Shown here: positions 1 to 64,000 of the stretch, one piece after another
How the letters are laid out: every line of letters begins with the position of its first letter
Numbering within the stretch: position 1 is the stretch's first letter
IMG/VR virus record: IMGVR_UViG_3300020037_009719
Span: 1,663 to 65,662 of that record
Strand: one strand, 5' to 3'
From: a virus
DNA length: 64,000 bases
Notes under the pieces: model-generated
Told to the model about the DNA's origin: nothing
The model's input: only the letters and a program-made list of their open reading frames with translations
The model's database searches: none
Made by a program: the position numbers and the translations under genes

Positions 1-79
1 AGTTTCTAATTGGATTAATAATTTCACTTAGTCCTTGGTTAATCATTTATACTTTTGTAAAAATATTAAAATAAAATTT

Positions 80-667
80 ATGCAACATTTCACAAGCGAT
101 TTACATTTCTTTCACAAATTAATGATGAAAGAAAGAAATTTTTCTTCATTAGAAGAAATGAATCAATCACTCATAGACAGTTGGAATAAAGCAGTAAATA
201 AGCAAGATGAAGTATGGTTCTTAGGGGACTTATCTTTTAGTAATCCGAGTTTAGCTGCTGAAATTTTAAATAAACTAAACGGTAAAATACACTGGGTATT
301 AGGGAACCATGACCACGGTGATTTTGTGAAAAAGATTTCAAAACTTTACCAATTTGCATCAATTCAAAACGATGCAAAGATTAAAATTGAACCTTGTCAT
401 CTTCAAAAAGATCAACAAGACATTATAATGTATCATTACCCAATTGCTATTTGGAATAAAAGACATTGGGGTGCATATCATTTACATGGACATTCACATG
501 CTCATTATTTTGTCGAAAAAGGTTTTATTCTAGATGTTGGAGTAGATTCAGCGTTTAAAATACTAGGTGAGTATAGACCTTTTTCTTTAGATGAGGTTAT
601 TGCATACATGAAAACTAGACAAATAGGTTTAAACTTAGACCATCATGACTCACAATCCCCTAGATAG
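80..667 (+). CDS. calcineurin-like metallophosphoesterase
   Basis: Motifs SDLHF, FLGDLSF, GNHDH typical of metallophosphatases. Track start at 35 is TTG; first in-frame ATG is at 80. Confidence 0.6.
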   Translation: MQHFTSDLHFFHKLMMKERNFSSLEEMNQSLIDSWNKAVNKQDEVWFLGDLSFSNPSLAAEILNKLNGKIHWVLGNHDHGDFVKKISKLYQFASIQNDAKIKIEPCHLQKDQQDIIMYHYPIAIWNKRHWGAYHLHGHSHAHYFVEKGFILDVGVDSAFKILGEYRPFSLDEVIAYMKTRQIGLNLDHHDSQSPR

Positions 668-671
668 TTTT

Positions 672-980
672 ATGAAACCTAAAAGAATTAGTATAGCTTT
701 TGTAAGTGAAATGGACTATTACAGATGTCGGTTTGACTTGTGTATGGAATATAAAGACTACGTTTATCTATACGATACTCAATATGATAACTTTTATTAT
801 ATAGAAGAAAATTTCGTAGGATTACTTTATGATGGTGAATGTTGTGTAATCAGAGATGTTGTTAATAAGAAATCAACATATGCTTTACCAGCAGTGTTAA
901 CAGAAGAGATTTCTTTAGAGTTTAAGTTTAAGTTCAATGAAATTATTCACGATATAAATAAGGAATTGAATGAAAGTTAA
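672..980 (+). CDS. hypothetical small protein with C-terminal INxELN motif
   Basis: ORF; C-terminus ...IIHDINKELNES. The in-frame ATG at 672 avoids overlap with the upstream gene. Confidence 0.45.
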   Translation: MKPKRISIAFVSEMDYYRCRFDLCMEYKDYVYLYDTQYDNFYYIEENFVGLLYDGECCVIRDVVNKKSTYALPAVLTEEISLEFKFKFNEIIHDINKELNES

Positions 981-1278
981 ACTTAAATGGGTCAGTGAAG
1001 AGACTTATATAGCAAAAAAATATTGTATTTATTCACATTATTCCCTTTATGCTTCAGTATGGATGTTACATGAAGATGTTCACTTTCATATTGTAGAAGG
1101 TAATGATAAAAGTAATTCTTATGGGATAGCAAGAAAAGATGGTAATAAAACTCAAGACTTTGGTAATTTAATAGGAAGCATAGATGGGTACCAAGTAGTT
1201 TATCTTAGTAAAGAATTGTTTGATGAAGTGACGAGTGTTATAATACAAATAAATAATGAATTAAACCAAGAAATATGA
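970..1278 (+). CDS. hypothetical small protein with C-terminal INxELN motif
   Basis: ORF; C-terminus ...VIIQINNELNQEI; overlaps the next start. Confidence 0.45.
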   Translation: MKVKLKWVSEETYIAKKYCIYSHYSLYASVWMLHEDVHFHIVEGNDKSNSYGIARKDGNKTQDFGNLIGSIDGYQVVYLSKELFDEVTSVIIQINNELNQEI

Positions 1279-1469
1279 AAAATCAAGAAAATCAAGAAAA
1301 AGACATTCTTCAAGAAAGAAAAGAATTAGTGCAAGATGTAATCGATCGAGAGATAAAGTACGGTGAACAATACAAAAAAGCATTGAGAGAGTTTAATAAA
1401 AAATTTCCAACAGTTCGTGTAGAACCTAATTATGCACAATTTTCCTCTAAATCAGAAGAAACAATATAG
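1275..1469 (+). CDS. hypothetical protein
   Basis: Short ORF translationally coupled to the previous gene. Confidence 0.35.
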   Translation: MKNQENQEKDILQERKELVQDVIDREIKYGEQYKKALREFNKKFPTVRVEPNYAQFSSKSEETI

Positions 1470-1496
1470 GAAACATTTTTACATTCAGGAGAGAGA

Positions 1497-1531
1497 AGCT
1501 ATTTAAGTAAATTAAATAGCTTTTTCTTTTT
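1497..1531 (+). terminator. rho-independent terminator
   Basis: agctatttaa-gtaaa-ttaaatagct 10-bp perfect stem followed by a T-run. Confidence 0.6.
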
Positions 1532-1582
1532 CTTGTTATTCTAACCTAGTTTTAACATATTTAAGTTTAAACATTATACTTA

Positions 1583-2230
1583 ATGAATAAATTTGAAAAT
1601 TTAGAAGGTGGAGAATTAGCAGCTCGCTTAACTTCTGCACAACGTATGGATTTAATCCAAAAAGGTTATAATCCTTTATCACCGGAAGATGTTCAACGCT
1701 ATTTAAAAAGACAAAAACCTGCTGAAGGTTTACATGAAATAGCAGGTGTAAATCAATACAAACGTTTAGGTGGTGGGTTAGATTTAGCAGCTGAAGATAG
1801 GGGTTTAGTTGGTGATGATTATAGTGGATTTACAGAGTCAGCAGACCCAAGACAAGTTATGAAAGAGAAAATGAATAACTCTGGTAATTCATTTGGTAAA
1901 GATTTAGATCAAAGATTAATGTCTCGTTTAGGTGATTCTTTTCAAGAAAAGAAACAACCTAAATCTTTGCAAGATGATTCTTATAAAAAAGCAACTTTAA
2001 TTACAGAAGCTAATAAAGCTAAAAATATAGGGTATACAATAGGTGTTCGTTATATTAATGCTTTTATTGAAAATATAAAAAATCCAAGTGCAAACAGTAG
2101 AGCTGTAATTGCAAAAGAGATGTCTAATATGCAACAATTGGAAAGTAAAATGCACTCTTCAGTATTAAAAGAATATAGAGCTGGGATTGCACAAGCTGAA
2201 ACTGATTTATATTCAAAGATAAAAAAATAA
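1583..2230 (+). CDS. hypothetical protein
   Basis: 215-aa ORF, no recognisable motif. Confidence 0.5.
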   Translation: MNKFENLEGGELAARLTSAQRMDLIQKGYNPLSPEDVQRYLKRQKPAEGLHEIAGVNQYKRLGGGLDLAAEDRGLVGDDYSGFTESADPRQVMKEKMNNSGNSFGKDLDQRLMSRLGDSFQEKKQPKSLQDDSYKKATLITEANKAKNIGYTIGVRYINAFIENIKNPSANSRAVIAKEMSNMQQLESKMHSSVLKEYRAGIAQAETDLYSKIKK

Positions 2231-3255
2231 TGTTACATGAAAACATATCTGATAAAGATATTGAAAACTTCTTAGAAGGAAAAGGCACTAAAGAGCTTTT
2301 AAAATTTTTAACTGAAAATCAAACAGTTATTCGCTCTTTAGAACATGCTTATCATTTTGATTATAATGAAGAAAATATGATTCCAATAGAACATTGGAAT
2401 TTCTTCGTTAATGCTTTATCTAAACTTATTCAAGTTGAAGAGTTTCAATCTTCTTGTAAAGAAGTTAATTGTAAGTTGTATGCATTAAAGCAGTTTTCAA
2501 AAGTAAAACTATCGATAGCTTCTTCTGCAGAAGAAACATTAAAATTTGAATTAAAGAAATATTTCCCTTTATTATATACAGAAAACGGGGAAGAGTTTTC
2601 TAACACTTTTTTTAGTTTACCTTTTGAATTTACAGCATTAGTAGTTAGATATTTAGCAAATGTTAAATTCCCTAAAGAGAAAAAAAACTTAACACCTTTA
2701 TTGAAAACAGCAGAAGCTTATTTCCATGAATTAATTAAAGTAAAGAATAGATTTTTGTTAAACATTAATGATGTTTCACAAGGAAGAGGTGAAACTATTA
2801 ATATTGTAGAATTACAAGCACTTTTAGATACAAGAGCGTTTTATGAATATAACCCGTTAAATGTTGCAGCATTAGAGTTTATTATGCGTATATTAGTAAA
2901 CAAAGGGTCTAAGCAAAAATTGGAAGATGAATTTGGTAAACCTAAAGTGGAATTATTAAGACAGCAAGTGTTATCTCAACCTTCATATATTCAATATTTA
3001 GGGGAAATAAGAGATAACCAAACTCAAACATATTTTACTAAACAGGGGTTACAAAATAAAAATAGAGATAATACTTTTAATGAATTATGTATGCAATATT
3101 TTTTTCCAGAAAAATATATTCCAGATAATTCTAATGAAAACAATCAAGAGCAAGGGTCTAAACCAGTAGAGCAACCAGTTGCTACTGAACCAGAAACACC
3201 TACAGCAGAACAACCAAGTCAAGAAGAGTTATTAAATCCTCCAGCAGAAAATTAA
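2230..3255 (+). CDS. hypothetical protein
   Basis: 341-aa ORF, ATGA-coupled to upstream gene; acidic Pro/Glu-rich C-terminus. Confidence 0.5.
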   Translation: MLHENISDKDIENFLEGKGTKELLKFLTENQTVIRSLEHAYHFDYNEENMIPIEHWNFFVNALSKLIQVEEFQSSCKEVNCKLYALKQFSKVKLSIASSAEETLKFELKKYFPLLYTENGEEFSNTFFSLPFEFTALVVRYLANVKFPKEKKNLTPLLKTAEAYFHELIKVKNRFLLNINDVSQGRGETINIVELQALLDTRAFYEYNPLNVAALEFIMRILVNKGSKQKLEDEFGKPKVELLRQQVLSQPSYIQYLGEIRDNQTQTYFTKQGLQNKNRDNTFNELCMQYFFPEKYIPDNSNENNQEQGSKPVEQPVATEPETPTAEQPSQEELLNPPAEN

Positions 3256-3334
3256 TTTTAAGTTGGTAGAAAGAAAAAAGTGCCTATATTTAGCTATGTG
3301 ATAGTTAATAAAACCTATTAAAGGTTAAAGATAT

Positions 3335-3407
3335 ATGCGGGGTGGTGTAATTGGAAGCACGATGGGCTCATTATCCATAGATTTCGTTCGAGTCGGACCC
3401 CGCACCT
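3335..3407 (+). ncRNA. tRNA-like element (degenerate tRNA, CAT anticodon loop?)
   Basis: TGCGGGG...CCCCGCA 7-8 bp closing stem. D-like hairpin GTGT-AATTGGAA-GCAC. Anticodon-like hairpin ATGGG-CTCATTA-TCCAT. T-arm does not fold canonically. Confidence 0.3.
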
Positions 3408-3449
3408 AGGTAACTCTTTGAAATTTTGCATATTTATTGTAAAATATAA

Positions 3450-4103
3450 ATGGCAAATTTCAAAGAGACAAAAAAACACCATTACCTATATAAAACTACG
3501 AATACACTTAATAATACCTATTACATAGGTATTCATTCAACAAACAATTTAGACGATAATTATCTTGGTTCTGGGACAAGACTGTGGAGAGCTATCCGAA
3601 AACATGGTAAAGAAAATTTTAAAAAAGAAATTTTAGAATATTTTGACTCAAGAAAAGTTTTGTTGCAAAGGGAATCAGAAGTTGTAAATTCTGACTTGTT
3701 AAAAGAACCTTTATGTATGAATTTAAAACCAGGTGGAGGAAGTTGTGGTTTTTGTAGTGAGGAGCATGCATATAAATTCCATGCTGCAGGTGGAAGGGCT
3801 GTAAGGAGATTATTATCACTCAGACACAGTGAAAAAATGAAAACTGACCCTGAATATAAAAGTTTTTTTCGACAAAGAATAAGAGATTCTTACAAAAACA
3901 GGTATGGGTCTTTTAAAGGTAGAACTCATAGTGATGAAGTAAAGGTAAAAATTGGTAAAACAAACAGTATAAAGCAAAAAGGGGAAAAGAACAGTCAATA
4001 TGGAACTTGCTGGGTTACTAAAGAAGGAATAAATAAAAAAATTAAAAAAGAAGAATTAGATACTTTTACTTTACAAGGTTGGAGTAAAGGTAGGTTTAAA
4101 TAA
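3450..4103 (+). CDS. GIY-YIG homing endonuclease
   Basis: N-terminal YLYKTTN...YYIGIHST (GIY-YIG-type) motif and a basic C-terminal DNA-binding region. Confidence 0.7.
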   Translation: MANFKETKKHHYLYKTTNTLNNTYYIGIHSTNNLDDNYLGSGTRLWRAIRKHGKENFKKEILEYFDSRKVLLQRESEVVNSDLLKEPLCMNLKPGGGSCGFCSEEHAYKFHAAGGRAVRRLLSLRHSEKMKTDPEYKSFFRQRIRDSYKNRYGSFKGRTHSDEVKVKIGKTNSIKQKGEKNSQYGTCWVTKEGINKKIKKEELDTFTLQGWSKGRFK

Positions 4104-4125
4104 TAGAAAACTATTTTTATCTTGA

Positions 4126-4160
4126 AAAAGCTCCAAAGTTTTGGAGCTTTTTCTTTTTTT
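4126..4160 (+). terminator. rho-independent terminator
   Basis: aaaagctccaaa-g-tttggagctttt hairpin followed by a T-run. Confidence 0.65.
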
Positions 4161-4240
4161 ATTGTTTTTCTTCTATATGTTTCATATCTTTACTTAAACA
4201 CAAATTAAACAAAGTGTTAAAAAAAATTATTAATATAATA

Positions 4241-4960
4241 ATGGGGAAAGAAAATAAAAAGTCTGAATCAAGTAAAGATGATGGTTTGCAGACGTTAAAA
4301 ACGACTGTTAAAGTTAACACGATAGATAGTACGGTAAATAGTGCTACAGTTAAACAAGCTTTCGATGATAAAGAAGGGGTTCAGAAAAGTCAAGTTAAAT
4401 CAACTAAAACTACAACACCCCCAGTTGCACCAGCTCCTATGCAACCGCCACCATCTGTTATTGAGGAAAAAGATTTAGTTCAAGAAACAAATTACACTCG
4501 AACTATTATTCATAAAAACGAAGAACCAGTAGTTGAGTTGGTTTATGAAATCACTTTTATTGAAACTCAAAGTCAAGGTAAAGTTGATAGAACTGTTTAT
4601 ACAAAAGACGTTCCTATCTTCAAAACAAAAAATGTATTATTCGTTTCTAATCTTTTTGGAAGAGAAAATTTAAAAGAAATTGTTTTAAGAAAAAGAGAAA
4701 TTAAAGCTTCTTGTAAAAAACCTTTAGCTGAAACTGAATTTGAATTAGATTTAAGAAATGGTGTTCTTGTGAAAGTTATACCTGAACAACCTTGGATGAA
4801 TTCTGATTATGAATCTACAAAAAAAACATTTGATGAAATGGTTTTAAAGGCTTATAGAGAATTATCTTCTTTAGTTAAACCAGAGCAAGGTAATGATAAA
4901 GGTAAAAGAAGCGATGTAGGATTTACAAACGGTAGACCGCAAATAATAGATTTAGACTAA
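4241..4960 (+). CDS. hypothetical protein (Pro-rich linker)
   Basis: ORF; track start 4214 is GTG, first in-frame ATG is 4241. Confidence 0.45.
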   Translation: MGKENKKSESSKDDGLQTLKTTVKVNTIDSTVNSATVKQAFDDKEGVQKSQVKSTKTTTPPVAPAPMQPPPSVIEEKDLVQETNYTRTIIHKNEEPVVELVYEITFIETQSQGKVDRTVYTKDVPIFKTKNVLFVSNLFGRENLKEIVLRKREIKASCKKPLAETEFELDLRNGVLVKVIPEQPWMNSDYESTKKTFDEMVLKAYRELSSLVKPEQGNDKGKRSDVGFTNGRPQIIDLD

Positions 4961-4975
4961 TATAAAAAATAAACT

Positions 4976-5473
4976 ATGAAATTAATTACAGAAGAAGGTA
5001 TCAGTTCATTAGAAAAGACATTACAGTTAAACTGTTTAACAGATAGATGTCATTTAACTTTAAAGTTTCTAGGAACATCTACAACAGACATTCAAACAGC
5101 TATTGATATCCTTAATTCCCTTAAGATTAAGAGTGTTTCTTCTGATAAAACACTCTTTGTTAAGCAAGAAGATTTACTAACAGTTCACCCAGAGTTCTTC
5201 AAAGAAGAAAGAGTATGGTTATCCCAAAGTAATACTATAGCAACATTAACTAAGGAAATGGACCAGCAAAGGTTAAGTAATTGTGTAGGTTTACTAGATC
5301 TTTTCTTAAAAACAAATCGCATTGCAAAAGATAATGCTGATGATTATCTCAAAAGATTAGAAGAAGCAATTGTACCTGAATTGGTTGAAAGATTTGATAG
5401 TGAAATACTTCCGTACAAACCACACTACGATTGGGAGAGAAAGCTTTTACTTGAAGTAGAAAAGGTTTCTTAA
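4976..5473 (+). CDS. hypothetical protein
   Basis: 165-aa ORF. Confidence 0.45.
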   Translation: MKLITEEGISSLEKTLQLNCLTDRCHLTLKFLGTSTTDIQTAIDILNSLKIKSVSSDKTLFVKQEDLLTVHPEFFKEERVWLSQSNTIATLTKEMDQQRLSNCVGLLDLFLKTNRIAKDNADDYLKRLEEAIVPELVERFDSEILPYKPHYDWERKLLLEVEKVS

Positions 5474-5522
5474 GTAAGAAAAAATTGTTAGTTCTATGAT
5501 ATTTAAAAGAAAGTGACTAACA

Positions 5523-5867
5523 ATGGCTCAAGATTTGATTATAGGTCAAGAAAAAAACTTCATTCAAGAATATCATGCAAAATTAAAAGTTTTGCAAAAT
5601 ACTATCCCTGATGATTGGACTTATTATACTAAAGTCACAATCTCTACTGCTGTGTTAAATAACTTTTATGAGTTAAATGTTTTATTCCACCCGCAAAGTT
5701 TAAGTAAACATAAAACATGGAGTAAACCTGCAATTTCAGATAAAGAGTTGAAAGAAACGTTACAAGATATAATTACTTATGAACTTTCCACAGAATCTTG
5801 GTTACTTTCACAAATTGAATTAGAGAAAACTATCCTATTGTTTCGTAAAATAGAACAAAAGCTATAA
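5523..5867 (+). CDS. hypothetical protein
   Basis: 114-aa ORF. Confidence 0.4.
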   Translation: MAQDLIIGQEKNFIQEYHAKLKVLQNTIPDDWTYYTKVTISTAVLNNFYELNVLFHPQSLSKHKTWSKPAISDKELKETLQDIITYELSTESWLLSQIELEKTILLFRKIEQKL

Positions 5868-5920
5868 CTTAAGTTTATTTTAAACGTTCTTTTTCTTATT
5901 TTTACGATAAATAAAATACA

Positions 5921-8900
5921 ATGGAAAAGATTCATGTTTGCTCATCACCTAATTGTTCCCATTCTTCTCATAAAAATAGACCAATGGTCAACCCACATAT
6001 TCACAGTGGGTTTTCTTTATTAGACGGGGCAGCTAAAACAAGTGATTATATAAAGTTAGCTAAAGAATATGGACATCCAGCTTTAGCTATAACAGATCAT
6101 GGTAACCCAGCTGGTTTGTATGACCATTATAAACAGGTTAAAGCTGCAGGTTTAAAACCTATCTTAGGGGAAGAGTTTTATTTAGCATTAGATATTACAG
6201 AAAGAGTTCCTAACAGATTAAGAGAACCTCATAAAAGAGATAAACATCAAACAGTTTTAATTCAAAATCAAGAAGGTTATAAAAACTTCTGTAAGTTAAC
6301 ATATTTGAGTTTTACAGAAGGTTATTATGCAAAACCTAGAATTGATTATGACATGTTGTTTCAATATGGAAATGGTTTAGTTATAACTTCTGGTTGTGCG
6401 GCTAGTATTTTCAATCAACTATTAAATTTAGGGAAAGAAACAGAAGCAGAAGAATGGTTTGTTAAATTTGTTAAACGATTTGGTGCTAATTTTTATGGAG
6501 AGATACAGTTTAATGAATTGTTAGACAAAGAAAAGTATGGTATGAATCAAAAACAAATGAATGATTTTATCATTAAAATGTCTAACAAGTATGATATACC
6601 TTTATTAATTGGTGGAGATACTCATTATGCTTATAAGGAAGATGCAAAATTGCAAGACGTGTTAATTGCAGCACAAAGACGTAAAGACGGGGTTGCAGAA
6701 GTAGAAGAGGATAATGAAGAAAAGAAAAAAGATTTTATTATTCATGCAAGACATTTATACTATCATCAATCAGAAGATTATTATAATTTCAACAAAGAGT
6801 TTGGTTACAATTATGATGAAGGTTTGATAACTCAAGCTTTAGATAATTCTATTAAGTTAGCTGATTCAATAAATTTTGAATTTGAAACAGGTAAAGTTAA
6901 CTTCCCTAAATTCAACACGAATGACCCTAAAAAAACTTCTCATCAATTATTAGAAGAGCATGCTTGGGCAGGTTTGATGCAAAAACTACAACTTAGAAGA
7001 GATAAAGGGGAAGAAATCTCTAATGATAAAATTACTGAATATGAAAAACGATTAGATTACGAATTAGAAGTAATTAAAGATAAACAATTTAGTGATTATT
7101 TTTTAATTGTAGAAGATTTATTGAAATGGGCACGTCAAGAAGGTATTGGTGTAGGTGTTGGTCGTGGTTCTTGTGGTGGTAGTTTATTAGCATACGCTTT
7201 AGATATTATTGCTCTTTCACCTGTTAAGTATGATTTATATTTCGAACGTTTTCTTAACCCACAAAGAGAAAGTGCTGTAGATATCGATTTAGATATTGAA
7301 AATGGTGGTAGGGAGAAAATTAGACATTACTTAGAAGATAAGTATGGTAAAGAATCTGTTTTAGGTGTAGTAACTTTCCATTTATATGGACCTAAATCAG
7401 CATTACAAGATGCATCAAGAGGGTTGAAGAGAGATACTTCTTTTGAGTCTACATTAATGAAAGAGGTTACAAAGTTACCTGACTTAGATGAACAAAAAGA
7501 TTTAGTAACATATTTCCAAAAAGTATATAAAACTTCAACTTCTGAAACAGTTTTAAAGTGGTGTGAAGACAATCAAGATACAATTCTTTACGCTAATAAA
7601 TTGTTAGGTCAACCTAAAAATCTAGGAACTCATGCTGGTGGAATTTTAATTGCCCCAGGGCCTGTTTATGATTATATCCCTGTTACTAGAGGAGGTGGTG
7701 AGGTTGTTACTGCATTTAAAGAAGCAGATGGTTCATCTAAAGATTTATCTGAACTAGGATTATTGAAGTTAGATGTTTTAGGTTTGAGAACATTAAACGT
7801 TATAAATAATTGCGTTAAAAAAATTAAAATAGATTTAGGTGTAGATTTAAAACAAGAAATATTAGACTTAGATTTGAGTAACCCTGAATTGTTTGAATTG
7901 ATTCAAAAAGGTAATTTGTATGGTTTATTTCAATTAGACGGAGGAGCTTCACCTTTGGTTAAGATGATTAAACCAAATCGATTTGAAGATATTGTAGCTA
8001 TTAACTCTTTAAATCGACCAGGTCCACTAGAAACATTTGGACCTGTTTATGCAAAGTGGAAAAGACATTATGAAGAAGGGAAACCAGAAAAGTGTAAAGA
8101 AGATGAAATTTACCCTAAACTAGACTTTATGTTGAAAGCAACAAAAGAAAGTTATGGTGCATTAATTTTCCAAGAACAATTTATGTTTATGGTCAAAGAT
8201 GCAGCAGGGTTTAATTTAGGTGAAGCAGATAATTTTAGAAGAGCTATTGCTTGGACTAAAGATCATCCTAAATATTATACAGTGAAAAAATACTTTGATA
8301 CATTAGAAACAAAAATGCTTGAAAAAGGTTATTCCCAAGCAGACGTTGATTATTTTGTTGATTATTGTAGAAAATTCATGGGTTATTCTTTTAATAAATC
8401 CCATGCTTTGTTCTATAGTTATACAGGTATGCAATGTGTTTACTTAAAAAAGTATTACCCTGCATATTTCTATGCTGAGTTAGCTAATGTAGAAAGTCAT
8501 GAAAAGATAAGAGAAATTGTAGTTGATGCAATAGCAAATGGAATTAATGTTTTAGCTCCTTCTGTTACTAAATCACAACATGGATTTTCAGTTGAAAATG
8601 AAAAAACTATCAGAATGGGTTTCAATGCTTTAAAAGGTTTTGGTGACAAGGCGTATGAAGAATTAGTAACCCTTAAAGTTAGTGATAGTAAAAACATTTA
8701 TGATATTTTAACTTTACCATTTAAAAAATTAAACGTATCTGCATTTCAATCTTTAATAGATGTAGGTGCATTCGATGAGTTTGGTGTTGAGAGAGAAAAG
8801 ATTGAAAGTATAAGAGCTTTATATAAAGACCCAAAAATAGAAAAATGGTTTACTCGTAAAAGAAAACCATTAGACTTAACAACTATGCCACCTTCTTTAT

Positions 8901-9379
8901 TAGATTTCCCTGAAGAAGTTGTTATGGGGTTAGCAGAAAAACATAAAGATGATCCGGATCATTGGAAAAAACTAATTCATGAATTAATTCCTTTCATTAA
9001 AGTTAAACCTCTTAAAGAAGAGGTTAAAAATAATCGTGAGGAAAACATATTAGGATTTAGTTTAAAACAGGTAAGTAGTTTAGCGGAGTTACTTACTTTA
9101 GCAGAAAAATACCCTACCTTAAACTTAAAATCTCTAAGTCTTCATAATAATGAATCAGATTTATGTTATTGGAGTTTGGTAAAAAGAACTGTTCTAAAAA
9201 CAAAAAGGGGAAAAGAATATTTAAACTTAGAAATATCTGACGGTAGTACCACAATAAAAGCTAAATGTTGGGATATGCTTGATTTGAAAAAAGGAAAAGC
9301 ATACGTAAGTAATTTGAAAAAAGATTTATACGGGTATACTATTATTAACAATGGTTTATTAACAGAGATAGATTTGTAA
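5921..9379 (+). CDS. dnaE: DNA polymerase III alpha subunit (DnaE-type, N-terminal PHP domain)
   Basis: 1152 aa. PHP motifs HIHSGFSLLDGA and ALAITDHGN. Central polymerase core with GDxHY-like 'LIGGDTHYAY'. C-terminal OB-like region. Alternative start at 5984 (MVNPHIHS). Confidence 0.85.
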   Translation: MEKIHVCSSPNCSHSSHKNRPMVNPHIHSGFSLLDGAAKTSDYIKLAKEYGHPALAITDHGNPAGLYDHYKQVKAAGLKPILGEEFYLALDITERVPNRLREPHKRDKHQTVLIQNQEGYKNFCKLTYLSFTEGYYAKPRIDYDMLFQYGNGLVITSGCAASIFNQLLNLGKETEAEEWFVKFVKRFGANFYGEIQFNELLDKEKYGMNQKQMNDFIIKMSNKYDIPLLIGGDTHYAYKEDAKLQDVLIAAQRRKDGVAEVEEDNEEKKKDFIIHARHLYYHQSEDYYNFNKEFGYNYDEGLITQALDNSIKLADSINFEFETGKVNFPKFNTNDPKKTSHQLLEEHAWAGLMQKLQLRRDKGEEISNDKITEYEKRLDYELEVIKDKQFSDYFLIVEDLLKWARQEGIGVGVGRGSCGGSLLAYALDIIALSPVKYDLYFERFLNPQRESAVDIDLDIENGGREKIRHYLEDKYGKESVLGVVTFHLYGPKSALQDASRGLKRDTSFESTLMKEVTKLPDLDEQKDLVTYFQKVYKTSTSETVLKWCEDNQDTILYANKLLGQPKNLGTHAGGILIAPGPVYDYIPVTRGGGEVVTAFKEADGSSKDLSELGLLKLDVLGLRTLNVINNCVKKIKIDLGVDLKQEILDLDLSNPELFELIQKGNLYGLFQLDGGASPLVKMIKPNRFEDIVAINSLNRPGPLETFGPVYAKWKRHYEEGKPEKCKEDEIYPKLDFMLKATKESYGALIFQEQFMFMVKDAAGFNLGEADNFRRAIAWTKDHPKYYTVKKYFDTLETKMLEKGYSQADVDYFVDYCRKFMGYSFNKSHALFYSYTGMQCVYLKKYYPAYFYAELANVESHEKIREIVVDAIANGINVLAPSVTKSQHGFSVENEKTIRMGFNALKGFGDKAYEELVTLKVSDSKNIYDILTLPFKKLNVSAFQSLIDVGAFDEFGVEREKIESIRALYKDPKIEKWFTRKRKPLDLTTMPPSLLDFPEEVVMGLAEKHKDDPDHWKKLIHELIPFIKVKPLKEEVKNNREENILGFSLKQVSSLAELLTLAEKYPTLNLKSLSLHNNESDLCYWSLVKRTVLKTKRGKEYLNLEISDGSTTIKAKCWDMLDLKKGKAYVSNLKKDLYGYTIINNGLLTEIDL

Positions 9380-9819
9380 TGTCTTTAGAGGATTTAATAG
9401 AAAAAAGCGTTAAAGATGAAAAAAGGATAAGGGAAGAACACTTAGTGTTAGAAAGCTATCAACGTTCTAACCCTTGGGTCGTAAATTCTTTATTATCTCA
9501 ACTAGAAGAAGAAGGGTATCCAAAGATCCCTTCTTTTGAAGAAGCAGTTTCCTTAAGAGAAGAATATCTTTTAACTGATTTAAGTAAAGTATACTCGCAA
9601 ATAAAAAAACGTAACCCTTTATTGATTGATAGAGGGCAAGAAGAAGTTTATTTTTATTCTGTCAAAAAAAATCTATATAAACAACAACAAAAAAAAGGTT
9701 TATCTTTAGGGGATAAAGATACTAGTGGAAATTTAGTATCAGGTAGCAATATTGTCTTAGAAGTAGCTACTGTTAACCTGAAAGATTTTCTATATACTTA
9801 TTATCAAACAAGAAATTAA
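9379..9819 (+). CDS. hypothetical protein
   Basis: 146-aa ORF ATGA-coupled to dnaE. Confidence 0.45.
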   Translation: MSLEDLIEKSVKDEKRIREEHLVLESYQRSNPWVVNSLLSQLEEEGYPKIPSFEEAVSLREEYLLTDLSKVYSQIKKRNPLLIDRGQEEVYFYSVKKNLYKQQQKKGLSLGDKDTSGNLVSGSNIVLEVATVNLKDFLYTYYQTRN

Positions 9820-10799
9820 GAAATCTTATCTTCTAAACTGTCAAATTGTTGTTTAATTCTATTTGAATATAAAGTTGAATATTCACCGTTTGAACCAGAC
9901 ACTTTCAAAGCAACTCTTTTAATTTTCTTAGTTACTTCACTTTCAGTAGTATATGGTACGTATTGATATTCACCAGAAGCGTTAGCATGAATTTTTACTG
10001 CTTGTACAGGGATAATAGAATTTGTATTCAAGAATAGATCATCCCAATCCACATTTGTTGAACGTGTAGCAATAATTTGTTCATTCGCATTAAACGGTGC
10101 AGCAGACCAACGTGTTTTATAAGATAAAATTCTACTATTTGAACCAGTATAATTTAAGATATACTTTATTAATAGAATATAATTACTTCTACCTGTTGTT
10201 TGAATTAAACCTCTACCTCTAAACTTATAAAAATCACATTCTGTTAAAAATGTAGCAGGTGTTGTTCTAACAGCATCTTGTAAATTTGTAAAACTATCTG
10301 TAGGAAAAGTTTCCTTTTGCCATCTAGTATCTAAAGTGTTTCGAAGTTGTGTTGCATAAGACAAAGTTCCATGTGCTGCTTGATAGTTAAGGTCTCTAAA
10401 CAAATGATATGCATTTATATTACCTGGTAAAGTGTTATAAGATTTTTTTCCACCAGAATTAAATGCATAAGCAATACCTGGTTTGTTAGGGTTTGAAACA
10501 CTATTTACACTTTCTGAGAGTGGGGTGAATAAACCTCCAGTTTCATTTATTATAATTGTATTCAAAGCTACAAACTCTAATAAGTTAAAACTACCATTGT
10601 TATCTGTATAAATAACAGAACCTGCTAGGTCCCAAAACTCTTTCCATTTAGCAGAGTTTGCTATTCTTCGTGATTCTTTACCACCAAACGCTTCAATGTT
10701 TCCATGATTCGTATTAAACCATGACACAAAACTACTTCCAGTTATACTTTTAAAGTAACTATCTATATCTGTACTGTTTTTAAATGTAACTGTAGCCAT
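9816..10799 (-). CDS. GH19-family glycoside hydrolase (lysozyme/chitinase-like peptidoglycan hydrolase)
   Basis: INETGGLF (catalytic Glu region), FYKFRGRGLIQTTGRSNY resembling the GH19 YYGRGPIQLSWNYNY signature. Confidence 0.55.
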   Translation of the reverse strand: MATVTFKNSTDIDSYFKSITGSSFVSWFNTNHGNIEAFGGKESRRIANSAKWKEFWDLAGSVIYTDNNGSFNLLEFVALNTIIINETGGLFTPLSESVNSVSNPNKPGIAYAFNSGGKKSYNTLPGNINAYHLFRDLNYQAAHGTLSYATQLRNTLDTRWQKETFPTDSFTNLQDAVRTTPATFLTECDFYKFRGRGLIQTTGRSNYILLIKYILNYTGSNSRILSYKTRWSAAPFNANEQIIATRSTNVDWDDLFLNTNSIIPVQAVKIHANASGEYQYVPYTTESEVTKKIKRVALKVSGSNGEYSTLYSNRIKQQFDSLEDKIS

Positions 10800-13648
10800 T
10801 ATTTAACCTTATCTATTAAACTTTGTTTAACTAAAACAGATGAACTAGAAGCTGTTGCAGCGGTTGCTTTTGTGTTAACGTTTCTATTTGCAATCTCTCC
10901 TAGGTTGTTGTTATCTTGTTTTGTAACCTCTTGAGCAAAGTTGTTTCTACCATCAGCAGAAGAAAATTTCTTATTATCTTTTTTACCTTCCTTTTCCACA
11001 TCTTCATTAAGTTTTAATATTCTAGCTCCAATGATTGAAGATGTAAATTTATGACCTGATAATTTATGAGTTACTTCTAGTATTTGATATTCTCCATCAA
11101 AGAAACCCAAACCTTTAACAAAAATTCTTTTACCTGGACCTAACCAAGGATGAGCTAAACATTCTATAGTACAGTTTTGAAATTGGGAGAAAACAATTGT
11201 TAAATTTCTTTTTTTATCTGCAACTGTAACTGGTTTATTATATTCATCATTGTTGTTTACTTCATCTAAACTTGCTAAATCAGCAACTTGATTGTTAGCT
11301 GCAATAGATGCAGCATTAGGGGTACTTGTTTTTTCTACATTTAACGAAGTAATTAACGAACCTTGAAACCTGTAAGAAAACACATCTTTCTCTTCAATAA
11401 ACGTTTGTATAGTAGCTTGTTTAGGGGAATTACTAAACTCATTATCTCTATTAATTTGTTGTTGAGGTTTAGCATATAGTTTATCTGCAGCTAATGTAGT
11501 TGCTATAATCCAAGTAGAATTAATACCTGCACCTGAACCAGTAGCTGCAGATAACAATTCACATTCATTTTCTTGTAATACAGTTCTCAACCAGCGTAAA
11601 ATTGTCCATTTATCATCTGAATTTTGCGGTGTGAATAACTGTTTATATTGATCTTTAGGAATTGTTAGTAAAATTTGGTCTGGGTGAATTTGATCTTGAT
11701 TACCACCTTGCTCACCTCCAATAATACTTAAAAAATTACTAAAATCTCTTGACGTTGCTCTTGCTTTAATATTTTGTTCACTATATTGTCTTCTTTTATT
11801 TCTTTCTGCTGAATCAGTAATTTGAATTAATTGAGAGTTGTTAACGTCCATCATAACATTTAAAATCAATTCACCCAAAGTAATAGTTCTACCTTTCTTT
11901 AAAGTGTTTCGTGTAAAGATTGCGAAGTCTAAAGGGTAATTGAAAACTATAGACCCTGTAGTTCTAAAACTTAAAGCTGCATGTAAAGCTCCTTTATCAT
12001 CCATCGACAACTCAGGATTTAATAAAGCAATTTTAACATAATTACTCATATCTAAGTTTGTACGTGAAACTACTACTTGACCATTTTCTTCATTAAATGT
12101 AATACCATCATCAAACAAGTTTAATGTACCAGCAGTGTAATTACTTTCTGTATTAATAGATTGAGTTAATGTGATTACATTTTTCCCTGGTATTAGTTGA
12201 TTAGCTATTTTATTTCTAAAACTTCCATTTTCATCATCGAAAACAGCCCAACCAGGGTGATTCCAAAACTTTACTGAATTTGGATCATCTTTATCGTTCG
12301 GACTTGGAACTCTTATTTGCCAACCATATCTAAACCAAAAATCACCACCTACGTTTCCTGGACGAACATCATAAATGAAAGACCAAGGTGAATTTATATC
12401 TGTGAATTTATTACCTTGAACATCAACTAAAGTCATTTTAATTAATGTTAATCCGTTATCAGCTGTTTTACCAGCTTGAATTTCTAAGTCTTGGAAGCCG
12501 ATAGCTCCTGGTTTCGAAGCAACCCCATCGACAGGTGAAGGTGATAATACTAATTGACCGAACACTCTAACACCTACTCCTCTTTGAGCAAACACTTTCT
12601 TTCCACTTTCTGACTGTTCACCAATAAAATCAATACCTTCTTTAAAAGGGTCTAAGTTATATAAGTCTGCAATTCCCTTAGAATTGTTTTGAATATCAGC
12701 TGTTAAATTAAATCTTTCTTGAGAAAAACCTGGGGCTACTTCGTTTTGATATTTTGTAGCAGCGTTTTTAATTGAAGATAAGAGATTGCTTTTCTTATTA
12801 GAAGATTTACCTGTTGTATTGTCTTGAACATCTTCTGGAGTTTCACCTTCAGAAGCATAACCAGTAGGGTCTACAGTTATATCAGGAATAAGTTCAATGA
12901 AAGGGAAAACACTTTGAGGTGTATATCTAGTTGCGAGATAAAGTAAAAACTGTTTTAATCCAATCCAATCACTATCTTCATCAGAAGAAGATTTCTTCCC
13001 CCATGTTGCAGTAGTATCACTCAACTCTTGATTTCCAATGTTATTTGCAATCTGTTGAAAAGTATCAGTTAAATCCTGTCCTGCTTGTGTTTCATCAGCA
13101 GATGTTTCTTGAGTGTTTTCACCTGTAGAAACGTCACTCGTTGTGTTAGTTTTCTTTTCATCAGATGTTCTAGTATCTGATTCAGTTTCTCTAGAATAAG
13201 TAATCGTTATCGTTTCACTATTTGCTAATGCATTTTGAATTGAATTGAATACAATATTTAACGCTGTTCTAGAGTCACCAATAATATCAGTTCCTTTGGT
13301 CATACCAACCAACAAACAACCTTCAGTAGCAGTAGCATTGTTTCCAACGTGAATACGAATACCTTCAAACCCTTTAACAGAATTAACTAATGGTAATTGT
13401 TTTTGTCCACCAATAACTCTTTCACCAACACCTGTCAATCCAGTAGGTGTTACAGTTACTCTGTATGAACCTAAAGGTATTGCAGTTTTCTTTGCAATTT
13501 TAATATTTTTTATCTCACTAACACTCATACTATTAGTTAAGTCTCTATCTTTATCTTCTAAAGTGTGACAAATGAACGTTCCATTGATTAACAAATCACC
13601 AATAGTAGTATTATTAGTTAAGGTTTTTCTTATTACTCGAATTTCCAT
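10799..13648 (-). CDS. large virion-associated protein with N-terminal L,D-transpeptidase (YkuD)-like His/Cys motif
   Basis: 949 aa. N-terminus ...GIRIHVGNNATATEGCLLVG matches the YkuD hIHG...(S/T)xGC(I/L) active-site pattern. Ser/Thr-rich linkers. Confidence 0.4.
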   Translation of the reverse strand: MEIRVIRKTLTNNTTIGDLLINGTFICHTLEDKDRDLTNSMSVSEIKNIKIAKKTAIPLGSYRVTVTPTGLTGVGERVIGGQKQLPLVNSVKGFEGIRIHVGNNATATEGCLLVGMTKGTDIIGDSRTALNIVFNSIQNALANSETITITYSRETESDTRTSDEKKTNTTSDVSTGENTQETSADETQAGQDLTDTFQQIANNIGNQELSDTTATWGKKSSSDEDSDWIGLKQFLLYLATRYTPQSVFPFIELIPDITVDPTGYASEGETPEDVQDNTTGKSSNKKSNLLSSIKNAATKYQNEVAPGFSQERFNLTADIQNNSKGIADLYNLDPFKEGIDFIGEQSESGKKVFAQRGVGVRVFGQLVLSPSPVDGVASKPGAIGFQDLEIQAGKTADNGLTLIKMTLVDVQGNKFTDINSPWSFIYDVRPGNVGGDFWFRYGWQIRVPSPNDKDDPNSVKFWNHPGWAVFDDENGSFRNKIANQLIPGKNVITLTQSINTESNYTAGTLNLFDDGITFNEENGQVVVSRTNLDMSNYVKIALLNPELSMDDKGALHAALSFRTTGSIVFNYPLDFAIFTRNTLKKGRTITLGELILNVMMDVNNSQLIQITDSAERNKRRQYSEQNIKARATSRDFSNFLSIIGGEQGGNQDQIHPDQILLTIPKDQYKQLFTPQNSDDKWTILRWLRTVLQENECELLSAATGSGAGINSTWIIATTLAADKLYAKPQQQINRDNEFSNSPKQATIQTFIEEKDVFSYRFQGSLITSLNVEKTSTPNAASIAANNQVADLASLDEVNNNDEYNKPVTVADKKRNLTIVFSQFQNCTIECLAHPWLGPGKRIFVKGLGFFDGEYQILEVTHKLSGHKFTSSIIGARILKLNEDVEKEGKKDNKKFSSADGRNNFAQEVTKQDNNNLGEIANRNVNTKATAATASSSSVLVKQSLIDKVK

Positions 13649-13651
13649 TTT

Positions 13652-13924
13652 TTAGATATCTTGTGATTCACCCCAAAGATCGAATACGCGAGTTAAAGGG
13701 AAAGGTATAATTAGTTTTGTTCCTATTGGAATATCAAAACTCATAAAATATTCTGGATTTGCACACATAATTACATATTCTAATGTAGCATCATTATAAT
13801 ATTTTAATGCTAATTGGTCAATTGTTTCATGAGCAGTTAAAACATGTTCAATATCAGTGTATGCTGGAGTAATTTTCCTCACTGGTTGAATCATAGTGTA
13901 CTTATTATATCTATTGTATCCCAT
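13652..13924 (-). CDS. phage tail protein X-like (LysM-like, P2 gpX family)
   Basis: ETIDQLALKYYNDATLEYVIMCANPEY...IPIGTKLIIP aligns to the gpX pattern DTLDxIxxRYYG...VLxANPxL...LPxGTxVxLP. Confidence 0.6.
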   Translation of the reverse strand: MGYNRYNKYTMIQPVRKITPAYTDIEHVLTAHETIDQLALKYYNDATLEYVIMCANPEYFMSFDIPIGTKLIIPFPLTRVFDLWGESQDI

Positions 13925-14043
13925 TAGTTTCTTTACTTTAAATAGGTTTATAGTTACCTTGTTTAAACTGATAATTTTAAATTTAGTAGATTTTTTACAA
14001 ATTAATCACAATTTTTAGCTTAATTAATTAGCAAAAATATAAT

Positions 14044-14508
14044 ATGAAAGATAAATTATACTGGTTAAATTTAATTAACCCTGGAATGGTTTCTGATAGA
14101 ACGTTAGAAACTAATTTAAAAGAAGTTGCATCTACAGCATTTCGCTTAAATGATTTAATCATTTTCACTTCCCCAGAAAAGATTGATGTCATTCACGAAA
14201 CTTTGAAGAAAGATAAACCAAGTGGGTTGATGTATGTTTTGCTTGATGTAACGGAAAGTTTAACTTCTGAAACATTCAAAGGGGTGATGAATCCAGCACA
14301 TTATAAAAATGCAAAACAATTAATGGAGTTAATCAACTCTTATAAAAAGGTTTCAGAAACAGTTGAAGATGAATTCAAATCTTTATCTTCAAAGGAACAA
14401 CAAATTTACCTTGATATTATCCTTGATAAAATTTCTGCTAAAGGAATTGAATCTTTGGATGAGAAAGATAAAAGATTTTTAGAATTTAGCAAAAAAGAAA
14501 AAAAATAA
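14044..14508 (+). CDS. hypothetical protein
   Basis: 154-aa ORF after a divergent AT-rich intergenic region. Confidence 0.5.
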   Translation: MKDKLYWLNLINPGMVSDRTLETNLKEVASTAFRLNDLIIFTSPEKIDVIHETLKKDKPSGLMYVLLDVTESLTSETFKGVMNPAHYKNAKQLMELINSYKKVSETVEDEFKSLSSKEQQIYLDIILDKISAKGIESLDEKDKRFLEFSKKEKK

Positions 14509-14509
14509 T

Positions 14510-14797
14510 ATGAACTTAGTCCCGAAATATATTGCATTAAATGCAGAGCAATATGCTAAAGTTGAGTCTTTCATTAGCTTAGGGTTCTTTGCGGAAAAAA
14601 AACCGCTTTATGTTGTAACCACAAAACCTAAATGTGAAGGGTTAGTGGTTTATGTAACTGTAGATAGAGTTAAAGCTAAACGTAAATGTTTTACTAAAAG
14701 TAAAAAACAAAGAAAGGCTTATTACACTAAGTTTGAATTCAGTAAAATGTTACCTTTTCATTTAATTGAAGAGTTAAATAAAGAGTTAGGTATTTAA
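14510..14797 (+). CDS. hypothetical protein
   Basis: 95-aa ORF, basic. Confidence 0.45.
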   Translation: MNLVPKYIALNAEQYAKVESFISLGFFAEKKPLYVVTTKPKCEGLVVYVTVDRVKAKRKCFTKSKKQRKAYYTKFEFSKMLPFHLIEELNKELGI

Positions 14798-14807
14798 TTT
14801 TAAGAAA

Positions 14808-15596
14808 ATGAAAAATTTATCAGAAAGTCAATTAGGGAAATTAGATGAAACTGCTTCAGATTATTATTTGAAACAAGCGCTTCATTATATAGCTGAAGCT
14901 CATTTTGCAAAAGTTTCAATTCTTGAAAGGGAAAAGAAATCACATGAAGCAGAAGTTGCTAAACTTGTTCAAAAGCAACAAGCAGAAAATAAAATACAAC
15001 CTTTTCTTCCTAACATTCAGTATAAACTTTATGAGTTGAAAAAGACATGGAAACCAGAACATGGTAACACTATTCTTAACGAAACTTATAATGAAGATTT
15101 ACTTTTAGTTGCACAAAATTTAGAAATTCTTACTAAAAACACTGAGATTATCAACAATGTAGTAAAAGCATTAGAAATAGTGGGGTTAGAAAAGACTACT
15201 TACAAGTATTTGAGAGCTAATGCTAAAACTAAAACCGCAGTAACATCTGAATGGTATTTAGAATTAGTAAATAAGTGTGCTAACCTAAACAACACACGAG
15301 GCTATTCAAAAGATGATCTTACTAGAATTTATCACGAACTGTGTCGTATGCATCTTGATTATCAACAAAGAAAAACTCAAACCGAAAAAGAATTAGAAGT
15401 ACAAGCTTATAAAGAAGCACAAAGTAAAGAAGCTTTACAAAGAGAAGCTGTTTTAGTTGCACATGCTTGTCTTAAACATGGTTTTAACCCGTTGGAAATT
15501 ACAACAAGGGACTTGTTAGATGTTAAGTTACAGGAAAAGGGATTAGTTCCTTCCAAAGTTTTACAAGATTTAGAATTTGAATTACAACAAAAATAA
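14808..15596 (+). CDS. hypothetical protein
   Basis: 262-aa ORF. Confidence 0.5.
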   Translation: MKNLSESQLGKLDETASDYYLKQALHYIAEAHFAKVSILEREKKSHEAEVAKLVQKQQAENKIQPFLPNIQYKLYELKKTWKPEHGNTILNETYNEDLLLVAQNLEILTKNTEIINNVVKALEIVGLEKTTYKYLRANAKTKTAVTSEWYLELVNKCANLNNTRGYSKDDLTRIYHELCRMHLDYQQRKTQTEKELEVQAYKEAQSKEALQREAVLVAHACLKHGFNPLEITTRDLLDVKLQEKGLVPSKVLQDLEFELQQK

Positions 15597-15616
15597 TTAA
15601 TTAAAAAAAAGAAACT

Positions 15617-16003
15617 ATGCATATAAAAGCAGCTAACTTTATAGGAATTGTAATGATACATTTTTTTATGAAATGTATCTACGAATTATCTTTAGGGAAT
15701 TACATATCAAGTCTTGTCGAATTATTTGTTAGTCTTTTGTATTTTTGGCTTTTGAAAGGTGAACGTGAAATCCCAGTTGATAGAAAAACATTTTTCAGGA
15801 ATTACAATTTCCCTTATATTTGCTTTGCTCTTTTTGCTATACTTGATTTTATATTGATCAAAACTACACTTATGTCTTCTGGTGTAATGATTTCTTCTTT
15901 ACTTTTAAGTATTTATGCTCTTTACATATTAATTGCACCTAAAAAATCAATACTAGGGTTAGATATGGAAGTTCACAAGTTGTTTGGTAAACTTTTTAAA
16001 TAA
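15617..16003 (+). CDS. hypothetical membrane protein
   Basis: Several hydrophobic helices. Confidence 0.45.
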   Translation: MHIKAANFIGIVMIHFFMKCIYELSLGNYISSLVELFVSLLYFWLLKGEREIPVDRKTFFRNYNFPYICFALFAILDFILIKTTLMSSGVMISSLLLSIYALYILIAPKKSILGLDMEVHKLFGKLFK

Positions 16004-16196
16004 GGAATTTGAACATTTAAGTTCGATGACTAAAAGGGAGATTCGAAATAATAAGCATGTTGTAATAGTTTATATAATAGATAATAACTAATTTTAACAT
16101 GTAATTAAGCACAGAAATATATAATATTGACCTAAGGTCTATTAATGCTTAATTAATTATTTTCATTGGAATCAATATCTTTTTAATTTTTAACTT

Positions 16197-17723
16197 ATGT
16201 TCATTGGTTATATCGTCAACGACTTTCACCCTTGTTTGAAAACAATCAGTGAAAGTGAAATTGGAAAATATACAAACGATAAACCTATTTTAATTGTAGG
16301 TTTCGATAAAGCTTATGAGCTTTACCCTTCAATAACTCTTGAAAGCAAAGTTATTGACTCTTCTAAACAAATATTTTACTCCTTTTCTTTTCAAGAAGCT
16401 GAAGACAAGTATAAAGAAAATTTAAGAAATTTTTTAAATCATTGTTTTCAACTTTTCATTAATTCCTATAAAGTTATTCCTATTGTAGATGTTTCAGAGT
16501 TTAAACATTTGAAAGGGGAAGTTTTCTACTATGAAACTGCAACACTTATTACAGTTACTACCAGTAATAAGATTTACTACTTCAACAAAGAAATAATTAC
16601 TTTCTTAAACCCTGATAGTTTAGATTTACTTTTAGATAAGTTGCAAGGTGCAAATATTATTTCTTGGGAAAAGTTTACTTTTATTCAAAGTTATTTAAAA
16701 GCTAATAATTGTTACAAGTCTAAAGAACAGATTAGATTAGAATATGCTAATGTTGGAGATGTCGATTTGTATCTAGGGGCAATGTGTTTAGATAGTTTGG
16801 TTAATTTGAATTTAGCAAACAAGTCAATAGATACTTGGCAACGAGCATATGAAATTGAAACTTATTTATCTTCAATTAGAATTAAAGTTAACGAAGAGCT
16901 TTTGAAAAACTTAGCTTCTGATGAAGAGAACACTGTTGCACAAAGTATTTACAGTAACTTGAACAAAGGTTACATTGTTCAAAGATATAACGGGACAGAC
17001 AAGATAACAGGTAGAATTTTTGCAACTAAGTCTGGTTTTTCAGTTCAAACGTTAACATCGAATATGAAAAACATTATAGTAGCAGAAAAAGACTGTCTAT
17101 TAGTAGAGTTTGATTATCAATATTTTGAATACACATTACTATCACAATTATGTAAGTTTACTCTTGCAGTAGACCCTCATCTAGCTTTATCTCAATTGTT
17201 ATTTAGTGATACTGCTCATAGAGCAATCGGAAAAGAAATTAACTACAGTTTATTGTATGGTAAGTCTATAAACACCTTGTTAAAGGATTTATATAAACAG
17301 TTTGAAATTCATATCCCTGAACAAGAGTTAAAAGATAAATTGTTAGAGGTGATCAAACCTATGGAAGAATTAAAACAACGTTTAATTCAAGAGTTTGAAT
17401 CAAACAAGTTTATATTAAATTACTTTAATAGAAACATTACCCCAGATAAAAGTTATAATTGTTTAAATAATTACATTCAATCAACAGCAACTGACTTTTT
17501 TATCATTAAGCTTTTGAAAATAAAAAAACTGTTAAGTAAATATTCCTCTTTAAATCAAATCGTATTACAAAATCACGATTCAGTTTTATTAAACTTAACA
17601 GTTAGTGAAATTGAATCAACAGATTTAGTGAAAGAAATTTTTGCTATTCTAAGAGAAGAAGAAAATAGTCTAGTAGCAGAGGTAGACATGAAATATGGGA
17701 ATAGTTGGGGTAATTTAAAGTAA
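16197..17723 (+). CDS. family A DNA polymerase (compact PolA, no obvious exonuclease domain)
   Basis: Motif A EFDYQYFEYTLLSQL (DYSQIELR-like). Motif B RAIGKEINYSLLYGKS (RRxAKxINFGxxYG-like). Motif C NHDSVLL (HDE-like, Glu replaced by Ser). Confidence 0.6.
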   Translation: MFIGYIVNDFHPCLKTISESEIGKYTNDKPILIVGFDKAYELYPSITLESKVIDSSKQIFYSFSFQEAEDKYKENLRNFLNHCFQLFINSYKVIPIVDVSEFKHLKGEVFYYETATLITVTTSNKIYYFNKEIITFLNPDSLDLLLDKLQGANIISWEKFTFIQSYLKANNCYKSKEQIRLEYANVGDVDLYLGAMCLDSLVNLNLANKSIDTWQRAYEIETYLSSIRIKVNEELLKNLASDEENTVAQSIYSNLNKGYIVQRYNGTDKITGRIFATKSGFSVQTLTSNMKNIIVAEKDCLLVEFDYQYFEYTLLSQLCKFTLAVDPHLALSQLLFSDTAHRAIGKEINYSLLYGKSINTLLKDLYKQFEIHIPEQELKDKLLEVIKPMEELKQRLIQEFESNKFILNYFNRNITPDKSYNCLNNYIQSTATDFFIIKLLKIKKLLSKYSSLNQIVLQNHDSVLLNLTVSEIESTDLVKEIFAILREEENSLVAEVDMKYGNSWGNLK

Positions 17724-17757
17724 ATAAAACAATTTTAATAAAACTTAACTATCAAAC

Positions 17758-18549
17758 ATGGACTTAAATAAAGAAATTTACTTAACTAAACAAGAGTTTT
17801 CTTTCACTAGAGAAGAAAATATTTTATTAAACCTATTTATTGACTACCCTCAAGTTCTTAATATCTTAACAAGGCATAAAGCTTTTATTGTAGGTGGTGC
17901 ACTTACTTCTGTATTTTCCAATACTAAAATAAACGACTTAGATATATATTTTTTATCTGAAGAAGACTTAATACAATGTGAAAAAGAGTTGCTTAATATA
18001 AGTAGAAGTAAGTTTCAAACTAAAAATGCAACTACCTTTTTACACTTGATAAATGTTCCTTTACAAATAATAAAAAAAATAATCAAACCAACTGTTGAAG
18101 ATATATTTGATGAGTTTGATTTTACAGTTTGCATGGCAAGTTATAGTTTTGAGAAAAGAGAATTTATCTTCCACTATGACTTCTTTAAACATCTTGCACA
18201 AAGAGAATTAACTTTCAACACTAATAGTAAAAACCCAGTTCATGCTTTATTAAGAGTTGAAAAATATAAATCACGTGGTTTTACTTTCAAACAAAAAGAA
18301 TTATTTAAAGTAATTGGTAATATTGTTGCTATGAAAATTAATACTAATGAAGAAATGGCTTCTTTATTAGAAGGTATGTATGGAGAGAGTACAAAAGAAA
18401 TTGTTAAAGCTTTAAGAACTCCTACTTTAGATAAAGAAAATTTTGATTTAAGTAAATTTTTACAAATATTAGATGATTCATACAATCATGGGTCAATTGC
18501 ACTCGCAAAGAGTTCTACAATTACTCCTCTTGACGATCTTCCTTTCTAG
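17758..18549 (+). CDS. nucleotidyltransferase-fold protein (Pol-beta superfamily)
   Basis: VGGALTSVFSNTKINDLDIYF matches hG[GS]-x12-DxD; a third acidic site DFTV lies downstream. Confidence 0.45.
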   Translation: MDLNKEIYLTKQEFSFTREENILLNLFIDYPQVLNILTRHKAFIVGGALTSVFSNTKINDLDIYFLSEEDLIQCEKELLNISRSKFQTKNATTFLHLINVPLQIIKKIIKPTVEDIFDEFDFTVCMASYSFEKREFIFHYDFFKHLAQRELTFNTNSKNPVHALLRVEKYKSRGFTFKQKELFKVIGNIVAMKINTNEEMASLLEGMYGESTKEIVKALRTPTLDKENFDLSKFLQILDDSYNHGSIALAKSSTITPLDDLPF

Positions 18550-18651
18550 TCACCAAGGGTATCTATAGATATTTTAATTTTAGTTTTTAGTTGAATAGAA
18601 TTTATATAATTTGAGGGTGTTAAAAAAATAAACAACCAAATAATATAACGT

Positions 18652-19824
18652 ATGACAAAAACAGTAACAAAACCAAAAGACCCTAAAACAGTAGTATTTT
18701 CAGGTGTTTTTATGAAACTTGCCGACATGAAAGGTGAAAAGAAATTAATCATCTCACCTCAGCAAGAGCCTTTATCTCCAACAGAAGCAATTGTTAAACC
18801 AGAAATTCAAGCTCAATTTAATAGCTCTGAATGGTATCAAGGTGATTTACTTCAAACTGATGAAGGTTTCACTCCAACAGGAACATTGAAAGCTTTAAAA
18901 ACAAAACCATCTCAAGATGATTTGAAAGCTGTTCGTTCTCGTGTTGAAGCTGCTTATTCTGAAATTGCTGCTTTAAAAACTGCATGGGAAGATTACAAGC
19001 AATATGAATTTAAAATTGCATCTGGTATTGCAGAAGTTCCAGCAGGGTTAGAAATTGACGACAAAGTATGGAACTTGATTTGTACGTCTGCAAAAATTGA
19101 CAAATACATTCTTTTATTAGGACCTAAAGGTTGTGGTAAAACAGAAACTGCTAAACAATTAGCTGCTGCAACAGGTATGGAACTTGTATCTTTCAATATG
19201 GGAGCTGCATTTAAACCAAAACAAATGTTTGCTGGAATGTTACAAGCAGAAAACGGTGACACTGTGTTTATCGAATCTGAATTCTTGAAAGCTTTCCAAT
19301 CAGAAACACCAACATTAATTTTCTTGGATGAGTTAACTCGTACTCCACAAGTAGCTACAAACTATTTGATGACAATCCTTGACCGTAACCAATCTTATAT
19401 TTACATTGAAGAATTAGGTAAACGTGTTTACCGTGGTTCAGGTGTAAGATTTATCTGCGCTGGTAACGTAGGGTCACAATATACAGATACACGTACAATT
19501 GACGGTGCATTCTGGGATCGTTTTATTAAATTGCCAGTGGATTACTTGTCACAAGCAAAAGAAGAAAAACTTGTTATGTCTCGTGCACCAAAAGCTAATC
19601 CAAAAGCAGTAAAAACTTTGATTGACCGTGCAAAGAAAACTCGCGAAGCTGAAAAATCTGGTAAATTAAGTTCAGCAATTTCAACACGTCAGTTGATTGA
19701 TATGGCTCACTACCTTGAATTAGGGTTTACAGTTGAAGAAGTTTTTGAAAACATTTTCTTAAATAACTTCATCAATGGAAACAATGATGAGCGTTCAGAA
19801 ATCAAGGCAATCTGCCAATCATAG
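18652..19824 (+). CDS. MoxR/CbbQ/CobS-like AAA+ ATPase
   Basis: Walker A LLLGPKGCGKTETAK; Walker B IFLDELTR; sensor region. Confidence 0.75.
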   Translation: MTKTVTKPKDPKTVVFSGVFMKLADMKGEKKLIISPQQEPLSPTEAIVKPEIQAQFNSSEWYQGDLLQTDEGFTPTGTLKALKTKPSQDDLKAVRSRVEAAYSEIAALKTAWEDYKQYEFKIASGIAEVPAGLEIDDKVWNLICTSAKIDKYILLLGPKGCGKTETAKQLAAATGMELVSFNMGAAFKPKQMFAGMLQAENGDTVFIESEFLKAFQSETPTLIFLDELTRTPQVATNYLMTILDRNQSYIYIEELGKRVYRGSGVRFICAGNVGSQYTDTRTIDGAFWDRFIKLPVDYLSQAKEEKLVMSRAPKANPKAVKTLIDRAKKTREAEKSGKLSSAISTRQLIDMAHYLELGFTVEEVFENIFLNNFINGNNDERSEIKAICQS

Positions 19825-19850
19825 TTACCAAGTATTACATTGAAATGTAT

Positions 19851-19883
19851 AAAGCCGCTAGGTTGTTTACTTTAGCGGCTTTA
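19851..19883 (+). terminator. terminator hairpin overlapping promoter-like motif
   Basis: aaagccgcta-ggttgtttact-ttagcggcttt, 10-bp perfect stem. Confidence 0.5.
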
Positions 19884-19890
19884 TCTTTAG
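19865..19890 (+). promoter_or_regulatory. conserved bipartite motif GTTTAC-N11-TATCTTTAG (copy upstream of the vWA gene)
   Basis: Exact GTTTAC and TATCTTTAG separated by 11 nt; one of 7 copies. Confidence 0.5.
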
Positions 19891-19914
19891 TTAAATTTAA
19901 AAATCAATACTCAT

Positions 19915-21894
19915 ATGAAAAAAATAGGTTCAGCATCAGGTCCTTCTAAGGCTTCAAAACATTTAGGAAAAAAAATGTTTTCTCGTGATAAAAAACTTGA
20001 AGATAAAAAAATTACTAAACCTTTAGAAGAGGTACATCCAGATGAGAAATTTTATAACGTTGACAAAAACGAATTAGAAGAAGTAATGTCTTCTAAAAAC
20101 CGTACGTCAAGTTACTGGTTGCCAGAAACAGATATTCCTGATTACTTTGTGTTACAACGTATGATGAAAAACATTAATACTGTTTGTGGTTTTATCACTG
20201 GAAAAGCATTGAGAGTTAATTTCTCTGAGATTGATGGTCCAAGTCATGCAGATTTTGCTGGTGAAGAAATTACTATTTCTATCGGCTCATTATATGACTA
20301 CCGTATTCCTTTCCATATGAGATTGAATATTGTTTTAGCTTTAGGTATTCATGAATCTTGGCATGTAAAATATACTACTCCTGCTATGGAGAGAATGTTA
20401 GTGCAAAATGGTTTAACAAAAAGTAAAATTTCTCGTTTTGGATTTGGTAAAACTCAAAAAGTTGCAGACTTTAGCCAAAGTGGTAAACTTTTCAAACATA
20501 ACTTCCAAACATTTTTAGCAAATTGTGTTGAAGATAGACGTATTGAACATTTAGGGTTAATTGATTACCCTGGGTATGTTTACTACATGGAAGAGTTTCG
20601 TAAATACGGGTTGTGGTGTAACATTAATGCTTTGTTAAACCCTGTAACTAAACCAGATTGGAATAACCCAGACCATTTTTATGGTGCATTAACACAATAC
20701 ATTGCATTTAAAAATGTAGCTCCAGAAATCTTACCAGTATTTGCTTCTTATGGACCGAATACAAAAGAATTCAAAGCTTTAACAGATAAAGTAGATGCAA
20801 TTTGTAAAGACGTTCCATTAACTTACGATGACACAATGTCACAGTCTTTAGAATTGTTGAAATTGTATCCTGACGAGCAAAAAAACAAACAAGCTAAGGA
20901 AAAAAATTGTAACGGAGATGGTAACGGTAAAAATCAAGGACCACAAATGGCAGAAGGAACTGCTGCTGATGGTAAAACTGTAAAACCAAGTAAAGACGAA
21001 AAAGAAGCAATTGGTGACATAAAAGACGATAATCAACCTTATGCTACTTCTGAGCAAAAAGATATTAAAATTGAAGATCGTTTTGACAAACATGACCAAT
21101 ACAGCCACGTTCATATTGAACCTGCAGCAGAAGGTCGTTTTGACCAAGCTGTTTTTGACCAAGCAAGTGAAATTGCTCGTCAAATTAGCAAAAATTTATC
21201 TTTCTTAGATTCACGTTTCAATCGTGTAACAGAAGCTTTTGAAATGAGAAATGGTGAATTGGATGAGGATGCAATCTTTGGTTTAAAATTCAACAAGGAT
21301 ATTTTCTACGAAGAAGAAGAAGCTCCAGGTTACTCAATGGATTTTGGAATCTTGATTGATGAGTCTGGTTCAATGCACGGTAGCAAAATTCGTGATGCTA
21401 AAATTGCTGCATTAGCTTTAGCAATTGCTTTGAAAGACAATCAACATATTAATTTATTTGTTTACGGTCACACAGCAAATACGGGAGGTCACCCAATTAC
21501 AATGTACAAATACTTTGACCAATTAGAAAAAGGTTGCCAAGATATTTCAACATTGTTTTCAGTAGAAGCAAGATCTAACAATGCAGATGGTTATGCAATT
21601 TCTGCAATGGGAGATATCTTAAACAAAGGTAAATCAAGACAAAAAGTTTTAATTGTTGCATCTGACGGTCAACCACACGCATCAGGTTACGGTGGAAGAC
21701 AAGCTAACCAACATACTGCTCAAATGGTTCAAAAACTTGAAATGCAAGGAATGTTTGTTTGTCAAATTGCAATGGAAAACTTTAACTCTGCTGAAATGTT
21801 TACAAACTTTGTTCCTTATGACAAAAACAGCTTAGGAGTTAACTTGAAAAAAGTGTTGTTAAAAAAATTAGTAGAAATCTCAAACTTAGTATAA
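19915..21894 (+). CDS. von Willebrand factor A domain protein (CobT/NorD-like partner of the AAA+ ATPase)
   Basis: C-terminal MIDAS motif ILIDESGSM; long acidic central region. Adjacent to the MoxR-like gene. Confidence 0.7.
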   Translation: MKKIGSASGPSKASKHLGKKMFSRDKKLEDKKITKPLEEVHPDEKFYNVDKNELEEVMSSKNRTSSYWLPETDIPDYFVLQRMMKNINTVCGFITGKALRVNFSEIDGPSHADFAGEEITISIGSLYDYRIPFHMRLNIVLALGIHESWHVKYTTPAMERMLVQNGLTKSKISRFGFGKTQKVADFSQSGKLFKHNFQTFLANCVEDRRIEHLGLIDYPGYVYYMEEFRKYGLWCNINALLNPVTKPDWNNPDHFYGALTQYIAFKNVAPEILPVFASYGPNTKEFKALTDKVDAICKDVPLTYDDTMSQSLELLKLYPDEQKNKQAKEKNCNGDGNGKNQGPQMAEGTAADGKTVKPSKDEKEAIGDIKDDNQPYATSEQKDIKIEDRFDKHDQYSHVHIEPAAEGRFDQAVFDQASEIARQISKNLSFLDSRFNRVTEAFEMRNGELDEDAIFGLKFNKDIFYEEEEAPGYSMDFGILIDESGSMHGSKIRDAKIAALALAIALKDNQHINLFVYGHTANTGGHPITMYKYFDQLEKGCQDISTLFSVEARSNNADGYAISAMGDILNKGKSRQKVLIVASDGQPHASGYGGRQANQHTAQMVQKLEMQGMFVCQIAMENFNSAEMFTNFVPYDKNSLGVNLKKVLLKKLVEISNLV

Positions 21895-22532
21895 TGGCTG
21901 AAAAAAAAGAAGACGGTAAAGGGAGAAAACTTCCCTTTACTATCAAATACGAAATCGAAGAAACTGCAGATGGTGCAGATGTAAACTTTAAGCTTGAAAA
22001 CAGCGAAGAAGATCGTTTGTTTGCTTACATGGTTACTTTATGGGACCTTAGTCAATTACTTGACAGAGCAATGGATGATAAACGTATTCCAACAGAAGTA
22101 AAAGCAGATTTCTTAACAGCTGCTAAGATTTTGAAAGATATGACCCAGGCTTGTAAAATGAAAGTAGAAGAAAAGCTTAAAATGGGAACTGAAACAACTA
22201 TCATGGAAAGATTACAAAAACTTTTCAAAGATGTAGCAGGTGACATGAATGAAGAAAATCCTTTCAAAGATTTAAAAGACCTAGGTAAAGATGGAATGAA
22301 ACCATCTAAGGTAGTCATCGGTGGAGATGTTCCAGAAGAAATTCGACAACAACTTGAGGATGCTCTCAAAGCACAATTCGGTGAAGATATTGACATCGGT
22401 AACATGTCAAAAAAAGAAACTGAAGAACTTATCAGTAAACGAAAATCAAAAGGTGAAAAGTCTGACGATGAAGTTGACTTTGATGATTTAGATAAAAAAT
22501 CAAATAAAGATTCATCTGATATTGATATGTAA
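21894..22532 (+). CDS. hypothetical acidic protein
   Basis: 212 aa, strongly acidic especially at the C-terminus. Confidence 0.5.
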   Translation: MAEKKEDGKGRKLPFTIKYEIEETADGADVNFKLENSEEDRLFAYMVTLWDLSQLLDRAMDDKRIPTEVKADFLTAAKILKDMTQACKMKVEEKLKMGTETTIMERLQKLFKDVAGDMNEENPFKDLKDLGKDGMKPSKVVIGGDVPEEIRQQLEDALKAQFGEDIDIGNMSKKETEELISKRKSKGEKSDDEVDFDDLDKKSNKDSSDIDM

Positions 22533-22536
22533 AAAA

Positions 22537-22648
22537 TAACTGAAACTGTAACAATTAAAAAAGTATTATGTAGAGTTACAGGGTTGAGGACCGAATAGGG
22601 GGGCTACATCTTCAGGAATCGGCTTAGACCTGTTATAGTTTCAGTTTA
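22537..22648 (+). other. structured intergenic element: GC-rich core flanked by 17-bp inverted repeat
   Basis: aactgaaactgtaacaa ... ttgttatagtttcagtt (16/17 complementary) enclose gggttgaggaccgaataggggggctacatcttcaggaatcggcttagacc. This core is far more GC-rich than its surroundings. Confidence 0.4.
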
Positions 22649-22659
22649 ATTTTAAAGTT

Positions 22660-23040
22660 ATGAATTTACAAATTTATGCCAAAGGGACTAAGTTAAGGTT
22701 AACAAAAGATTGGAATTTCCAATGTCATAAAGATGGTTATGGGCTTATGCCTTACTCACCTACAAATAGTTATACTTTACAAGCAGGTACAATCTTATCA
22801 ATTCATGATATTGATATTCGAGGTAATTGCAAAGTTCCAAGGTCAGTTTGTTTTCTTATCCCTAAAAAAGGTTGTCCTAGTGATGATTTTTACGAAAGTC
22901 AAACTTTTCATGTTGACTTCAATCAATTAGATAATTTAGAGTTTGAGTTAAATTCAAAAGCTGACTTAAAGTTAAATTCAATCAAGTTGAAAGATATGAT
23001 AAGTTCAATCAATGAAGAGTTAAACGTTAAAGAAAAATAA
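22660..23040 (+). CDS. hypothetical small protein with C-terminal INxELN-like motif
   Basis: ORF; C-terminus ...MISSINEELNVKEK. Confidence 0.45.
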   Translation: MNLQIYAKGTKLRLTKDWNFQCHKDGYGLMPYSPTNSYTLQAGTILSIHDIDIRGNCKVPRSVCFLIPKKGCPSDDFYESQTFHVDFNQLDNLEFELNSKADLKLNSIKLKDMISSINEELNVKEK

Positions 23041-23041
23041 A

Positions 23042-23431
23042 ATGAACTTAGAAAGTATTATCCTTTTTATAAGTATTGTTGTTATACATTTTATTGCTGA
23101 TTTCATTTTCCAGGATGAGAAATGGGCAGTAGGAAAAAGTCATTCTATAAAACTATTAACTTTACATGTTAGTATGTATACAACTGTATGGTTTATGTTT
23201 TGTAACTTTTACTGCTATGCAACAGGGAATTATATGATATATTTTTTAGTTCCGATAACTTTTGTTTCACATTGGTTAACAGATTACTTTACTTCTAAAG
23301 TCACAAGTCGTTTATATGCTGAAAAGAAATTCGGCTCATCTATACCTAATTTAAGTTTCTTTACAATGATTGGATTTGACCAAGTGTTACATTATATTCA
23401 ATTATTCTTAACTTTTTATTTTTTAAGTTAG
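23042..23431 (+). CDS. hypothetical membrane protein
   Basis: Hydrophobic helices. Confidence 0.45.
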   Translation: MNLESIILFISIVVIHFIADFIFQDEKWAVGKSHSIKLLTLHVSMYTTVWFMFCNFYCYATGNYMIYFLVPITFVSHWLTDYFTSKVTSRLYAEKKFGSSIPNLSFFTMIGFDQVLHYIQLFLTFYFLS

Positions 23432-23437
23432 TTTGTA

Positions 23438-23463
23438 GTTTACAAGGTTTAAAGTATCTTAAG
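23438..23463 (+). promoter_or_regulatory. GTTTAC-N11-TATCTTaAG promoter-like motif
   Basis: One mismatch to the consensus; 14 nt upstream of the ATG at 23477. Confidence 0.4.
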
Positions 23464-23476
23464 GTAAAATTAAAAT

Positions 23477-23755
23477 ATGAAAATCACTACAATCATATCA
23501 CAAATTGATATCTTATTAGAAGCTTTAAAACAAACACAAACAGTTTATAAGGTTTCTTACAAAGAACAAGTAGATATCTCTTGTTTAAAGATATTTTTAG
23601 ACCTCTCTTTACTTAATTTAGATTTACTTTATTCTCTGCAAGAGAAATGTAAAGAATTAGGTATTGAAGCTGAAATAACTATCCCAACTCACATTGATGG
23701 TGTCGCGGTAAAAGATTTACCTGTTGACAAGCAATGTTTAACAATTCATTTTTAA
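23477..23755 (+). CDS. hypothetical protein
   Basis: 92-aa ORF. Confidence 0.4.
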   Translation: MKITTIISQIDILLEALKQTQTVYKVSYKEQVDISCLKIFLDLSLLNLDLLYSLQEKCKELGIEAEITIPTHIDGVAVKDLPVDKQCLTIHF

Positions 23756-24003
23756 TATGGTTGAAAGAACTAAAACTTTAAGTTCTCGTGAACAGAAAGC
23801 ACAGAGATTGAAAGAACAAGTATTAAAAACTGAACAAAGTTTAAACGCACTTATATACTTATATGAAAAGCGTTACCTATATATTACAACAGTAAGTAAG
23901 TAAATAATTGTTTTAATTTATTTTATTTCCTACTTTTACATTAAGCATTAACAGGTATGCTTAATAATACTCCCTGTTTATAAATCTTATTATTTATTAA
24001 TTA

Positions 24004-24528
24004 ATGAAAGAAGTAAGATTATGTGCTAATCAAGAGTGTGGTAAAGAGTTCACTGTTTGGTCTTCACAAAAGAAGAGATATTGTTGTAGAAAGTGCACAA
24101 TGACTTTAGAAAGGCGAGAGTCAATAAGACAAGAGAAAACTGGAAAACCAAACCCCAAAGTATCAATTGCACTGAAAAATTCTATTTCAGCTAAAAAATA
24201 TCAATTTAAAAAGGGAAAAGACAATCCAGCATTTGGACGAAATCAAACAGGTGAAGCAAATCACAATTGGAAAGGTGGAAAAACAAATAAGAATCAAAAA
24301 TTAAGAAATAGTCCACAGTATAAAATTTGGCGACAAGCTTGTATGGAACGAGATCACTTTCAATGTACTGATTGTGGTGCAAAGGGATATTTACAAGTAC
24401 ATCATATAAAAGAGGTCTCTAACTACCCTGAACTTATTTGGGAACTTGATAACGGAAAAACAGTTTGCGTGTCGTGTCACGAAAAAATACACGGAAGATT
24501 TATAGGAAAATTTAAACAACAAAAATAA
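24004..24528 (+). CDS. HNH homing endonuclease
   Basis: N-terminal Cys-rich region; HHIKEVSNYPE...NGKTVCVSCHEKIH HNH motif. Confidence 0.75.
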   Translation: MKEVRLCANQECGKEFTVWSSQKKRYCCRKCTMTLERRESIRQEKTGKPNPKVSIALKNSISAKKYQFKKGKDNPAFGRNQTGEANHNWKGGKTNKNQKLRNSPQYKIWRQACMERDHFQCTDCGAKGYLQVHHIKEVSNYPELIWELDNGKTVCVSCHEKIHGRFIGKFKQQK

Positions 24529-25421
24529 TGGAAAATAAAAAAAAATATGCCTGTATAAGTTTATCAGGTGGGATGGACTCTTCTACTTTACTTCTTAAAT
24601 TGTTAGTTGAAGGTTATAATGTTACTGCTTTATCTTTTAATTACGGTCAAAAGCACTCTGTAGAATTAGAAAGAGCAACTGAATTAGTGAAATATATTAA
24701 ATCAGATTCAAAAGGGGCTGGAAAAAGACAATCTGGAACTTTAACTCATCAAATTATTAAACTAGATGGTTTAGGACAATTGTTAAATTCAACTTTAGTT
24801 GAAGGTGGTTCAGATGTTCCAGAAGGGCATTATGCTGAAGAAAATATGAAAGACACGGTTGTGCCAAATCGTAATAAAATATTTTCTTCAATTATTCAAG
24901 CAGTTGCTTTATCTATAGCAGAACAAAATAATACTGAATGCGCTATTGCTATGGGTATTCATGCTGGTGATCATGCTATCTACCCTGATTGTAGACAAGA
25001 GTTTAGAGATGCAGATTTTGAAGCTTTCAAACAAGGTAATTGGGGGTCTGAAAAAGTAATCATCTATACTCCTTATCTTCATACTGATAAATTCGGTATT
25101 TTAGAAGATGGGTTAGTTTGTTGTGAAAAGTTAAGTTTAGATTTTAACGAAATATATAAACGTACTAATACAAGTTATAAGCCAATTTTTATCAGAGAAG
25201 TTTCTAAACAAACAATAGACGATAAAGACTATTACACCCCTGAAAGTAATGGTAAATGGTATTCAGATTATAAGTCAGCAAGTTCGGTAGAACGAATAGA
25301 AGCATTTATTAAATTAGGTAAACAAGACCCAGTTGAATATGCTGATGAAACAGGACCTGTTTCATGGGAAACAGCAAAAGCTTATGTAGAGAAAGTTCTC
25401 GCTGAACATAGTAATAAATAG
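24528..25421 (+). CDS. queC: QueC-like PP-loop ATP pyrophosphatase (7-cyano-7-deazaguanine synthase family)
   Basis: ISLSGGMDSST (SGGxDS PP-loop), FNYGQKH, VPNRNKIF, YPDCRQEF all align to E. coli QueC. The C-terminal CxxC Zn cluster is absent and the C-terminus is extended. Confidence 0.7.
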   Translation: MENKKKYACISLSGGMDSSTLLLKLLVEGYNVTALSFNYGQKHSVELERATELVKYIKSDSKGAGKRQSGTLTHQIIKLDGLGQLLNSTLVEGGSDVPEGHYAEENMKDTVVPNRNKIFSSIIQAVALSIAEQNNTECAIAMGIHAGDHAIYPDCRQEFRDADFEAFKQGNWGSEKVIIYTPYLHTDKFGILEDGLVCCEKLSLDFNEIYKRTNTSYKPIFIREVSKQTIDDKDYYTPESNGKWYSDYKSASSVERIEAFIKLGKQDPVEYADETGPVSWETAKAYVEKVLAEHSNK

Positions 25422-25440
25422 TTAAATTATTTTAAATTAA

Positions 25441-25474
25441 GAACCTACGCTACGCGTAGGTTCTCCTTGTTTTT
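25441..25474 (+). terminator. rho-independent terminator
   Basis: gaacctacgc-tac-gcgtaggttc 10-bp stem plus T-tract. Confidence 0.65.
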
Positions 25475-25501
25475 AACGTTTTTTGTTATTTTCGGTAGGA
25501 A

Positions 25502-25527
25502 GTTTACAAGTTTAACCATATCTTTAG
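25502..25527 (+). promoter_or_regulatory. GTTTAC-N11-TATCTTTAG promoter-like motif
   Basis: Exact consensus; 24 nt upstream of the ATG at 25551. Confidence 0.5.
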
Positions 25528-25550
25528 ATTATAAATTAAAACATATAGCA

Positions 25551-25889
25551 ATGAGTTATAAAAAATTCAAAATGACTGAAGAAGAGTTTATCGATTATTG
25601 CGAATCTCTTACTGAACAAGAATTGAAAAGATTTCAATTAGAGTCAAAAAAGGATGATATTCAAAGAGCACACCATTGGCTTTATATTGCATGTATTACA
25701 ATGGTTTTAGCATCATTTTCTACAAACTGGGCTAAACATGTAGCAGATTCTACATTATTATATGTTACTTGCTTTATAATTACAATAGTTTCAATTTTTT
25801 TCGTTTTCGGTTTACTTAAAAGAATAAAACAAGAAAAATTAATGTATAAAATGTTAGAAATTTTCTACAAAGAAAACAATATCCTTTAA
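25551..25889 (+). CDS. hypothetical membrane protein
   Basis: In-frame ATG after the promoter motif; the track start overlaps the terminator. Two TM helices. Confidence 0.45.
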   Translation: MSYKKFKMTEEEFIDYCESLTEQELKRFQLESKKDDIQRAHHWLYIACITMVLASFSTNWAKHVADSTLLYVTCFIITIVSIFFVFGLLKRIKQEKLMYKMLEIFYKENNIL

Positions 25890-25891
25890 TC

Positions 25892-26071
25892 ATGGCAAAG
25901 AAAAAAGAAATTATCAAATTTGACCCCGAAGAAGTTAGAAAAGGGTTAAAAGGTATTCGCAGACAAGAAGAAATTGATAACCAATTGCGAATACCTACTC
26001 ATACTGTTCAAAAAAGTAAAAAAGAATACACTCGTAAACGTAAACATAAGAAAAATTTTGAAGTTGAATAA
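25892..26071 (+). CDS. hypothetical small basic protein
   Basis: 59-aa Lys/Arg-rich ORF below the track threshold. Confidence 0.35.
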   Translation: MAKKKEIIKFDPEEVRKGLKGIRRQEEIDNQLRIPTHTVQKSKKEYTRKRKHKKNFEVE

Positions 26072-26143
26072 TTTTATATATCTTTAGTAAAAAATAAATT
26101 TAAAGTTCTGAACCTCGCATTACATATACACCTTGTTATACAC
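26072..26143 (+). promoter_or_regulatory. leader of cassette array: TATCTTTAG -10-like box plus a GTTRRRY-like half site
   Basis: atatctttag at 26080-26090; acatatacaccttGTTATAc at 26122-26143 matches the right arms of the downstream inverted-repeat elements. Confidence 0.35.
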
Positions 26144-26199
26144 AGTACGGTTTATTAATGTTGAATGCTGATACAAAGAATAATTAAAATTAAAAAAAT

Positions 26200-26532
26200 A
26201 TGCACAAACAAAAGGAAGTAAAAATAAATGTTGATGATAAAATACAACCACTAATTCAATTTATATTTGATAGATTAACTGGTTTGATACCAATAGCATC
26301 TTGTATAGGTGGAGATGAATCACAAAACGAAAGTATGGATTGTTATATACTACTAATAGTTAGGAATCATAATCATCTAAATCATCTAATGGATTTATGT
26401 TCATCTTGGCATTGTCAGTATATCAAACCAAATGGTGAAACTGGAAATGTACCAACATATAGAATAAGTATTTCTAATTTAAACGATGTGTTGGATAAAT
26501 TGAATTTGATAGATGAAAATTATATTTTTTAA
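26200..26532 (+). CDS. hypothetical protein (first array ORF)
   Basis: 110-aa ORF, preceded by a 9-codon uORF in the cacggtttattaATG motif. Confidence 0.45.
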   Translation: MHKQKEVKINVDDKIQPLIQFIFDRLTGLIPIASCIGGDESQNESMDCYILLIVRNHNHLNHLMDLCSSWHCQYIKPNGETGNVPTYRISISNLNDVLDKLNLIDENYIF

Positions 26533-26646
26533 TTTACACCGAACTTAATTTGATACACGAATATAGTATTGTGTATAACGTTCGGGCGGTTGGCGTTCGT
26601 TGCCGACTTTGGAACAAGAAACTTTAACTTTAAAAATAAATTTGAT
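26533..26646 (+). repeat. degenerate inverted-repeat element (attC-like, divergent)
   Basis: ccgaac-ttaatttg-atacac ... gtgtat-aa-cgttcgg inverted repeat; ATAACGttcgg and ggttggcg echo the CTAACGGTTGGC motif. Confidence 0.35.
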
Positions 26647-26889
26647 ATGGAAAACAAAACTTCAACAAGCCACGAAAACGGCAATGACGCTAACCGCTTG
26701 TTAGCACCAGTTATTTTTTGGCAACGCTTTGACCAAGTTAAACCACAAGGCGATGCGGAATATTTGGTGTGCAATACAGATGGCGTTATTCGAGTTAGTT
26801 ACTTTGATGGCAAAGATTGGGGATATTTAGCTATTGTAAAAGAAAATATTACGCATTGGTCAATACTTCCGAGTGTGCCAGTCATATAA
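26647..26889 (+). CDS. hypothetical protein (cassette ORF, GC-richer than the genome)
   Basis: 81-aa ORF from ATG 26647 (track start 26569 lies inside the repeat). Contains an internal GCTAACcgcttGTTAGC mini-palindrome. Confidence 0.45.
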   Translation: MENKTSTSHENGNDANRLLAPVIFWQRFDQVKPQGDAEYLVCNTDGVIRVSYFDGKDWGYLAIVKENITHWSILPSVPVI

Positions 26890-26893
26890 TTGG

Positions 26894-26986
26894 TGCTAAC
26901 GGTTGGCAATATATGTAGTTGCCATGCACGAACTTAAAAATTAAATATAAACCTTAATAGGCAATTACATATATTGCTTGTTAGCA
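26894..26986 (+). repeat. attC-like imperfect inverted repeat element 1
   Basis: Left arm tgCTAACggttggcaatatatgtagttgcc; right arm ggcaattacatatattgcttGTTAGCa. Arms pair 7+12+5 nt with ggttg/aa asymmetry (3-nt bulge). Confidence 0.6.
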
Positions 26987-26998
26987 AATCGTAAAATT

Positions 26999-27154
26999 AT
27001 GGCATCAGAGAAGAAAAAACGTAAAGCAGATAAAAGACTTCATTGGGGTAGAGGTAAGAACTTCATGAAGTGGGTTGGTAAAGGCATCAAAGGTCTTTGT
27101 TATTTCACATCATCTCAAAGACAAGCAGATAAGAAGTTCGACATTGACGAATAA
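26999..27154 (+). CDS. hypothetical small basic protein (cassette ORF)
   Basis: 51-aa ORF MASEKKKRKADKRLHWGRGKNF... between two attC-like elements. Confidence 0.35.
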   Translation: MASEKKKRKADKRLHWGRGKNFMKWVGKGIKGLCYFTSSQRQADKKFDIDE

Positions 27155-27163
27155 TTTTATGTT

Positions 27164-27257
27164 TGCTAACGGTCGGCAATATGAAATGGTTGCCTTGTAA
27201 GACGTTTAAAATTTAGTAATAGCCTATCGGCAACTTTTTTATATTGCTTGTTAGGCA
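27164..27257 (+). repeat. attC-like imperfect inverted repeat element 2
   Basis: tgCTAACggtcggcaatatgaaatggttgcc ... ggcaacttttttatattgcttGTTAGGCa; same bulged architecture. Confidence 0.6.
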
Positions 27258-27271
27258 CAGTAATTTATCAA

Positions 27272-27529
27272 ATGAAAATATATCAAACAAATGCAGCACT
27301 TGGTTATAGACAACTTGCATTTCTAATTAGATTAGATAAAAGTGCGAATGGACACAACTACCTATGTATAGGCACACAAAATATTAATGACAACGAAATG
27401 TATCAAATTGGTAAAATAGTTGAAGATTTAGAAGATTTTTATTTGGAAGATACAACTTTCAAAATAACTGATTCTGAATTAAACGGAACTTATCTGTTTG
27501 ATTACTGGGTTTCTCATTATTGTGCCTAA
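27272..27529 (+). CDS. hypothetical protein (cassette ORF)
   Basis: ATG 27272 (track start is TTG inside the repeat). Stop TAA lies inside the GCCTAAC inverse-core-like motif. Confidence 0.45.
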   Translation: MKIYQTNAALGYRQLAFLIRLDKSANGHNYLCIGTQNINDNEMYQIGKIVEDLEDFYLEDTTFKITDSELNGTYLFDYWVSHYCA

Positions 27530-27618
27530 CGGTTGGGTGTATGAGAAGGTTTGCTTAGATGAACTTTCAAATTAATACAAATACATGTAGCAAACTTTCT
27601 TATACACCTTGTTATATG
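27524..27618 (+). repeat. attC-like imperfect inverted repeat element 3
   Basis: GCCTAACggttgggtgtatgagaaggtttgct ... agcaaactttcttatacaccttGTTATAt. Confidence 0.6.
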
Positions 27619-27652
27619 CTTGCACGGTTTATTAATGATAAAATTAATTAAA

Positions 27653-27985
27653 ATGAAAAAGTTTAAATTTGAAGATTTACAATTAATTAATGTAGGCGAT
27701 ATTTATGCTATTACTTATAACGATAAAATAATTACCCTTGAAGGTAAAACCACATTTTCGACAATAAGTAATGCGAAAAATATGCTTCAAAAAGTATTAA
27801 CTGCTAATTATCATCAAGGACATTATTGGCACAAAGGTAAAGAAAATACCTTTTCTGATGAAGGTGGGCATATGAGAAACGGGGGTGTTATGGCTGGTTT
27901 GGATAAAATATTTAAAAAATTAGGCAAAGAACTAACTGAAGAATTACTTTCTAATGGCGTTTTTGTGATTAAAAAAATACAATAG
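27653..27985 (+). CDS. hypothetical protein (cassette ORF)
   Basis: ATG after the conserved cacggtttattaatg motif. Confidence 0.45.
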   Translation: MKKFKFEDLQLINVGDIYAITYNDKIITLEGKTTFSTISNAKNMLQKVLTANYHQGHYWHKGKENTFSDEGGHMRNGGVMAGLDKIFKKLGKELTEELLSNGVFVIKKIQ

Positions 27986-28013
27986 TAATTTAGTAGCACG
28001 TTTGTAGTGCTTG

Positions 28014-28107
28014 CATATAACGGCTTGGTGTATGAGAAGGTTTGCTTTGATGAACTTCAAATTTACACTGAACTTGATAGCAAACTTTCTCATACACCTT
28101 GTTATAG
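28014..28107 (+). repeat. attC-like imperfect inverted repeat element 4 (near-duplicate of element 3)
   Basis: cATAACggcttggtgtatgagaaggtttgct ... agcaaactttctcatacaccttGTTATAg. Confidence 0.6.
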
Positions 28108-28151
28108 TTAGTTTTATTTTTTATTTTACAAAATTATAAATTTTCATAGAT

Positions 28152-28451
28152 ATGACTGAAGAACAAATGAAAGAATATGTAGTAAATGGTGGAAAACTTT
28201 TTACTATCACTTTGATTGACACTATTAGAGATGGTGGAACAAAGATTATAAAAACAACAAAAGACGATTATTATATCCATAAGGATAGTAAAAAGTTTCA
28301 TTCTGGTTACACACCAAGTGAAGAAAATTTAATAACAGATTTTTTGTTAATAGAATACTTGGTTGAACGAATTGAAACATACATCAAAAGATGTGTGGAA
28401 GATGTTGAACGAAACAAAAATCTGTTAATAGAAATTCAAAATAAAAAATAA
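28152..28451 (+). CDS. hypothetical protein (cassette ORF)
   Basis: 99-aa ORF. Confidence 0.45.
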   Translation: MTEEQMKEYVVNGGKLFTITLIDTIRDGGTKIIKTTKDDYYIHKDSKKFHSGYTPSEENLITDFLLIEYLVERIETYIKRCVEDVERNKNLLIEIQNKK

Positions 28452-28457
28452 TATTAA

Positions 28458-28529
28458 CTATAACGGTTCGCAGATAAGCGAAGGCAAAGATTTAGAAACT
28501 AAAATTTTAACTTAAAAACAGAATATAAT
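28458..28529 (+). repeat. degenerate attC-like element 5
   Basis: ctATAACGGttcgcagataagcgaaggc hairpin; right arm not recognisable. Confidence 0.3.
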
Positions 28530-28778
28530 ATGAAAACGAGAACATCAATTTACCACCGCACCTTTGCTTTTGCTTATGTGCTGTTAGTAGCTGTTATTTT
28601 TTGCGGTTGCGAAGGTAACGTAGAGCAGAAATCAACACCATATAGGCTTAGTGGCGGTCTTAATGTAGAAATAGTGATAATTGATAGTTGCGAATACATC
28701 ATAATAAATGGTGGAAATGCAACTTGGGGAAGCCACAAAGGGAACTGTAAATTTTGTGCAGAACGTAGCAAAAAATAA
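28530..28778 (+). CDS. putative lipoprotein (cassette ORF)
   Basis: Signal peptide with an FCGC lipobox-like cysteine; GC-richer. Confidence 0.45.
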   Translation: MKTRTSIYHRTFAFAYVLLVAVIFCGCEGNVEQKSTPYRLSGGLNVEIVIIDSCEYIIINGGNATWGSHKGNCKFCAERSKK

Positions 28779-28780
28779 TT

Positions 28781-28879
28781 GCTACTAACGTTTTGCGTAT
28801 ATACGAGGTACGCCTTAACGAAAATTTCAAATTATAAACAAATGCTTGTAGGCGTATCTTGTATATACGCTGTTAGGCG
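28781..28879 (+). repeat. attC-like imperfect inverted repeat element 6
   Basis: gctaCTAACgttttgcgtatatacgaggtacgcc ... ggcgtatcttgtatatacgctGTTAGGCg. Confidence 0.6.
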
Positions 28880-28890
28880 AAGTACTTATT

Positions 28891-29130
28891 ATGGATTTTA
28901 GAAAAACATTAAAATACCTACGCATTGTGCAAACGGTATCAAACGAAGAAAGGCACAAACAAGGATTGAAAAGATTAGGTCGTGGCTATTTCAATGCACA
29001 CAGATTTAACCCTTACAATCCGCTTAGTTACATAGCACTCATTATTATACTAATTGTAGGTATATTAATGTTTGGCTTTGTCGGATTTTGGAAAGAAACT
29101 ACAACGCTCAATCCGTTTCGGTGGGATTAG
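28891..29130 (+). CDS. hypothetical membrane protein (cassette ORF)
   Basis: 79-aa ORF with a C-terminal TM helix. Confidence 0.45.
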   Translation: MDFRKTLKYLRIVQTVSNEERHKQGLKRLGRGYFNAHRFNPYNPLSYIALIIILIVGILMFGFVGFWKETTTLNPFRWD

Positions 29131-29136
29131 TATTTC

Positions 29137-29213
29137 GCCTAACGGTATCAAGCTAAAAGCTGACCGCCTTTATAAGCGGTTTGGTGATGGCGGTTTGATT
29201 TTAGGTTGTGTTA
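29137..29213 (+). repeat. attC-like imperfect inverted repeat element 7
   Basis: GCCTAACggtatcaagctaaaagctgaccgcc ... ggcggtttgattttaggttgtGTTATAt. Confidence 0.5.
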
Positions 29214-29238
29214 TATTTAGGTTTTTAAATTTTTAGCG

Positions 29239-29448
29239 ATGGAAGAAATGATAAATTGTAAATGCGAAAAATGCGGAGTTGATTACGAGAAACCTGCAAC
29301 TTTCAAAAAATGGAATGAAGAAAATACAAACGTGTTTTTTAGATGGAGTTTAGCATTTTGCGATATGTGCAGGCGAGAAAAAGAACGTGAAGCATTGAAA
29401 GCATTACCAAATGTTTTGAGTGCGTTGGCAGAAAATTTAAAAACTTGA
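29239..29448 (+). CDS. hypothetical Cys-rich small protein (last array ORF)
   Basis: 69 aa with CxC...CxxC...CxxC. Confidence 0.4.
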   Translation: MEEMINCKCEKCGVDYEKPATFKKWNEENTNVFFRWSLAFCDMCRREKEREALKALPNVLSALAENLKT

Positions 29449-29510
29449 ATATAACATAAATATATAACAACTGTCTTTTAAAACAGTAATAAAATTAACA
29501 GTTTTAAGTC

Positions 29511-30326
29511 ATGGAAACACTCATTGAAAGTAAAGTTAATCGATTTGTTGAAAAGTTAGAGTTAAAACGTTACTCTAAAAACACAAAAAATATATATCTT
29601 TCAAACTTTAAATCTTTTTTAAACTATTTTAAAGGAGATATAGATAATTTAAAAGATTCAGATATTTGTAATTATATTTTAACACAATCTAAAAACAAGT
29701 CGTACTCTTATCAAAATGTGTTAACAAATACTATTAAATTTTATTACGAAAAGGTAAATTATAGAAAAAGAAGGTTTTATAAAATAGAAAGACCTAAACA
29801 AGAAAGAAAGTTACCACAAGTGATTTCTAAAGAAGAAGTTTTAAAATCTATAGAGTTAATACCTAATTTAAAACATAAAGCAATAATTTCACTAGCTTTT
29901 TCTACTGGAATGAGAGTAAGTGAGATATGTAATTTGAAAATAGTAGATATTGATTCAAAGAGAATGATTTTAAGAATTTTAGATAGTAAAGGTAAAAAAG
30001 ATAGAATAGTTCCTTTATCTGAAAGTATACTAACTTTGTTGAGAAGTTATTGGCAAGAATATAAACCTAAATTTTATTTATTTGAATCCTATAAACCTGG
30101 GGTTAAATATTCGACAGCGAGTTGTAGACAAATATGGAATAAATATAAAATAAATAAGCAAAGTACTTTTCACACTCTTAGACATAGTTTTGCTACAACT
30201 ATGTTAGAAAATAAAACTGATATTAGGACAATTCAAAGACTTTTAGGTCATTCTAATTTGAAAACAACAGAAATATATACCCACGTTTCTACTGATTATT
30301 TGAAAACTTTAAAGTTACCTATATAA
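29511..30326 (+). CDS. tyrosine site-specific recombinase (integrase/XerC-D family)
   Basis: MRVSEI (Arg I), HTLRHSFAT (HxxR), LLGHS, IYTHV (catalytic Tyr). Confidence 0.8.
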   Translation: METLIESKVNRFVEKLELKRYSKNTKNIYLSNFKSFLNYFKGDIDNLKDSDICNYILTQSKNKSYSYQNVLTNTIKFYYEKVNYRKRRFYKIERPKQERKLPQVISKEEVLKSIELIPNLKHKAIISLAFSTGMRVSEICNLKIVDIDSKRMILRILDSKGKKDRIVPLSESILTLLRSYWQEYKPKFYLFESYKPGVKYSTASCRQIWNKYKINKQSTFHTLRHSFATTMLENKTDIRTIQRLLGHSNLKTTEIYTHVSTDYLKTLKLPI

Positions 30327-30352
30327 ACATATTGATTTTATTAAGGTTTGAA

Positions 30353-30378
30353 GTTTACTAATTATACTGTATCTTTAG
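30353..30378 (+). promoter_or_regulatory. GTTTAC-N11-TATCTTTAG promoter-like motif
   Basis: Exact consensus; 24 nt upstream of the ATG at 30402. Confidence 0.5.
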
Positions 30379-30401
30379 GTTATAAATTTAAAACCAATAA
30401 A

Positions 30402-30968
30402 ATGAATAAATCAGTAAACAAATCAGCAAAAGAAGAAGTTGCAGACTTCTTAGAAGGTAAACCATTCTTGAATTCAAGACAAGCTTATCGTGCATTTAAA
30501 ACTGCTAACCCAACATCAAAAGTAAGCCAAGGGTATTTCTACACCTTATTTACAACTTTCGGTGACAAGGAAACTAAAGCATCAAAAGTAATTGATTTTA
30601 TCAAACCAGAAATCTACGGTAATTGCTCTAAAGCTTACAAAGCTTATTGTGCTGACACTGAAGAAGGTAAGAGAGTTGTATTTGCATACTTCTTAACTAA
30701 CTGGAAGAAAGAATTAGGTATTGTTGGTTCAGCAAAAATCAAAAAAGAAAAAGTAGCTAAAAAAGAGAAAGTTGTTAAAGCAAAACAACCAAAAATTACA
30801 CGTGCGGTTGTTGAAGTTAAAAACTTATCAGCTAAACAAATTTTAGCTAAAATTGCAGAACACGACAAAGCTTCTAAAATTTTAAATTTCAACGTGAAAA
30901 ACAAAGCACGTATTTTAAAAGAAGCAATTTCTTTCTTTCAAACAAAAGGATTTGAAGTAATTGCTTAA
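30402..30968 (+). CDS. hypothetical lysine-rich protein
   Basis: In-frame ATG downstream of the promoter motif; KIKKEKVAKKEKVVKAK tract. Confidence 0.45.
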   Translation: MNKSVNKSAKEEVADFLEGKPFLNSRQAYRAFKTANPTSKVSQGYFYTLFTTFGDKETKASKVIDFIKPEIYGNCSKAYKAYCADTEEGKRVVFAYFLTNWKKELGIVGSAKIKKEKVAKKEKVVKAKQPKITRAVVEVKNLSAKQILAKIAEHDKASKILNFNVKNKARILKEAISFFQTKGFEVIA

Positions 30969-31032
30969 AGCATTACCCAGGAAGTCGAAAAGGGGTATAC
31001 TAGAGTAGACAATTACAAATATTTTTAAGAAT

Positions 31033-31311
31033 ATGTGGAAAGTAATAACTTTTGAATTAATTCCGTTTCTTTTAATTATTTTATTTATTACTGAGATTGC
31101 AATCCCATTACTTTTCGGGAAACCACTTTTTGGTTCTTTTCGCAAAACAAAAAAAGAACCAAAAGATGAAAGTTCAATTGATTCTAAAATTGAAACGACT
31201 TCAAGTGAGTATGAAAAGGTAAAGGAAAAAGCAAAAGAAGTAAAGAGTGAAATTCAAAAAGAATCAGAAAGAGTGAAAGACTGGGAACAAAAAGCGAATG
31301 ACCTACCGTAA
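31033..31311 (+). CDS. hypothetical membrane protein
   Basis: N-terminal TM helix, acidic tail. Confidence 0.4.
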   Translation: MWKVITFELIPFLLIILFITEIAIPLLFGKPLFGSFRKTKKEPKDESSIDSKIETTSSEYEKVKEKAKEVKSEIQKESERVKDWEQKANDLP

Positions 31312-31412
31312 CCAGTTAAAGTAAAAAAAAGGTATTAGTTGAATGTCTTTTTAATACATTTAGGTCTAAATTAAAAGTGAAAATAATTATTAACTAAAAA
31401 CAAAAAGCAAAG

Positions 31413-32606
31413 ATGAAAAATCTTAATCTAAAAAAAGTATTGTTCCTCGCAATTGGAATTATCGGCTTAGTTTTCTTGATTGGATACGCAGGTTCCATTG
31501 GAGAAGAAGTAAAAGCTGGTGAAATTGTTGTAATTCAAAAACCAGTATCTGGTGAATTATCTGTACACACAAAACCAGGTTGGGTGTGGCAACATTTTGG
31601 TATTGCTACTCATTACAAAAAATCTTTCCAATTCTGGTTTACCAAACCAACTGAAAAAGATGGAGTAGATAACTCTATAAAAGTTCGTTTTAACGATGGT
31701 GGTTATGCTAACATTTCTGGTTCAGTTCGTGTTGACCTTCCACTTGACCAGGTTGCAATATTGAATTTACATACGAAGTTTGGTTCTCAAGAAGCTATTG
31801 AACACCAGCTTGTAAAAACAGTATTAGAAAAATCTATCTATATGACAGGTCCACTAATGAGCTCTGCTGAATCTTATGCTGAGAAACGTAATAGTTTACT
31901 AAGTTATATTGAAGACCAAGCAACACAAGGTGTGTATAAAACGGTAACGAAGACAATTAAAACTATCGACCCTATATCAGGAGCTGAAAAAACTACTTCT
32001 GTCGTTGAAATTGTTGTAAATAATAACATGCCGCAGCGTCAAGAAAAATCACCAATATCAGAAACTCATATTAAATTATCTGGTCTTGCTTTGAATAGTA
32101 TTGATTATGATGCAACTGTTGAAAAACAAATTTCCGCTCAGCAACAAGCTGTTATGCAAGTTCAAACTGCTATTGCTAACTCAAAAAGAGCTGAACAAGA
32201 TGCCTTAACTGCTGCTAAACAAGGTGAAGCTTCTGCTGCTAAAGCTAAGTGGGACCAAGAAGTTATCAAAGCTAAAGTATTAACTGAAGCTCAACAAGAA
32301 TTAGAAAAACAAAAACTTGCCACTCAACAAGCTGTACTTTACAAGCAACAATTAATACTTGAAGGTGAAGGTGAAGCTACTAAACAAAAGTTGATTATGC
32401 AAGCGAATGGTGCCTTAGATCAAAAACTTGAAGCTTATAAAACAGTTCAAAAATATTGGGCAGATGCATTCTCTAAATACCCAGGAGCTATAGTGCCAAT
32501 GATCCAAACAGGTGGTAATTCATCAGGAAATGGAGCATTGAATTTTGCAGAACTCATGTCAATGAAAGCAGCAAAAGATTTAGCTCTTGATTTAAAAAAT
32601 AAATAA
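31413..32606 (+). CDS. SPFH/band-7-like membrane protein
   Basis: N-terminal TM, a central beta-rich region, and a long Ala/Gln/Lys coiled coil as in HflK/C or flotillin. Confidence 0.45.
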   Translation: MKNLNLKKVLFLAIGIIGLVFLIGYAGSIGEEVKAGEIVVIQKPVSGELSVHTKPGWVWQHFGIATHYKKSFQFWFTKPTEKDGVDNSIKVRFNDGGYANISGSVRVDLPLDQVAILNLHTKFGSQEAIEHQLVKTVLEKSIYMTGPLMSSAESYAEKRNSLLSYIEDQATQGVYKTVTKTIKTIDPISGAEKTTSVVEIVVNNNMPQRQEKSPISETHIKLSGLALNSIDYDATVEKQISAQQQAVMQVQTAIANSKRAEQDALTAAKQGEASAAKAKWDQEVIKAKVLTEAQQELEKQKLATQQAVLYKQQLILEGEGEATKQKLIMQANGALDQKLEAYKTVQKYWADAFSKYPGAIVPMIQTGGNSSGNGALNFAELMSMKAAKDLALDLKNK

Positions 32607-32624
32607 AAAGTACATAAATAAAAA

Positions 32625-32656
32625 AACCTTGAGAACACTCTCAAGGTTTTTTTTTA
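32625..32656 (+). terminator. rho-independent terminator
   Basis: aaccttgaga-acac-tctcaaggtt followed by T8. Confidence 0.7.
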
Positions 32657-32663
32657 ATCTATT

Positions 32664-32999
32664 ATGAAAAAAATAACTTTCACAAACGTTTATATAAAAC
32701 GAGTTTTCGATTCGACTTGCAGTATGTATTATATTGTGAAAGGTCAAGGATTACATCATAATGGGTTAGTTTATCATCAAGAGTCTCGTTCTTGTCTAGA
32801 AACTTATTTTATTGCTAATATAAGTTACAACATTGATACAAAGACTTATCAACTTGAATCGAAAGATTCAGTTTTACCACCTACAATAGTACAAATTGCA
32901 GAATCAGGAGCTCGAGTTGCTGACCTTTTAAGAAAAGAAGGGTTTTACAGAGCAGAATATAGTTTACAAGGTTTCACTTTTTCAAACTTAAATAACTAA
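32664..32999 (+). CDS. hypothetical protein
   Basis: 111-aa ORF. Confidence 0.4.
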   Translation: MKKITFTNVYIKRVFDSTCSMYYIVKGQGLHHNGLVYHQESRSCLETYFIANISYNIDTKTYQLESKDSVLPPTIVQIAESGARVADLLRKEGFYRAEYSLQGFTFSNLNN

Positions 33000-33514
33000 T
33001 GATAAAACCTAAGGTACCGTCTTTTTTTAAAGTGATAGCAATATCTATTATCTTTTCTTATTTCTTTGGAAAGCTTCAAAACAAAACAATTAATGTTTTA
33101 GAGTACCCTGTAAAGAAAGAAACTAATCTTTTTATTGAAAAAGAACTTACACCTTATTTAGATACTTTTCTTCTTGAGTCTAAGTATTATAATTATTCCC
33201 CTTCTAGAGTTTTCTACCTAGATACAATCCAATACGGTGTTTTACCTGATGGTGTTGCTGGTCAAACTTCTCTTTCAATACGAAGAGATACATTGCATGG
33301 TGTAATAACAATCAGTAGTGAGTATAGTAAAGACCTTATAAACAGTCGGCAGATATTTTACCATGAAGTAGGGCATTGGTTAGGTTTAGAACATGAACAA
33401 AACATTATTATGATAGAAGGTTACGATTTCACTGATACTTCTTGGGTTAATATGTTTGGAAGAAACTGGGAAACTTTAACATACCAATATTTTAAATCTC
33501 TCAAAGCTCTATAA
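32999..33514 (+). CDS. metzincin-type zinc metallopeptidase (HExxHxxGxxH)
   Basis: HEVGHWLGLEH motif; N-terminal hydrophobic segment. Confidence 0.55.
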   Translation: MIKPKVPSFFKVIAISIIFSYFFGKLQNKTINVLEYPVKKETNLFIEKELTPYLDTFLLESKYYNYSPSRVFYLDTIQYGVLPDGVAGQTSLSIRRDTLHGVITISSEYSKDLINSRQIFYHEVGHWLGLEHEQNIIMIEGYDFTDTSWVNMFGRNWETLTYQYFKSLKAL

Positions 33515-33570
33515 CTTACGCTGCGCGTAGATTTCTCTTATTTTCATTTTTTTGTTATTTTTAGTAGGAA

Positions 33571-33596
33571 GTTTACTAATTTAACTGTATCTTTAG
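33571..33596 (+). promoter_or_regulatory. GTTTAC-N11-TATCTTTAG promoter-like motif
   Basis: Exact consensus downstream of a tacgc-tgc-gcgta hairpin; 38 nt before the ATG at 33634. Confidence 0.5.
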
Positions 33597-33633
33597 GTAT
33601 CTTAATTAATCAAACAACCTAAACTTACAATTT

Positions 33634-34662
33634 ATGACAAAAGGTGAACAAATCGAAAACTTTTTAAAAACAAATACAATTGTTGATAAAAAATTAGCTT
33701 ACGAAACGTTTATTAAAGAAACAAAAATAGAAGTTTCTTTTGCCCGTTTTGATTATATCTGGAAAACAAAAGGAAACAATGCATCTCAAGTTATTTTAAC
33801 ACCTGCTATACCTCAAGTTAGAGAGAAGGTAAAACTTGTTAAAATTAGTGATATTCATTATCCAGATTCGATTTTAATTCCTTTCAAATCTAATACCCCA
33901 TTAGATATTTTAGCCTCTGAACAAGGTGGAGTTCTACCAGCTACAATTACTGTATCACCAGGTAAATCTGGTGTAGGTAAATCAACTATTTGGTTAGAAC
34001 ATTTAGGTAATGTTAAAAAGCAACATAAAAAAGCTCGTTTATTATTTATTTCAACTGAGATGAATGATATCCATTTATACAAATATTCAAAACGTATTAA
34101 ATTTGATGGTGTTGAGATTATGTTGTTAGGGGATTATGAAAACCCTGCTTACGCTTTAGAAGATGTTTTAAAAGAGGGTTGGGATATTATATTGTTAGAT
34201 TCATTTCAAGATTGTGTTGATAAATTAGTTGCATCAGGGTTATTTCGTTCTACTCAAGCTGAATCTTGGTTGTTAACAACAATGGATAAAACAAGAAAAG
34301 GTGAAAATGATTTAAAACTTTACACTTCATTTATTTGTATTCAACATATGACAAAAGGTGGTGAGTATGCAGGGTCATCAAAATTGAAACATATGACTGA
34401 TGCTATGGTAATGTTTGATTTTGATGAATTAGAAGAACCTTTTATTGAATATCAAAAGAATCGTGATGGTGCAATAAAGAAAAAACTTTACTTTAAAATT
34501 ATCAATGGACAAGGTACTGTTTACAATGAACACCGTTTCCAACAAGATGAGGAAAACAAACAGGAAGTAAGTAAAGTACGTAACCAAATATCACAAAAAA
34601 ATACTGACTTCGATGATTTCTTCAATATCTCTGCACAACCTAAAGTTGAAGAAACAGCGTAA
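33634..34662 (+). CDS. RecA-superfamily ATPase (DnaB-like helicase C-terminal domain / Sak4-like)
   Basis: Walker A SPGKSGVGKST; Walker B IILLDSFQ; RecA-like core. Confidence 0.5.
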   Translation: MTKGEQIENFLKTNTIVDKKLAYETFIKETKIEVSFARFDYIWKTKGNNASQVILTPAIPQVREKVKLVKISDIHYPDSILIPFKSNTPLDILASEQGGVLPATITVSPGKSGVGKSTIWLEHLGNVKKQHKKARLLFISTEMNDIHLYKYSKRIKFDGVEIMLLGDYENPAYALEDVLKEGWDIILLDSFQDCVDKLVASGLFRSTQAESWLLTTMDKTRKGENDLKLYTSFICIQHMTKGGEYAGSSKLKHMTDAMVMFDFDELEEPFIEYQKNRDGAIKKKLYFKIINGQGTVYNEHRFQQDEENKQEVSKVRNQISQKNTDFDDFFNISAQPKVEETA

Positions 34663-34672
34663 ATTGTTGGAA

Positions 34673-34698
34673 GTTTACAAGTTAATGCATATCTTTAG
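34673..34698 (+). promoter_or_regulatory. GTTTAC-N11-TATCTTTAG promoter-like motif
   Basis: Exact consensus; 27 nt upstream of the ATG at 34725. Confidence 0.5.
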
Positions 34699-34724
34699 AT
34701 TATAAATTTAAAACATATACACCT

Positions 34725-35795
34725 ATGAAAACACAAGCTCAATTCGATTCATTCAAAACAATTTCGTTAAAAAATGAACCATTAACTCGTGAAGTATTAC
34801 TTTCAGACTTACAAATTGTAAGCGAGAATGCTATTGCTTATCGCGGTAAAGAATTTAAGTGCACTGAACAGGCAATTAATGATATTGCTGACATTGTAGG
34901 TGTACCTAAAACTTTTGCTACCAGTTTTGGTAAATCATTTGGAACTGTAGGTAAACAAAAACTTGTTGAATTACAAAAAAGTGCTCGCATTGCTAGTGGA
35001 AAAGGTATTACAGTTACTTTAGCTGCTAATAAAGTTTTCGGGATTGTGGAACGCGTTTATAAAGGAAGTCAAATTTTACCATACGCAACGTATTTTGATA
35101 CATTTGAAAGATTAATGAACAGTCATAAACTTGACATTGTTGATTTCGGTCAAACACCAACAGGTGTATTCGTTTCAACAAAATCAGTTGAAGATGAGTT
35201 TAAAATTGGAAATTTTGGGAATGAAGTATTTCACCCAGGGTTTACATTAACGAACAACCTTTCAAACGGTTTAGTTTTAGATTCTTATTTATATCGTTTG
35301 ATTTGTACGAATGGAATGGTTGGTCAAAGTTTTGGACACTCTATTAAATACAATCCAGAGTCGATGACAGATTTCTTCAAATCTCTTATTGAATTTAAAA
35401 ATTCAGGATTGATTCCTTTAGGGTTCAGAGACAAAGTAACACAAGCTATTCATACGAAAGCATCTTATGCAGAAGTTCATTCAGCTGCAAAAATTATTAC
35501 AAACAATTCTAAACTAACAATTGATTTAGTTGACCGTTTTGTTCCAGTAAATGATATTCGTAGAAAATTTGCATTGAAAGGAGCAGATACTGTAAAATGG
35601 AACTCTGCACAAGAAAAAAATGCAATCACTAATGTTAGTGTTTGGGATGTTGTAAATGGTTTAACAGACTTTGCTTCTCATGATTATGGTTTTGATGTAA
35701 AAGAGTCTGACCGTTTATCAATGCAAAAACAAGCTGGTGATTTGTTAGGTAAACCAGCTTTTGATACTCAAAATTTAGTTCACGTTAGTTTATAA
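34725..35795 (+). CDS. hypothetical protein
   Basis: 356-aa ORF. Confidence 0.5.
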   Translation: MKTQAQFDSFKTISLKNEPLTREVLLSDLQIVSENAIAYRGKEFKCTEQAINDIADIVGVPKTFATSFGKSFGTVGKQKLVELQKSARIASGKGITVTLAANKVFGIVERVYKGSQILPYATYFDTFERLMNSHKLDIVDFGQTPTGVFVSTKSVEDEFKIGNFGNEVFHPGFTLTNNLSNGLVLDSYLYRLICTNGMVGQSFGHSIKYNPESMTDFFKSLIEFKNSGLIPLGFRDKVTQAIHTKASYAEVHSAAKIITNNSKLTIDLVDRFVPVNDIRRKFALKGADTVKWNSAQEKNAITNVSVWDVVNGLTDFASHDYGFDVKESDRLSMQKQAGDLLGKPAFDTQNLVHVSL

Positions 35796-35798
35796 AAT

Positions 35799-36110
35799 AT
35801 GCTAAAACAAGTTTTTTTAAAAGCACAAATAGTTAAAGGGGAGTTAGTACTAACTCCCCTTAATTATCAAGGGTTAGTTAACGACTGTAAAGTCAAAACA
35901 ACTAAACAGTTAACATTAGGTAAGTACTATCAAGCTGATTTAGTATTGGTAAATAAAGAATTCATTGTAGATGAAAAAACTTTATCTGAATTATCAAGTG
36001 CTCCTATGAAAGGATTTGTTTACGGTAAAACAGATAAACTGCAAAAAGCTCTGAAGGAGAACAAAGTTATCTTAGGGAGAAGTAACGATAATTATTTAAT
36101 TCAACTATAA
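35799..36110 (+). CDS. hypothetical protein
   Basis: 103-aa ORF. Confidence 0.4.
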   Translation: MLKQVFLKAQIVKGELVLTPLNYQGLVNDCKVKTTKQLTLGKYYQADLVLVNKEFIVDEKTLSELSSAPMKGFVYGKTDKLQKALKENKVILGRSNDNYLIQL

Positions 36111-36396
36111 TAAGAAAAGTAACTAACCTAGTTAAACAAATAAATTAAATAAAAAGTTGGTTCTAAACAAATAAGTTTCCAAATTTAGGTCATATTTAAA
36201 AGATGTATTAACAGAATTAAGATTACTAACAGCAATTTTATTTTATTCGGAAAAAAAAAAGATAGTAATCTGTAATATAAAACAACAATGAAAAATATTA
36301 ATAAATATAACGGCAATTATTTTAGAGGGTTTAAAAACCTTTCTACCGCCAAGGTATTTGTTAATTAACAAAACATAAGTTGTTTTAACATTTAAA

Positions 36397-36428
36397 AACC
36401 TTGGTAGAAATATCAAGGTTTTTTTATT
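36397..36428 (+). terminator. hairpin plus T-tract immediately upstream of the tRNA cluster
   Basis: aaccttg-gtagaaatat-caaggtt then T7; a related half-copy (aaaaacctttctaccgccaagg) lies 60 nt upstream. Confidence 0.4.
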
Positions 36429-36433
36429 TTTAA

Positions 36434-36505
36434 TGCGTTCTTAGCTGAGGTGGTTTAGCATTTGGTTGAAGCCCAAAAGACACTGGTTCGACTCCAGTAG
36501 ATCGC
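36434..36505 (+). tRNA. tRNA-Phe (GAA)
   Basis: Manual cloverleaf: acceptor GCGTTCT/AGATCGC (1 mismatch), D GCTG/TAGC, anticodon stem TTTGG/CCAAA, loop TTGAAGC, T arm ACTGG-TTCGACT-CCAGT. Confidence 0.75.
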
Positions 36506-36511
36506 ACAATA

Positions 36512-36585
36512 TGATTCTGTAGCTCAGTTGAATAGAGCAATTGCCTTCTAAGCAATAGGTCAAAGGTTTGAATCCTTTCAGAATC
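36512..36585 (+). tRNA. tRNA-Arg (TCT)
   Basis: Acceptor GATTCTG/CAGAATC, D GCTC/GAGC, anticodon ATTGC-CTTCTAA-GCAAT, T AAAGG-TTTGAAT-CCTTT. Confidence 0.75.
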
Positions 36586-36597
36586 ACTTAAAATAAA

Positions 36598-36679
36598 TGC
36601 CGACGCGCTAACGTTGGAGGGTTAGGACAGTCTGTAAAACTGTTACATAAGTCTAGTAGGTTCGAATCCTATCGGCGGC
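36598..36679 (+). tRNA. tRNA-Tyr (GTA), class II with 12-nt variable arm
   Basis: Acceptor GCCGACG/CGGCGGC (1 mismatch), D CTAA/TTAG, anticodon ACAGT-CTGTAAA-ACTGT, T GTAGG-TTCGAAT-CCTAT. Confidence 0.7.
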
Positions 36680-36762
36680 ACTAGCAGAACACAACTGCTG
36701 AAACAAATAGGTGATTCAGTTATCGGTGAGCAAGTCTGAACTAAAACAAAATGTTGCTTAAT

Positions 36763-36839
36763 GGACATATAGCTCAGCTGGTAGTAGCAAATGATTGTTA
36801 ATCATTAGGTCGTAGGTTCGAACCCTACTATGTCCGCCA
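36763..36839 (+). tRNA. tRNA-Asn (GTT) with encoded CCA
   Basis: Acceptor GGACATA/TATGTCC, anticodon AATGA-TTGTTAA-TCATT, T GTAGG-TTCGAAC-CCTAC, then G-CCA. Confidence 0.75.
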
Positions 36840-36848
36840 AGTAAACAA

Positions 36849-36934
36849 GCGAGTGTCGCATAGAGCCCGATTGCACCTGACTTCCAATCAGGAAAGATAA
36901 AATCACAACGCAGGTTGAAATCCTGTCGCTCGCT
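36849..36934 (+). tRNA. aberrant tRNA-like gene (anticodon TCC, Gly?) with 17-nt AT-rich extra arm
   Basis: Acceptor GCGAGTG/CGCTCGC (G-U), anticodon CCTGA-CTTCCAA-TCAGG, T GCAGG-TTGAAAT-CCTGT, 3-bp D stem. Variable region AAAGATAAAATCACAAC is atypical for tRNA-Gly. Confidence 0.45.
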
Positions 36935-36978
36935 CTCAGCCAGTTGTTAAATCTGGTGAAAATTAAAACTTAACAAAC

Positions 36979-37051
36979 GCAAAAATAGCTCAATTGGTAG
37001 AGCGTTGCCTTGCCAAGGCAAAGGTTGTGAGTTCGAGACTCATTTTTTGCT
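36979..37051 (+). tRNA. tRNA-Gly (GCC)
   Basis: Acceptor GCAAAAA/TTTTTGC, D GCTC/GAGC, anticodon TTGCC-TTGCCAA-GGCAA, T GTGAG-TTCGAGA-CTCAT. Confidence 0.75.
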
Positions 37052-37052
37052 C

Positions 37053-37169
37053 TGTGATATAGCTCAGCTGGCAGAGCGGCCCCGTGTAAAGGGGAAGGTC
37101 GTGGAATAAGTGAAAACTTGTTGCTTCTATATACGTATAGAATTGGGTGTTCGAATCCCACTGTCACAA
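37053..37169 (+). tRNA. tRNA-like gene interrupted by ~44-nt palindrome-containing insertion in the T-arm region (pseudo-tRNA or intron-like)
   Basis: Acceptor TGTGATA/TGTCACA pairs perfectly; D GCTC-AGCTGGCA-GAGC; anticodon hairpin CCCC-GTGTAAA-GGGG. Removing aataag...gaattgggt (with a tatacgtata palindrome) restores T arm GTGGG-TTCGAAT-CCCAC. Confidence 0.45.
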
Positions 37170-37184
37170 CTAAAAAATAAAATT

Positions 37185-37379
37185 ATGTGGTCTGAAGATC
37201 AAGTGAAAGAATTCGTTCACAAGAGAGTTAAAGAGTTGTCAACAAACCCTTCTGCAATTGCTTTAGGGTCTTATTACAAAGGTTGTGATTGGCGCTTTGA
37301 TAAGTTAAGAGCTTTTTGTGAACAGGAAGTAAAAAATTATACGCAAGAACTATTAAGAAAGAAACAACAAAAAACATGA
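37185..37379 (+). CDS. hypothetical small protein
   Basis: In-frame ATG just after the tRNA cluster; the track start 37110 lies inside the tRNA-like gene. Confidence 0.4.
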   Translation: MWSEDQVKEFVHKRVKELSTNPSAIALGSYYKGCDWRFDKLRAFCEQEVKNYTQELLRKKQQKT

Positions 37380-37597
37380 GTAACGTTTATAGTAAATTAG
37401 ATAGGTTAAATCAATTGGAAGATGAAAATATAAAAAGTTTTGTTAAATTAGCAAGACGTGTTTTAAAAACTAAAAATCCAAGTAGAGATGTGCCTGAATA
37501 TTTTCAGAAAGATAAAAAAGTAAAAAAAGAAATTAAAAAAATGAGAACAAAAGCAATAATAAAGAAATCTAAGAAACCTGACGAACAGGGCACTTAA
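37376..37597 (+). CDS. hypothetical basic protein
   Basis: 73 aa, Lys-rich. Confidence 0.4.
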   Translation: MSNVYSKLDRLNQLEDENIKSFVKLARRVLKTKNPSRDVPEYFQKDKKVKKEIKKMRTKAIIKKSKKPDEQGT

Positions 37598-37622
37598 CTA
37601 TTGTTTAAATTCTAAACGAATA

Positions 37623-37658
37623 ACCCAAGTGTCTTAGTTGATAACTTGGGTTTTCTTA
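37623..37658 (+). terminator. rho-independent terminator
   Basis: aacccaagt-gtcttagttgata-acttgggtt 9-bp stem followed by a T-run. Confidence 0.65.
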
Positions 37659-37659
37659 T

Positions 37660-37700
37660 GCTTCTATGGCGAGAAGGGCGCGCAATATACTTTTTATCAA
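37660..37700 (+). other. candidate 5' tRNA fragment partner (speculative)
   Basis: GCTTCTA can pair (one G-U) with TAGGAGC of the 3' tRNA half at 38402-38408; the GCGAGAAGGGCGC hairpin is D-arm-like. Confidence 0.2.
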
Positions 37701-37759
37701 AGGGAATATTTCTAACTTGAACTATATTTAATAGAAAACAACTTAAACGTAGTTCGATA

Positions 37760-38371
37760 ATGAAATGTCAAAGTGTAAAATGTGAAAAAGAGCATGATGG
37801 TAAATATGGGAGCGGGAAATATTGCTCAAGACAATGTGCTAATAGTAGAACTTGGTCAGAGGAAGATAAGTTAAAAAAATCCAATTCTGCTAAAAATAGC
37901 AAAAAAGTTTTAACTCGAAGTTGTGAATGTTTATATAAATTAAAAGCTGCAGCGTTAAAAAAAAGTGAAAAAGCAAAGGAGGAAATTTTAATAGCGAATT
38001 GGGAAGATCTATCTTTTGAACGATTAAGAAAAAGAGTTATTTGGGAACAAAACGAATGTTGTGCAACTTGTGGGATAAGTGAGTGGAGAGGAAAAAAAAT
38101 TTCACTAGAATTAGAACATAAAGATGGAAACCATTCGAATAACGCAAAGGAAAACTTAGAAGCATTATGTCCAAACTGTCATAGTTTAACAACTACTTGG
38201 AGAGGGAGAAATAAATCAAGAAAAGTAAAAAAAATCTCAGATGAAGATCTATTAATATCTTTAATTGAAAACAATTGGAATATGAGACAAGCTTTACTTA
38301 ATCTTAATTTAGCTGCAAAAGGAAGTAATTATAAAAGATGTCATAGGGTAAAAAGAATGATAGATTCTTAA
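37760..38371 (+). CDS. HNH homing endonuclease
   Basis: CATCGISEW...LELEHKDGNHSNN...LCPNCHSL HNH motif; an N-terminal Cys cluster. Confidence 0.75.
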   Translation: MKCQSVKCEKEHDGKYGSGKYCSRQCANSRTWSEEDKLKKSNSAKNSKKVLTRSCECLYKLKAAALKKSEKAKEEILIANWEDLSFERLRKRVIWEQNECCATCGISEWRGKKISLELEHKDGNHSNNAKENLEALCPNCHSLTTTWRGRNKSRKVKKISDEDLLISLIENNWNMRQALLNLNLAAKGSNYKRCHRVKRMIDS

Positions 38372-38379
38372 TAAAACAC

Positions 38380-38409
38380 ATGGGTGATGGTTCGATTCCA
38401 TCTAGGAGC
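38380..38409 (+). pseudogene. 3' tRNA half (T arm plus acceptor strand) with no contiguous 5' half
   Basis: GATGG-TTCGATT-CCATC then TAGGAGC-A; it begins 9 nt after the HNH stop codon. Confidence 0.5.
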
Positions 38410-38489
38410 ACTCAGGTTTGAACTTTGATTATTTGAGCATTGACAAGGTCAATTAGACCTAACAAGATAGCTGAGTAAATAATCATTAT

Positions 38490-38562
38490 GACCTCGTAGC
38501 TCAATTGGCGGAGCACTATACTTTTAATATAGGGGTTATGGGTTCAAGTCCCATCGGGGTCA
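38490..38562 (+). tRNA. tRNA-Lys (TTT)
   Basis: Acceptor GACCTCG/CGGGGTC (G-U), D GCTC/GAGC, anticodon CTATA-CTTTTAA-TATAG, T ATGGG-TTCAAGT-CCCAT. Confidence 0.75.
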
Positions 38563-38616
38563 CAATTATTTTTATTTCTTACCTAGGGTTATATTCCTAT
38601 AACTTATGGGTTTTTA

Positions 38617-38642
38617 GTTTACTTATTAAGTGCTATCTTTAG
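38617..38642 (+). promoter_or_regulatory. GTTTAC-N11-TATCTTTAG promoter-like motif
   Basis: Exact consensus; 20 nt upstream of the ATG at 38662. Confidence 0.5.
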
Positions 38643-38661
38643 TTATAAGAAAATTGAAAAC

Positions 38662-38928
38662 ATGTCGAGTTCAGAACAACTTATCACCGCTTTGAAGAGT
38701 AATAAAATTTTAGTTAAAACTCATTTTGAGTTTGAATCAGAATTTTTGTTTTTAGACCATGGTGTTATAGAAAAAAGAGGTTGGAATACAGCATATGGTG
38801 TCGTTGGTGACAGATTAGCTGACATTGTTCTACATCCTGAAAATTGGCGTATACATGAAAGAACTTTAACTGATGGTTATCCTTACCCATGGTCAGCAAC
38901 TTACAAAACCCCAAAGTCACAAGCTTAG
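38662..38928 (+). CDS. hypothetical protein
   Basis: 88-aa ORF. Confidence 0.45.
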   Translation: MSSSEQLITALKSNKILVKTHFEFESEFLFLDHGVIEKRGWNTAYGVVGDRLADIVLHPENWRIHERTLTDGYPYPWSATYKTPKSQA

Positions 38929-38936
38929 TCTTTATA

Positions 38937-39269
38937 ATGCAAATTCGAGTCTTCAAAGATGAAGACCGCACTAGGGCTTTACTTGATTTTTTATTTAGTA
39001 AAGGGGTAACATGGAACTCTGGTTCAAAAGCTTATCATTACGAAGCTGAATATTATAATTTGAAAATAGCGTGGTTACCATTACAGCAATGGAGAACAAC
39101 TTTATCTTTTAGTGAGAGTGCTTCAAGTTATTGTGAAAGTATAGAGTTTTCACTTCAAACTCCAGAAGTTACTTTTGAAATTATAGATAAATTTCTTGAA
39201 GATAATTATAACATAATTTGGTTACAAACTATAATTCAACAAACTGACGAAGAACTAACACAATCTTAA
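38937..39269 (+). CDS. hypothetical protein
   Basis: In-frame ATG right after the upstream stop (the track start overlaps). Confidence 0.4.
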   Translation: MQIRVFKDEDRTRALLDFLFSKGVTWNSGSKAYHYEAEYYNLKIAWLPLQQWRTTLSFSESASSYCESIEFSLQTPEVTFEIIDKFLEDNYNIIWLQTIIQQTDEELTQS

Positions 39270-39270
39270 T

Positions 39271-40497
39271 ATGAAATCACAACTTTTTATCCCTAAAAAA
39301 TGTAAAGTAGGTTTTAACCTACGCCAAGATACTTACACTGGTAAGTTAGGTTATATCATTATGCATGATGGTAAAGTATGGAGAAAAGAAAATTCTTGGG
39401 AAGGGTGGAGAGAAAAAGAAGCTACTGAAGAATTAAAAAATAAATATTTAGAAAATTACGAGTTACAATATCATAAAAGAAACCCTGAGCATTACCCTGT
39501 TATTACTTCATTTGAAGAATTACCTCGTTGGTGTAAAGGTAAAATTGCTGAAGGTGTAGTTCCGATAGAATTTGATAATACTCCTACAGAAGGTTTTGTT
39601 TTAAATAGAAAAGCTGGTGGAGAGAATTGGGGTTGGAATCCAAGACAAACTTATTGTAGAGTTTATGACCCAAGAGGTTTTGAGTTTGAAATCACAATTC
39701 AAAATTTACTTTTCATTTTACAAGAAACAAACTCTATTAAAGGAAAAGGACTTGAAGGTCAATTCGTTTATTCTTGGGATAAAAAAGATCTTGTTTTATT
39801 ACCAGTAGGTTGTCAAGAGTATAAATCATCTTCTGGATTTACTTCTTTGCAAGATAAAAAAATTGAATTGAAAACCCTTATTGAAGGAGCAGTTTACAAA
39901 ACAAAAAAAGAAGAATCAGTTATTTATTTAGGTAAATTTGATTGGTGGGAATGGAAACGTATAACGACAAACACATCAACTAAAGGTTTATTTTCTCATC
40001 ACTTCTCTGAAACTTTCTCAACTAGAGATAAGAAAAAGAAATTAATTTTCTTCGACTTAAAAGCAAACACATTTGTTTCTTACGATAAAGTAGACAAGTT
40101 AGCAGAATGTATTAACGATACACCAGTTTCTAATTATGCTGAATTAGTAAGTAATTACTTGAAGAGCAAACATGGAATGGTTATTGAAGAGTTAGTTGTA
40201 GAACCTTTGAAAGAACCTTTGAAAATAGGTTCTTATAATCAAGTTGCTTTAAAGAAAGGTGAAGACTTGTTTTGGGGTTATTTACATACTCATTATGGTC
40301 TAAATTCAAGTGGGTGTTACCAAGCTTCCTTATCAACTAAAGTTATCTTAGAAAAAAATAAAATTATACAAAGAGAAAACTATAACGAAATTGTTACTGT
40401 TCCTAAAGATGAATTAGAAACTTCAGCTGGTAAGTTTGTTACAATTGTTGCAGTAAACAGTCAAGGTGAAAGATACATTTTCAACGAATTACGTTAA
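39271..40497 (+). CDS. hypothetical protein, paralog A
   Basis: The N-terminal ~180 aa (KVGFNLRQDTYTGKLGYIIMHDGKVWRKENSWEGWR...) are clearly homologous to the ORF at 41046. Confidence 0.55.
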   Translation: MKSQLFIPKKCKVGFNLRQDTYTGKLGYIIMHDGKVWRKENSWEGWREKEATEELKNKYLENYELQYHKRNPEHYPVITSFEELPRWCKGKIAEGVVPIEFDNTPTEGFVLNRKAGGENWGWNPRQTYCRVYDPRGFEFEITIQNLLFILQETNSIKGKGLEGQFVYSWDKKDLVLLPVGCQEYKSSSGFTSLQDKKIELKTLIEGAVYKTKKEESVIYLGKFDWWEWKRITTNTSTKGLFSHHFSETFSTRDKKKKLIFFDLKANTFVSYDKVDKLAECINDTPVSNYAELVSNYLKSKHGMVIEELVVEPLKEPLKIGSYNQVALKKGEDLFWGYLHTHYGLNSSGCYQASLSTKVILEKNKIIQRENYNEIVTVPKDELETSAGKFVTIVAVNSQGERYIFNELR

Positions 40498-40500
40498 GAC

Positions 40501-41040
40501 ATGTTAAGTAAGACAAAAAACTGGTGGCAAGAGTGCTTGAAGGACTCAGAAAAATTAGAAATGTGGCTTGTTTCATTATACAATAATGAAAAAGATGCTG
40601 AAGAAAGATTTCGAGACTTTGCAGCAAAATATTGTCAAGAAGATGAAGAAGCTTTGATAACGTTTCTTACATTAGCAGAACAAGAACACAAACATGCACA
40701 GTTAGTAGAATTGATTCTAATCAATAGAGGTTTAACTAAGTATAAAAAATCTTCTAAAGACGGTAGATATTGGCGAAATACATTACCTTGCATCAATGAC
40801 AAACAAACTGCAGCAGCAATTGGAGCATTTGCAGAAAGTTTATCTTTAAAACGTATGAGAGTTATCATCAAAGACCCTAATACTCCAAAAGATTTAGTTG
40901 CTCTTTTTGAAGTAATAGAACCAGAAGAAGCTTATCATGCTAAAGCTTTAACTGCAATAGCTACTAAACATGGTATGAGTAAAGTGAAAGATTGTCACGA
41001 TAAAGGTTTAGAAGAACTTGGATTAAAAATAAAAAAATAA
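40501..41040 (+). CDS. ferritin-like diiron-carboxylate-type protein (two ExxH motifs)
   Basis: LAEQEHKHA and EPEEAYHAKA motifs, helical composition. Confidence 0.35.
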   Translation: MLSKTKNWWQECLKDSEKLEMWLVSLYNNEKDAEERFRDFAAKYCQEDEEALITFLTLAEQEHKHAQLVELILINRGLTKYKKSSKDGRYWRNTLPCINDKQTAAAIGAFAESLSLKRMRVIIKDPNTPKDLVALFEVIEPEEAYHAKALTAIATKHGMSKVKDCHDKGLEELGLKIKK

Positions 41041-41045
41041 AAAAT

Positions 41046-42281
41046 ATGAACACAAAATTGTACATCCCACAACTTATTAAAGTTGGTTTTCAAAAAAGAG
41101 ACGACACTTATACAGGTAAGTTAGGTTATGTTATCTATCGTGATGATAAAAAGGTTTGGAGGAAGGAAAAATCATGGAATGGTTGGAGAGATGAAAAGGT
41201 AAAACCCGTTGAGTTAGAAAACGTTCCTCATTCTGGATTTCATCTTAACAAAGGTGTAGAAAGATATGGATATTGGGGAAGTGGTCGAAGTATGTGTCGT
41301 GTTTATGATGACCGTGGATTTGAATTCGAAATTACAATTGATAACCTTATGTTTATTTTAATGGGTTCAGATTGTTCAAAGAGAGAATTAGCTGGTGAAT
41401 TTGTTTACTCATGGAATGGGATGGAACTTGTTTTATTACCAGTAAACTCTCAAGAATATGAAGAGTCTAAAAAGTTTACTTCTTTACAAGGTGGAAAAGT
41501 AAATACGAAAGACCTTATTGAAGGTGCGACATATGTTACAAAAAAGGGAAGTAAATTAATTTACTTAGGTAAGTTTAATGTAAATTCTTTTAAGCAAATA
41601 TACTCTTCTCATCATAGATCAAGTAAAAAGATTGCAAGTTTTGCAATGAAATATGTTTTCCACACAGCAGAAAGAGCTGAAAGTGATTATGAACTTGAAA
41701 GTTATATATTTGACCATACTTTCCAATATAAAGATACAAAGTTTATTTTCTTTAATGATTTAGACAAGTTAGCTAATTGTATTGTAGAAGAACCTACAGA
41801 GAATTATTCTAAATATGTAGATGAATTTTTAAAAACATCATGGGGTTCTAAAATTACAAATGTAGAAACTCAAACAATTACAGGTGAAGAAATATTACAT
41901 TCTTCAAAAAGTAGCAAACCGTATTATCATTCTTCAAGAGAAGAAAGTGGGTATAACCTTAAAGATAGAAAAGATTTTATAGGGGAAGCGTTTGAATATG
42001 TTAGTGAAAATACATATAGACATATTCAAATTCATGTTCTCAAAGTATTTGTCAAAGATGATGTAAGTTATTCTTACGGTAAGATGAAACAGACAGGTTA
42101 CGCATTAACTTCAACAAAAATTGTTAATTTTAATGGAACTGAAATTAACGTCAAAAACAATTCAAAGAAAGATGACAAAGTGTACACAGAAAAGGAAATA
42201 AATTCTTTGTTGTTGCATAAATTAAATCTATCTTTAGAATGCAATTCAAAACACCCATTAAGTTTTATAAATAAATTTTAA
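41046..42281 (+). CDS. hypothetical protein, paralog B
   Basis: KVGFQKRDDTYTGKLGYVIYRDDKKVWRKEKSWNGWR... homologous to the ORF at 39271. Confidence 0.55.
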   Translation: MNTKLYIPQLIKVGFQKRDDTYTGKLGYVIYRDDKKVWRKEKSWNGWRDEKVKPVELENVPHSGFHLNKGVERYGYWGSGRSMCRVYDDRGFEFEITIDNLMFILMGSDCSKRELAGEFVYSWNGMELVLLPVNSQEYEESKKFTSLQGGKVNTKDLIEGATYVTKKGSKLIYLGKFNVNSFKQIYSSHHRSSKKIASFAMKYVFHTAERAESDYELESYIFDHTFQYKDTKFIFFNDLDKLANCIVEEPTENYSKYVDEFLKTSWGSKITNVETQTITGEEILHSSKSSKPYYHSSREESGYNLKDRKDFIGEAFEYVSENTYRHIQIHVLKVFVKDDVSYSYGKMKQTGYALTSTKIVNFNGTEINVKNNSKKDDKVYTEKEINSLLLHKLNLSLECNSKHPLSFINKF

Positions 42282-42295
42282 AAACAAATAAAAAC

Positions 42296-42730
42296 ATGGC
42301 AAACGATAAACAAAAATTAGTTGATGAGCTTTTTAACTTATTAGAAAAGAAAAAAGCTGAAATTAATCAAGCTGAAAAACCAAACTGGGTGACGAATTGT
42401 TCATTCCCTTTGAGTAAAAACAACAGCGACAGATTAAATATTCAAGTAGTCTCTGAACCAAATCAACTTGTAGAAGCTTTATCTTCTTTACTTGAAAAGC
42501 AAGCTTCTTTTGAAAAAGCAAACACTATTTTAGGTGAAAAAGCAACATTCAAATGGGGTGGGTTCACCGTAGAAGAATGGACAGTTGATTTCAAAACTCG
42601 TCTTGGTAAAATTAACATTGCTAACAAGAAAAAAGAATTAGCTGATTTAGAAGCACGTTTAAGTAAACACATTTCTCAAGATAAAAAAGATGAAATGGAT
42701 CTTGCTGATATTGCTAAAAAACTTTCATAA
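42296..42730 (+). CDS. hypothetical coiled-coil protein
   Basis: 144-aa ORF. Confidence 0.45.
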   Translation: MANDKQKLVDELFNLLEKKKAEINQAEKPNWVTNCSFPLSKNNSDRLNIQVVSEPNQLVEALSSLLEKQASFEKANTILGEKATFKWGGFTVEEWTVDFKTRLGKINIANKKKELADLEARLSKHISQDKKDEMDLADIAKKLS

Positions 42731-42933
42731 TGAAAATCGTCTTACCTGCAAACTTCATTGAAGTTTTAAGTTTTTTACCAGAAACTGGTATGGGTTATCA
42801 AATTGTTGACATCACTATGAAAGATGGAACCGTTTTAACGAAAACAGTTTTTAATAGTTCTTTAGTTGAAGTTGATTCAGCAGATGAAATTGATTTAGGT
42901 AAAATTCAAAGTGTAACACTTCATAAAAAATAA
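42730..42933 (+). CDS. hypothetical protein
   Basis: 67-aa ORF, ATGA-coupled. Confidence 0.35.
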   Translation: MKIVLPANFIEVLSFLPETGMGYQIVDITMKDGTVLTKTVFNSSLVEVDSADEIDLGKIQSVTLHKK

Positions 42934-42937
42934 ACAA

Positions 42938-43396
42938 ATGAAAAGAAATTCAACTACTGTAATAATTTTTCTACTATTTTTAGTATTAGGCTTGTTTTTA
43001 GCAAGTTGTGGTAACGGGGTCCGTGAGGAAAGTAAAGTAGGTAAACTTTTAATTGGTGAACACCCTTTGAATGAGTTACATTTTGAAAACTTAAATAAGA
43101 ATGAAGGGGAAAGTGACATTAAACCTAATAAACCAACTTACTTCATGTTTTCAAACACATCGATAACATTTAATGTTACCCTTAATGATAGTAATATTGT
43201 AACTATGAATTTACCTATTTCTAGAGTAAGGTTTCGATATGATGAAATGATAACTCAACCTTATGTGAAGTTCAAATGGGTTAAAGGGGATACAGATTGG
43301 AGTGTTGCAGATCTTGAAAGTCATATTCTTTATATAGTTCTTTTTGTAAATAAGGAAGATGTTATTTACAACCCTCAAGTAGTACAAGTAAGATGA
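42938..43396 (+). CDS. putative lipoprotein
   Basis: Signal peptide with LASCGNG lipobox. Confidence 0.5.
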   Translation: MKRNSTTVIIFLLFLVLGLFLASCGNGVREESKVGKLLIGEHPLNELHFENLNKNEGESDIKPNKPTYFMFSNTSITFNVTLNDSNIVTMNLPISRVRFRYDEMITQPYVKFKWVKGDTDWSVADLESHILYIVLFVNKEDVIYNPQVVQVR

Positions 43397-43743
43397 AAGC
43401 TTTCGACCTTGTAGTTGCTCTTATCTCTTCAGAACCAACAGTTCGTTTGGGAATTGTGCAAACTCCTTCCTTTAAAGCAAATCATGTTTACAGAGTTCAG
43501 GGAGTAAAACACAATATTGTTTACATAGAGCGCGATGAAAGAGGGAGTGGAACAAATGGTTGGTCAGAGCAAAATTTTAGATTACTTACAGATCAAGAGT
43601 ATCTTGATTTATGTAGTTATTATGGTATAGCGTTTTCACTTCCTTGTGAGTTCCCGCCAAACCCTATAACTTTAGTAATAAACGAAATAAACAACGAATT
43701 GAATAATGAAAATATTGATTTCTCGACCAGATTTCAATTTTAG
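43393..43743 (+). CDS. hypothetical protein (INxELN family; paralog of 43774)
   Basis: GWSEQNFRLLT...LPCEFPPNPITLVINEINNELN parallels the next ORF. Confidence 0.5.
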   Translation: MKAFDLVVALISSEPTVRLGIVQTPSFKANHVYRVQGVKHNIVYIERDERGSGTNGWSEQNFRLLTDQEYLDLCSYYGIAFSLPCEFPPNPITLVINEINNELNNENIDFSTRFQF

Positions 43744-43773
43744 AAACATTGCAACCCTTAAGTAAATTTTTTT

Positions 43774-44070
43774 ATGAAAAAAGAAAACCACTTTGCTTCA
43801 GGGATGTTAGTAGTTTGCACAAAAAGTAGTACTGGTGGTTTTCGTGAAGGGCATATTTACAAAGTTGTCGAGGACTATGGGGACTCTCTTACTGTAGAAT
43901 GTGACTCAGAAGGGGATGCAAACGGTTGGAATAAAGAAAATTTTAGACACATCACAATGGATGAGTTAGAATGTTTAATACTAAGTTGTAAAAAGGTTCC
44001 ATGTGAATTACCTGGTAATAGATTAACTGTAATTATAAATAATATTAATCGCGAATTAAATCAATATTAA
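43774..44070 (+). CDS. hypothetical protein (INxELN family; paralog of 43393)
   Basis: GWNKENFRHIT...VPCELPGNRLTVIINNINRELNQY. Confidence 0.5.
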   Translation: MKKENHFASGMLVVCTKSSTGGFREGHIYKVVEDYGDSLTVECDSEGDANGWNKENFRHITMDELECLILSCKKVPCELPGNRLTVIINNINRELNQY

Positions 44071-44071
44071 A

Positions 44072-45655
44072 ATGTATACAACAAACGAAAAAGGAGCTAA
44101 AACCTTAGCTACAAGTGGGAAAAACAGTTTAGATTACTTTGCAAACATTGGAACTTATCGCAATCGTAATGTAAAACAAGTAGCTGCAGATATGGCTAAA
44201 GCTTGGAAAGAAGATCCTATGTTAGCTTTATCAATATTGTTTTATGCTCGTATGATTACTCGTAAAACAAAAGGAGCGTTTGTTTCTGATAAAGTACAAA
44301 AAGGTCAAGGTATTAAAGATGAATTTATAAAAGGTTTACAATACCTTGAAGCAAATCACCCTTCAGTATTAGAGAAAAATTTATGGATTGTTCCTCTAGT
44401 AGGATCTTGGAAAGATTTATGGTATGACTCTGCATGCACAGGGCACTATCACTATATTATGCCTGAAAAAGTTTACGAGTTAATTAGACAAAGTATTCTT
44501 ACAGATGAATACAATGGAGCTTTAATTGCAAAATACTTACCTCGTATTCGTTCAGCAAAACAAATAAAGAATGACAGACATAAACGTATGAATAAATGGG
44601 CGTTAGGTCTATGTTCATACTTAGGTTGGAATCAAAAACATTATCGTCAGTTTAAAGCAGATCCAGCTAAAATTGCTCATTCATGGCAAAGAAAAATGAG
44701 TGCTAAAAATTGGGATGAAATTGACTTTAGCAAAATCCCAGGTCGTGCTTTATTTCAAATGGTAAACAACACAGGGAAAGACGGAAAAACTTTATTACAA
44801 AGACATGGTTTAGAAGCTAAGTATGAAGCTTGGTTAGATACTCAACCTACAGCTAAATTTACAGGTTATGTTTACGAGTTGTTTTTACAAACAAAGCAAC
44901 ATAAAATATCTGCAGTGAAAAGAAAAACTTTAGACAAGCAATTTGATGGTTTATTGGCTTTAGCTAAAGCAGACGGTGTTGAAGGATTGAAAGGAAACGT
45001 TTGGTGTGCATTAGATACATCTAGTTCAATGGAATGTGGAGCAGTTGGTGAAAACGGGGTTACAGCGTATGATGTGTGTATATCTTTAGGACTTTACTTT
45101 TCATCTTTAAACGAAGGTGCATTTAAAGATCATGTTGTAATGTTTGATGAAAAATCTAAAGTTTTAAAATTATCAGGAGGTTTTGTTGAAAAAGCAAAAC
45201 AAATAAGAATGGCATCAACAGCATGGGGTAGCACTAATTTTCAATCTGTAGTTGATGAAATTGTACGTGTACGAAAAGCTAACCCTGCAATTCCAATTTC
45301 AGAATTCCCAGAAACTTTATTAGTAGTTTCAGATATGCAATTTGATAAAGCTGGAAAAAACACAAAAACTAATTACGAAGTTATGATGAAAAAATTATCT
45401 AATGTTGGATTAGGTAATATAAAAGTAATCTGGTGGCAAGTAAGTGGTAGAAGTGAAAAGAACGTTCCAAGCAAGTTTGATGATGACGGAGTGACACTAA
45501 TTTCTGGTTTTGATCCTGCTATTATTTCCTTAATTTTAGGAGGTGAGAAGAGCAAAGTGGATGAAGTTACTGGTAAAACAAGAGCTTTAACACCATATGA
45601 AAATATGATGAAAGCTTTAGACCAAGAGGTTTTAAAACAATTAAAGATTGATTAA
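44072..45655 (+). CDS. rsr: Ro60/Rsr-like protein (TROVE domain plus C-terminal vWA with MIDAS)
   Basis: KEDPMLALSILFY resembles Ro60 KQEPMLFALAIC. vWA MIDAS ALDTSSSM, STAWGSTNF, LVVSDMQFD parallel Ro60 AVDVSASM / AGGTDCS / IVFTDNETF. Length 527 aa. Confidence 0.65.
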   Translation: MYTTNEKGAKTLATSGKNSLDYFANIGTYRNRNVKQVAADMAKAWKEDPMLALSILFYARMITRKTKGAFVSDKVQKGQGIKDEFIKGLQYLEANHPSVLEKNLWIVPLVGSWKDLWYDSACTGHYHYIMPEKVYELIRQSILTDEYNGALIAKYLPRIRSAKQIKNDRHKRMNKWALGLCSYLGWNQKHYRQFKADPAKIAHSWQRKMSAKNWDEIDFSKIPGRALFQMVNNTGKDGKTLLQRHGLEAKYEAWLDTQPTAKFTGYVYELFLQTKQHKISAVKRKTLDKQFDGLLALAKADGVEGLKGNVWCALDTSSSMECGAVGENGVTAYDVCISLGLYFSSLNEGAFKDHVVMFDEKSKVLKLSGGFVEKAKQIRMASTAWGSTNFQSVVDEIVRVRKANPAIPISEFPETLLVVSDMQFDKAGKNTKTNYEVMMKKLSNVGLGNIKVIWWQVSGRSEKNVPSKFDDDGVTLISGFDPAIISLILGGEKSKVDEVTGKTRALTPYENMMKALDQEVLKQLKID

Positions 45656-45759
45656 ACTTAATTTAATCTAAGTTCTTTACTAATTTATATTTATTGACAT
45701 TATAACTTTCTGAAAAGAATCCCTATAAAAGCAGATACAGTACGGGGACATGCGGTTAT

Positions 45760-45836
45760 TCTTATTAAAAACGCTAACAGCAATTTTTTAACTTCAATCT
45801 ACAGAAAACAAAAAACAGCGTTTTGTATTATTTAGT
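45760..45836 (+). ncRNA. candidate structured RNA (Y-RNA-like?) downstream of rsr
   Basis: tattaaaaacgct ... agcgttttgtatta forms an imperfect ~12-bp bulged stem around a ~40-nt loop. Followed by hairpin gacttgg-N13-ccaagtc and a terminator hairpin. Confidence 0.25.
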
Positions 45837-45877
45837 GTGGGTGGACTTGGTTTTTCATGTTTACCAAGTCTTTAAAA

Positions 45878-45905
45878 AGGTTAGGTAAATCTAACCTTTT
45901 TTATT
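45878..45905 (+). terminator. rho-independent terminator
   Basis: aggttag-gtaaat-ctaacct followed by T6. Confidence 0.6.
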
Positions 45906-56165: not shown

Positions 56166-57460
56166 TGGCATGGAATACGTTAACAACAACAAATCAAGCT
56201 CTACAAAAAGATTATCTTTATGATTTTTCTAGTGGTAATTTTGTTTTACCGTTTAGTTTAAATTTATTTGACGGAATTGAAACTATAGGTTTCGGAACTA
56301 GTGGGATACATACTTTTGATTCTTGGAGACCTTCAACAGCTGGAACTTCTAGCCCTGGTTTAGTACAAAGTCCTGGTATGGGTTACTCTGTATTAATGAG
56401 AGCTTCAGGTAATCTAACTACTAATACTGATATTGATGGTTTAACCAAAAATATTACAGTTTCTGGGGAATGGATGACTAGAACTCACGTTTTAGCAGCA
56501 GGTGGATATGGTACTTATGGTGGTACTTTAGAAGGTCCATATGAATTAACTTATAACAGTGAAGGTTCCAAAACAGTTGATTTAAACTTATATACTCTTT
56601 ATAATAACACTTGGCAACCTCCTTATACTACACCTCCAAGTCCACCGTTACCTTCAATCGTAAGACAGGCAATTAAAAGTTTTACTTTCAATGTTTTTCA
56701 ACAAGCAGTTGCAGTTACTAAAATTAATAACTCTGCAGGAGCTACTTTAGCTGACGGTACAACTTTGAATGACATGGAATACGGTGACACTTTAACTCTA
56801 AATAAATCAAATAATAGAGGTAGTAGTGTTTCATCTCAATGGACTATCTATAAACAAGATTCTAATGGTATATATCAAATTGCAAGTAGTGGGGTTGATT
56901 ATACTTTATTAAGTGGAACTTTAACTTCTGATACAATTCAAGTACGTTGGGAAACAGATGGTTATTTTAAAATTGTCAACAGAGCAGAAGGTCAATCTAG
57001 TGTAAGTTCAGGGGTTAATTATGATGAGTCTAATTTAATTATACCAGTAGGTATTTCTGTAGTAGAAACTATTACTTTACCTTTAGTAGAAACTAACATT
57101 ACACCACAAGTAGTATATACAAACACTATAGTAAGTACAGACCCATTAGTTGGTGTAGATACTTTTACAATAGATGTTAGTGCTACTGTAGATACGAGTC
57201 AAGCAGAATGGAGTCAAACAATAAACAGTACTACTACAATTATTCCTATGACACAATCAACATGGACTAGTGAATTATTAGCTAGATGTAATATTAAGTG
57301 TCAAGTTAAAAGTGGTAATACAATAGTACAACAAGCTAACGGTTTAGGTCCACATCAATTTACTTTAAATGCTGGAGAATATAATGTCGGTTATTTAATA
57401 ACTCCTAAATCAGGTTATTTAGTGTTTACAAATTTAGTAACAGTAGGAGCAATTCGTTAA
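56165..57460 (+). CDS. putative tail fibre-like protein
   Basis: 431 aa, Thr/Ser/Gly-rich. Confidence 0.45.
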   Translation: MAWNTLTTTNQALQKDYLYDFSSGNFVLPFSLNLFDGIETIGFGTSGIHTFDSWRPSTAGTSSPGLVQSPGMGYSVLMRASGNLTTNTDIDGLTKNITVSGEWMTRTHVLAAGGYGTYGGTLEGPYELTYNSEGSKTVDLNLYTLYNNTWQPPYTTPPSPPLPSIVRQAIKSFTFNVFQQAVAVTKINNSAGATLADGTTLNDMEYGDTLTLNKSNNRGSSVSSQWTIYKQDSNGIYQIASSGVDYTLLSGTLTSDTIQVRWETDGYFKIVNRAEGQSSVSSGVNYDESNLIIPVGISVVETITLPLVETNITPQVVYTNTIVSTDPLVGVDTFTIDVSATVDTSQAEWSQTINSTTTIIPMTQSTWTSELLARCNIKCQVKSGNTIVQQANGLGPHQFTLNAGEYNVGYLITPKSGYLVFTNLVTVGAIR

Positions 57461-57470
57461 AAAAAAATAA

Positions 57471-60113
57471 ATGTCAACTACAATAAACAATACAACTCAA
57501 AGCAATTTTTTACCAGTTACAGTAAATCCAATTCCTGTAGCTACACCAGAAGATTTAATATATACTTTAGGTGGAACAGCAGATACAATTAACGGAATAC
57601 CAGGAACAATTTTTCCAAGTATAGTTTTAGATCAAACGACACCTGGAGCTTGGTATCATGGTGGTAATCCATTAATTGCTACAGACGCTATTAAAATTCA
57701 TGGTGTTAATATTGCTTCTATTTCCAATTCAGAAGTTGAAGTAGTATCTGACTATGTTCAAAAAGGTATTTTCGAATTGAGAAAAGATTTACCTTCAACA
57801 ATTACTAGTGCAATTTCTTCTGGAACACGTACTATTATAACTGTTGCAGGTTCTTTAACTTTACCTATAAGTAGTTATGTAGAAATAGTTAACGTTACTA
57901 ATCTACCTGATGGGTATTATAAAATTGTAGCTATTTCAGGTCCGATAACTGGATATAGTAGTTTTGAAATTGAATTTGATTCTAGTTTATTAAGTTTAAC
58001 AGTTTTATCTACAGCAACAGTTACAAGTCATCAATATTACTGGGATGAGGTTTATACAACTCCATTAGGTTTATATGCAGCAAGAGATACATCTATGGGT
58101 AACCCTAATTTTTATGAATTTATCGTTACAGGAAACAATTCTGAGTTTTTAAGTGTTTATATTGATGATCCAAACATTATACCTAAAACTGGTGATTCTT
58201 TGGTAATACAAAGGTTCTTTCAGACTGTAAATAGTTTTACCAATACATCTACTACAGATGGGATAAACAATGTACCTGCTTACTCTGAAAGTGAAACTTA
58301 TACGTTTACTATTCAAAATGTAACATCAACAGCATTTCCTGCTGCTACACCAGTTCCATATACTGAGTATCAATTAACATTAGATAAAAGTTTTGCTCCA
58401 ATTATTTCTGGCCCAGGTATGTTGACAGAAAAATATATGTTAGTTTTACTAAACAGAGCAGGAACATCACCTAATAAAGAATTGATTACAGATACTTGGA
58501 CTATGACAGAAGTTCATAGAGAACAATTATTAGGTGACCCTTATACTTATAGTGGTGTTACTTTACCTTCAGGTAGAAAAAATTACTTAAATTATAGTGG
58601 AGCTGAAAGATTAGGTTTTAAACAGTTATTATCAGGTATTATATCTGATAGCGATACCCCTTTTATTGTATTGCATTATGATGATAATGTAAAAGATAGA
58701 ATTTATAAAGGAGTTGGTGATGTAGAAGTTCACTTCCCAACAGTTATGATTCAAGATGAAAAAGGACCAGTTGTATTATCAAATAGAAATGCATTAAATT
58801 TAATTAATTCAACCTTTACAGACTCTAACGGTATTGGTGATTATAGTGCTTTATATATGAAATACTCATCAAATGCAACACCAGTGAGATACGGTTGGGT
58901 TTTTTATGATTTACGTATTATTGTAATCGATCATGCAGAATTAGCTTTTGCATTGAGTTATAATAGTAATAGAAACTATACATTACCACAACCTGTAGTA
59001 GCGACTGCTAATACTCAAGTTCACCCTACATTATCTAACCCGTTAACTATTACAGCTGTTAGTGGAAACACTACACCTTTACCTATTACAATTACTTCTA
59101 CTGGTAATCATAATTTTAAAAACGGGGATGAAGTATTCATTGAAGGTGTATTAGGTAATACTGCTGCAAATACTGTAAGTAGTATTCCTTATTATGTTCA
59201 AGTTGTAGATGCAATTAGTTTTAAAATTTACCAAGACAGTTTATTAACAACACCTATTATGAGTAACGGTATTTATACTGGTGGTGGTCTTTTATATGGT
59301 ACAAGATTAGCTTATGAATATTTTATTACTTATAGATTAAGAGGTAGTCATTATAAAACTGCTCCATATGCACAAGTAATTCCTTTCAATTTTGAAATAG
59401 GAGGTTTAGTAAGTACAGATCCATTATCAAATGTAAGTGTTAGTTTTAATCCATTAACTCATTTAGTAGATTATGACAGTACTACTAACACTTCTGGTAT
59501 CCAAGAAGGTTTTGAAGCAAACGATTATGAAGTTATTATCGGGAAATACAAACAAAGTTTAGTTAACTTAGAAGAAAGTGATGGTATAGAAGATGTTGTT
59601 TTAATACAACCTGTAGAGTCTTTAAAAAATCTATTATTACCACCTTATACTTTAAATGCTCAAAATACATCTCATAGTGTATCTTATACGAAAACATTAT
59701 ATGATGCTACAGTAGCTAGTATACCTGGACCACCTGATCAAAGTTATGATTTATTAAACAATTCAGATGAATATATTTATAACTTATCTAGTTCATTACC
59801 AGAAACATTATTTACTGCTGAGAACATTTGGAATATTGGATTAATTAAATATAAACAATCTGTAACTCAATATAAATTAACTTTTGAAGTAATAGTTCCT
59901 GCAGATAAATGGAATAGTACACAAAATCCTTCTTATGAAACAGGAAATTTATTAATGACAAGTAAATTTATTTCAGAGATTGAATTTTTGATTGAAGATG
60001 CAAACAATTTAGGTGATGTAATAGATTCACCTTATGTATATGCAAAAATATCACCAGTTTTAAGAAAAACTAACGATAGTAATATTGTATTGAGAATAGA
60101 ATTAGATTTTTAA
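57471..60113 (+). CDS. large tail fibre-like protein with one 'VLGNTAAN' repeat module
   Basis: 880 aa; EVFIEGVLGNTAANTVS at nt ~59131-59190, homologous to the repeats in the 1720-aa protein. Confidence 0.55.
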   Translation: MSTTINNTTQSNFLPVTVNPIPVATPEDLIYTLGGTADTINGIPGTIFPSIVLDQTTPGAWYHGGNPLIATDAIKIHGVNIASISNSEVEVVSDYVQKGIFELRKDLPSTITSAISSGTRTIITVAGSLTLPISSYVEIVNVTNLPDGYYKIVAISGPITGYSSFEIEFDSSLLSLTVLSTATVTSHQYYWDEVYTTPLGLYAARDTSMGNPNFYEFIVTGNNSEFLSVYIDDPNIIPKTGDSLVIQRFFQTVNSFTNTSTTDGINNVPAYSESETYTFTIQNVTSTAFPAATPVPYTEYQLTLDKSFAPIISGPGMLTEKYMLVLLNRAGTSPNKELITDTWTMTEVHREQLLGDPYTYSGVTLPSGRKNYLNYSGAERLGFKQLLSGIISDSDTPFIVLHYDDNVKDRIYKGVGDVEVHFPTVMIQDEKGPVVLSNRNALNLINSTFTDSNGIGDYSALYMKYSSNATPVRYGWVFYDLRIIVIDHAELAFALSYNSNRNYTLPQPVVATANTQVHPTLSNPLTITAVSGNTTPLPITITSTGNHNFKNGDEVFIEGVLGNTAANTVSSIPYYVQVVDAISFKIYQDSLLTTPIMSNGIYTGGGLLYGTRLAYEYFITYRLRGSHYKTAPYAQVIPFNFEIGGLVSTDPLSNVSVSFNPLTHLVDYDSTTNTSGIQEGFEANDYEVIIGKYKQSLVNLEESDGIEDVVLIQPVESLKNLLLPPYTLNAQNTSHSVSYTKTLYDATVASIPGPPDQSYDLLNNSDEYIYNLSSSLPETLFTAENIWNIGLIKYKQSVTQYKLTFEVIVPADKWNSTQNPSYETGNLLMTSKFISEIEFLIEDANNLGDVIDSPYVYAKISPVLRKTNDSNIVLRIELDF

Positions 60114-60418
60114 TGACTAAAGAAGAAACAATTCAACTTTTACAAGAAAACGGGTATGTATTACATCCCGTTTTCAACATTTATATTATACCTAGTAATG
60201 CTTTAAGTATATATTTTAAATTTAACAATGATAATGAAGTAATCGTAGGGAAATTAAAATGGAATCAAGTATCTTTAAAAGATTATAAAACTATAAAGTT
60301 AGCATACTTCAACCCACATCATTACAATCTAAAGACTCAGTTAGATCGAAAGATTGAGCAAGAAGCAAAAATTAAGAAAGCGAAAATGAGAGAAGCAATG
60401 CTTCAGAAAAAATATTAA
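60113..60418 (+). CDS. hypothetical protein
   Basis: 101 aa, ATGA-coupled. Confidence 0.45.
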   Translation: MTKEETIQLLQENGYVLHPVFNIYIIPSNALSIYFKFNNDNEVIVGKLKWNQVSLKDYKTIKLAYFNPHHYNLKTQLDRKIEQEAKIKKAKMREAMLQKKY

Positions 60419-60421
60419 AAA

Positions 60422-60763
60422 TTACTTTTTATATTTTTTTACTTTTTTCAATAAGTCCTTTTCTGACTTAGCAAAAATTCGAACATTATTATTATCGTCT
60501 TTATACCCTATATACTCACCGTGAGTAGTGTATGAAACATTTCCTTGAAACATAGGGGAGACCATATAAAAAGACTTAGGTAGTTTACCATCTGTTGCTT
60601 GAGAAGATTCAGACGGTTCTTTTTTCTTTTCACCATCCCAATTTTCATTCAAAGCTCCAATTTTATCTAAAGTTAAAATTATTTCATACAAATCACTGTC
60701 TGCTATGTTTGAAATAGATTCTTTAATTTTTTCTTTTAAAATTAATTTATTTACAGGGTTCAT
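60422..60763 (-). CDS. hypothetical protein (lone minus-strand gene)
   Basis: 113-aa well-formed ORF filling the gap between convergent + genes. Confidence 0.45.
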   Translation of the reverse strand: MNPVNKLILKEKIKESISNIADSDLYEIILTLDKIGALNENWDGEKKKEPSESSQATDGKLPKSFYMVSPMFQGNVSYTTHGEYIGYKDDNNNVRIFAKSEKDLLKKVKKYKK

Positions 60764-60806
60764 TCTTTTTTTTTAATAAATTTAAGAGTATTTATAGTAA
60801 AACACA

Positions 60807-61172
60807 ATGCCATTTCCAAAAAAAGATAAAATACGTAAAATGTGCGGTAATTGTTTCCAAGATTACTGGGTGAGACCTTGGAAAGCAAAAAGAGGTACAA
60901 AGTTTTGTTCTAAGAAGTGTAAGAGTGAGTTTCACAGTAAAGGTAGAAAACATTGGTATCGACAACAACAGTTGTGGAAGAAGTGTGAAAACCCTTTCTG
61001 TAAATCAGGTACATGGACTTTAAAATGGGAAAGAGATAGAGGGATGTATAAGTATTGCTCTAGAACTTGTGTATTATATTGTAAATCACATCAGTTTAAA
61101 TTAGACTTTAAACAATTACAGGAAAAGAAACAAGATGATATGAGAAGAAATATCTGGAGATTAAACTTTTAA
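60807..61172 (+). CDS. Cys-rich zinc-ribbon protein
   Basis: Four CxxC-type pairs (CGNC, CSKKC, CENPFC, CSRTC...C). Confidence 0.5.
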   Translation: MPFPKKDKIRKMCGNCFQDYWVRPWKAKRGTKFCSKKCKSEFHSKGRKHWYRQQQLWKKCENPFCKSGTWTLKWERDRGMYKYCSRTCVLYCKSHQFKLDFKQLQEKKQDDMRRNIWRLNF

Positions 61173-61174
61173 CA

Positions 61175-61633
61175 ATGAAGAAAAATATAGTTAAAGAACC
61201 ACAACGTTTTATTACAGCAGACTTACAAGAAGGGGAACAAGCTGTAATCTATTGTTTAAACCCTAAACAAAGATTTGTTAACATGAAATTTCAATATGAT
61301 GAAAAGCATAACTATTACAAACCTATAATATCTGCAGATAATGCAGTTGAAGTTGAGTTGAATGAAAAGTACAAAGAACAACTCGTAGAATTACAAGCTA
61401 AAATTATTATATTAGAGAACTTACACACAACTTATAATTACCTCTTTACTATCATTAATCATGAGTTTTACTTGGTATCTGTCTCTTTACATAATATGTC
61501 TCTAGGTTATGATATCACCTTGGAGATTGCAGATCAATTGAATATAAAAACTCTAACCCCTGTATGGAAAGGTACATACACGAGTTTTGTAGTAAATGCT
61601 TTCACAGAAGACATTTTTATACAAAGAAAATAA
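61175..61633 (+). CDS. hypothetical protein
   Basis: 152-aa ORF. Confidence 0.45.
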   Translation: MKKNIVKEPQRFITADLQEGEQAVIYCLNPKQRFVNMKFQYDEKHNYYKPIISADNAVEVELNEKYKEQLVELQAKIIILENLHTTYNYLFTIINHEFYLVSVSLHNMSLGYDITLEIADQLNIKTLTPVWKGTYTSFVVNAFTEDIFIQRK

Positions 61634-61747
61634 AAAAACATTGAAAAAACTTAAAAAAATAACTATTTATAGTTGAAGTGTTGATAGATTATGCTCACTT
61701 TTACTTTGTATTAAAAATAACTTTATAAACTTTTTATTTATCTTTTT

Positions 61748-62008
61748 ATGACTCTTTTAAACTTTTCTCTCGAAGAACAAATTTCTAGCTTAACTCTTCA
61801 ATTAAGTGATTTAAAATCACGAGCACGCGTTGTAAATTACAAAAACGCTCTTCCCAAATTACCTAAAGTTCCAAACTCTGCAACTTTAATAGGTTTCAAA
61901 AAAAGATTATCTAACTGGAAAAAAGGATTACTTTCTTTAGAAAGTGAACGTCTTCATCAATCTATCAAAAATGACCCAAACTTGTTACAAAATTACGTAA
62001 CTCGTTAA
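61748..62008 (+). CDS. hypothetical protein
   Basis: 86-aa ORF. Confidence 0.4.
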   Translation: MTLLNFSLEEQISSLTLQLSDLKSRARVVNYKNALPKLPKVPNSATLIGFKKRLSNWKKGLLSLESERLHQSIKNDPNLLQNYVTR

Positions 62009-62057
62009 TCATTATATTTCACAATTCTTTATTTATTAATTTTTAATTTTTATTTCA

Positions 62058-62831
62058 ATGTCAGCAGCAAACAACTTGCAAAAAACTCTAGAGCGTTTAG
62101 CACGCATGAACTCAGCAAACAAAACAACAACAACTACAACAAAATCAACAGTTAAGTACTTCAAAGCAAAACCTGGAAAGAACAACTTATTAGTATTACC
62201 AACACCGTTTGGTTCTAATGATCCGTTTTTAGAATGGGGAACACACAAAAATTTATTAGATCAAGCTTGGAAAGATGTAGCATGTATTCAACACAACCGT
62301 GGAGAAGAATGTGTAATCTGTCAAGTTGTAGAAGATTTAAAAAAACAAGATTGGAAAGGTAATTACAATTTATGGAAACCTTTAGAATTAAAAATTCGTT
62401 ATTATTCACCAGTTATTAATTTAGATGAGGTTGACGCAGGTGTACAATGGTGGGGTTACGGTAAATCAGTATTATCTCAATTTGAAAATTGGTTATTAAA
62501 CCTAGAAGAAGATGAAGCTCCTTTCTATTCAACAGAAAGACCAGAAAAAATTATCGTATCTTACAATGATCAAGCTGCCCCAACAGATATGTATAAGTTA
62601 GATAAAAAACTTATTGCTAAAGCATATTCAGCTTCTCAAAATGCTGAATGGGCAGAACAAATCAAACCTTTAAACGAAGTTATGACGTATGAAATGCCAC
62701 AAGAGAAAGTCTTAGAAGCATTAGAAGGTTATTTAGATCGTAGAAAAGATGAATTAGACGCTACATCAGTAGACGAGGAAGACGAAAACAACGGTCCGTC
62801 AAATAAAAAACTTGACAGTCTAAAAAAATAA
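62058..62831 (+). CDS. gp32-like single-stranded DNA-binding protein
   Basis: LLVLPTPFGSNDPFLEWGTH and zinc site CIQHNRGEECVICQ parallel T4 gp32 RFLPSKNDEQAPF...CSSTHGDYDSCPVCQ; acidic C-terminus. Confidence 0.65.
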   Translation: MSAANNLQKTLERLARMNSANKTTTTTTKSTVKYFKAKPGKNNLLVLPTPFGSNDPFLEWGTHKNLLDQAWKDVACIQHNRGEECVICQVVEDLKKQDWKGNYNLWKPLELKIRYYSPVINLDEVDAGVQWWGYGKSVLSQFENWLLNLEEDEAPFYSTERPEKIIVSYNDQAAPTDMYKLDKKLIAKAYSASQNAEWAEQIKPLNEVMTYEMPQEKVLEALEGYLDRRKDELDATSVDEEDENNGPSNKKLDSLKK

Positions 62832-62846
62832 TAAACAAATAAAAAT

Positions 62847-62877
62847 AAAAAAGGGTTGAAATATACCCTTTTTATTT
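62847..62877 (+). terminator. rho-independent terminator
   Basis: aaaagggt-tgaaatat-accctttt followed by a T-run. Confidence 0.6.
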
Positions 62878-62922
62878 CTCAACTAGTTAATCAATAAGTT
62901 TAACATATAATCTCTTTGTCTA

Positions 62923-64000
62923 ATGGCGAAAAAAGAAAAAGAAGTATCAAAAGTCGATGATATTTTCTCACAATTAATTACAGAACAAAACAATTTATTT
63001 ACTGGAGCTGCTGCTTCTGGTGCTGATATGTTTTCAGACGTTAAAATGTATATCTCAACAGGTTCAGCAATTTTCGACACTGTTATTTCTAATAAAGAAG
63101 TAGGTGGTTGGCCTTGTGGTAGAATCGTAGAAGTCTTCGGTGAAGAAGCAATAGGAAAATCAACTTTAGCTTTCCAAGCAATGGCTAATTGTCAAAAAAT
63201 GGGAGGTATTCCTATTTACTTTGACGTTGAGCAAGCAGGTTCTAGAGAAATGATGAAAGCTTGTGGTGTTGATTTGAATCGTTTAATTATCTCTGGTTTA
63301 ACTTCAATTGAAGAAGTATTCGGAGCAATGGAACAAAATCTAACTACAATTATCAACAACAAAGCATATAAAGATAAACCAATCTTTATTGTTATCGATT
63401 CTTTAGCTCAAATGACTACAGATGCTGAAGTTGAAGCAGATTATGACAATAACATGATGCTTAATACCCTTAAAGCTAAACAAATCGGTAAAGCTTTAAG
63501 AAAAATTTCTCCTTTCTTGAGAAAAGCAAATGCTTGTTTATATATTGTAAATCAAACAAGATCTAAAATTGGTGTTATGTTTGGAGACCCTACTACTACA
63601 ACTTCTGGTAAAGCTTTACCATTTGCAGCATCATTACGAATTAAATTGTTAGGAAAATCTCCAGTAGTTATTCCAGACCCTTTTGTTGAACAAGAGTGGG
63701 AGAAAATGTTGAAGCAATACGAATTTGAAGTTAAAGAGTGGCAAGATAGAGGTAAATTAGGTTCTAAACCTGAAAAACCTAAAAAACCAAAAGGTGATGA
63801 GGTAATCATTGGTTATCAAGTAACTGCAAGAACAGAAAAGAATAAAATCGGACCTCCAAAAAGAGAAGCTGAATTTACAATTATTTTCTCACAAGGAATC
63901 ATGGAAGAAGATGCATGGTTAGATTATGGTGTTAAGTATAACGTTATCAGACAACTTTCTTCTACTGAATTTGAATTCATCAATCATCCAGAAGTGGGTA
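62923..64000 (+). CDS. uvsX: RecA/UvsX-family recombinase (3' end beyond window)
   Basis: Walker A GEEAIGKST, Walker B IFIVIDSLA, RecA-like loops; ORF runs off the window end. Confidence 0.75.
   Translation, partial: MAKKEKEVSKVDDIFSQLITEQNNLFTGAAASGADMFSDVKMYISTGSAIFDTVISNKEVGGWPCGRIVEVFGEEAIGKSTLAFQAMANCQKMGGIPIYFDVEQAGSREMMKACGVDLNRLIISGLTSIEEVFGAMEQNLTTIINNKAYKDKPIFIVIDSLAQMTTDAEVEADYDNNMMLNTLKAKQIGKALRKISPFLRKANACLYIVNQTRSKIGVMFGDPTTTTSGKALPFAASLRIKLLGKSPVVIPDPFVEQEWEKMLKQYEFEVKEWQDRGKLGSKPEKPKKPKGDEVIIGYQVTARTEKNKIGPPKREAEFTIIFSQGIMEEDAWLDYGVKYNVIRQLSSTEFEFINHPEVG

Follow-up and report, generated by a model that had tools for sequence, protein, structure and literature searches.

A repeated GTTTAC-N11-TATCTTTAG motif as the probable promoter family of non-structural genes in an uncultured T4-like giant phage

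A short bipartite motif recurs between genes along a 64,000-nucleotide stretch of viral DNA, here called the window, and raises the question of what it does and by what machinery it would be read. A preliminary description took it for a phage-specific promoter class recognised by a phage sigma factor or RNA polymerase, or for a transcription-factor site defining a temporal regulon. Judged from sequence, it almost certainly represents a set of promoters through which an uncultured T4-like giant phage expresses non-structural genes.

A search that allowed up to two mismatches finds GTTTAC-N11-TATCTTTAG at seven sites in the window, all on the + strand, starting at 19865, 23438, 25502, 30353, 33571, 34673 and 38617; six are exact, and the copy at 23438 has TATCTTAAG instead of TATCTTTAG. 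The chance expectation is 0.47 copies (s.d. 0.63), and seven were reached in none of 100 shuffles. In a weight-matrix scan the seven sites score 26–35 bits and the next best site in the window 14.5 bits. All seven are intergenic and end 14–38 nt before a + strand ATG. Some also share extended flanks: GGAAGTTTAC is common to three copies and GAAGTTTAC to four, and ATTATAAATT(T)AAAAC lies 3′ of the motif at three. The spacer is fixed in length, its letters varying among copies; it measures 11 nt in 7/7 window copies and in 23/23 promoter-like copies from this phage and its relatives, an alignment in which the core columns were set by the search pattern itself and the 2–3 bases next upstream (RAA) were also preset for sites from the genome and metagenome scans. 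The copy number, the placement ahead of start codons, the shared flanks and the invariant spacing had all been claimed in the preliminary description, and all are borne out.

Copy 1 (GCTAGGTT-GTTTAC-N11-TATCTTTAG, 19857..19890) precedes the gene for a vWA protein, recognised by a vWA domain match, at ATG 19915, and its GTTTAC lies inside the loop of a terminator hairpin at 19849–19884. Copy 2 (AGTTTGTA-GTTTAC-N11-TATCTTAAG, 23430..23463), which carries the one mismatch, stands before a 92-residue reading frame without assigned function at ATG 23477. Copy 3 (GGTAGGAA-GTTTAC-N11-TATCTTTAG, 25494..25527) leads to a 112-residue membrane protein at ATG 25551; on its upstream side is a terminator (25440–25464), and this intrinsic-terminator-like hairpin with its T run (25440..25474, + strand) makes up the upstream half of the copy-3 cassette. 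Copy 4 (GGTTTGAA-GTTTAC-N11-TATCTTTAG, 30345..30378), at the right edge of a 4.25-kb insert, is followed by a 188-residue frame at ATG 30402. Copy 5 (AGTAGGAA-GTTTAC-N11-TATCTTTAG, 33563..33596), with a hairpin at 33516–33530 on its upstream side, precedes a RadA/RecA/DnaB-like ATPase at ATG 33634, and copy 6 (TGTTGGAA-GTTTAC-N11-TATCTTTAG, 34665..34698) a 356-residue protein kept in relatives, at ATG 34725. Copy 7 (GGTTTTTA-GTTTAC-N11-TATCTTTAG, 38609..38642) lies between tRNA-Lys and ATG 38662, at the left edge of an indel (38592–42712) relative to L263, an 80%-identical relative.

Less perfect versions are also present, all on the + strand. A degenerate copy (GAAGTTGAA-N10-TATCTTTAG, 26060..26087) forms the left edge of the 4.25-kb insert and is likely the promoter of a cassette array. 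Two weak overlapping variants (GTTTAA-N11-TAAATTTAG and TTTTAC-N11-AATTTTTAG, 13961..14018) are found upstream of ATG 14044, one (GTTGAA-N11-TACATTTAG, 31338..31363) upstream of an SPFH gene (ATG 31413), and another (GTTGCA-N11-TATCTTTAG, 42212..42237) within the final codons of ORF 41046–42281, 59 nt ahead of ATG 42296. Alongside the GTTTAC type the window has two candidate promoters of a plain TTG-N19/20 type, also on the + strand. One, without GTTTAC, reads TTG-N20-TATCTTTAC (4158..4193), as in relatives, with a hairpin terminator (4125–4160) upstream and ATG 4241 downstream; the other, AAGTTG-N19-TATATTTAG (3259..3293), is upstream of tRNA-Met (3336).

The window is part of a T4-like jumbo phage of ~220 kb. 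The same-genome assignment is based on a 100%-identical portal and on window genes, both mapping to the 219,579-bp contig Ga0206652_1000002; that contig bears Portal_T4 (1.9e-57), a Gp23 capsid protein, an S77 prohead protease, TerL, a gp32-like protein, a T4 baseplate protein and a UvsX-like RecA. Outside the window there are at least seven further strong copies (L253:5055, L257:5551/15838/16150, L124:5488 and L116:4822/5933), L116:4822 also having a hairpin. In the wider search, over ~135 kb of the genome, all 14 strong copies precede a start codon by 15–38 nt and point the same way as the gene, some of them apparently serving − strand genes embedded in the head-gene module. This distribution supports promoter-like behaviour, in that the motif is specific for strand and position, tracks the orientation of the downstream gene and is often 3′ of a terminator. 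Within the same ~135 kb it precedes no recognised virion gene, and the head genes of the clade have a different box, (T)ATATTTAA. Confinement to non-virion genes, with another box on virion genes, makes a temporal class, as proposed earlier, plausible.

How such a promoter might be read is suggested by related viruses. The 187 unique TATCTTTA sites collected from 79 related viral loci show a sharp maximum of TTG at 20 nt on the upstream side of the box (25 sites against a background of ~3), and AAGTTG stands exactly 20 nt upstream in 28 unique sites. The relatives' consensus, aAGTTG-N20-TATCTTTA, has the canonical −35/−10 geometry, which in Bacteroidota is −33/−7. The preliminary description had considered the 11-nt spacing too short for a host sigma-A promoter, an argument that falls away because TATCTTTAG is a −7/−10-type box whose partner, AAGTTG in the relatives, is 20 nt upstream. 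In this phage the slot holds AGT(A/T)GG, directly upstream of GTTTAC; across the 23 sites its T is found in 23/23 and its two Gs in 19/23 and 18/23, and the window copies read TTTG at two (copies 2 and 4), TTGG at one, TAGG at three and TTTT at one, copy 6 having TTG 20 nt ahead of its TATCTTTAG box. Because AGT(A/T)GG fills the slot where the relatives have AAGTTG, the GTTTAC hexamer, at about −29 to −24, reads as an addition to the pair and not as the −35 equivalent. The TTG-N20-TA geometry fits E. coli-type promoters equally well.

GTTTAC is better conserved than the −33 slot, which is mostly TAGG, and this is the pattern of activator-dependent promoters, counting against direct use by the host enzyme. 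A phage protein on GTTTAC (~−30) might recruit the host polymerase to middle-type promoters, as T4 MotA/AsiA do, the host sigma being unable to use the degenerate −33 element unaided (sigma appropriation). The geometry is that of T4 middle promoters, MotA box-N11–13-−10 element (PMC1524935). The upstream box also varies by lineage (GTTTAC, GTT[TA][AG]C in L200, GGT[TA]AC in L264) with TATCTTTA constant, relatives with a good AAGTTG at N20 are without the GTTTAC box, and plain and GTTTAC-type promoters coexist in one phage. We nevertheless regard an activator as doubtful. Searches with Pfam and PHROGs over ~135 kb of the ~220 kb genome turn up neither MotA nor AsiA, nor any other regulator recognisable as DNA-binding, and none of the proteins encoded by L200- and L184-lineage ORFs is found in this phage. 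Moreover, a −33-like element is kept at the canonical distance, and the box falls where ordinary Flavobacterium promoters have their AT-rich −28 motif.

The downstream box bears on which sigma factor would be involved. In F. johnsoniae the −7 box is TAnnTTTG (TAHHTTTG), with T−12, A−11, T−8, T−7, T−6 and G−5 nearly invariant (PMC6847099), and Flavobacterium promoters in general have a −7 box at −12 to −5, a weak −33 element and AT-rich sequence at −18 and −28 (PMC9723704; PMC6847099). Against TAHHTTTG, TATCTTTAG fits at T, A, H, H, T, T and T, all copies then having A at −5 and G at −4. Several signals are Bacteroidota-like. TAnnTTTAG is enriched 5.4-fold upstream of genes, and in intergenic DNA it is found 13 times on one strand and once on the other; E. 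coli-type promoters show no enrichment (84 found, 86 expected); a Shine-Dalgarno-like motif precedes only 5 of 80 genes, and A peaks at −12/−13. Against a Bacteroidota form speak A−5/G−4 in place of the near-invariant G−5 and the lack of enrichment of the canonical TAnnTTTG before window genes (0.8-fold, compared with 4.3-fold in control Bacteroidota loci). Some Cyanobacteria are also without Shine-Dalgarno sequences (PMC6847099), and the closest cultured phage by portal is a Microcystis phage, at 31% identity. The host is probably a member of the Bacteroidota.

Departure from the host consensus at G−5, shared by the −7-like box and the late box TATATTTAA, would also be expected if a phage-encoded sigma factor or polymerase directly recognised GTTTAC and TATCTTTAG as a phage-specific promoter class. 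Jumbo phages of the gp23 (T4-like) type are reported always to encode sigma factors, as did all those examined by Iyer et al., some of the factors being RpoD-like (PMC7824862). The exact motif is not above chance in bacterial genomes, with 34 matches, single and scattered, in 185,579 species genomes searched. No gene for a phage sigma factor or RNA polymerase is present, however, in the window or ~70 kb more, together ~135 kb of the ~220 kb genome. The relatives' TTG-N20-TATCTTTA has primary-sigma geometry, and a two-part site whose spacer varies does not resemble the promoters that single-subunit polymerases use. If the window genes are early, they would have to be transcribed before any phage sigma exists, and beside this stands the lack of enrichment of canonical host boxes in the window. 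An ECF-type pattern (AAC at −35, CGT at −10, spacer 16–17) does not fit, and an ECF-sigma promoter was rejected, neither AAC nor CGT being present in the motif. The arrangement GGAAGTT-N16-TCTTTA resembles the E. coli sigma-E consensus only loosely. We judge a dedicated phage sigma or polymerase unlikely; of the earlier proposal, a promoter-like and phage-specific motif is supported.

The boxes and their 11-nt spacing are fixed while the spacers differ among copies and from the orthologous copies in L263, and such fixity amid diverged spacers and flanks indicates selection on the boxes, not recent copying. In L189 the promoter and leader show no changes in 72 nt, the flanking genes being 5–12% different, and divergence shifts from 12% to 5% across copy 5. 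Terminator hairpins accompany three of the seven window copies (1, 3 and 5), a clear hairpin being absent at copies 2, 4, 6 and 7. Positions 25442–25546 and 33510–33609 of the window and 4803–4903 of L116 are 76–79% alike over ~100 nt in otherwise unrelated regions. The 4.25-kb block (26088..30352, + strand), with nine small ORFs with attC-like repeats and a tyrosine recombinase, sits between the copies at 26060–26087 and 30353–30378 and is missing from L263, where a single hybrid copy occupies the junction; the second indel begins at copy 38617. The motif also marks joints where gene blocks were swapped.

Copies that border indels, and cassettes with ~100 nt of homology, would suit a motif that is no promoter: recombination or mobile-cassette repeats, repressor operators or an RNA-level signal, conserved only through spread by duplication. 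AGTAGGAAGTTTAC also contains a weak palindrome, GTA-N7-TAC, whose centre is near −30, a frequent repressor position. We consider any such origin highly improbable, given the selection on boxes and spacing just described, the strict position and orientation relative to start codons (14/14), and the presence, in relatives, of a −35-type TTG spaced 20 nt from the box; the two boxes are without mutual complementarity, and there is no RNA family match.

On balance we lean, by somewhat more than even chances, towards the motif as the conserved core of a phage promoter family that uses the Bacteroidota version of the two-element sigma-70-family plan, with an added role as a recombination joint. Positions relative to the putative start site take the Flavobacterium mapping as reference, with TATCTTTA aligned to its −7 box (−12 to −5). 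From 5′ to 3′ a site would comprise AGT(A/T)GG in the −33 slot (~−37 to −32), AA, GTTTAC (~−29 to −24), a spacer of 11 nt with AT-rich sequence near −18, then TATCTTTAG, and last a short leader that is rich in A and has no Shine-Dalgarno sequence. The −7 box and −33 slot would most likely be read by RNA polymerase with a two-domain sigma, the primary sigma of the host being the likeliest candidate. GTTTAC, set two helical turns before the −7 box and coinciding with the AT-rich −28 motif of Flavobacterium promoters, would be a lineage-specific extra box marking one co-regulated class of early or middle, non-virion genes, and may either strengthen polymerase binding directly or be the site of a phage factor. 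The promoters appear to ride on short cassettes, several of them terminator plus promoter, and because these are repeated they could double as recombination joints at which gene blocks are gained and lost.

Among known systems, the early promoters of T4 have the identical hexamer, GTTTAC, at −36 to −31, ~17 bp from TATAAT (PMC1524935), and likewise form a uniform phage-specific class ahead of small early genes and tRNAs. Here, however, the spacer is 11 nt and the downstream box is of another type, and the common hexamer is probably a coincidence. T4 middle promoters, in which MotA/AsiA sigma appropriation acts through a MotA box (GCTT at −30 to −27) and N11–13-TAtaaT (PMC1524935), also have a box near −30, 11 nt from a −10-type element at 23/23 of our sites, a match of geometry only, and also belong to a T4-like lineage in which non-virion genes are served. 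They differ in that the phage box is unrelated to TGCTTtA, no MotA/AsiA homologue occurs in ~135 kb, and a −33-like element is still present upstream.

Indels at motif copies and terminator–promoter composites together match the promoter-early stem-loop (PeSL) cassettes of T4-type phages (Arbiol 2010, PMC2839356; Comeau 2014, PMC4122927). As in PeSLs, the phage is of the T4 kind, small genes without assigned function are separated by short repeated units of terminator hairpin plus promoter, and indels between close relatives start and stop at the cassettes. Unlike PeSLs, the sequence and the host group are different, a hairpin is seen at only 3/7 window copies (and L116:4822), and one of the blocks so bounded is a cassette array resembling an integron, which carries its own recombinase. 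PeSL promoters are of the early class, used by host polymerase immediately after infection; the copies described here may be early or middle.

The primary-sigma promoters of Bacteroidota consist of −33 TTTG and −7 TAnnTTTG (Bayley 2000, Vingadassalom 2005 and Chen 2007, cited in PMC6847099 and PMC9723704). The phage sites differ from them in having A then G in place of G−5, in fixing both free −7 positions as TC, and in combining a mostly TAGG −33 slot with an invariant GTTTAC at ~−29 to −24. They resemble them in the agreement of TATCTTTA with TAnnTTTG at 7/8 positions, in T-(A/T)-G-G 19–20 nt upstream in the place of TTTG, in AT-rich sequence near −18 and −28, and in an A-rich leader without a Shine-Dalgarno sequence. 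The phage promoters would then follow the ordinary promoter plan of their host, probably one of the Bacteroidota, plus one extra conserved box.

The bipartite motif GTTTAC-N11-box is sharply defined in the window. With two mismatches allowed, the pattern matches precisely the seven copies listed in the preliminary description (19865, 23438, 25502, 30353, 33571, 34673 and 38617; copies 1–7); the copy at 23438 reads TATCTTAAG, and the other six are exact GTTTAC-N11-TATCTTTAG. Shuffled sequence gave a mean of 0.47 matches and a maximum of 2, against 7 in the window, and a weight matrix built from the seven copies scores them at 26–35 bits, the runner-up on either strand reaching 14.5 bits. As that description had it, all seven are intergenic on the + strand, end 14–38 nt ahead of a + strand ATG and share extended flanks. 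The same placement holds across the ∼135 kb of the phage genome that was read (the window, L253, the L163 extension, L257, L124 and L267/L268, the L-numbers denoting viral loci compared), where 14 strong copies all lie 15–38 nt upstream of a start codon in the orientation of the gene. Three of the 14 are on the opposite strand and serve small genes within the head-gene module; none of the 14 copies in the ∼135 kb precedes a recognised virion gene. The motif almost certainly represents a promoter family, and we regard a role other than that of a promoter as very improbable.

Scans of bacterial genomes for the exact extended motif, one genome each from 185,579 species, returned 34 single matches, distributed among many phyla and for the most part in contexts resembling coding sequence, without any signal of a host promoter or a prophage; bacterial genomes do not carry the exact extended motif as a regular feature. 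The bare 15-base motif gave only single chance matches in viral contigs, in coding DNA, and a literature search for the box sequence found primers only. The motif does occur in other metagenomic phage lineages, with seven copies within 5.8 kb in L200 and one copy each in the L184 group, L170 and L226.

The window has a G+C content of ∼30%, is coded almost wholly on one strand and carries nine tRNAs. Its products include DnaE-type and PolA-like polymerases, a MoxR ATPase, a vWA protein, QueC, an HNH nuclease, a tyrosine recombinase, an SPFH protein, a gp32-like protein and a baseplate protein with a Gp10-like C-terminal domain. The tRNA cluster ends with a 117-nt tRNA-like Rfam match (37053–37169, 35.2 bits), absent from the ARAGORN calls, that may be an intron-bearing or degenerate tRNA. 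No close cultured relatives of the window were found by megablast, and no relatives among viral contigs through the ATPase gene; the DNA polymerase III alpha subunit is at most 33% identical to its cultured relatives, and the nearest cultured phage to the portal is a Microcystis phage (31% identity). An exact-protein look-up places the gp32-like gene at 55,003 of the 219,579-bp metagenomic contig Ga0206652_1000002. At 135,488 of the same contig lies the portal protein, which came from a motif-bearing viral contig at first seemingly unrelated, with a large terminase, a T4-type prohead protease and a Gp23-type capsid protein as neighbours. Hence the window belongs to a T4-like jumbo phage of ∼220 kb, as do loci L115, L116, L123, L124, L257, L267 and L268. 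Window positions 1–7055 fall outside the start of this contig, with their left neighbour found on short contigs only, consistent with a circularly permuted genome whose assemblies are broken at different points.

A Shine-Dalgarno-like motif precedes 5 of 80 window genes, with a peak of A at −12/−13 ahead of start codons. Shine-Dalgarno sequences are lacking in Bacteroidota and in some Cyanobacteria (PMC6847099); the host is therefore probably a member of the Bacteroidota, though the latter group, and the Microcystis phage nearest to the portal, leave this short of certain. A T9SS sorting signal, which would be a host marker, was suspected in L124:760–1704; neither NCBIfam nor Pfam confirmed it. 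Genes for QueC (window 24528–25421), a QueF-like protein, a QueE-like radical SAM protein and QueD (PTPS) are scattered across the genome (the last three among L116 8088–9005 and L268 4273–5193 and 6324–6800) and suggest that the phage modifies its DNA with 7-deazaguanine. The HNH endonuclease gene at 24004–24528 adjoins queC and is missing in L263, a relative ∼80% identical to the window phage.

In an alignment of 23 promoter-like copies the core columns are fixed by the search pattern, but the flanks carry information. The consensus upstream of GTTTAC is A-G-T-(A/T)-G-G-A-A (T in 23/23, G in 19/23 and G in 18/23); the middle of the spacer is AT-rich, and the box is followed by a TATAAT/TATAAA-like stretch and an A-rich leader. 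For comparison we took 79 viral loci linked to the window phage by a shared QueF homologue, containing 187 unique TATCTTTA sites. The distance from these to an upstream TTG is sharply concentrated at one value, 20 nt, with 25 sites where the background is ∼3, giving the consensus aAGTTG-N20-TATCTTTA. The TTG-N20-TA geometry is universal among primary-sigma promoters, appearing as TTGACA-17-TATAAT in E. coli and as TTTG-19-TAnnTTTG in Bacteroidota. In the window phage AGT(A/T)GG fills the equivalent slot: three of the seven window copies read TTTG or TTGG there, and another three TAGG. GTTTAC is therefore not the −35 equivalent and is, on this comparison, best read as an additional box that follows the −33 slot and precedes the spacer. 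The preliminary description had held the 11-nt spacing to be too short for a host sigma factor; the primary-sigma geometry of TTG-N20-TATCTTTA in the relatives refutes this. Its proposal of a phage-specific promoter class stands, and a temporal regulon is possible.

The Flavobacterium −7 box maps to −12 to −5 (PMC9723704); with TATCTTTA set at these positions, GTTTAC would lie at about −29 to −24. In F. johnsoniae promoters, Baez et al. observed a weak −33 element together with clear AT-rich motifs one helical turn (−18) and two helical turns (−28) away from the −7 box (PMC6847099). These positions would be matched by the AT-rich spacer centre (−18) and by the TTTA within GTTTAC (−28), which offers a simple reason for the rigid spacing. 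The predicted architecture is that of Bacteroidota-type primary-sigma promoters with an additional lineage-specific box, serving non-virion genes, and we marginally favour the host polymerase with a host-type sigma factor as its reader.

Some features depart from a plain host promoter. The G at −5 of the −7 box is near-invariant in F. johnsoniae (PMC6847099), whereas the phage box has A at this position and G one position downstream. The canonical TAnnTTTG shows no enrichment ahead of window genes (0.8-fold), against 4.3-fold by the same count in six control Bacteroidota loci, whereas TAnnTTTAG is enriched 5.4-fold, with an intergenic strand split of 13 to 1. A promoter class of F. psychrophilum, TAnnTTGY, has a TA-to-G distance one base shorter and a distinct gene set (PMC9723704), so a one-base shift in this distance could mark a promoter class. 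Together with the state of the −33 slot and a lineage-variable upstream box, these departures keep two rival readers under consideration. The first is a sigma factor encoded by the phage, to which the altered −5 position would point; sigma factors are reported to be encoded by gp23-type jumbo phages without exception (PMC7824862). Searches with Pfam, PHROGs and NCBIfam, however, found no phage sigma or RNA polymerase in the window and ∼70 kb more, some 135 kb of the ∼220-kb genome, and we consider this reader unlikely.

The second rival is an activator made by the phage and bound near −30. T4 middle promoters are of this kind, with a MotA box 11–13 nt from the −10 element (PMC1524935). GTTTAC is more strongly conserved than the −33 slot, and the upstream box varies by lineage (GTTTAC in the window phage, L263 and one L260 site, TTTTAC in the other L260 site, GTT[TA][AG]C in L200 and GGT[TA]AC in L264) while TATCTTTA is constant; both observations favour an activator. 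No MotA, AsiA, HTH protein or other candidate was recognised in the same ∼135 kb with the same databases, and no protein is common to the window phage and the small motif-bearing contigs L200 and L184. An activator thus seems a minority prospect beside the host-type sigma factor.

Other readings were dropped. E. coli-type promoters are not enriched; an ECF-type reading, GGAAGTT-N16-TCTTTA, lacks the AAC and CGT cores, and no sigma gene was found for it in the ∼135 kb. The T4 early promoter has an identical GTTTAC at the wrong spacing, and the shared hexamer is treated as coincidence. GTTTAC does not fit the restriction-site-like palindrome GTYRAC, and the NtcA-like GTA-N8-TAC would here have N7, a wrong position and a GTA half conserved only in part. 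An RNA element is unlikely, Rfam matching tRNAs only and the two boxes not being complementary.

The phage also carries plain promoters without GTTTAC: TTG-N20-TATCTTTAC at 4158–4193 (TTG to box, 4162–4193), after a strong terminator hairpin at 4125–4160, and AAGTTG-N19-TATATTTAG at 3259–3293, before tRNA-Met. Both share the form TTG-N19/20-TA(TA/TC)TTTA(G/C), as in the relatives, so that the phage has at least two upstream architectures. Weaker variants, GTT(T/G)A(A/C)-N10-11-TAnnTTTAG, are also present in the window, and the seven copies are thus the sharpest members of a broader family. A different box, (T)ATATTTAA(T/A), precedes head genes of the window phage and three relatives; it lies ahead of the genes for terminase, portal, protease and capsid in L257, L260, L261 and L262 and reads TATTTAG in the window (45829, 46529, 46860, 1558 and 5500). 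Like the T4 late promoter, this box stands without an upstream partner, and by analogy with T4 TATAAATA it is a probable late-promoter class. Elsewhere in the genome, the copy at L116:4822 is the predicted promoter of a gene (L116 3164–4804) for a 546-residue protein in which a repeat-rich N-terminal part and a transmembrane segment accompany a SiaA-like SpoIIE/PP2C phosphatase domain (E-value 1.5e-50). Phosphatases of this type often control sigma or anti-sigma partner switching.

Comparison with relatives points to selection on the boxes. In the orthologous copies of L263, where the DNA is ∼80% identical, both boxes and their spacing are kept while spacer letters have changed; in L189, another relative, compared at copy 5, the 72 nt of promoter and leader show no changes, against 12% divergence in the upstream gene and 5% in the downstream one. 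The conservation is not, therefore, just that of recent copying.

Terminator-like hairpins lie directly upstream of copies 3 and 5 and around copy 1, and window regions 25442–25546 and 33510–33609 and a region of L116 are 76–79% alike over ∼100 nt between unrelated flanking genes. Two indels relative to L263 are tied to motif copies. The first and clearest, 26088–30352, lies between a degenerate copy (26060–26087) and copy 4 (30353–30378); L263 has a single copy here, its left flank like the degenerate copy and its right flank like copy 4. The second, 38592–42712, starts at copy 7; within this block, missing from L263, are two paralogous genes for proteins of 408 and 411 residues (39271–40497 and 41046–42281; phrog_2475, E-values 1e-65 and 4e-62). 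The same indel-bounding behaviour is shown by the promoter-early stem-loops (PeSLs) of T4-type phages, composite terminator-promoter motifs that mediate modular shuffling (PMC2839356; PMC4122927). Judged by these junctions, the motif appears to double as a recombination joint.

The block at the first indel has an organisation of its own. Nine small + strand ORFs (26100–30330) are separated from one another by repeats of 105–166 nt, each starting with (G/T)C(C/T)TAAC and ending with GTTAG(G/C), and predicted, as single-stranded DNA, to form a long, imperfectly paired hairpin in which a short spacer stays unpaired (z-scores −2.2 to −6.9). Integron attC sites, RYYYAAC ... GTTRRRY, are alike in ends and fold. 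The last gene encodes a 271-residue Xer/integron-integrase-like tyrosine recombinase, scoring 168 bits with TIGR02249 and 207 bits with the XerA/IntI model, both under cut-off. L263 lacks the whole block, which resembles an integron-like cassette array carried by a T4-like jumbo phage.

A more speculative synthesis, which we hold to be doubtful, is that a phage protein as yet unrecognised binds GTTTAC and retargets the Bacteroidota primary sigma factor, itself unusual in lacking region 1.1. The cassettes would then be portable promoters as well as recombination joints, the gene blocks moved would include the integron-like array, and sigma appropriation in the style of T4 would have been invented independently in a T4-like jumbo phage. 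Were GTTTAC to depend on a phage factor, this would add a new example of host polymerase takeover.

We know of no information on gene timing in T4-like jumbo phages apparently infecting Bacteroidota. The present analysis gives a concrete, testable promoter grammar for a whole uncultured clade, comprising plain AAGTTG-N20-TATCTTTA, the class with added GTTTAC and the probable late box TATATTTAA, with rules usable for annotating transcription units in metagenomic phage genomes and for designing expression parts for Bacteroidota. It also extends the idea of mobile promoter-terminator cassettes past the phages of Proteobacteria and Cyanobacteria, with a junction visible base by base. The known kinds behind the motif are the promoters of Bacteroidota and the PeSLs of T4; what is new is a variant with a lineage-specific extra box.

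Follow-up and report, generated by a model that had tools for sequence, protein, structure and literature searches.

What purpose does a single gene of 7-deazaguanine synthesis serve in a phage genome where it stands apart from the rest of its pathway, and can the enzyme it encodes still act when the metal site regarded as typical of its family is gone? Both questions are raised by a QueC-family gene of an uncultured jumbo phage, located in a stretch of 64,000 nucleotides that was analysed as a whole and is called the window here. Published work describes QueC as a metalloenzyme that depends on zinc, and the motif C(x)8CxxCxxC is treated as the hallmark of the family (PMC13082051). The gene in the window (24528..25421, + strand) encodes a protein of 297 aa, a predicted zinc-independent preQ0 (7-cyano-7-deazaguanine) synthase, and is preceded by a gene for an HNH endonuclease; the QueC is zinc-free, and its orphan context is unusual. 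The best explanation as a whole, which we regard as evenly balanced between right and wrong, is that it encodes a Zn-free preQ0 synthase of a phage lineage, that it was gained singly and that its product feeds DNA modification.

The enzyme itself is very probably a QueC-type preQ0 synthase, as judged from its sequence and predicted structure. The ORF matches Pfam PF06508 with 125 bits (cut-off 22; E 3.9e-36; profile positions 3–184 of 210) and PHROG 1550 "QueC-like" with an E-value of 5.6e-39. The Pfam match ends at profile position 184, right before the Cys motif, and the score against the NCBIfam equivalog TIGR00364 is 114 bits, which is under the cut-off of 150.3. The QueC domain starts at about residue 4 and no second Pfam domain was found in the protein. 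The catalytic signature of the canonical preQ0 synthase (QueC cluster 1 of Libby et al. 2026) has been defined, and mutation of Y35, R99, Y131, or Y189 abolishes the function of E. coli QueC (PMC13082051, Libby et al. 2026). The equivalents of these four residues in the window protein are Y39, R115, Y152, and Y217, and the signatures are kept, i.e., Y39-G-Q-K-H-S-V-E46 (YxQxHxxE), V112-P-N-R-N116 (VPxRN), Y152-P-D-C155, K188, and Y217. The PP-loop SGGMDS, an ATP pyrophosphatase motif at residues 13–18 (24564..24581, + strand), is invariant in 68 clade members as well as in E. coli QueC, and the catalytic signatures are present in 66–68 of the 68 aligned members. A Foldseek search with the AlphaFold2 model of the protein (pLDDT 79, pTM 0.80) gave the QueC structures 2pg3 and 3bl5 as the best PDB matches, followed by Cap9 and, far behind, by QatC, and the best PDB matches in phmmer were also QueC structures. 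The original prediction of a QueC-like enzyme without the Zn-cysteine cluster, in which the PP-loop and further QueC blocks are conserved (SGGMDS, YGQKHSVE, VPNRN, YPDC), is therefore upheld.

Alignment with E. coli QueC and relatives showed that none of the four cysteines of C(x)8CxxCxxC is kept in the window protein. It had been proposed that the C-terminal site is replaced by a different tail of about 70 aa, but this does not describe the protein correctly. The Zn-knuckle segment can be aligned through an intermediate sequence, the QueC of Vibrio phage VH7D (SCGKCPSCAER versus SDYKSASSVER), and this enzyme, which contains the cysteines, has the additional C-terminal helix region KLGxxDPxxY...WE as well. 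The knuckle remnant spans 25173..25286 (+ strand), and the four zinc-ligand positions are now S216 (25173–25175), D247 (25266–25268), S250 (25275–25277), and S253 (25284–25286). These positions are invariant in an alignment of 56 clade sequences and the first is a serine in 68 of 68 members, while the tail contains no cysteine at all in 57 of the 68 and a single one in the remaining 11. An insert of about 27 residues and of variable length separates ligand 1 from ligands 2–4, and is predicted by AlphaFold2 to form a long beta-hairpin (residues 220–247, pLDDT 80–96). Across the clade the stretch past the TSYKP motif ranges from 64 to 93 residues. A catalytic role of this hairpin is unlikely, since its length differs between members and in some, e.g., P0186 and L136, it is almost missing.

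How widespread are such enzymes? More than 8000 QueC-family matches were obtained from the protein database, the best 120 of which are all 63–80% identical to the window protein and 283–337 aa long, and 291 loci in IMG/VR match the window QueC, the top match at 75% identity; the window phage itself was not found there. In a search of 1.84 billion proteins with the tail alone (residues 205–297), 76 representative clusters gave a match. In the matches of full QueC size, two longer ones included, the tail stands C-terminal to the Pfam QueC domain; the remaining matches are mostly short fragments, and one protein (P0212) has no recognisable QueC domain. In a survey with one genome per GTDB species, C(x)nCxxCxxC was kept in each of the 77 homologues that lie on contigs of cellular genomes or MAGs, and the only three sequences of the survey that lack the cysteine motif are clade-like (60–66% identity) and were found on contigs binned into MAGs. 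The cysteines are also present in other phage QueCs, namely those of Cellulophaga phiSM and VH7D and the QueC* of Campylobacter CPt10. Because the cellular homologues and these other phage enzymes retain their cysteines, the zinc-less QueC is a phage-restricted lineage. On sequence comparison it is a large and essentially phage-only clade, predicted to be devoid of the structural Zn(Cys)4 knuckle, and no description of it was found in the searchable literature.

The relatives of the gene are almost always found in the company of their pathway. Among 80 IMG/VR loci a DpdA3-like gene accompanies QueC in 67, typically about 1 kb upstream, and QueD, QueE, and FolE are found in 69, 50, and 48, respectively. 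At least one of these partners is present in 79 of the 80 loci, the exception being a sequence that ends right after QueC, and the partner genes lie within 1–8 kb of QueC. The nearest metagenomic relatives (75–76% identity) adjoin QueD/QueE or DpdA3, and the window QueC is nested in the cluster-bearing clade, with the IMG/VR locus L014, a 171.7-kb contig with DpdA3, QueD, and FolE, as its sister. One member of the clade belongs to a phage whose DNA has been analysed. In Flavobacterium phage immuto all G is replaced by fdPreQ1, which amounts to 345,000 per 10^6 nt (PMC10516641). The immuto genome encodes a zinc-less QueC together with QueD, QueE, FolE, DpdA3, QueF, and DpdN, a PurN-like formyltransferase. 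fdPreQ1 comes from preQ1, which is made by QueF from the nitrile preQ0, and the immuto product therefore needs preQ0 (PMC10516641). The host of immuto could in principle be a source of this preQ0 through a QueC of its own. QueF and DpdN were found only in immuto-like loci, so that the product of most members of the clade is probably dPreQ0 or a base related to it. At the level of the family, the statement that phages use QueC enzymes for 7-deazaguanine modification of DNA is thus borne out, both by the partner genes of the IMG/VR loci and by the fdPreQ1 of immuto.

As the fdPreQ1 of immuto requires preQ0, the simplest inference is that the zinc-less QueC is a working preQ0 synthase, and normal preQ0-synthase chemistry is the best reading of these enzymes. 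It is conceivable that a zinc-less C-terminus would alter the chemistry instead, i.e., that the reaction stops at the amide ADG as proposed for QueC*, that another nitrogen donor or acceptor is used, or that the enzyme acts on DNA-bound bases. The absence of the hallmark Zn motif, the insertion of a beta-hairpin beside an essential Tyr and the score under the TIGR00364 equivalog cut-off would fit such a change, but the catalytic residues are all canonical, the hairpin is variable in the way described above, and preQ0 is required as the QueF substrate from which the immuto base is derived. Neither is loss of zinc a signature of QueC*, since all four cysteines are kept in the CPt10 enzyme, and it was on this ground rejected as a mark of an ADG synthase. 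We consider altered chemistry quite improbable. The particular suggestion of a DpdC- or Gat-QueC-like enzyme is not sustained: there is no N-terminal class-II glutamine amidotransferase domain as in Gat-QueC, the QueC domain beginning almost at the first residue, and a DpdC-like activity was rejected on domain content and on the conserved active-site residues.

In the window phage the neighbours of QueC are the HNH gene and small ORFs. The HNH gene (24004..24528, + strand; 174 aa) was recognised correctly from the outset, and matches PF01844 with an E-value of 4.8e-7 as well as several PHROG HNH families. It had further been described as fused to QueC by a 1-nt overlap. The overlap exists, as the HNH stop codon TAA and the QueC start codon ATG share one A in the junction AAA-TAATGG, but the two ORFs sit in different reading frames and are therefore overlapping and not fused. 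The HNH protein has a Cys-rich, zinc-ribbon-like segment in its N-terminal part and the HNH motif in its C-terminal part. All homologues that were found belong to contigs of this one phage strain, and none of the 80 related loci carries one beside QueC. Further genes of homing-endonuclease type, an HNH gene and a NUMOD3-type gene, are present elsewhere in the genome. The gene next to QueC is probably a free-standing homing endonuclease, and would be a selfish neighbour with no role in the pathway. A phage-specific promoter-like motif, AGTTTAC-N11-TATCTTWAG, occurs in the window in six exact intergenic copies on the + strand, against 0.36 expected, and all pieces obtained by scanning JGI metagenome contigs for it overlap the window. 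The nearest copy upstream (23437..23463, + strand) precedes the small ORFs located 5' of the HNH gene, and probably drives a unit running from the ORF at 23477 through HNH to QueC. A terminator-like hairpin with a stem of 11 bp and a T run behind it (25440..25464, + strand) starts 19 nt past the QueC stop codon, and the following copy of the motif (25501–25527) lies downstream of it. Given the motif at 23437, the hairpin and the next motif at 25501, HNH and QueC look like the end of a single transcription unit.

This arrangement bears on the possibility that QueC is a stranded passenger, i.e., a leftover or hitch-hiker of a transfer mediated by a homing endonuclease, without a current role. 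The gene is indeed away from all its pathway partners and abuts a mobile-type HNH gene confined to the same phage lineage, and mobile elements have hit the QueC family elsewhere, as an intein interrupts the QueC of relative P0186 just ahead of YPDC. On the other side, the reading frame is unbroken and only 3 of 136 positions conserved in the clade are altered, which may be compared to 0 to 9 deviations in members embedded in a cluster; the GC and GC3 of the gene are like those of the rest of the phage; it lies in a unit framed by the promoter-like motif upstream and the terminator-like hairpin downstream; and the identical protein is encoded on contigs from several independent metagenomes. A passenger without function is in our view improbable to much the same degree as an altered chemistry. 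Being nested in the clade, with few deviations and phage-like GC and GC3, yet isolated, QueC looks like a functional gene that was acquired singly.

Partner genes may of course be located elsewhere in the phage. Its genome is at least 220 kb: the window sequence is also found on a 219,579-bp JGI contig, the window starting about 7 kb ahead of the start of that contig, and several shorter contigs with it were recovered from further metagenome samples; such contigs are the sole source of the phage sequence. It encodes a PolIII alpha subunit, PolA, a MoxR-type AAA ATPase with a VWA protein, an integrase-family gene, RecA, DnaB, a class II RNR and many tRNAs. A megablast search with 4 kb against cultured phages gave no match, and IMG/VR contains no close relative of the VWA protein. 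For the PolIII alpha subunit the identity to any cultured phage does not exceed 33%, so that no cultured relative is usable as a proxy genome. By look-ups from the end proteins (8 kb upstream, and about 9 and about 10 kb downstream) the search was extended to about 90 kb, from −7.8 kb to +82.4 kb relative to the window. No DpdA3, QueD, QueE, FolE, QueF, or DpdN was found by tblastn with the immuto proteins, nor over the whole of this region by family HMMs, all of which gave E > 0.1 (45–59 relatives per family for DpdA3, QueD, QueE, and FolE; two sequences each for QueF and DpdN). Among 85 ORFs compared by hhalign with DpdA3, QueD, QueE, and FolE the maximum probability was 3.3%, and precomputed Pfam results for −7.8 kb to +82.4 kb contained neither a partner-gene match nor a TGT match; DpdA1, DpdA2, and DpdA4 were covered solely by these Pfam TGT matches and DpdA3 by its own HMM. 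No pseudogene remnants of DpdA or QueD were seen beside QueC among ORFs taken from stop to stop and 40 aa or longer. That the window contains no partner genes, as initially noted, was confirmed by tblastn, family HMMs, and hhalign alike, and the wider search for DpdA/TGT, FolE, QueD, and QueE that had been proposed has now covered about 90 kb of the genome of at least 220 kb, with none found.

Instead of partner genes the region contains tRNA genes. There are eight in the window, including Tyr-GTA (36599–36681) and Asn-GTT (36763–36839) located 11 kb downstream of QueC, and nine more together with a HisRS-like gene just upstream. tRNA-Tyr and tRNA-Asn each represent one of the four classes of tRNA that serve as substrates for queuosine modification. 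It is tempting to speculate that the orphan QueC serves translation, by making extra preQ0 from host CDG so that the Tgt, QueF, QueA, and QueG of the host can modify tRNAs with GUN anticodons with queuosine, those of the phage included. The two tRNA genes, the further tRNAs with the HisRS-like gene and the lack of a DpdA within about 90 kb would all agree with this, but the entire ancestry of this QueC is in DpdA3 clusters for DNA modification, and the joint presence of tRNA genes and QueC in a jumbo phage may be a coincidence. Also, a host that makes CDG normally has a QueC of its own, which leaves the gain to the phage unclear, and we know of no phage that uses QueC alone for queuosine in tRNA. 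A role in translation is unlikely.

The orphan context calls for an explanation, and a second use of host CDG can be imagined. A gene matching the Pfam family named Gad2, which we take to be an anti-Gabija protein, is located 6 kb upstream. Conversion of CDG to preQ0 could drain the substrate that Cap9 of type IV CBASS or QatC of QatABCD needs to deazaguanylate partner proteins; Cap9 has been proposed to consume CDG, activating it with ATP and attaching it to the N-terminus of the CD-NTase (bioRxiv 10.1101/2025.04.06.647259). Such a counter-defence is purely speculative and without precedent, the ancestral role of the clade is DNA modification, and the match of the protein to the QueC model in PADLOC is weak and generic (48 bits, as against 125 bits for the Pfam QueC family). 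We hold it to be highly improbable. Separately, the protein was considered as a Cap9 or QatC defence enzyme itself, and this was rejected on the PADLOC scores, which included no QatC match, and because neither CD-NTase/Cap10 nor QatA/B/D partner genes were found.

The explanation that we prefer is made up of several steps. First, the zinc-less QueC of the window phage would still make preQ0. Second, the gene would have been captured singly from a phage with an immuto-type cluster, i.e., DpdA3 with preQ0 genes. Third, the HNH gene would be a selfish homing endonuclease rather than a functional partner. Fourth, preQ0 may end up as a 7-deazaguanine in phage DNA through DpdA and genes of the CDG pathway elsewhere in the genome, or with CDG made by the host. 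That DNA modification is the destination of preQ0 in this phage is put forward tentatively, as a possibility that falls somewhat short of an even chance, and such modification is unproven because QueC stands alone beside an HNH gene.

The exchange of all four ligands for Ser or Asp in enzymes that keep the catalytic residues, one of them from a phage with fdPreQ1 in its DNA, implies that the zinc is structural and dispensable, and the clade provides a natural system for testing this dispensability. It also follows that annotation with strict models can miss zinc-less QueCs, as their scores fall under the NCBIfam equivalog cut-off. To our knowledge, the published generalisation is that each virus with genes for 7-deazaguanine synthesis also encodes DpdA. 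The orphan QueC bears on this generalisation as well as on the transfer of pathway genes between phages in company with homing endonucleases and inteins. It is quite improbable that a jumbo phage with neither DpdA nor a CDG pathway keeps QueC to act on host CDG, either to starve Cap9 or QatC or to obtain queuosine for its own tRNA-Tyr and tRNA-Asn. If true, however, a 7-deazaguanine enzyme would have a use other than DNA hypermodification, and the DpdA rule would have an exception.

Compared to known enzymes, the window QueC shares with canonical QueC (E. coli b0444; B. subtilis PDB 3BL5; TIGR00364, EC 6.3.4.20) the fold, the PP-loop, YxQxHxxE, VPxRN, YPDC and the conserved Lys and Tyr. It differs in being only 26% identical, in lacking C(x)8CxxCxxC, in scoring under the equivalog cut-off and in the added beta-hairpin and C-terminal extension, which bring it to 297 aa as opposed to about 220–231 aa. 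The Vibrio phage VH7D enzyme (YP_009006088.1; Schizotequatrovirus) has the same kind of extension after the knuckle helix, KxGxxDPxxY...WE, but retains the four cysteines, has no hairpin insert and is about 28% identical overall. QueC* of Campylobacter CP220/CPt10, a proposed ADG synthase, is likewise a phage QueC tied to DpdA3 and to complete replacement of G (PMC10516641), but its Zn cysteines are present, the C-terminal extension is not, and the identity of 32–34% is limited to the N-terminal ~60%. Cap9 of type IV CBASS and QatC of QatABCD have the PP-loop ATPase fold, and the active site of Cap9 is QueC-like. Both keep Cys-rich Zn motifs, which the window QueC does not; Cap9 measures about 185 aa and is encoded beside a CD-NTase, and the active site of QatC, which measures about 400 aa, is remodelled. 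The most similar system is that of immuto. The two phages differ in that QueD, QueE, FolE, DpdA3, DpdN, and QueF are located 11–18 kb downstream of the immuto QueC, while none of them is found within about 90 kb in the window phage, where an HNH gene stands upstream instead. The two QueC proteins are nevertheless 61% identical over 98% of the length, and have in common the loss of all four cysteines, the same C-terminal module and the same catalytic motifs.

The variant contig L008 (JGI 3300020050 Ga0206642_1013757) was compared with window positions 19355-26172 and differs around the HNH gene. L008 does not contain 21866-23238, carries 23239-23599 in inverted orientation, and retains the HNH gene only as its last ~114 codons, with the junction at window position 24191. 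L008 is either a genuinely rearranged strain or a chimera of assembly. P0186 (442 aa), a metagenomic relative, is a Zn-less QueC of the clade that is split by an intein (Intein_splicing/Hint domains) in the active-site loop, between GIHAGDH and IYPDC. P0212 is a degenerate relative that has lost the PP-loop and retained the tail.

A HisRS-like gene with a class II aaRS core lies ~7 kb 5' of the first window position (634-1251 of L009, a contig of the same phage that extends beyond that position) and encodes 205 aa. Its metagenomic homologues (P0126-P0133) are 300-580 aa long, and intein or LAGLIDADG domains are present in several of them. The window carries eight tRNA genes (3336-3406, 36435-37052 and 38490-38563; Met, Phe, Arg, Tyr-GTA, Asn-GTT, two Gly and Lys), and eight more lie just 5' of it (L009 548-7052), as the tRNA-Met among the nine listed for L009 is the window copy at 3336. 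The tRNAs for Tyr and Asn are queuosine substrates.

A conserved intergenic motif, (G)AGTTTAC-N11-TATCTTWAG, is found on the + strand at 19864, 23437, 25501, 30352, 33570, 34672 and 38616, i.e., six exact copies and one with a single mismatch against 0.36 expected by chance. Each copy is located 5' of a + strand gene, often with RTTATAAAT after it, and the motif probably represents a promoter class specific to the phage. In a stretch of small ORFs (27167-28123), a set of 48-nt and 29-nt repeats recurs at intervals of ~360-490 nt, which suggests a small-gene family that arose by tandem duplication. An internal 90-nt repeat (72% identity; 49995-50084 and 53880-53969) lies within a 1720-aa ORF. 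The jumbo phage also carries an integrase-family (tyrosine recombinase) gene at 29511-30326 (271 aa).

Two DNA polymerases are encoded by this one phage, a PolIII alpha subunit with a PHP domain (5921-9379) and a family A polymerase of 508 aa (16197-17723). The PolIII protein has 1152 aa in the window versus 1131 aa in the strain contig L010, and the 219,579-bp JGI contig of the same sequence appears to start within its gene. The region 18652-21894 encodes a MoxR/CbbQ-type AAA+ ATPase (390 aa) and, after it, a protein of 659 aa that matches VWA weakly; the two form a classic AAA-VWA pair. Immediately 3' of the family A polymerase gene, a 263-aa protein (17758-18549) was without a match to the PADLOC defence-system models. 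It has a precomputed Pfam match to PF26128, a family that bears the name Gad2; Gad2 is an anti-Gabija protein.

Follow-up and report, generated by a model that had tools for sequence, protein, structure and literature searches.

A probable integron-analogous gene-cassette platform alongside a XerA-like recombinase in a large phage

Overall organization of the array

The stretch of viral DNA analyzed (64 kb, hereafter the window), which comes from an uncultured phage, carries on its + strand an array of nine small ORFs (26108-29455) with eight complete TAAC...GTTA hairpin elements between them. A right-half element stands at the start of the array, and a lone TAAC at its finish, 55 nt 5′ of the ATG of a gene for a 271-aa tyrosine recombinase. 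An earlier note on this DNA had described an array of ORF-repeat units, and the boxes, the box-embedded stop codon, the recombinase ORF, a promoter-like motif, and a GTTATA half-site are all confirmed at the positions it gave. Its count of eight ORFs, however, becomes nine ORFs with eight full elements, as two long-loop elements, E1 (26576-26703) and E6 (28461-28586), had been missed. The boxes are also compatible with the RYYYAAC/GTTRRRY consensus.

The promoter-like motif TATCTTTAG lies 5′ of the array (26079-26087) and next recurs at 30370-30378, directly past the recombinase. The window has 11 copies where 1.2 would be expected, every one on the + strand and none inside the array. Since this motif flanks the array but is absent within it, the array and recombinase probably form one transcription unit starting from the motif at 26079. 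Downstream of this motif is the truncated element E0 (26108-26138), which has a partial loop, right arm, and GTTA (26135-26138, where the GTTATA half-site begins), though neither left arm nor TAAC, and which resembles the right part of complete elements in L009, L024, and L036. A right-half element likewise opens the arrays of L009 and of the L004/L005 variant. Each of the three array starts examined is a half element interrupted within its loop, a feature that the model proposed below does not predict.

With TAAC taken as the boundary, as argued below, nine units follow on the + strand. Their flank complementarity, which scores how well the 12 nt ahead of TAAC could pair with the 12 nt that follow GTTA in the preceding element, is 8-10/12 (mean 9.6) in 9/9 units, and their hairpins were matched to a covariance model made from six elements, which within the window matches the array alone. 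The unit 1 body (26139-26579) comprises a 5′UTR, ORF1 (26200-26532, 110 aa), and a tail closing with TAAC (26576-26579), and its ends, GTTA-TACACAGTACGG and TAGTATTGTGTA-TAAC, are complementary at 9/12 positions. In unit 2 (26580-26900), the long-loop hairpin E1 extends to GTTA at 26700-26703 (model match at 26568-26712) and holds in its loop the ATG of ORF2 (26647-26889, 80 aa), with TAAC at 26897-26900 and a complementarity of 10/12. Unit 3 (26901-27170) consists of hairpin E2 (GTTA 26980-26983; 88.9 bits; fold z-score -4.3), ORF3 (26999-27154, 51 aa), and TAAC at 27167-27170, with 8/12 complementarity; its termini are the same as those of an L009 cassette carrying an unrelated ORF. Unit 4 (27171-27530; 10/12) has hairpin E3 (GTTA 27250-27253; 94.8 bits), ORF4 (27272-27529, 85 aa), and TAAC at 27527-27530. 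Here, the ORF4 stop codon (27527-27529) falls within a GCCTAAC box at 27524, a second such box being found at 29137.

Unit 5 (27531-28021; 9/12) includes hairpin E4 (GTTA 27611-27614; 109 bits), ORF5 (27653-27985, 110 aa, with an alternative ATG at 27635), and TAAC at 28018-28021, and its hairpin and 5′UTR form a module with 80-91% identity to modules of more than 12 unrelated contigs. Next is unit 6 (28022-28464), with hairpin E5 (GTTA 28101-28104; 99.8 bits), ORF6 (28152-28451, 99 aa), TAAC at 28461-28464, and terminal inverted repeats of 27 nt (93% complementary). Unit 7 (28465-28789; terminal inverted repeats of 22 nt) has the long-loop hairpin E6 (GTTA 28583-28586), whose loop contains the ATG of ORF7 (28530-28778, 82 aa; lipoprotein-like signal peptide), and TAAC at 28786-28789. 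The last two are unit 8 (28790-29143; 10/12), made up of hairpin E7 (GTTA 28872-28875; 90.5 bits; fold z-score -5.1), ORF8 (28891-29130, 79 aa), and TAAC at 29140-29143, and unit 9 (29144-29455), with hairpin E8 (GTTA 29210-29213; 59 bits), ORF9 (29239-29448, 69 aa), TAAC at 29452-29455, and terminal inverted repeats of 28 nt (89% complementary).

The recombinase and its upstream site

The tyrosine recombinase gene adjoining the array, as the earlier note had it, spans 29511-30326 (+ strand) and encodes a product with the Pfam domains Phage_integrase and Phage_int_SAM_4. It is intact, with the invariant catalytic residues R135, K160/K163, H221, R224, H247, and Y256. The structures it matches best are those of archaeal XerA (PDB ID: 4a8e at 3.7e-40), and against NCBIfam it scored 206.7 bits with XerA_Arch and 167.8 bits with the integron integrase, each under its cutoff. 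The match with IntI4 is split, with residues 178-210 of the recombinase set against residues 178-256 of IntI4. An identity as IntI is thus ruled out by the best matches to archaeal XerA structures and by the missing IntI-specific insertion. Smyshlyaev 2021 (PMC8138268, citing MacDonald 2006) calls this insertion essential for integron function, and its lack in the recombinase counts against an integron-like reading.

Just 5′ of the recombinase gene is an attI-like site (29452-29510, + strand), in which the last TAAC is followed by ATAAATATATAAC without a hairpin. The site has the conserved form TAAC|TAYTATATRTAAA; the array-terminal TAAC precedes tAttATATaTaaa and lies mostly 36-52 nt 5′ of the ATG in 44-46 of 51 loci.

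Boundaries of the cassettes

The earlier note had put the crossover at G|TT in the hairpin 3′ end and had joined each hairpin to the preceding ORF. Natural variants map it instead to the TAAC box at the hairpin 5′ end. In L066 and L079, whose backbones are ~94% identical, identity ends after GGATAACG and returns at TAAC|AATAATATG before the recombinase; in related phages, identity returns precisely at the attI-like site. L027 and L089 have a common 1015-nt block with TAAC...TAAC bounds, which adjoins the recombinase in L089 and lies 2 kb upstream in L027. Moreover, a 234-nt cassette (99% identity) with TAAC|...TAAC| bounds and unrelated flanks occurs in two arrays of a single 246-kb contig (L009 and L045), and unit 7 is common to the window and L051 (recombinases 49% identical), with identity running from TAAC|GGTT to TACTAACG|. 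TAAC-bounded differences were seen in further contig pairs as well. Among long-loop elements, the loop ATG opens an ORF reading through GTTA in 28/49, which fits a TAAC boundary, but not a G|TTA one. Crossover at the 5′ TAAC box makes the mobile unit one of hairpin, 5′UTR, ORF, and TAAC, with the hairpin assigned to the downstream ORF.

The ends of such units pair with each other (9.6/12) and not with the opposing box within one hairpin (same element's GTTA flank, 3.9/12; other elements, 4.1/12; permutation p ≤ 1e-5). For independent arrays, the corresponding values are 7.35 for unit ends, versus 4.46 and 4.09 for the controls.

Hairpin and 5′UTR modules also recur across contigs with unrelated ORFs, their breakpoints being at the ATG, and hence a second, non-site-specific process must also shape the cassettes. 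Such conserved modules would likewise suit PeSL-type promoter/stem-loop modules lying among small genes in a hyperplastic region, where recombination between homologous repeats would shuffle them as in T4-type phages, with the recombinase being incidental. In fact, a related array sits in a T4-like genome encoding Gp23, and PeSLs are known to give rise to mini-circles (PMC2839356). We nonetheless find this explanation unlikely, as the boundaries are exactly at TAAC, with 4-5 nt in common and unrelated flanks, which is not expected of homologous recombination, the unit ends pair mutually and not inside a single element, and every element is upstream of a conserved recombinase gene with a conserved site. 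Nor is there sigma-70 promoter enrichment, and no element scores as terminator-like owing to the lack of a T tail, so that the terminator/anti-terminator alternative in the earlier note also finds no support.

Strand-selective folding of the hairpins

All six window elements that were folded gave z-scores of -2.3 to -6.4 on the + strand, and for each of the six this strand folds better than the other. The 3-nt asymmetry between arms, already remarked upon in the earlier note, holds in ~100/142 elements; in the commonest form (69/142), 5 nt are left unpaired next to TAAC on its 3′ side and 2 nt ahead of GTTA. The extra unpaired bases are on the crossover-box arm, whereas in canonical attC sites they are on the arm opposite the crossover box.

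In an alignment of 150 elements from many contigs, which was model-fitted and is biased toward pairing, 94.6% of stem cells are paired, as compared with 65.7% when shuffled and 33-51% with slid partners, and double-sided stem changes number 1041 versus 351 in shuffles. Covariation supporting a folded structure is thus strong and, together with the fold z-scores and the model matches confined to the array, puts these elements well outside chance expectation. Under a strand-symmetric stem definition, non-Watson-Crick positions are G.T in 251 instances and A.C in 10, with 135 elements having more G.T than A.C and none having more A.C than G.T, which points to selection for the folding of one strand.

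This bias in phages is on the coding strand, as RNA structure would also give. The hairpins might then be structures of a polycistronic mRNA (e.g., RNase III-type processing or stabilizing hairpins), with the paired cistron ends serving processing, in keeping with the better + strand folds and with promoter-like motifs either side of the array and none within. However, bacterial arrays (L105 and others) show a bias of 20 versus 2 on the strand opposite the ORFs, which favors a DNA fold over an mRNA fold. An RNA structure, moreover, gives no account of the invariant TAAC/GTTA boxes, TAAC-bounded DNA differences, or the conserved site and recombinase, and Rfam returned no family match. We therefore judge this account quite improbable, though the hairpins may have an extra RNA role besides the DNA fold.

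Occurrence in other genomes

Beyond this phage, dozens of viral contigs and some genomes of Bacteroidota carry the module. The covariance model gave 237 matches (223 + strand elements), spread over 59 of the 77 viral loci that encode a homologous recombinase. At viral loci, independent model matches are all (100%) upstream of the recombinase gene and co-oriented with it, and none are downstream. Two matches in L009 are outlying, ~9 kb upstream of its recombinase. The integrases of the phages Ingeline and Freya, which are more distant, have no such elements beside them.

A 2023 report (PMC9892861) described canonical integrons in phages as well as attC clusters that IntI1 recombines, so the supposition that an integron-type platform was new to phages does not hold in that broad form; the recombinase-plus-array module is, however, absent from that report, and our literature search found no published description of such a system. 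A canonical integron remnant (CALIN) served in trans by a host IntI, beside a phage integrase or Xer-type resolvase of the ordinary kind that has its own site, would agree with those attC clusters, the consensus-like boxes, and the Xer-like recombinase. It is highly improbable given the 59/77 homologous loci with an array in the same position and orientation beside a conserved site, the one phage with two complete modules having a cassette in common, the absence of elements at the Ingeline and Freya integrases, and the near absence of canonical integrons from Bacteroidetes (IntegronFinder 2.0 preprint, 10.1101/2022.02.28.482270). Least probable are transposon-like or MITE-like single-strand hairpins (IS200/IS605 or REP/RAYT style) inserting beside a tetranucleotide by an HUH enzyme encoded elsewhere: despite strand-specific hairpins with a conserved 4-nt boundary (TAAC) and several size classes common to many genomes, elements in the window are confined to one co-oriented array, those at viral loci are nearly all in arrays directly 5′ of a tyrosine recombinase, the mobile unit contains an ORF and has self-complementary ends, and the gene calls of the inspected loci include no HUH transposase.

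As for turnover, an identical recombinase occurs in fourteen metagenome contigs, and cassette order, over the part covered, is unchanged in all eight identical-recombinase places retrieved except L004 and L005, in which unrelated DNA takes the place of the sequence upstream of 27209 (unit 4). Turnover is thus slow at this scale, which counts against the integron-like reading. Cassette-sized, TAAC-bounded differences are seen between related phages; among close phage relatives, they fall in the recombinase-proximal cassettes.

An integron-like reading of the module

Given the chimeric sites, cassette-sized differences, insertion site, and strand-selective folding, we favor, as the probable reading, a cassette array of integron-like logic, that is, an integron-analogous gene-cassette platform in a large phage. 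From the analogy first drawn, the cassette logic tied to a recombinase is retained; the enzyme is XerA-like and not the IntI of bacterial integrons, and the crossover is at TAAC.

In the model we propose, the mobile unit would be a hairpin, GTTA and 5′UTR, one small ORF, and a TAAC tail complementary to the start of its own 5′UTR. Upon excision as a circle, the unit would bring its TAAC tail up against the hairpin, and the two would form a long bipartite stem, with an outer R box (ATTR-NNNN-TAAC paired with GTTA-NNNN-YAGT), an asymmetric internal loop (~5 nt versus 2 nt) in the middle, and an inner L box (G-NNNN-TAT...) capped by the variable loop. The XerA-like recombinase is predicted to cleave the TAAC-to-GTTA strand of the folded, single-stranded DNA at or within TAAC. 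Exchange of the cut strand with another hairpin would lead to excision or shuffling, and with the double-stranded attI-like TAAC|TAYTATATRTAAA to insertion, in which case new cassettes would pile up at the recombinase-proximal end. Because the partner sites have TAAC alone in common, a single-strand exchange resolved by replication, of the kind used by integrons, is the most plausible chemistry.

We take this system to be a new form of the integron principle, one that does without IntI. Its cargo is a varied collection of small accessory genes: the 97 cassette ORFs are mutually unrelated, and a few of them encode a DNA methyltransferase, GNAT acetyltransferase, ADP-ribosyltransferase, or YopX.

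Organization of the array

The array lies within window positions 26108–29455 and holds nine small ORFs (51–110 aa, + strand) separated by eight complete imperfect inverted repeats, each of which starts with TAAC and ends with GTTA. Six of these repeats span 74–90 nt, and the other two, at 26576–26703 and 28461–28586, are about 125 nt long, with the ATG of the next ORF inside the loop. The array opens with a truncated element (26108–26138, + strand), consisting only of part of the loop, the right arm, and GTTA, and closes with a TAAC without a hairpin (29452–29455, + strand), which lies 55 nt upstream of the gene for a 271-aa tyrosine recombinase (29511–30326, + strand). An earlier note on this DNA had pointed to the ORFs, the repeats, and the adjacent recombinase, all of which are found, as is the 3-nt asymmetry it described between the repeat arms (typically 5 nt unpaired after TAAC and 2 nt before GTTA); its list of repeats holds for the mid-sized elements, but had overlooked the two with long loops. 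The G+C content is about 30% throughout, and the array shows no compositional break. The window is viral, with a DnaE-like polymerase and a tail protein encoded, and metagenome contigs as long as 219,579 bp carry exact copies of the recombinase. No close cultured phage was found, and a megablast search of the array region against cultured phages gave no match. Just upstream of the array (24004–25421), a QueC homologue (24528–25421) adjoins an HNH-like ORF, and the presence of 7-deazaguanine pathway genes here suggests that the phage DNA is modified.

Covarying hairpins and the folding strand

The six mid-sized window elements that were tested gave z-scores of −2.3 to −6.4 for + strand folding, and compensatory changes are found in 15 of the 26 pairs in their alignment. 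A covariance model built from these six elements recovers both long-loop elements and has no matches in the 64-kb window outside the array, while an Rfam search of the array region returned no matching family, only sub-threshold microRNA and snoRNA noise. For 150 elements from many contigs, 94.6% of the stem cells are paired, as against 65.7% when shuffled and 33–51% with slid partners, in an alignment that had been fitted to the covariance model, which favours pairing. Moreover, double-sided changes number 1041, compared with 351 in the shuffles, and covariation in the folded elements, on which the earlier note had made its reading depend, is strong. The TAAC...GTTA ends are exact in 147 of the 150 elements, which are thus imperfect hairpins of the attC type, bounded by RYYYAAC and GTTRRRY and conserved in structure beyond sequence; several unrelated stem sequences occur inside the window array itself. 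The constant asymmetry, mostly 5 nt vs 2 nt, sits on the TAAC arm. By TAAC-to-GTTA span, the 150 elements (alignment A2) fall into three size classes, these being about 45–50 nt (22 elements), 60–99 nt (78), and 110–135 nt (50). Some stem types, such as GGGTGTATGAGAAGGTTTGCT, are 85–92% identical between contigs, with recombinases that are only about 50% identical.

Stem positions were assigned from Watson-Crick matches alone, a criterion that treats both strands equally. Here, we noticed that the remaining stem positions are G.T in 251 cases and A.C in 10, with G.T outnumbering A.C in 135 elements and the reverse found in none. Selection for folding thus acts on one strand, and the excess of G.T over A.C marks the TAAC-to-GTTA strand as that strand. 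In the phages it coincides with the coding strand, which taken alone would point to RNA structure. In bacterial arrays, however, the G.T bias (20 vs 2) stays with the TAAC-to-GTTA strand although this is opposite to the ORFs, which favours folded DNA rather than RNA.

Natural variants place the crossover at TAAC

Comparisons of natural variants put the boundaries at TAAC (arrow for the boundary) in more than 10 independent cases. Two phage loci with a backbone about 94% identical (L066 and L079) differ in their recombinase-proximal cassettes, and their identity ends directly after ...GGATAACG and restarts at TAAC↓AATAATATGTAAAC. A 1015-nt block bounded by TAAC...TAAC abuts the recombinase in one locus (L089) and lies 2 kb further upstream in another (L027), as if newer cassettes had been inserted in between. 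A 234-nt cassette, 99% identical, is common to both arrays of a 246-kb contig, with unrelated flanks and boundaries exactly at TAAC↓. Likewise, window unit 7 (28465–28789) is also found in a locus whose recombinase is only 49% identical (L051), with identity running from TAAC↓GGTT to TACTAACG↓, and a systematic list of breakpoints agrees with TAAC boundaries. Because natural variants break at TAAC, the mobile unit consists, in this order, of the hairpin, GTTA, 5'UTR, ORF, and TAAC, with the crossover at TAAC. Such a hairpin-first unit explains why, in 28 of 49 long-loop elements, a loop ATG starts a reading frame that continues across the right arm and GTTA. The earlier note had instead placed the crossover at G↓TT and assigned each hairpin to the ORF before it; the variants move the crossover to TAAC, and both they and the loop-start ORFs assign each hairpin to its downstream ORF. 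A cassette boundary at G↓TTA was considered and discarded on the variant comparisons and the ORFs starting in loops, and a unit of an ORF followed by its hairpin on the variant boundaries at TAAC.

Outside the boxes, pairing is found between successive elements and not within one: the 12 nt before each TAAC complement the 12 nt that follow GTTA in the preceding element, with 8–10 of 12 positions matching in nine of nine window units (mean 9.6), as against 3.9 of 12 for the element's own GTTA flank and 4.1 of 12 for unrelated pairs (permutation p ≤ 1e-5). In three window units, these amount to terminal inverted repeats of 22–28 nt, and arrays on other contigs give flank matches of 7.35, 4.46, and 4.09 for the previous, own, and unrelated elements, respectively. 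Since the flanks pair with those of the previous element and not with their own, the array sites are chimeras of neighbouring cassettes, as is predicted for a cassette system with a crossover inside a conserved box.

Cassette turnover, which the earlier note had opposed to a fixed order of ORFs, is seen in part, in that related phages differ near the recombinase, but copies of the window phage from different samples (L001–L008, with the exact recombinase) have the same cassette order except for L004 and L005. In these two (L004 1–175, L005 1–159), unrelated and more G+C-rich sequence lies upstream of the middle of the loop of the E3 hairpin (window 27209). These are two separate assemblies of one phage, with 99.9% identity downstream, and both contigs end there. 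The upstream sequence ends in a Cys-rich ORF, and cassettes 1–3 are not seen in it; a metagenome scan with this sequence returned only the same contig and no longer copy.

A XerA-like recombinase

The window recombinase contains Phage_integrase and Phage_int_SAM_4 domains, and a comparison of 13 homologues shows no variation in the catalytic R, K, H, R, H, and Y residues. It aligns colinearly with XerA structures from archaea; its best relatives are 4a8e (3.7e-40) and 5hxy. The NCBIfam XerA model gave the highest score (206.7 bits, below the cutoff of 220), while the integron-integrase model TIGR02249 gave 167.8 bits against a cutoff of 265, split into two stretches. In the alignment with IntI4 (2a3v), residues 178–210 of the query correspond to residues 178–256, such that 32 residues span 78 and about 46 are absent. 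On this alignment, the IntI-specific insertion near patch III is missing, and by that defining feature the enzyme is not an integron integrase. This insertion is essential for integron function, yet is incompletely conserved in an 'integron-like' subgroup (Smyshlyaev et al., PMC8138268), and tyrosine recombinases without the IntI domain beside attC sites were classed as not IntI by Cury et al. (PMC4889954). The sites are also unlike those of Xer/dif, being arrays of 45–135-nt hairpins with no single dif site of about 28 bp with two inverted arms.

Distribution in phages and Bacteroidota

Homologues of the recombinase number in the thousands. In IMG/VR, 77 loci encode relatives with 42–62% identity, and 59 of them have a total of 237 model matches, all on the same strand as the recombinase gene and ahead of it, with 14 minus-strand matches among the 237 being mirror images of strong plus-strand matches. 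The arrays reach at least 17–20 elements in two loci (L040 and L048, within the 7 kb fetched). In 44–46 of 51 loci, a conserved tAttATATaTaaa takes the place of a hairpin after the last TAAC, which is mostly 36–52 nt upstream of the recombinase ATG. TAAC↓tAttATATaTaaa is an attI-like site and a putative entry point for cassettes; like attI, it is conserved beside the recombinase gene, and the cassettes that adjoin it vary between related phages. In cultured phages, tblastn with the recombinase found at most 40% identity (Ingeline and Freya), with no elements at those loci. The Freya integrase is 33% identical to the window recombinase, and among the Freya_1–10 genomes of this Polaribacter phage (43,978–48,920 bp) its position varies from 71 to 4168, which suggests that the content upstream of it is variable; the covariance model found no elements in Freya_10 (L018).

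Two complete modules (L009 and L045) are carried by one T4-like contig of 246 kb (246,115 bp; JGI 3300025030 Ga0209518_1000025), from a T4-like (Gp23) jumbo phage. The L009 module lies between a DNA_pol_B fragment (5476–7179) and a DNA_pol_B_exo2/RNase_H_2 gene (10885–11625), and so the family-B polymerase appears to be split around the array. An ORF-less mini-cassette of about 75–90 nt, with the ends GTTATATTTAG…AAATATAAC, occurs twice in the L009 array (7884–7960 and 9316–9393), and a 75-nt copy that is 100% identical is found in L045 (5912–5986).

Homologous recombinases are also found in Bacteroidota genomes. In some of these, such as Croceivirga radicis, Lishizhenia, and a Flavobacteriaceae chromosome, the elements are opposite in strand to both the recombinase and the ORFs. 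The array region of C. radicis HSG9 (L105, NZ_MTBC01000004) extends over 6674–13500, with likewise arranged loci being L100, L110, L111, and L120; the homologue in these bacteria is of 375 aa, with an N-terminal extension of about 105 aa, and NCBI labels homologues of this size 'site-specific tyrosine recombinase/integron integrase'. In arrays of this type, hairpins opposite to the ORFs correspond to the canonical integron cassette orientation, and some units repeat one another almost exactly and have no obvious ORF.

Cargo and expression

No relationship is seen among the 97 cassette ORFs, which come from more than 30 arrays and have a median length of 94 aa. About one-tenth have a Pfam match, including DNA methyltransferase, GNAT acetyltransferase, ADP-ribosyltransferase, YopX, and several DUFs; the nine window ORFs gave no Pfam matches. 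The right arm and GTTA of the long-loop elements encode the N-terminal residues of the ORF that follows, as in …LLAPVIFW (26647–26720) and …LLVAVIFCGC (28530–28604), the latter stretch, of ORF7, being a lipoprotein-type signal peptide. Because the right arm and GTTA are coding, and 'ME[NT]KTS…'-like leaders recur on other contigs, the conserved site DNA supplies the ORFs with start codons and leader peptides.

There are 11 copies of the motif TATCTTTAG in the window, all on the + strand and mostly shortly upstream of an ORF start (9701, 15687, 19882, 25519, 26079, 30370, 33588, 34690, 38634, 42229, and 45081), where chance alone would give 1.2. The motif, probably a phage promoter element, resembles the Bacteroidetes −7 box, TAnnTTTG. 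Since TATCTTTAG brackets the array and recombinase at 26079 and 30370, with none inside, the two likely form a single transcription unit. The ORFs point toward the recombinase gene, and the only promoter-like motifs are one at the far end of the array (26079) and one past the recombinase (30370), an arrangement unlike that of Pc. The earlier note had allowed that the repeats could be terminator or anti-terminator modules, but a terminator scan found no terminator-like site and no T tail in any element. Promoter-like sites in the elements number 20, with 25 expected, by a sigma-70-type scan whose coverage leaves aside Bacteroidota-type promoters. A loop motif was considered as a minus-strand Bacteroidetes −7 box and dropped, as the by-eye check was inconsistent between elements.

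Proposed mechanism

We consider it fairly likely that site-specific recombination moves the TAAC-bounded cassettes and that the adjacent recombinase takes part in it. Here, a unit would be excised as a circle, and its TAAC tail would join its own hairpin to give a long bipartite stem. In the outer R box of this stem, ATTR-NNNN-TAAC would pair with GTTA-NNNN-YAGT, with a conserved T.G wobble, the middle would be an asymmetric internal loop, and the inner L box would have a conserved TAT. The recombinase may then cut the folded strand at TAAC and swap it with another hairpin or the attI-like duplex, for which the insertion junction would be NNNN-TAAC↓ATAAATAT. Classical tyrosine-recombinase exchange requires identical overlap regions, whereas the partner sites have no more than TAAC in common, and so the most economical chemistry would be the exchange of a single strand followed by resolution through replication. 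Such an exchange is established in integrons (PMC3458562).

The array starts do not fit this model, for they are right-half elements broken in or near the loop in the window, L009, and the L004/L005 variant (three of three inspected by eye). Moreover, cassettes with unrelated ORFs have hairpin and 5'UTR modules in common, with breakpoints at the ATG, and because of this sharing a second process, perhaps cassette genesis or homologous exchange, must also operate. Window 26980–27170 and L009 9024–9236 have identical termini (GTTAGCAAATCGTAAAATT-ATG … TAATTTTATGTTTGCTAAC) and encode unrelated proteins of 51 and 58 aa. Shared termini and modules on different ORFs bear on how cassettes arise.

Comparison with known systems

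Integrons are the textbook case of gene capture, defined by IntI and its special domain, and are near-absent in Bacteroidota and rare in phages. In common with integrons, the 'reverse' ones of Treponema and the sedentary chromosomal type included, the arrays described here have one gene per cassette, imperfect hairpins with RYYYAAC...GTTRRRY ends between the cassettes, stems that covary while their sequence varies, chimeric array sites with outer box bases from the neighbouring cassette, a crossover in the AAC/GTT box on the 5' arm of whichever strand folds, and a simple insertion site beside the recombinase gene, at which end related genomes differ. Site families are common to unrelated ORFs, as they are in the VCRs of Vibrio. 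In contrast, the recombinase here is XerA-like and without the IntI insertion, the phage ORFs are on the folding strand, and the hairpin precedes its own ORF and may hold the start codon. Transcription here runs toward the recombinase gene, whereas integrons use Pc at the attI/intI end. The unpaired bases form a 5-vs-2 asymmetric loop on the crossover arm, which would set them apart from canonical attC sites, where a central spacer is unpaired and the arm facing the cleaved box carries the extrahelical bases; the outer stem here extends to 12–28 bp. The hosts, too, are phages and Bacteroidota, a group nearly without canonical integrons. In the attC bottom strand, the crossover box is on the 5' arm of the folding strand, and the crossover proposed here would match it; because of this match, the bacterial arrays would have the canonical cassette layout, and the phage arrays would have all ORFs inverted relative to the sites. 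The integron-like reading of the earlier note accordingly stands in principle, but not in its enzyme class, crossover box, or the ORF to which a hairpin belongs.

Bacteroidetes are almost without integrons in the IntegronFinder 2.0 survey (10.1101/2022.02.28.482270). Qi et al. (2023; PMC9892861) describe integron components in phages, namely integrons with a true IntI in temperate phages, along with 17 small attC clusters that have no integrase, some of which are recombined by IntI1. As here, these include attC-type clusters with small ORFs in virulent phages, among them a Polaribacter (Bacteroidota) phage, and DNA methyltransferases are among the cargo. These differ, however, in being two to three canonical attC predictions without an integrase, or IntI integrons in temperate phages, and the sections consulted describe no phage-encoded Xer-like recombinase, attI-like site, or long arrays. 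In the full-text literature, with partial coverage of subscription journals, we found no description of hairpin cassette arrays linked to a Xer-like recombinase, whether in phages or in Bacteroidota; as this coverage is incomplete, an earlier description elsewhere may exist.

The nearest phage analogue is PeSL of T4-type phages, in which repeated stem-loop modules lie between small non-essential genes in plastic regions, are common to several phages, and are associated with reported gene shuffling and mini-circles (PMC2839356 and PMC4122927). PeSL, however, joins a strong sigma-70-type promoter to a stem-loop terminator and recombines by homology without a dedicated recombinase, whereas the elements here show no terminator or sigma-70-type promoter signature and have exact TAAC boundaries, a dedicated recombinase, and an insertion site.

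A Xer-family enzyme acts on a folded single strand in the attP(+) hairpin of the CTX phage, where host XerCD catalyses one integration event into dif, and Xer-bounded gene modules are found as pdif modules in Acinetobacter plasmids, bounded by 28-bp double-stranded Xer sites in alternating orientation. Neither CTX nor pdif is known to form co-oriented hairpin arrays beside its own recombinase gene. Single-strand elements of the IS200/IS605 or REP/RAYT type are marked by an associated HUH (Y1) transposase and dispersed insertions; elements in the window are confined to the array, and no such transposase is among the called genes of L001, L009, and L013.

Implications

Taken jointly, we give an even chance to these arrays representing a previously unrecognised, widespread, integron-analogous gene-capture family of Bacteroidota phages and their hosts, with a XerA-like enzyme lacking the domain thought essential for folded attC, cassettes with their own hairpin and translation-start module, and an origin as an independent invention or a surviving Xer–IntI intermediate, serving as an exchangeable accessory bank, possibly of anti-defence genes. 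The recombinase, with its sites of about 50–130 nt, could serve as a cassette-assembly tool, and hairpin and 5'UTR modules on unrelated ORFs are relevant to the old unsolved question of how cassettes are made. If this reading is true, folded-hairpin cassette recombination would need no IntI insertion, and there would be a handle on the origin of integrons from Xer recombinases. It would also explain the acquisition and swapping of small accessory genes in the large phages of this group.

Follow-up and report, generated by a model that had tools for sequence, protein, structure and literature searches.

Results

Organization of the array

The window analysed here is the whole 64,000-nt stretch of viral DNA (IMG/VR record IMGVR_UViG_3300020037_009719, positions 1,663 to 65,662), and all positions below are counted from its first letter. 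As judged from its sequence, the region 26100-30326 is an integron-like platform on the + strand, in which nine units are followed by an attI-like sequence and then by a recombinase gene. In each unit a hairpin site comes first and the ORF after it, and the nine units are all arranged head to tail. The recombinase gene closes the array, being located 3′ of the nine small ORFs and co-directional with them.

At the recombinase-distal end lies a truncated site, S0 (26100-26139), of which a loop remnant, the 3′ arm and a GTTATA box are left; the 5′ TAAC arm is missing, and the 3′ arm together with the leader downstream resembles S4 and the S4 leader. Unit A (26136-26578) carries an ORF of 110 aa (26200-26532, G+C 0.264), is native-like in composition and has complementary ends, starting with GTTATACACAG and finishing with TTGTGTATAA. 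It is followed by unit B (26579-26899), consisting of the long-class site S1 (26574-26705) and ORF B (26647-26889), by unit C (26900-27169) with site S2 (26895-26985) and ORF C (26999-27154, 51 aa, basic), and by unit D (27170-27529) with site S3 (27165-27255) and ORF D (27272-27529), whose stop codon falls inside the TAAC box. Unit E (27530-28020) contains S4 (27525-27616) and ORF E (27653-27985), and unit F (28021-28463), the ends of which form a 27-nt inverted repeat, contains S5 (28016-28106) and ORF F (28152-28451); S4 and S5 correspond to elements 3 and 4 of an earlier sequence-only reading of this DNA. Unit G (28464-28788), with ends forming a 22-nt inverted repeat, has the long-class site S6 (28459-28588) and ORF G (28530-28778), the predicted N-terminus of which spans the 3′ arm of S6 and reads like a lipoprotein signal, with a hydrophobic stretch ending in FCGC. 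Unit H (28789-29142) comprises S7 (28784-28877) and ORF H (28891-29130), in which one hydrophobic stretch suggests a membrane protein, and unit I (29143-29454), bounded by a 28-nt inverted repeat, comprises S8 (29138-29215) and ORF I (29239-29448) with the cysteine pairs CxC..C and CxxC. The ATG codons of ORFs B and G sit in the loop of the preceding hairpin site, and the 3′ box is inside the ORF for both (GTTAGC at 26700 for B, GTTAGT at 28583 for G), which corrects the layout given earlier.

At the attI-like junction (29442-29475), 56 nt upstream of the ATG of the recombinase gene (29511-30326, 271 aa, G+C 0.240), the last TATAAC box (29450-29455) precedes ATAAATATATAAC. Pfam searches of the nine unit proteins returned no match besides a sub-threshold DUF551 for B, and Rfam at the gathering threshold detected only tRNAs in the whole window. 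No close relative was found when 24001-32000 was compared with cultured phages by blastn; the patchy matches obtained were to QueC, unit B (phage 11b) and unit C (a cyanophage).

The recombinase and the attI-like site

The recombinase matched Phage_integrase and SAM_4 in Pfam. Its best NCBIfam match was XerA (XerA_Arch) with 206.7 bits, under the cut-off of 220, and XerC and XerD scored about 165 bits each against a cut-off of about 330; by these curated cut-offs the enzyme is a Xer-like tyrosine recombinase, yet outside the Xer family proper. The integron integrase model TIGR02249 gave 167.8 bits (cut-off 265), with the match split over two stretches. The protein is colinear with XerA (4a8e) and has 31 aa (179-209) where VchIntIA (2a3v) has 77 (179-255). 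The IntI-specific insert (I2 helix region) is absent, and the recombinase falls outside the integron integrases.

The junction follows the consensus ATTnnnnnTAAC-TAtTATATrTAaa (TAAC-TAtTATATrTAaa) in 58 of 72 related loci, with a median distance of 55 nt to the downstream ATG, and the conserved sequence may function like attI, as the insertion point for cassettes. The attI and unit sites share the (T)AAC core alone. In a scan of bacterial genomes, relatives of the recombinase came mainly from Bacteroidota; those in Bacteroidota genomes and MAGs had 41-54% identity, and few of them were accompanied by arrays. Matches in Bradyrhizobium and similar genomes (35% identity) were rejected as unrelated elements, and no sites were found there.

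Structure and strand asymmetry of the sites

Read from 5′ to 3′, the sites have xxTAAC, G(G), a bulge of 3-4 nt on the TAAC arm, then arm, loop, arm, T(T) and finally GTTAxx. They fall into two classes of about 91 and about 130 nt, and those of the window measure 78-132 nt. All eight internal sites (S1-S8) fold as long imperfect hairpins; for four sites folded on the + strand against shuffled controls, z ranged from -4.5 (S2) to -7.1. RNAalifold of 54 short-class sites gave 20 pairs, 14 of them with compensatory changes, the arm sequences being free to vary; these covariation counts were drawn from sites chosen for pairing. The features of attC-type sites were all found here, namely imperfect inverted repeats, AAC/GTT outer boxes, conserved structure with free sequence and asymmetric unpaired bases, of which TAAC, GTTA and arm complementarity were demanded by the site scan and are not independent observations. 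Most attC-like sites have TAACG(G/T)T in common.

G·T wobble mismatches in the stems were biased to the + strand (154 sites, versus 25 for the - strand, P = 7e-24), and two G·T positions were near-invariant. Such a bias is equally compatible with an RNA hairpin in a transcript.

The ends of the units were also complementary. The 10 nt following GTTA of one site and the 10 nt preceding TAAC of the next were paired at 6.98 of 10 positions on average (n = 168), with at least 8 of 10 in 57%, against 3.14 when both stretches were taken at one site and 3.30 in random pairings; the last unit pairs likewise with the TAAC of attI. Since the end of a unit is complementary to the stretch just after its own GTTA box, an excised circular unit would bear one long imperfect hairpin.

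Many loops hold a start codon and lie directly upstream of ORFs. No universal loop motif was found, only A-rich hexamers (e.g. AAATTA, ACAAAA, CACAAA) being enriched over background. Sigma-70 promoter-like sites were not enriched (20 versus 25.2 expected, in a scan that left out Bacteroidota promoters), nor were intrinsic-terminator-like sites (1 versus 1.2 expected).

Related viral contigs and mobility of the units

The comparison set consisted of 77 IMG/VR contigs whose encoded recombinases are related to that of the window (42-61% identity). Most of them carry arrays of 2-14 sites on the same strand, directly upstream of the recombinase gene. Upstream of it, 208 sites lay within 5 kb (0.76/kb), and downstream there were 7 (0.02/kb), a 38-fold difference. 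The 171 units of these contigs included only 10 homologous pairs. In all eight informative pairs the upstream site was the more conserved one, and the G+C of site arms correlated with that of the downstream unit (r = 0.40, P = 9e-6), compared with r = 0.15 for the upstream unit. Unit B recurs with identical boundaries in phage 11b and in contigs L174 and L178, and unit G in the 317-kb contig L182; the copies of unit B in L174 and of unit G in L182 are homologous from the first base behind one TAAC up to the following TAAC, and the sequences on either side are unrelated. These comparisons, comprising the 8 pairs and the 2 detailed cases, indicate that a site moves together with the ORF that comes after it and not with the one before it. 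The integron layout implied by the sequence-only reading was not borne out, as the site belongs to the downstream ORF and the recombinase is not IntI.

Homologues of the unit ORFs were found in phage-like, not bacterial, contexts with the single exception of L178. Unit C is 84% identical in nucleotides to a Leptolyngbya phage gene. ORF H has more than 225 metagenomic homologues in phage-like contexts, and some homologues are ordinary genes, with no flanking sites, of other large phage contigs. Among contigs with a 100% identical recombinase, most have the same array; the sole array variant found in the window's own lineage (L189, L190) has its break inside the S3 loop, not at TAAC.

The Polaribacter phage isolates Freya_1 to Freya_10, which are otherwise near identical, encode an integrase 33% identical to the window recombinase and carry small ORFs immediately before its gene, over a length of 0 to 4.9 kb. 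Every breakpoint between them falls in a shared 3-4 nt (C)AAC, a single internal unit is precisely missing from one isolate, and unit content varies exactly at the junction beside the integrase. Comparison of these genomes thus demonstrates, at the sequence level, the gain and loss of precise AAC-bounded units. Its bearing on the array in the window would be by analogy, as the integrase is distant, the core is (C)AAC and the layout is partly different. A mirror-image integron, with the site 3′ of its ORF and crossover at GTTA, was ruled out by the site-linkage tests and the Freya junctions. Horizontally acquired, recombinase-linked cassettes had been proposed earlier in place of ancestral phage genes. 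This proposal was supported by the recurrence of B and G with the same boundaries and unrelated flanks, by the small number of homologous unit pairs and by the Freya units, which point to mobile units taken from a common pool and not to ancestral genes specific to the lineage.

Composition and codon usage

The G+C content of the window is 30.6%, and in 243-nt windows it has a mean of 0.306 (sd 0.037) and a 99th percentile of 0.403. For the 79 ATG-ORF genes, mean G+C is 0.306 (sd 0.030) and mean GC3 0.201 (sd 0.049). In comparison, G+C and GC3 were 0.395 and 0.333 for ORF B, 0.378 and 0.301 for G, 0.372 and 0.346 for C, and 0.358 and 0.338 for H; B, G and C rank first, second and third in G+C among the 79 genes, and the nine array genes hold five of the seven highest GC3 values (hypergeometric P = 1e-4). 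With the window genes of at least 300 codons as reference, the three lowest codon adaptation indices (CAI) among the 79 genes were those of H, at 0.401 (z = -4.9 relative to small non-array genes), B, at 0.445 (z = -4.0), and G, at 0.463 (z = -3.6); H is the strongest codon-usage outlier, and C has the fifth-lowest CAI. ORF I is mildly raised in G+C (0.338), and A, D, E and F are at background level or slightly under it (0.26-0.29).

Windowed G+C, GC3 and CAI, computed as the sequence-only reading had proposed, thus confirmed that B, G and H are richer in G+C than the background of about 30%. The value of about 40% given for all three holds for B (39.5%), is generous for G (37.8%) and overstated for H (35.8%), and C and I had been overlooked. 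G+C and codon usage are clearly foreign in B, G and H, and less so in C and I. Over all loci, the G+C of units was only modestly more variable than that of control segments (sd 0.047 versus 0.040).

Similarity of S4 and S5

The arms at 27536-27555 and 28027-28046 are identical in 20 of 20 positions, and between 27588-27616 and 28078-28106 identity is 97% across 29 nt, in agreement with the earlier description of these arms as near-identical. Over the whole sites identity is 86%, and in the loops 74%. The family to which both sites belong has 16 copies in 13 contigs, with a different ORF after each. S4 shares 90-93% identity with six copies from other contigs, compared with 86% with S5, and each of the two sites has closer relatives in other contigs than the other. 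The cause suggested earlier, recent duplication or site-specific exchange between the two units, is not supported by these comparisons; S4 and S5 resemble each other because units E and F both bear a member of one widespread family of sites.

Discussion

The region 26100-30326 is probably a phage-borne gene-capture platform, integron-like in working and differently built. Sequence comparison established the unit boundaries, the complementarity of the ends, the linkage of site and ORF, the recurrence of units and the association of array and recombinase. On this basis we infer that crossover would take place at the base of each hairpin, within its 5′ TAAC box, that the recombinase would presumably catalyse both insertion at attI and excision between sites, and that the excised unit would be a circular intermediate. 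The + strand would fold as single-stranded DNA and one strand would be exchanged, as in integrons; the (T)AAC core being all that the partner sites share fits such an exchange. The loops may contain expression signals. Circulation of the units among Bacteroidota phages of differing base composition would explain why B, G and H, and to a lesser degree C and I, look foreign and A, D, E and F native. In integrons the IntI insert is tied to recognition of the folded attC; as it is absent here, the hairpins may be recognized by another solution, or the reaction may be double-stranded.

A double-stranded reaction would retain the same cassettes and catalyst, with ordinary Xer-type recombination between direct TAAC-proximal core repeats of the kind proposed for pdif and IMEX, the hairpin having another role, for instance as an RNA structure or in regulation. 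A Xer-like enzyme without the IntI insertion would suit it, duplex excision between consecutive 5′ arms would give the same unit boundaries, and TAACG(G/T)T is common to most sites. We regard it as unlikely, because attI and unit sites show no identity over a 6-8 bp overlap, arms that vary freely yet remain complementary point to recognition of structure rather than sequence, and strong strand asymmetry is unexpected in a duplex site. Still less probable is a reading of the recombinase as a lysogeny integrase and of the hairpins as regulatory elements between early genes, like the promoter/stem-loop modules of T4-type phages, with turnover by homologous or illegitimate recombination between repeats. 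The annotation of cultured relatives as integrases, taken as temperate potential, the start codons in loops directly upstream of ORFs, the break of L189 and L190 in a loop and a wobble bias suited to RNA folding all agree with it; it does not account for the 38-fold enrichment of sites upstream, the conserved TAAC junction abutting the recombinase gene, Freya breakpoints sharing 3-4 nt only, recurrent units that start and stop exactly at TAAC, complementary unit ends, or the lack of promoter-like (sigma-70) and terminator-like enrichment.

It could also be argued that B, G and H are ancestral, their odd composition resulting from amino-acid content or expression level, and that S4 and S5 arose by recent local duplication. 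Short ORFs do give noisy estimates of composition, and some H homologues are ordinary genes without sites in other large phage contigs. This explanation is nevertheless contradicted already, and we consider it extremely improbable: the three genes have the three lowest CAI values of 79, with GC3 raised along with total G+C, units B and G recur with identical boundaries, and S4 and S5 are closer to sites in other contigs.

The proposed gene-capture platform resembles integrons in having a tyrosine recombinase beside an attI-like site of fixed position and small, arrayed ORFs of mostly unknown function, in its imperfect-palindrome sites with AAC/GTT outer boxes, variable arms, conserved pairing, an asymmetric bulge and (here predicted) crossover in a conserved triplet, and in the order of array, attI and recombinase (sense) along the strand of the cleaved AAC box. 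In contrast to integrons, the recombinase is Xer-like and without the IntI-specific insertion, the site is 5′ of its ORF, the ORFs face the recombinase without a Pc-type arrangement, the unit ends add 10-25 bp of complementarity, many sites hold the start codon of the ORF, and the replicon is a phage, probably of Bacteroidota. In an integron the cassette ORF lacks a promoter and precedes its attC, Pc drives expression and intI lies ahead of the array, an arrangement that was not found here. Xer modules (pdif of Acinetobacter plasmids, IMEX) likewise combine a Xer-type recombinase with gene modules flanked by inversely oriented site halves; pdif/dif are 28-bp duplex sites (11-6-11) for host XerC/XerD, whereas the present sites are hairpins of 80-135 nt with free arms, the element has its own recombinase gene, and its arrays show polarity, one end being attI-like.

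The PeSLs of T4-type phages, reportedly called 'mobile regulatory cassettes' by Arbiol et al. in 2010, are another case of repeated stem-loops between small phage ORFs of unknown function in a plastic region. PeSLs consist of a terminator-like stem-loop and an early promoter and shuffle by homologous recombination, with no dedicated recombinase; here there was no sigma-70 or terminator signal, breakpoints were of 3-4 nt (as seen in Freya) and a recombinase is linked. In shufflons (Rci, IncI plasmids), segments invert and thereby swap the C-termini of one protein. They too have a tyrosine recombinase gene directly downstream of segments bounded by short repeats, but the present units are independent ORFs in one orientation that are present in some genomes and absent from others. 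In virulent phages, one of them a Polaribacter phage, small ORFs flanked by attC-like sites have been described (phage CALINs/attC; Qi et al. 2023, PMC9892861), as isolated clusters of 2-3 predicted canonical attC with no integrase, tested with bacterial IntI1; in contrast to the present arrays, that work described neither a dedicated recombinase of the phages, nor an attI-like site, nor an architecture shared across a family. In the searchable literature, no description of the phage cassette system was found.

Integrons are regarded as bacterial devices and are defined by IntI. Phages have so far been reported with stray integron fragments only, and a dedicated and widespread phage platform would matter, if true. 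It is a real possibility, to be held tentatively, that Bacteroidota phages have their own, undescribed integron-like platform, with a Xer-like enzyme lacking the I2 domain, + strand hairpins, a (T)AAC core, insertion at attI and hundreds of small accessory genes swapped between unrelated phages; structure-specific cassette recombination could then have been invented independently, or the system could be a surviving relative of the transition from Xer to IntI. The IntI-specific domain would prove dispensable for capturing cassettes at hairpin-like sites, which bears on the evolution of IntI from Xer, and the platform would provide a mechanism for the fast turnover of small accessory genes in phage genomes, among which host-takeover or anti-defence functions can be speculated. 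The 'integrase' genes of flavobacterial phages, now taken as evidence of a temperate lifestyle (PMC8776804), would then be read differently, and the Polaribacter phages Freya and Leef and the Cellulophaga phage Ingeline would be cultured test systems.

Array layout and recombinase

The window, with a G+C content of 30.6%, looks like a piece of a large phage genome, since it encodes a DNA polymerase of phage type and a tail-like protein and has a cluster of tRNA genes. At 26100-29510, nine co-directional small ORFs are arranged with eight elements of 78-132 nt between them, namely sites S1 (26574-26705), S2 (26895-26985), S3 (27165-27255), S4 (27525-27616), S5 (28016-28106), S6 (28459-28588), S7 (28784-28877) and S8 (29138-29215). 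Each site is ordered as xxTAAC, G(G), a short bulge, an arm, a loop, the complementary arm, T(T) and GTTAxx, and S1-S8 all fold as long imperfect hairpins with a stability far above that of shuffled controls (made for four sites). The left end of the array (26100-26139) is a truncated site, S0, with the 3' half alone. On the right, the array closes with a single TATAAC box (29450-29455), with ATAAATATATAAC after it, at a distance of 56 nt from the recombinase gene. The nine units were designated A to I. In B and G, the start codon and the first 18 codons are encoded by the hairpin site itself (26647-26705 and 28530-28588, loop plus 3' arm), and the hydrophobic N-terminus of ORF G, ending FCGC, spans the GTTAGT box. 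Outside the array, a lone TAAC...GTTA-type inverted repeat with a G+C-rich centre (AACTGAAACTGTAAC ... CTGTTATAGTTTCAGTT) was observed at 22535-22662, between the ORFs 21894-22532 and 22660-23040.

The adjoining gene (29511-30326, same strand as the array) encodes a tyrosine recombinase of 271 aa with Phage_integrase and SAM-like domains. Its best score was to archaeal-type XerA (206.7 bits, just below the cut-off of 220), and the integron-integrase model gave 167.8 bits, well under the cut-off of 265. When aligned to solved structures, the protein was colinear with XerA and its catalytic motifs were visible, with 31 residues against 77 in Vibrio IntIA, the 77 including the IntI-specific insertion.

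Distribution of the array and recombinase in IMG/VR

Scanning IMG/VR with the recombinase yielded 77 contigs of low G+C, many of them 30-640 kb, with relatives of 42-61% identity. Sites were searched as TAAC...GTTA pairs with complementary arms, so TAAC, GTTA and pairing are presupposed and xAAC variants are missed; the closest relative (L001) has a CAAC-type site. At the original threshold, the scan of the window returned the array sites and one stray element. In most of the 77 contigs, arrays of 2-14 sites were located directly upstream of the recombinase and on its strand, and within 5 kb of the recombinase 208 sites were upstream and 7 downstream. From these sequences, we regard the array-recombinase architecture as a family trait.

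By length, the sites form two classes, of ~91 and ~130 nt. In the long class, which includes those of B and G, an ORF begins within the loop and continues across the 3' arm at 78 of 134 sites (58%). Alignment of 54 short-class sites gave a consensus hairpin of 20 pairs, 14 of which have compensatory changes. On the + strand, two G.T pairs hardly vary, being kept in 51 of the 54 sites while their neighbours covary freely (alignment columns 13/99 and 31/85; in S4 the 27531/27609 region and the GAAGG/CTTTC position). On the - strand these positions would read as fixed C.A mismatches, and the two pairs may be a feature of strand choice or recognition. A conserved ATTnnnnnTAAC-TAtTATATrTAaa was present at 58 of 72 loci, upstream of the recombinase start codon by a median of 55 nt, and is the predicted counterpart of attI.

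Unit boundaries and mobility

The 10 nt that follow the GTTA of one site pair with the 10 nt that precede TAAC in the site after it, at a mean of 6.98 of 10 positions (n = 168), compared with 3.14 for the flanks of the same site and 3.30 for random flanks. Within the array of the window, the complementary stretches extend to 22-28 nt (repeats I1, I2 and I7). Because their ends are complementary, the units are bounded by inverted repeats, and in a circularised unit the pairing of the ends would lengthen the hairpin stem.

The site is linked to the ORF downstream of it. In all 8 informative pairs of homologous units the upstream site was better conserved than the downstream one, and the G+C of the site arms correlates with that of the unit downstream (r = 0.40, P = 9e-6), not with that of the unit upstream. 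Units also recur in other genomes. Unit B has copies in Flavobacterium phage 11b, in the 39.5-kb phage contig L174 and in three more contexts, and unit G has one in L182, a 317-kb contig with 14 sites in a 10-kb stretch. In L174 and L182, homology to the window unit starts at the base after the TAAC of the upstream site, and in every recurrent copy of B or G it stops at the next TAAC (...AATTGGTGCTAAC, ...TTGCTACTAAC), with unrelated flanks.

Gain and loss of units were visible in Freya, a group of ten cultured Polaribacter phage isolates with an integrase 33% identical to the window recombinase. Apart from the small ORFs immediately upstream of the integrase, which amount to 0, 0.8, 1.7, 2.2, 4.0, 4.6 or 4.9 kb, the Freya genomes are near identical. 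An additional segment of ~0.5 kb with two small ORFs, beside the integrase, is unique to one isolate, and another is without one internal unit. All breakpoints fall within a common 3-4 nt (C)AAC, e.g. ...TTGTTTAC|AAC|ACCCCTATAACAAC..., and the phages Leef and Ingeline have a Freya-type junction before their integrases. Taken together, the unit boundaries, the linkage of site and downstream ORF, the recurrence and the Freya gains and losses argue that the unit is [site-ORF], with a predicted crossover inside the 5' box, at its AAC.

Most contigs with a 100% identical recombinase have an unchanged array, whereas two from independent samples (L189 and L190) differ. Their units D-I are 99.9% identical to those of the window, and their left flanks (L189 1-175, L190 1-159) are unrelated and coding-like, ending inside the S3 loop (window match from 27209). 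The resulting truncated S3 resembles S0 at the start of the window's array. The pair shows turnover in the lineage of the window, though away from the canonical core.

Folded single strand or duplex

We infer that recombination would act on a folded single strand. The sequence of the arms varies freely while their pairing is kept, and partner sites have just the (T)AAC core in common, without the identity of a 6-8 bp overlap. The strands are also unequal, the stem mismatches being G.T wobbles on the + strand at 154 sites vs the - strand at 25 (P = 7e-24), although an RNA hairpin could explain this bias as well. On the other side, the recombinase is without the IntI insertion, and identical products would be expected from an Xer-type reaction on duplex DNA between the 5' arms, which are direct repeats.

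Comparison with integrons

Along the strand carrying the cleaved AAC, the order array, attI, recombinase is that of a classical integron. However, the phage ORFs are oppositely oriented relative to the site and so point towards the recombinase, and neither the IntI domain nor the arrangement of an ORF followed by its attC is present. Since both are among the defining features of integrons, the phage system is not counted as a member and is filed here as a variant of the integron kind, outside integrons proper. Using integron tools on 10,705 phage genomes, Qi et al. 2023 (PMC9892861) reported three integrons and 17 small clusters of attC sites that lacked an integrase, one of these clusters in a Polaribacter phage; a recombinase-attI-array system of phages was not described. 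In Bartlau et al. (PMC8776804), the genes of Freya, Leef and Ingeline are annotated as integrases and read as a sign of temperate potential, and cassettes are unmentioned. A full-text literature search, with partial journal coverage, returned nothing closer than these two papers.

Composition and origin of the array ORFs

Composition was calculated for the 79 ATG-ORF genes called in the window (mean G+C 0.306, sd 0.030; mean GC3 0.201, sd 0.049). The sequence-only reading had described ORFs B, G and H as GC-richer (~40%) than the background. Per-gene G+C, GC3 and codon adaptation bore this out, and the figure itself is exact for B (26647-26889; G+C 0.395, GC3 0.333) but not for G (28530-28778; 0.378, 0.301) or H (28891-29130; 0.358, 0.338). 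A fourth array ORF, C (26999-27154; 0.372, 0.346), ranks third in G+C, behind B (first) and G (second). The nine array genes hold 5 of the 7 top GC3 values (P = 1e-4), and the lowest codon adaptation of the 79 genes, with the long genes of the window as reference, was that of H, B and G (z = -4.9, -4.0 and -3.6, respectively). A, D, E and F were unremarkable in both respects, and ORF I had ordinary codon adaptation with mildly raised G+C (0.338). A single large G+C peak stands out in the window (up to 46% in 243-nt windows), and it is due to the tRNA cluster.

Homologues numbered 47 for B, 378 for G and more than 225 for H, unnamed beyond generic or automatic labels and nearly all metagenomic, with the phage 11b protein PHG11b_5 as main exception. 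They lie in phage-like strings of small ORFs. The best matches are phage, not bacterial, with one bacterial-looking exception (contig L178). The G copy in L182 has 37% G+C in a contig of 35%, and H copies have 26-33% in contigs of 25-27%. Phages of the unit pool span 23-47% G+C, and unit G+C across the family was modestly more variable than that of control segments (sd 0.047 vs 0.040, Levene P = 0.0015). That B, G and H are foreign in composition fits an origin in a pool of units shared among phages, and the earlier proposal of horizontally acquired, recombinase-mobilised cassettes is supported.

The arms of S4 and S5, noted before as almost identical, are indeed so (20 nt identical, 29 nt at 97%). 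The recent duplication proposed from this did not hold, because S4 is 90-93% identical to six outside copies and 86% to S5. Sixteen sites in 13 contigs have both arms within 2 mismatches of S4/S5, each before a different ORF, and no homology was detected among the 11 callable ORFs downstream of them. Units E and F, and unit A with its decayed S0, carry one widespread site family; these three units are A+T-rich and native-looking.

Related loci and other genes of the window

An HNH endonuclease and a QueC-like gene (24004-25421) lie directly upstream of the array, and the left end of the 36-kb phage 11b (L078 156-4000) is syntenic with this region. Phage 11b has hairpin sites and the unit B homologue PHG11b_5, and the recombinase search gave no match in it; its array is CALIN-like and without its enzyme. 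In L178 (5934-7402), a unit B homologue with a long-class site lies among bacterial-looking neighbours (type I restriction-modification genes, HSP70, rhodopsin), and after it come TAAC-TAGTATATAGG and a tyrosine recombinase of 347 aa in convergent orientation. This locus may represent a form of the system in a chromosome or prophage, with another layout.

The small, basic ORF C has 84% nucleotide identity over 111 nt (27008-27118) to a hypothetical gene of the cyanophage Lbo-JY46 of Leptolyngbya (L079 3001-3111), where by annotated coordinates the ORFs around it are densely packed, with intergenic gaps small or absent. ARAGORN detected a six-gene tRNA cluster (36435-37169), and an Rfam match indicated a seventh tRNA in the cluster (37053-37169). 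Single tRNA-Lys and tRNA-Met genes lie at 38490-38563 and 3336-3406. Two neighbouring ORFs of ~410 aa (39271-40497 and 41046-42281) both match PHROG 2475, of unknown function, and are apparently paralogues.

Follow-up and report, generated by a model that had tools for sequence, protein, structure and literature searches.

A free-standing HNH homing-endonuclease cassette has very probably been mis-inserted, between canonical positions 36 and 37, into a redundant tRNA-Lys gene in the window (the whole 64,000-nt stretch of viral DNA that was analysed), within the tRNA cluster of an uncultured, AT-rich phage. The insertion is an ordinary mobile-gene accident, met here in an unusually clear state. 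The features concerned are listed below.

36435-38563, plus strand: tRNA gene cluster (ARAGORN, confirmed by Rfam).
37622..37659, plus strand: terminator-like hairpin, read from the sequence; it follows a 73-aa ORF and abuts the 5' end of the tRNA.
37660..37694, plus strand: 5' fragment of tRNA-Lys(UUU) copy 1; 35/35 identical to L001:664-698, L102 and L103.
37695..38374, plus strand: homing-endonuclease cassette insert, 680 bp; absent from L001, L102 and L103.
37695..37759, plus strand: leader of the cassette, 65 nt; aligns with the leaders of free-standing homologues.
37760..38371, plus strand: HNH endonuclease ORF, 203 aa; phrog_14736 'HNH endonuclease', E=2.5e-25.
38375..38410, plus strand: 3' fragment of tRNA-Lys(UUU) copy 1; 34/36 identical to L001:699-734.
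38490..38563, plus strand: tRNA-Lys(UUU) copy 2, intact paralogue (ARAGORN; Rfam tRNA 66.3 bits); present in L001 too.

The tRNA genes called by ARAGORN in the cluster are Phe, Arg(TCT), Tyr, Asn, Gly(TCC), Gly(GCC) and Lys(TTT), and interspersed among them are two small ORFs and the 203-codon ORF (37760-38371). The intact copy 2 of tRNA-Lys(UUU) lies 79 nt downstream of the split copy 1, and the two have ATACTTTTAATAT in common. The terminator-like hairpin ahead of copy 1 is composed of a stem, AACCCAAGT / ACTTGGGTT, with a loop of 13 nt, and is followed by TTTCTTAT. It was missed by a consensus scan because its loop is longer than 8 nt, but is kept in two relatives of the window (L001 and L002), and a similar hairpin stands ahead of tRNA-Lys in L094, a locus encoding an HNH homologue. 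Two further tRNA genes of the cluster have odd forms. tRNA-Gly(TCC) (36849-36935, plus strand) is 87 nt long with an unpaired variable region of 17 nt, uncommon among glycine tRNAs, and its counterpart in L002 measures 88 nt. A second tRNA-Tyr(GTA)-like gene of 117 nt (37055-37170, plus strand) has a T arm with an insertion of 43-51 nt, running GTGG(AATAAG...AATTGGGT)GTTCGAATCCCAC with the insertion in brackets. This gene scores 35.2 bits with the Rfam tRNA model and is detected by ARAGORN only at lowered stringency. Its L001 copy is identical, and that of L002, a 72% relative, differs by 2 nt (39.9 bits), one of these changes converting an acceptor-stem G.U to A-U. Either the gene is an unusual tRNA that has been conserved, or a previous insertion left its scar here.

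A preliminary description of this region had reported the 3' half of a tRNA behind the HNH gene, made up of a T arm, the acceptor strand TAGGAGC and a discriminator A, and all of these are present: GATGG at 38386-38390, TTCGATT, CCATC at 38398-38402, TAGGAGC at 38403-38409 and the discriminator at 38410. A custom T-arm scan of 36300-38800 found no other T arm outside a complete tRNA. The half was said to begin nine nt after the HNH stop codon; tRNA-derived sequence in fact restarts 3 nt past the stop, at 38375, with A37 and A38, followed by the 3' strand of the anticodon stem and the variable region GGGT, and it is 14 nt past the stop that the T arm begins. As its partner the same description had put forward GCTTCTA (37660-37666), which can pair with the acceptor strand and has a D-arm-like hairpin alongside. 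About 16 of the 16384 heptamers pair with that strand, giving about 0.7 expected per 750 nt; the 7-nt match is by itself near chance, and relatives were therefore needed to settle the 5' half.

These were reached through the 408-aa neighbour protein (39271-40497), which has a 91%-identical homologue on L001, an 8.1-kb Logan contig that is co-linear with the window from 36996 on and is without the HNH ORF. At L001:664-735 ARAGORN identifies an intact tRNA-Lys(TTT), which comprises 71 nt through the discriminator (GCTTCTATGGCGAGAAGGGCGCGCAATATACTTTTAATATATGGGTGATGGTTCGATTCCATCTAGGAGCA; Rfam tRNA 52.8 bits), and the identical 71 nt recur in L102 and L103, HNH-less contigs from other samples. The comparison with relatives lacking the HNH gene, proposed at the outset, thus yields an uninterrupted gene, as expected of a tRNA destroyed by homing-endonuclease insertion. 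The proposed 5' half is real, as the relatives carry an identical tRNA start, and the 3' half is not a stand-alone relic devoid of a 5' partner. The acceptor strand and D arm of the 5' half had been correctly recognized, but it extends further than was described, through the 5' strand of the anticodon stem and the loop up to and including the anticodon TTT (canonical position 36). As judged from these alignments, 37660-37694 and 38375-38410 are two parts of one tRNA-Lys(UUU) gene, and copy 1 is presumably a split pseudogene consisting of two dead halves. The 3' fragment departs from the intact allele by T39C (38377) and T41C (38379); over the 111 nt on the left side of the insert and the 52 nt on its right side, nothing else differs from L001. 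As lone changes in flanks that are ~99% identical close to the junction, they can be tied to the insertion event itself, which is equally well described as 685 bp in place of the 5 nt AATAT.

Presence and absence of the HNH gene are polymorphic. Besides the window, at least 17 contigs from JGI, ENA, NCBI and Logan encode the identical HNH protein, and L001, L102 and L103 are without it. The seven HNH-carrying loci that were read are identical over 1041 nt (928 nt in the shorter L009), and the junctions are identical in further HNH-carrying loci. The left flanks of HNH-less and HNH-carrying alleles are 98.4-99.4% identical (5/699, 37/2264 and 2/345 differences). The interrupted allele is far commoner than the intact one in the sampled contigs, an excess that is consistent with drive and equally with a benefit to the phage. 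Divergence from L001 was also seen to be asymmetric, at ~0.7% on the left (36996-37694) and rising to ~7-9% on the right (38411-45800); the position of the nuclease gene seems to coincide with a limit of genetic exchange. Three other searches were unproductive: blastn of 36300-39300 against INPHARED phages gave tRNA-sized and HNH-sized patches only and no relatives, a search of IMG/VR for related loci with the 408-aa neighbour protein gave no match, and exact-pattern scans of viral and metagenome contig collections for the 5' and 3' halves found none, although JGI contigs with both exist.

Alignment with the intact allele places the boundaries of the insert directly after T36 (37694). Its 680 bp are accounted for by the 65-nt leader, the 203-codon ORF and a second TAA, so that it ends in TAATAA, and its GC content is 29.4% vs 30.6% for the window. 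From about 37705 the leader reads TTGAAC TATATTTAA .. AACTTAAA .. GTTCGATA ATG. The protein has an N-terminal Cys-rich, zinc-ribbon-like region, a core of the form LELEHKDGNHSNN...LCPNCH and a conserved C-terminal domain. Its match to the Pfam HNH family is weak (E=0.007, below the cut-off), and the HNH alignment, used as a profile against PDB, matched nothing at E<=0.01. In the alignment of 23 homologues the core reads LELEHKDGNHxNN...LCPNCH (in shorter form LELEHKDGN..N..LCPNCH), with H120, N128, N139 and H141 invariant, and the C-terminus is conserved to the last residues. Homologues number 1560 proteins at E<=1e-10, and tblastn matches include HNH genes in T-even, T5-like and jumbo phages. 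Just ahead of the HNH start (37750-37762), and in the leaders of L092, L094 and L097, there is a conserved (A/G)GTTCGA(TA)ATG, which resembles the tRNA T-loop motif GGTTCGA. This could be a translation signal or the remnant of an older T-loop insertion.

Where does such a cassette normally reside? In 80 IMG/VR loci encoding HNH relatives, tRNAs were sought within 2.5 kb and found in 79, a count made without a random-locus control. Where gene and tRNA share a strand, the HNH ORF most often starts 50-90 nt past a complete tRNA; roughly one locus in three has it ending <30 nt before the next tRNA or overlapping that tRNA by ~10 nt. An interrupted, intron-type tRNA spanning the HNH ORF was found in none of the 80. 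The closest homologues, P0122, P0123 and P0124 (55-61% identity) and P0211 (50%), are each encoded 53-76 nt downstream of a complete tRNA-Lys(TTT), and in three of these four loci another tRNA-Lys follows the HNH gene. The leaders of L092 and L094 align with 37705-37759 of the window, as TTGAAC(C)TATATTTAA..AACTTAAA..GTTCGA..ATG, and those of L097 and L096 more weakly; the L092 cassette also terminates in TAATAA, and L094 has the tRNA order of the window (Phe, Arg, Tyr, Asn ... Gly ... Lys-HNH-Lys). Since leader and ORF are free-standing after tRNA-Lys in these homologues, the mobile unit is the leader plus the ORF. The normal home of the cassette is, on this comparison, the spacer after tRNA-Lys(UUU), and the cassette of the window evidently lies ~36 bp further upstream, inside the gene. 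A donor with a near-identical cassette was not found, the best HNH homologue being 61% identical. In the Escherichia phage BP32 (L011, 2962-3570) a homologue annotated 'F-TflIV' heads a T-even tRNA cluster, 6 nt before tRNA-Leu, at the place where T4 has tRNA-Gln; tRNA halves were sought around this gene and none were found.

Insertion into the anticodon loop is not the only nuclease-linked rearrangement of these genes. L002, a 245-kb contig from the 72%-identical relative, and L003, which shares its arrangement, have lost all of tRNA-Lys copy 1 beyond its first 31 nt, which end with C32, so that the breakpoint is 4 nt from that of the window and in the same loop. The relic is fused directly to a complete foreign tRNA-Lys(TTT) (8402-8476), itself followed by a DUF559-type nuclease ORF (8537-9268; Pfam E=8.9e-11). 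This block (8372-9268) stands where the window has the remainder of copy 1, the spacer and copy 2, and homology to the window picks up just past the 3' end of copy 2. The L002 break is a second, independent nuclease-linked event in the same tRNA loop. L014 has an orphan tRNA 3' half at 2398-2432 (CGGAA AGGTT ACGGG TTCGAGG CCCGT GGGGCGC A), immediately after the TAA of a homologous HNH ORF and beside three tRNA-Lys genes, and no 5' partner for it occurs anywhere on the locus. Taken together, the L002 and L014 cases mark the anticodon-loop region of tRNA-Lys as a recurrent breakpoint beside nuclease genes. A further nuclease gene of this cluster in L002 is a 218-aa endonuclease-like ORF abutting tRNA-Asn (6964-7620; phrog_15137 E=2e-14, weak Pfam Phage_endo_I), which is missing from the window, where the Tyr-Asn spacer measures 81 nt.

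A precedent for the likely course of events is T4 SegB, the gene for which is embedded in a tRNA cluster and missing from close relatives (PMC2330249). SegB cuts inside tRNA genes of a segB-less phage, and its gene is inherited preferentially with flanking tRNA genes (PMC2330249). By analogy with SegB we infer both the target site of the HNH enzyme and the loss of copy 1 function. During co-infection the enzyme would cut DNA in or near the tRNA-Lys genes of cassette-less phages, and a diverged donor would serve as the template for repair of the break, through recombination at short homologies and not through clean homing. Such a repair could have put the cassette at the break inside the gene, bringing in T39C and T41C. 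The insertion would destroy the enzyme's target and so confer self-immunity, leaving copy 1 as a split pseudogene; copy 2 would then carry lysine decoding, and with this intact tRNA-Lys(UUU) nearby the loss of copy 1 would be tolerable. The HNH gene may owe its expression to the tRNA-cluster transcript or to its own leader.

A bolder proposal goes beyond this: that the insertion point is the very cut site of this HNH subfamily (the DNA of the tRNA-Lys(UUU) anticodon stem-loop), that the subfamily is a dedicated driver of phage tRNA-Lys exchange, and that the halves form a 'tRNA scaffold' that releases and stabilizes the mRNA through RNase P and 3' processing. In that full form it is speculative and rather unlikely. 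Less likely still is a narrower alternative, which is compatible with mis-insertion of the cassette: the origin was accidental, but the tRNA halves are now in use, folding round the insert so that tRNA processing frees, stabilizes or tunes the HNH message. RNase P and 3' processing would cut that message from the cluster transcript, its ends lying in a tRNA-like helix. The state of the halves suits such a role, as all seven acceptor pairs (7/7) and both the T and D arms are intact, the only changes being in the anticodon stem beside the insert, and the interrupted allele is sequence-identical in all contigs read, from many samples. Processing of a tRNA-cluster transcript has also been proposed to control the expression of segB and of T5 F-Tfl genes (PMC2330249). 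Against this, the contigs are too similar to reveal purifying selection on the halves, homologous cassettes function without flanking halves, and L014 retains a 3' half only.

More doubtful is an intron, one of the two readings in the preliminary description. In this case the 680 nt would be a self-splicing group I (or other) intron at 36/37 of a functional tRNA-Lys, with its ribozyme largely overlapping the HNH coding sequence. The position lends itself to this reading, since the insert shares with tRNA group I introns a place in the anticodon loop right after a U, and 36/37 is a known bacterial site. One report lists such introns in tRNA-Leu (34/35), tRNA-fMet (33/34), tRNA-Arg (36/37) and, in Patescibacteria, at 35/36 (PMC13011429); it also has most tRNA group I introns without an endonuclease gene, and some of those at 36/37 as missed by Rfam RF00028 (PMC13011429). 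A small hairpin, CTTTTT-ATC-AAAGGG, is possible at the 5' junction, but its partner for the U that precedes the junction is A rather than G. ARAGORN in intron mode gives an interrupted tRNA over 37660-38411, and the program still calls the product of precise excision tRNA-Lys; the spliced form is therefore not obviously dead, if an excision mechanism existed. The intron-mode call as such, a 'tRNA-Phe(aaa)' with a 657-nt intron, was a forced fit and was rejected, because it has to take a mismatched anticodon stem and a long variable arm from within the ORF and is contradicted by the intact allele, whose identity (Lys, TTT) and boundaries are different.

The content of the insert argues strongly against an intron. 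A group I/II covariance-model search had been suggested, and it returned no Rfam match at E<=10, either over 2.5 kb or over 791 nt with laxer filters. Non-coding sequence in the insert comes to 68 nt (65 + 3) and not to the ~140 nt first estimated, and a ribozyme core needs roughly 200 nt or more; as conservation of the HNH protein reaches its final residues throughout the family, a ribozyme of ~200 nt would have no space. At its 3' end the insert reads ...CTTAATAA (GATTCTTAATAA, 38363-38374) with no G within 11 nt of the junction, the nearest upstream one lying 11 nt inside the ORF, and so lacks the terminal G of a group I intron. The 3' exon has two stem-breaking changes that are missing from the uninterrupted allele: in the joined exons T39C and T41C create two A.C mismatches in a 5-bp, all-A/U anticodon stem, and ligation would not restore a canonical intron-less tRNA. 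The anticodon helix is lost in the predicted fold of the joined exons, although the minimum free energy fold is non-cloverleaf for the intact and spliced forms alike and is therefore weakly informative. Finally, in 79/80 related loci and in the four closest homologues the leader and ORF stand free, with complete tRNAs on either side. On these features the insert is not an intron.

The remaining possibility, which can safely be set aside, is that the layout arose as a chimera in assembly, or that the 3' half duplicates the end of a host tRNA in the manner of an att site and is unrelated to the 5' piece. Attachment sites of temperate elements often include a tRNA gene's 3' end, and Pfam places an integrase-family ORF at 29511-30326 of the window, but the junctions are identical in all HNH-carrying contigs read, which come from separate JGI, ENA, NCBI and Logan assemblies, and the two pieces are contiguous in one phage tRNA, with no duplication, in the three HNH-less contigs, which together refute both versions.

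Mis-insertion of a free-standing cassette can be set beside several known systems. The window's HNH protein belongs to the same family as the F-Tfl-like HNH enzymes: by tblastn its residues 82-197 are 41% identical to genes of T-even phages, among them one with the annotation 'H-N-H endonuclease F-TflIV', and T5-like Salmonella phages match too. These phages are without a match to its N-terminal zinc-ribbon-like part (residues 1-80). T5 F-Tfl ORFs lie in the tRNA cluster (PMC2330249). Like the F-Tfl-like genes, the window's gene is located within a phage tRNA cluster or at its margin, outside any intron or intein, has the catalytic motif and is polymorphic in its presence. F-Tfl-like genes, however, lie between tRNA genes, as do the closest homologues of the window's protein, whereas the window's cassette is inside one and splits it. 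The gene for SegB is likewise free-standing, and its product has the mode of action proposed here for the HNH enzyme, but SegB has a GIY-YIG and not an HNH fold, recognizes a T-loop motif, and is encoded in an intergenic position in which no tRNA is interrupted. tRNA group I introns differ from the window's insert in having a ribozyme, a terminal G and exons that restore a canonical stem. In 'fractured genes', a homing-endonuclease gene reportedly lies between the halves of a split host gene, whose protein products are said to be rejoined by split inteins. The likeness is that a free-standing endonuclease gene parts the two halves of one gene; unlike those cases, the tRNA halves of the window show no evident means of rejoining. 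A partial literature search found no description of a free-standing endonuclease gene dividing a tRNA gene of a phage. The HNH gene of the window is thus best regarded as acting in the manner of SegB and F-Tfl and as F-Tfl-like by sequence, with its intragenic site as the difference, and that insertion site appears unusual.

A split tRNA-Lys is in itself an expected kind of event and of modest interest. What gives it wider meaning is the set of three allelic states: an intact tRNA-Lys pair, a copy split by the HNH cassette, and a truncated copy joined to a foreign tRNA-Lys and a DUF559 nuclease. Together they provide a clean natural example of homing-endonuclease genes remodelling phage tRNA clusters. 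For annotation they carry a warning, that an orphan tRNA half beside a nuclease gene is no evidence for an intron. They also offer a testable guess at the target of the HNH enzyme, the tRNA-Lys anticodon region, and draw attention to an HNH family of roughly 205 aa tied almost exclusively to tRNA clusters in hundreds of uncultured phages. Phage tRNA-Lys variants defeat defence nucleases directed at the anticodon stem, such as PARIS AriB, and can be counter-defence determinants (PMC11464382), and SegB-type nucleases are reported to amplify phage tRNA-Lys counter-defence loci (PMC13096335). With tRNA-Lys genes in such a counter-defence role, nucleases that shuffle or knock out their copies could affect host range.
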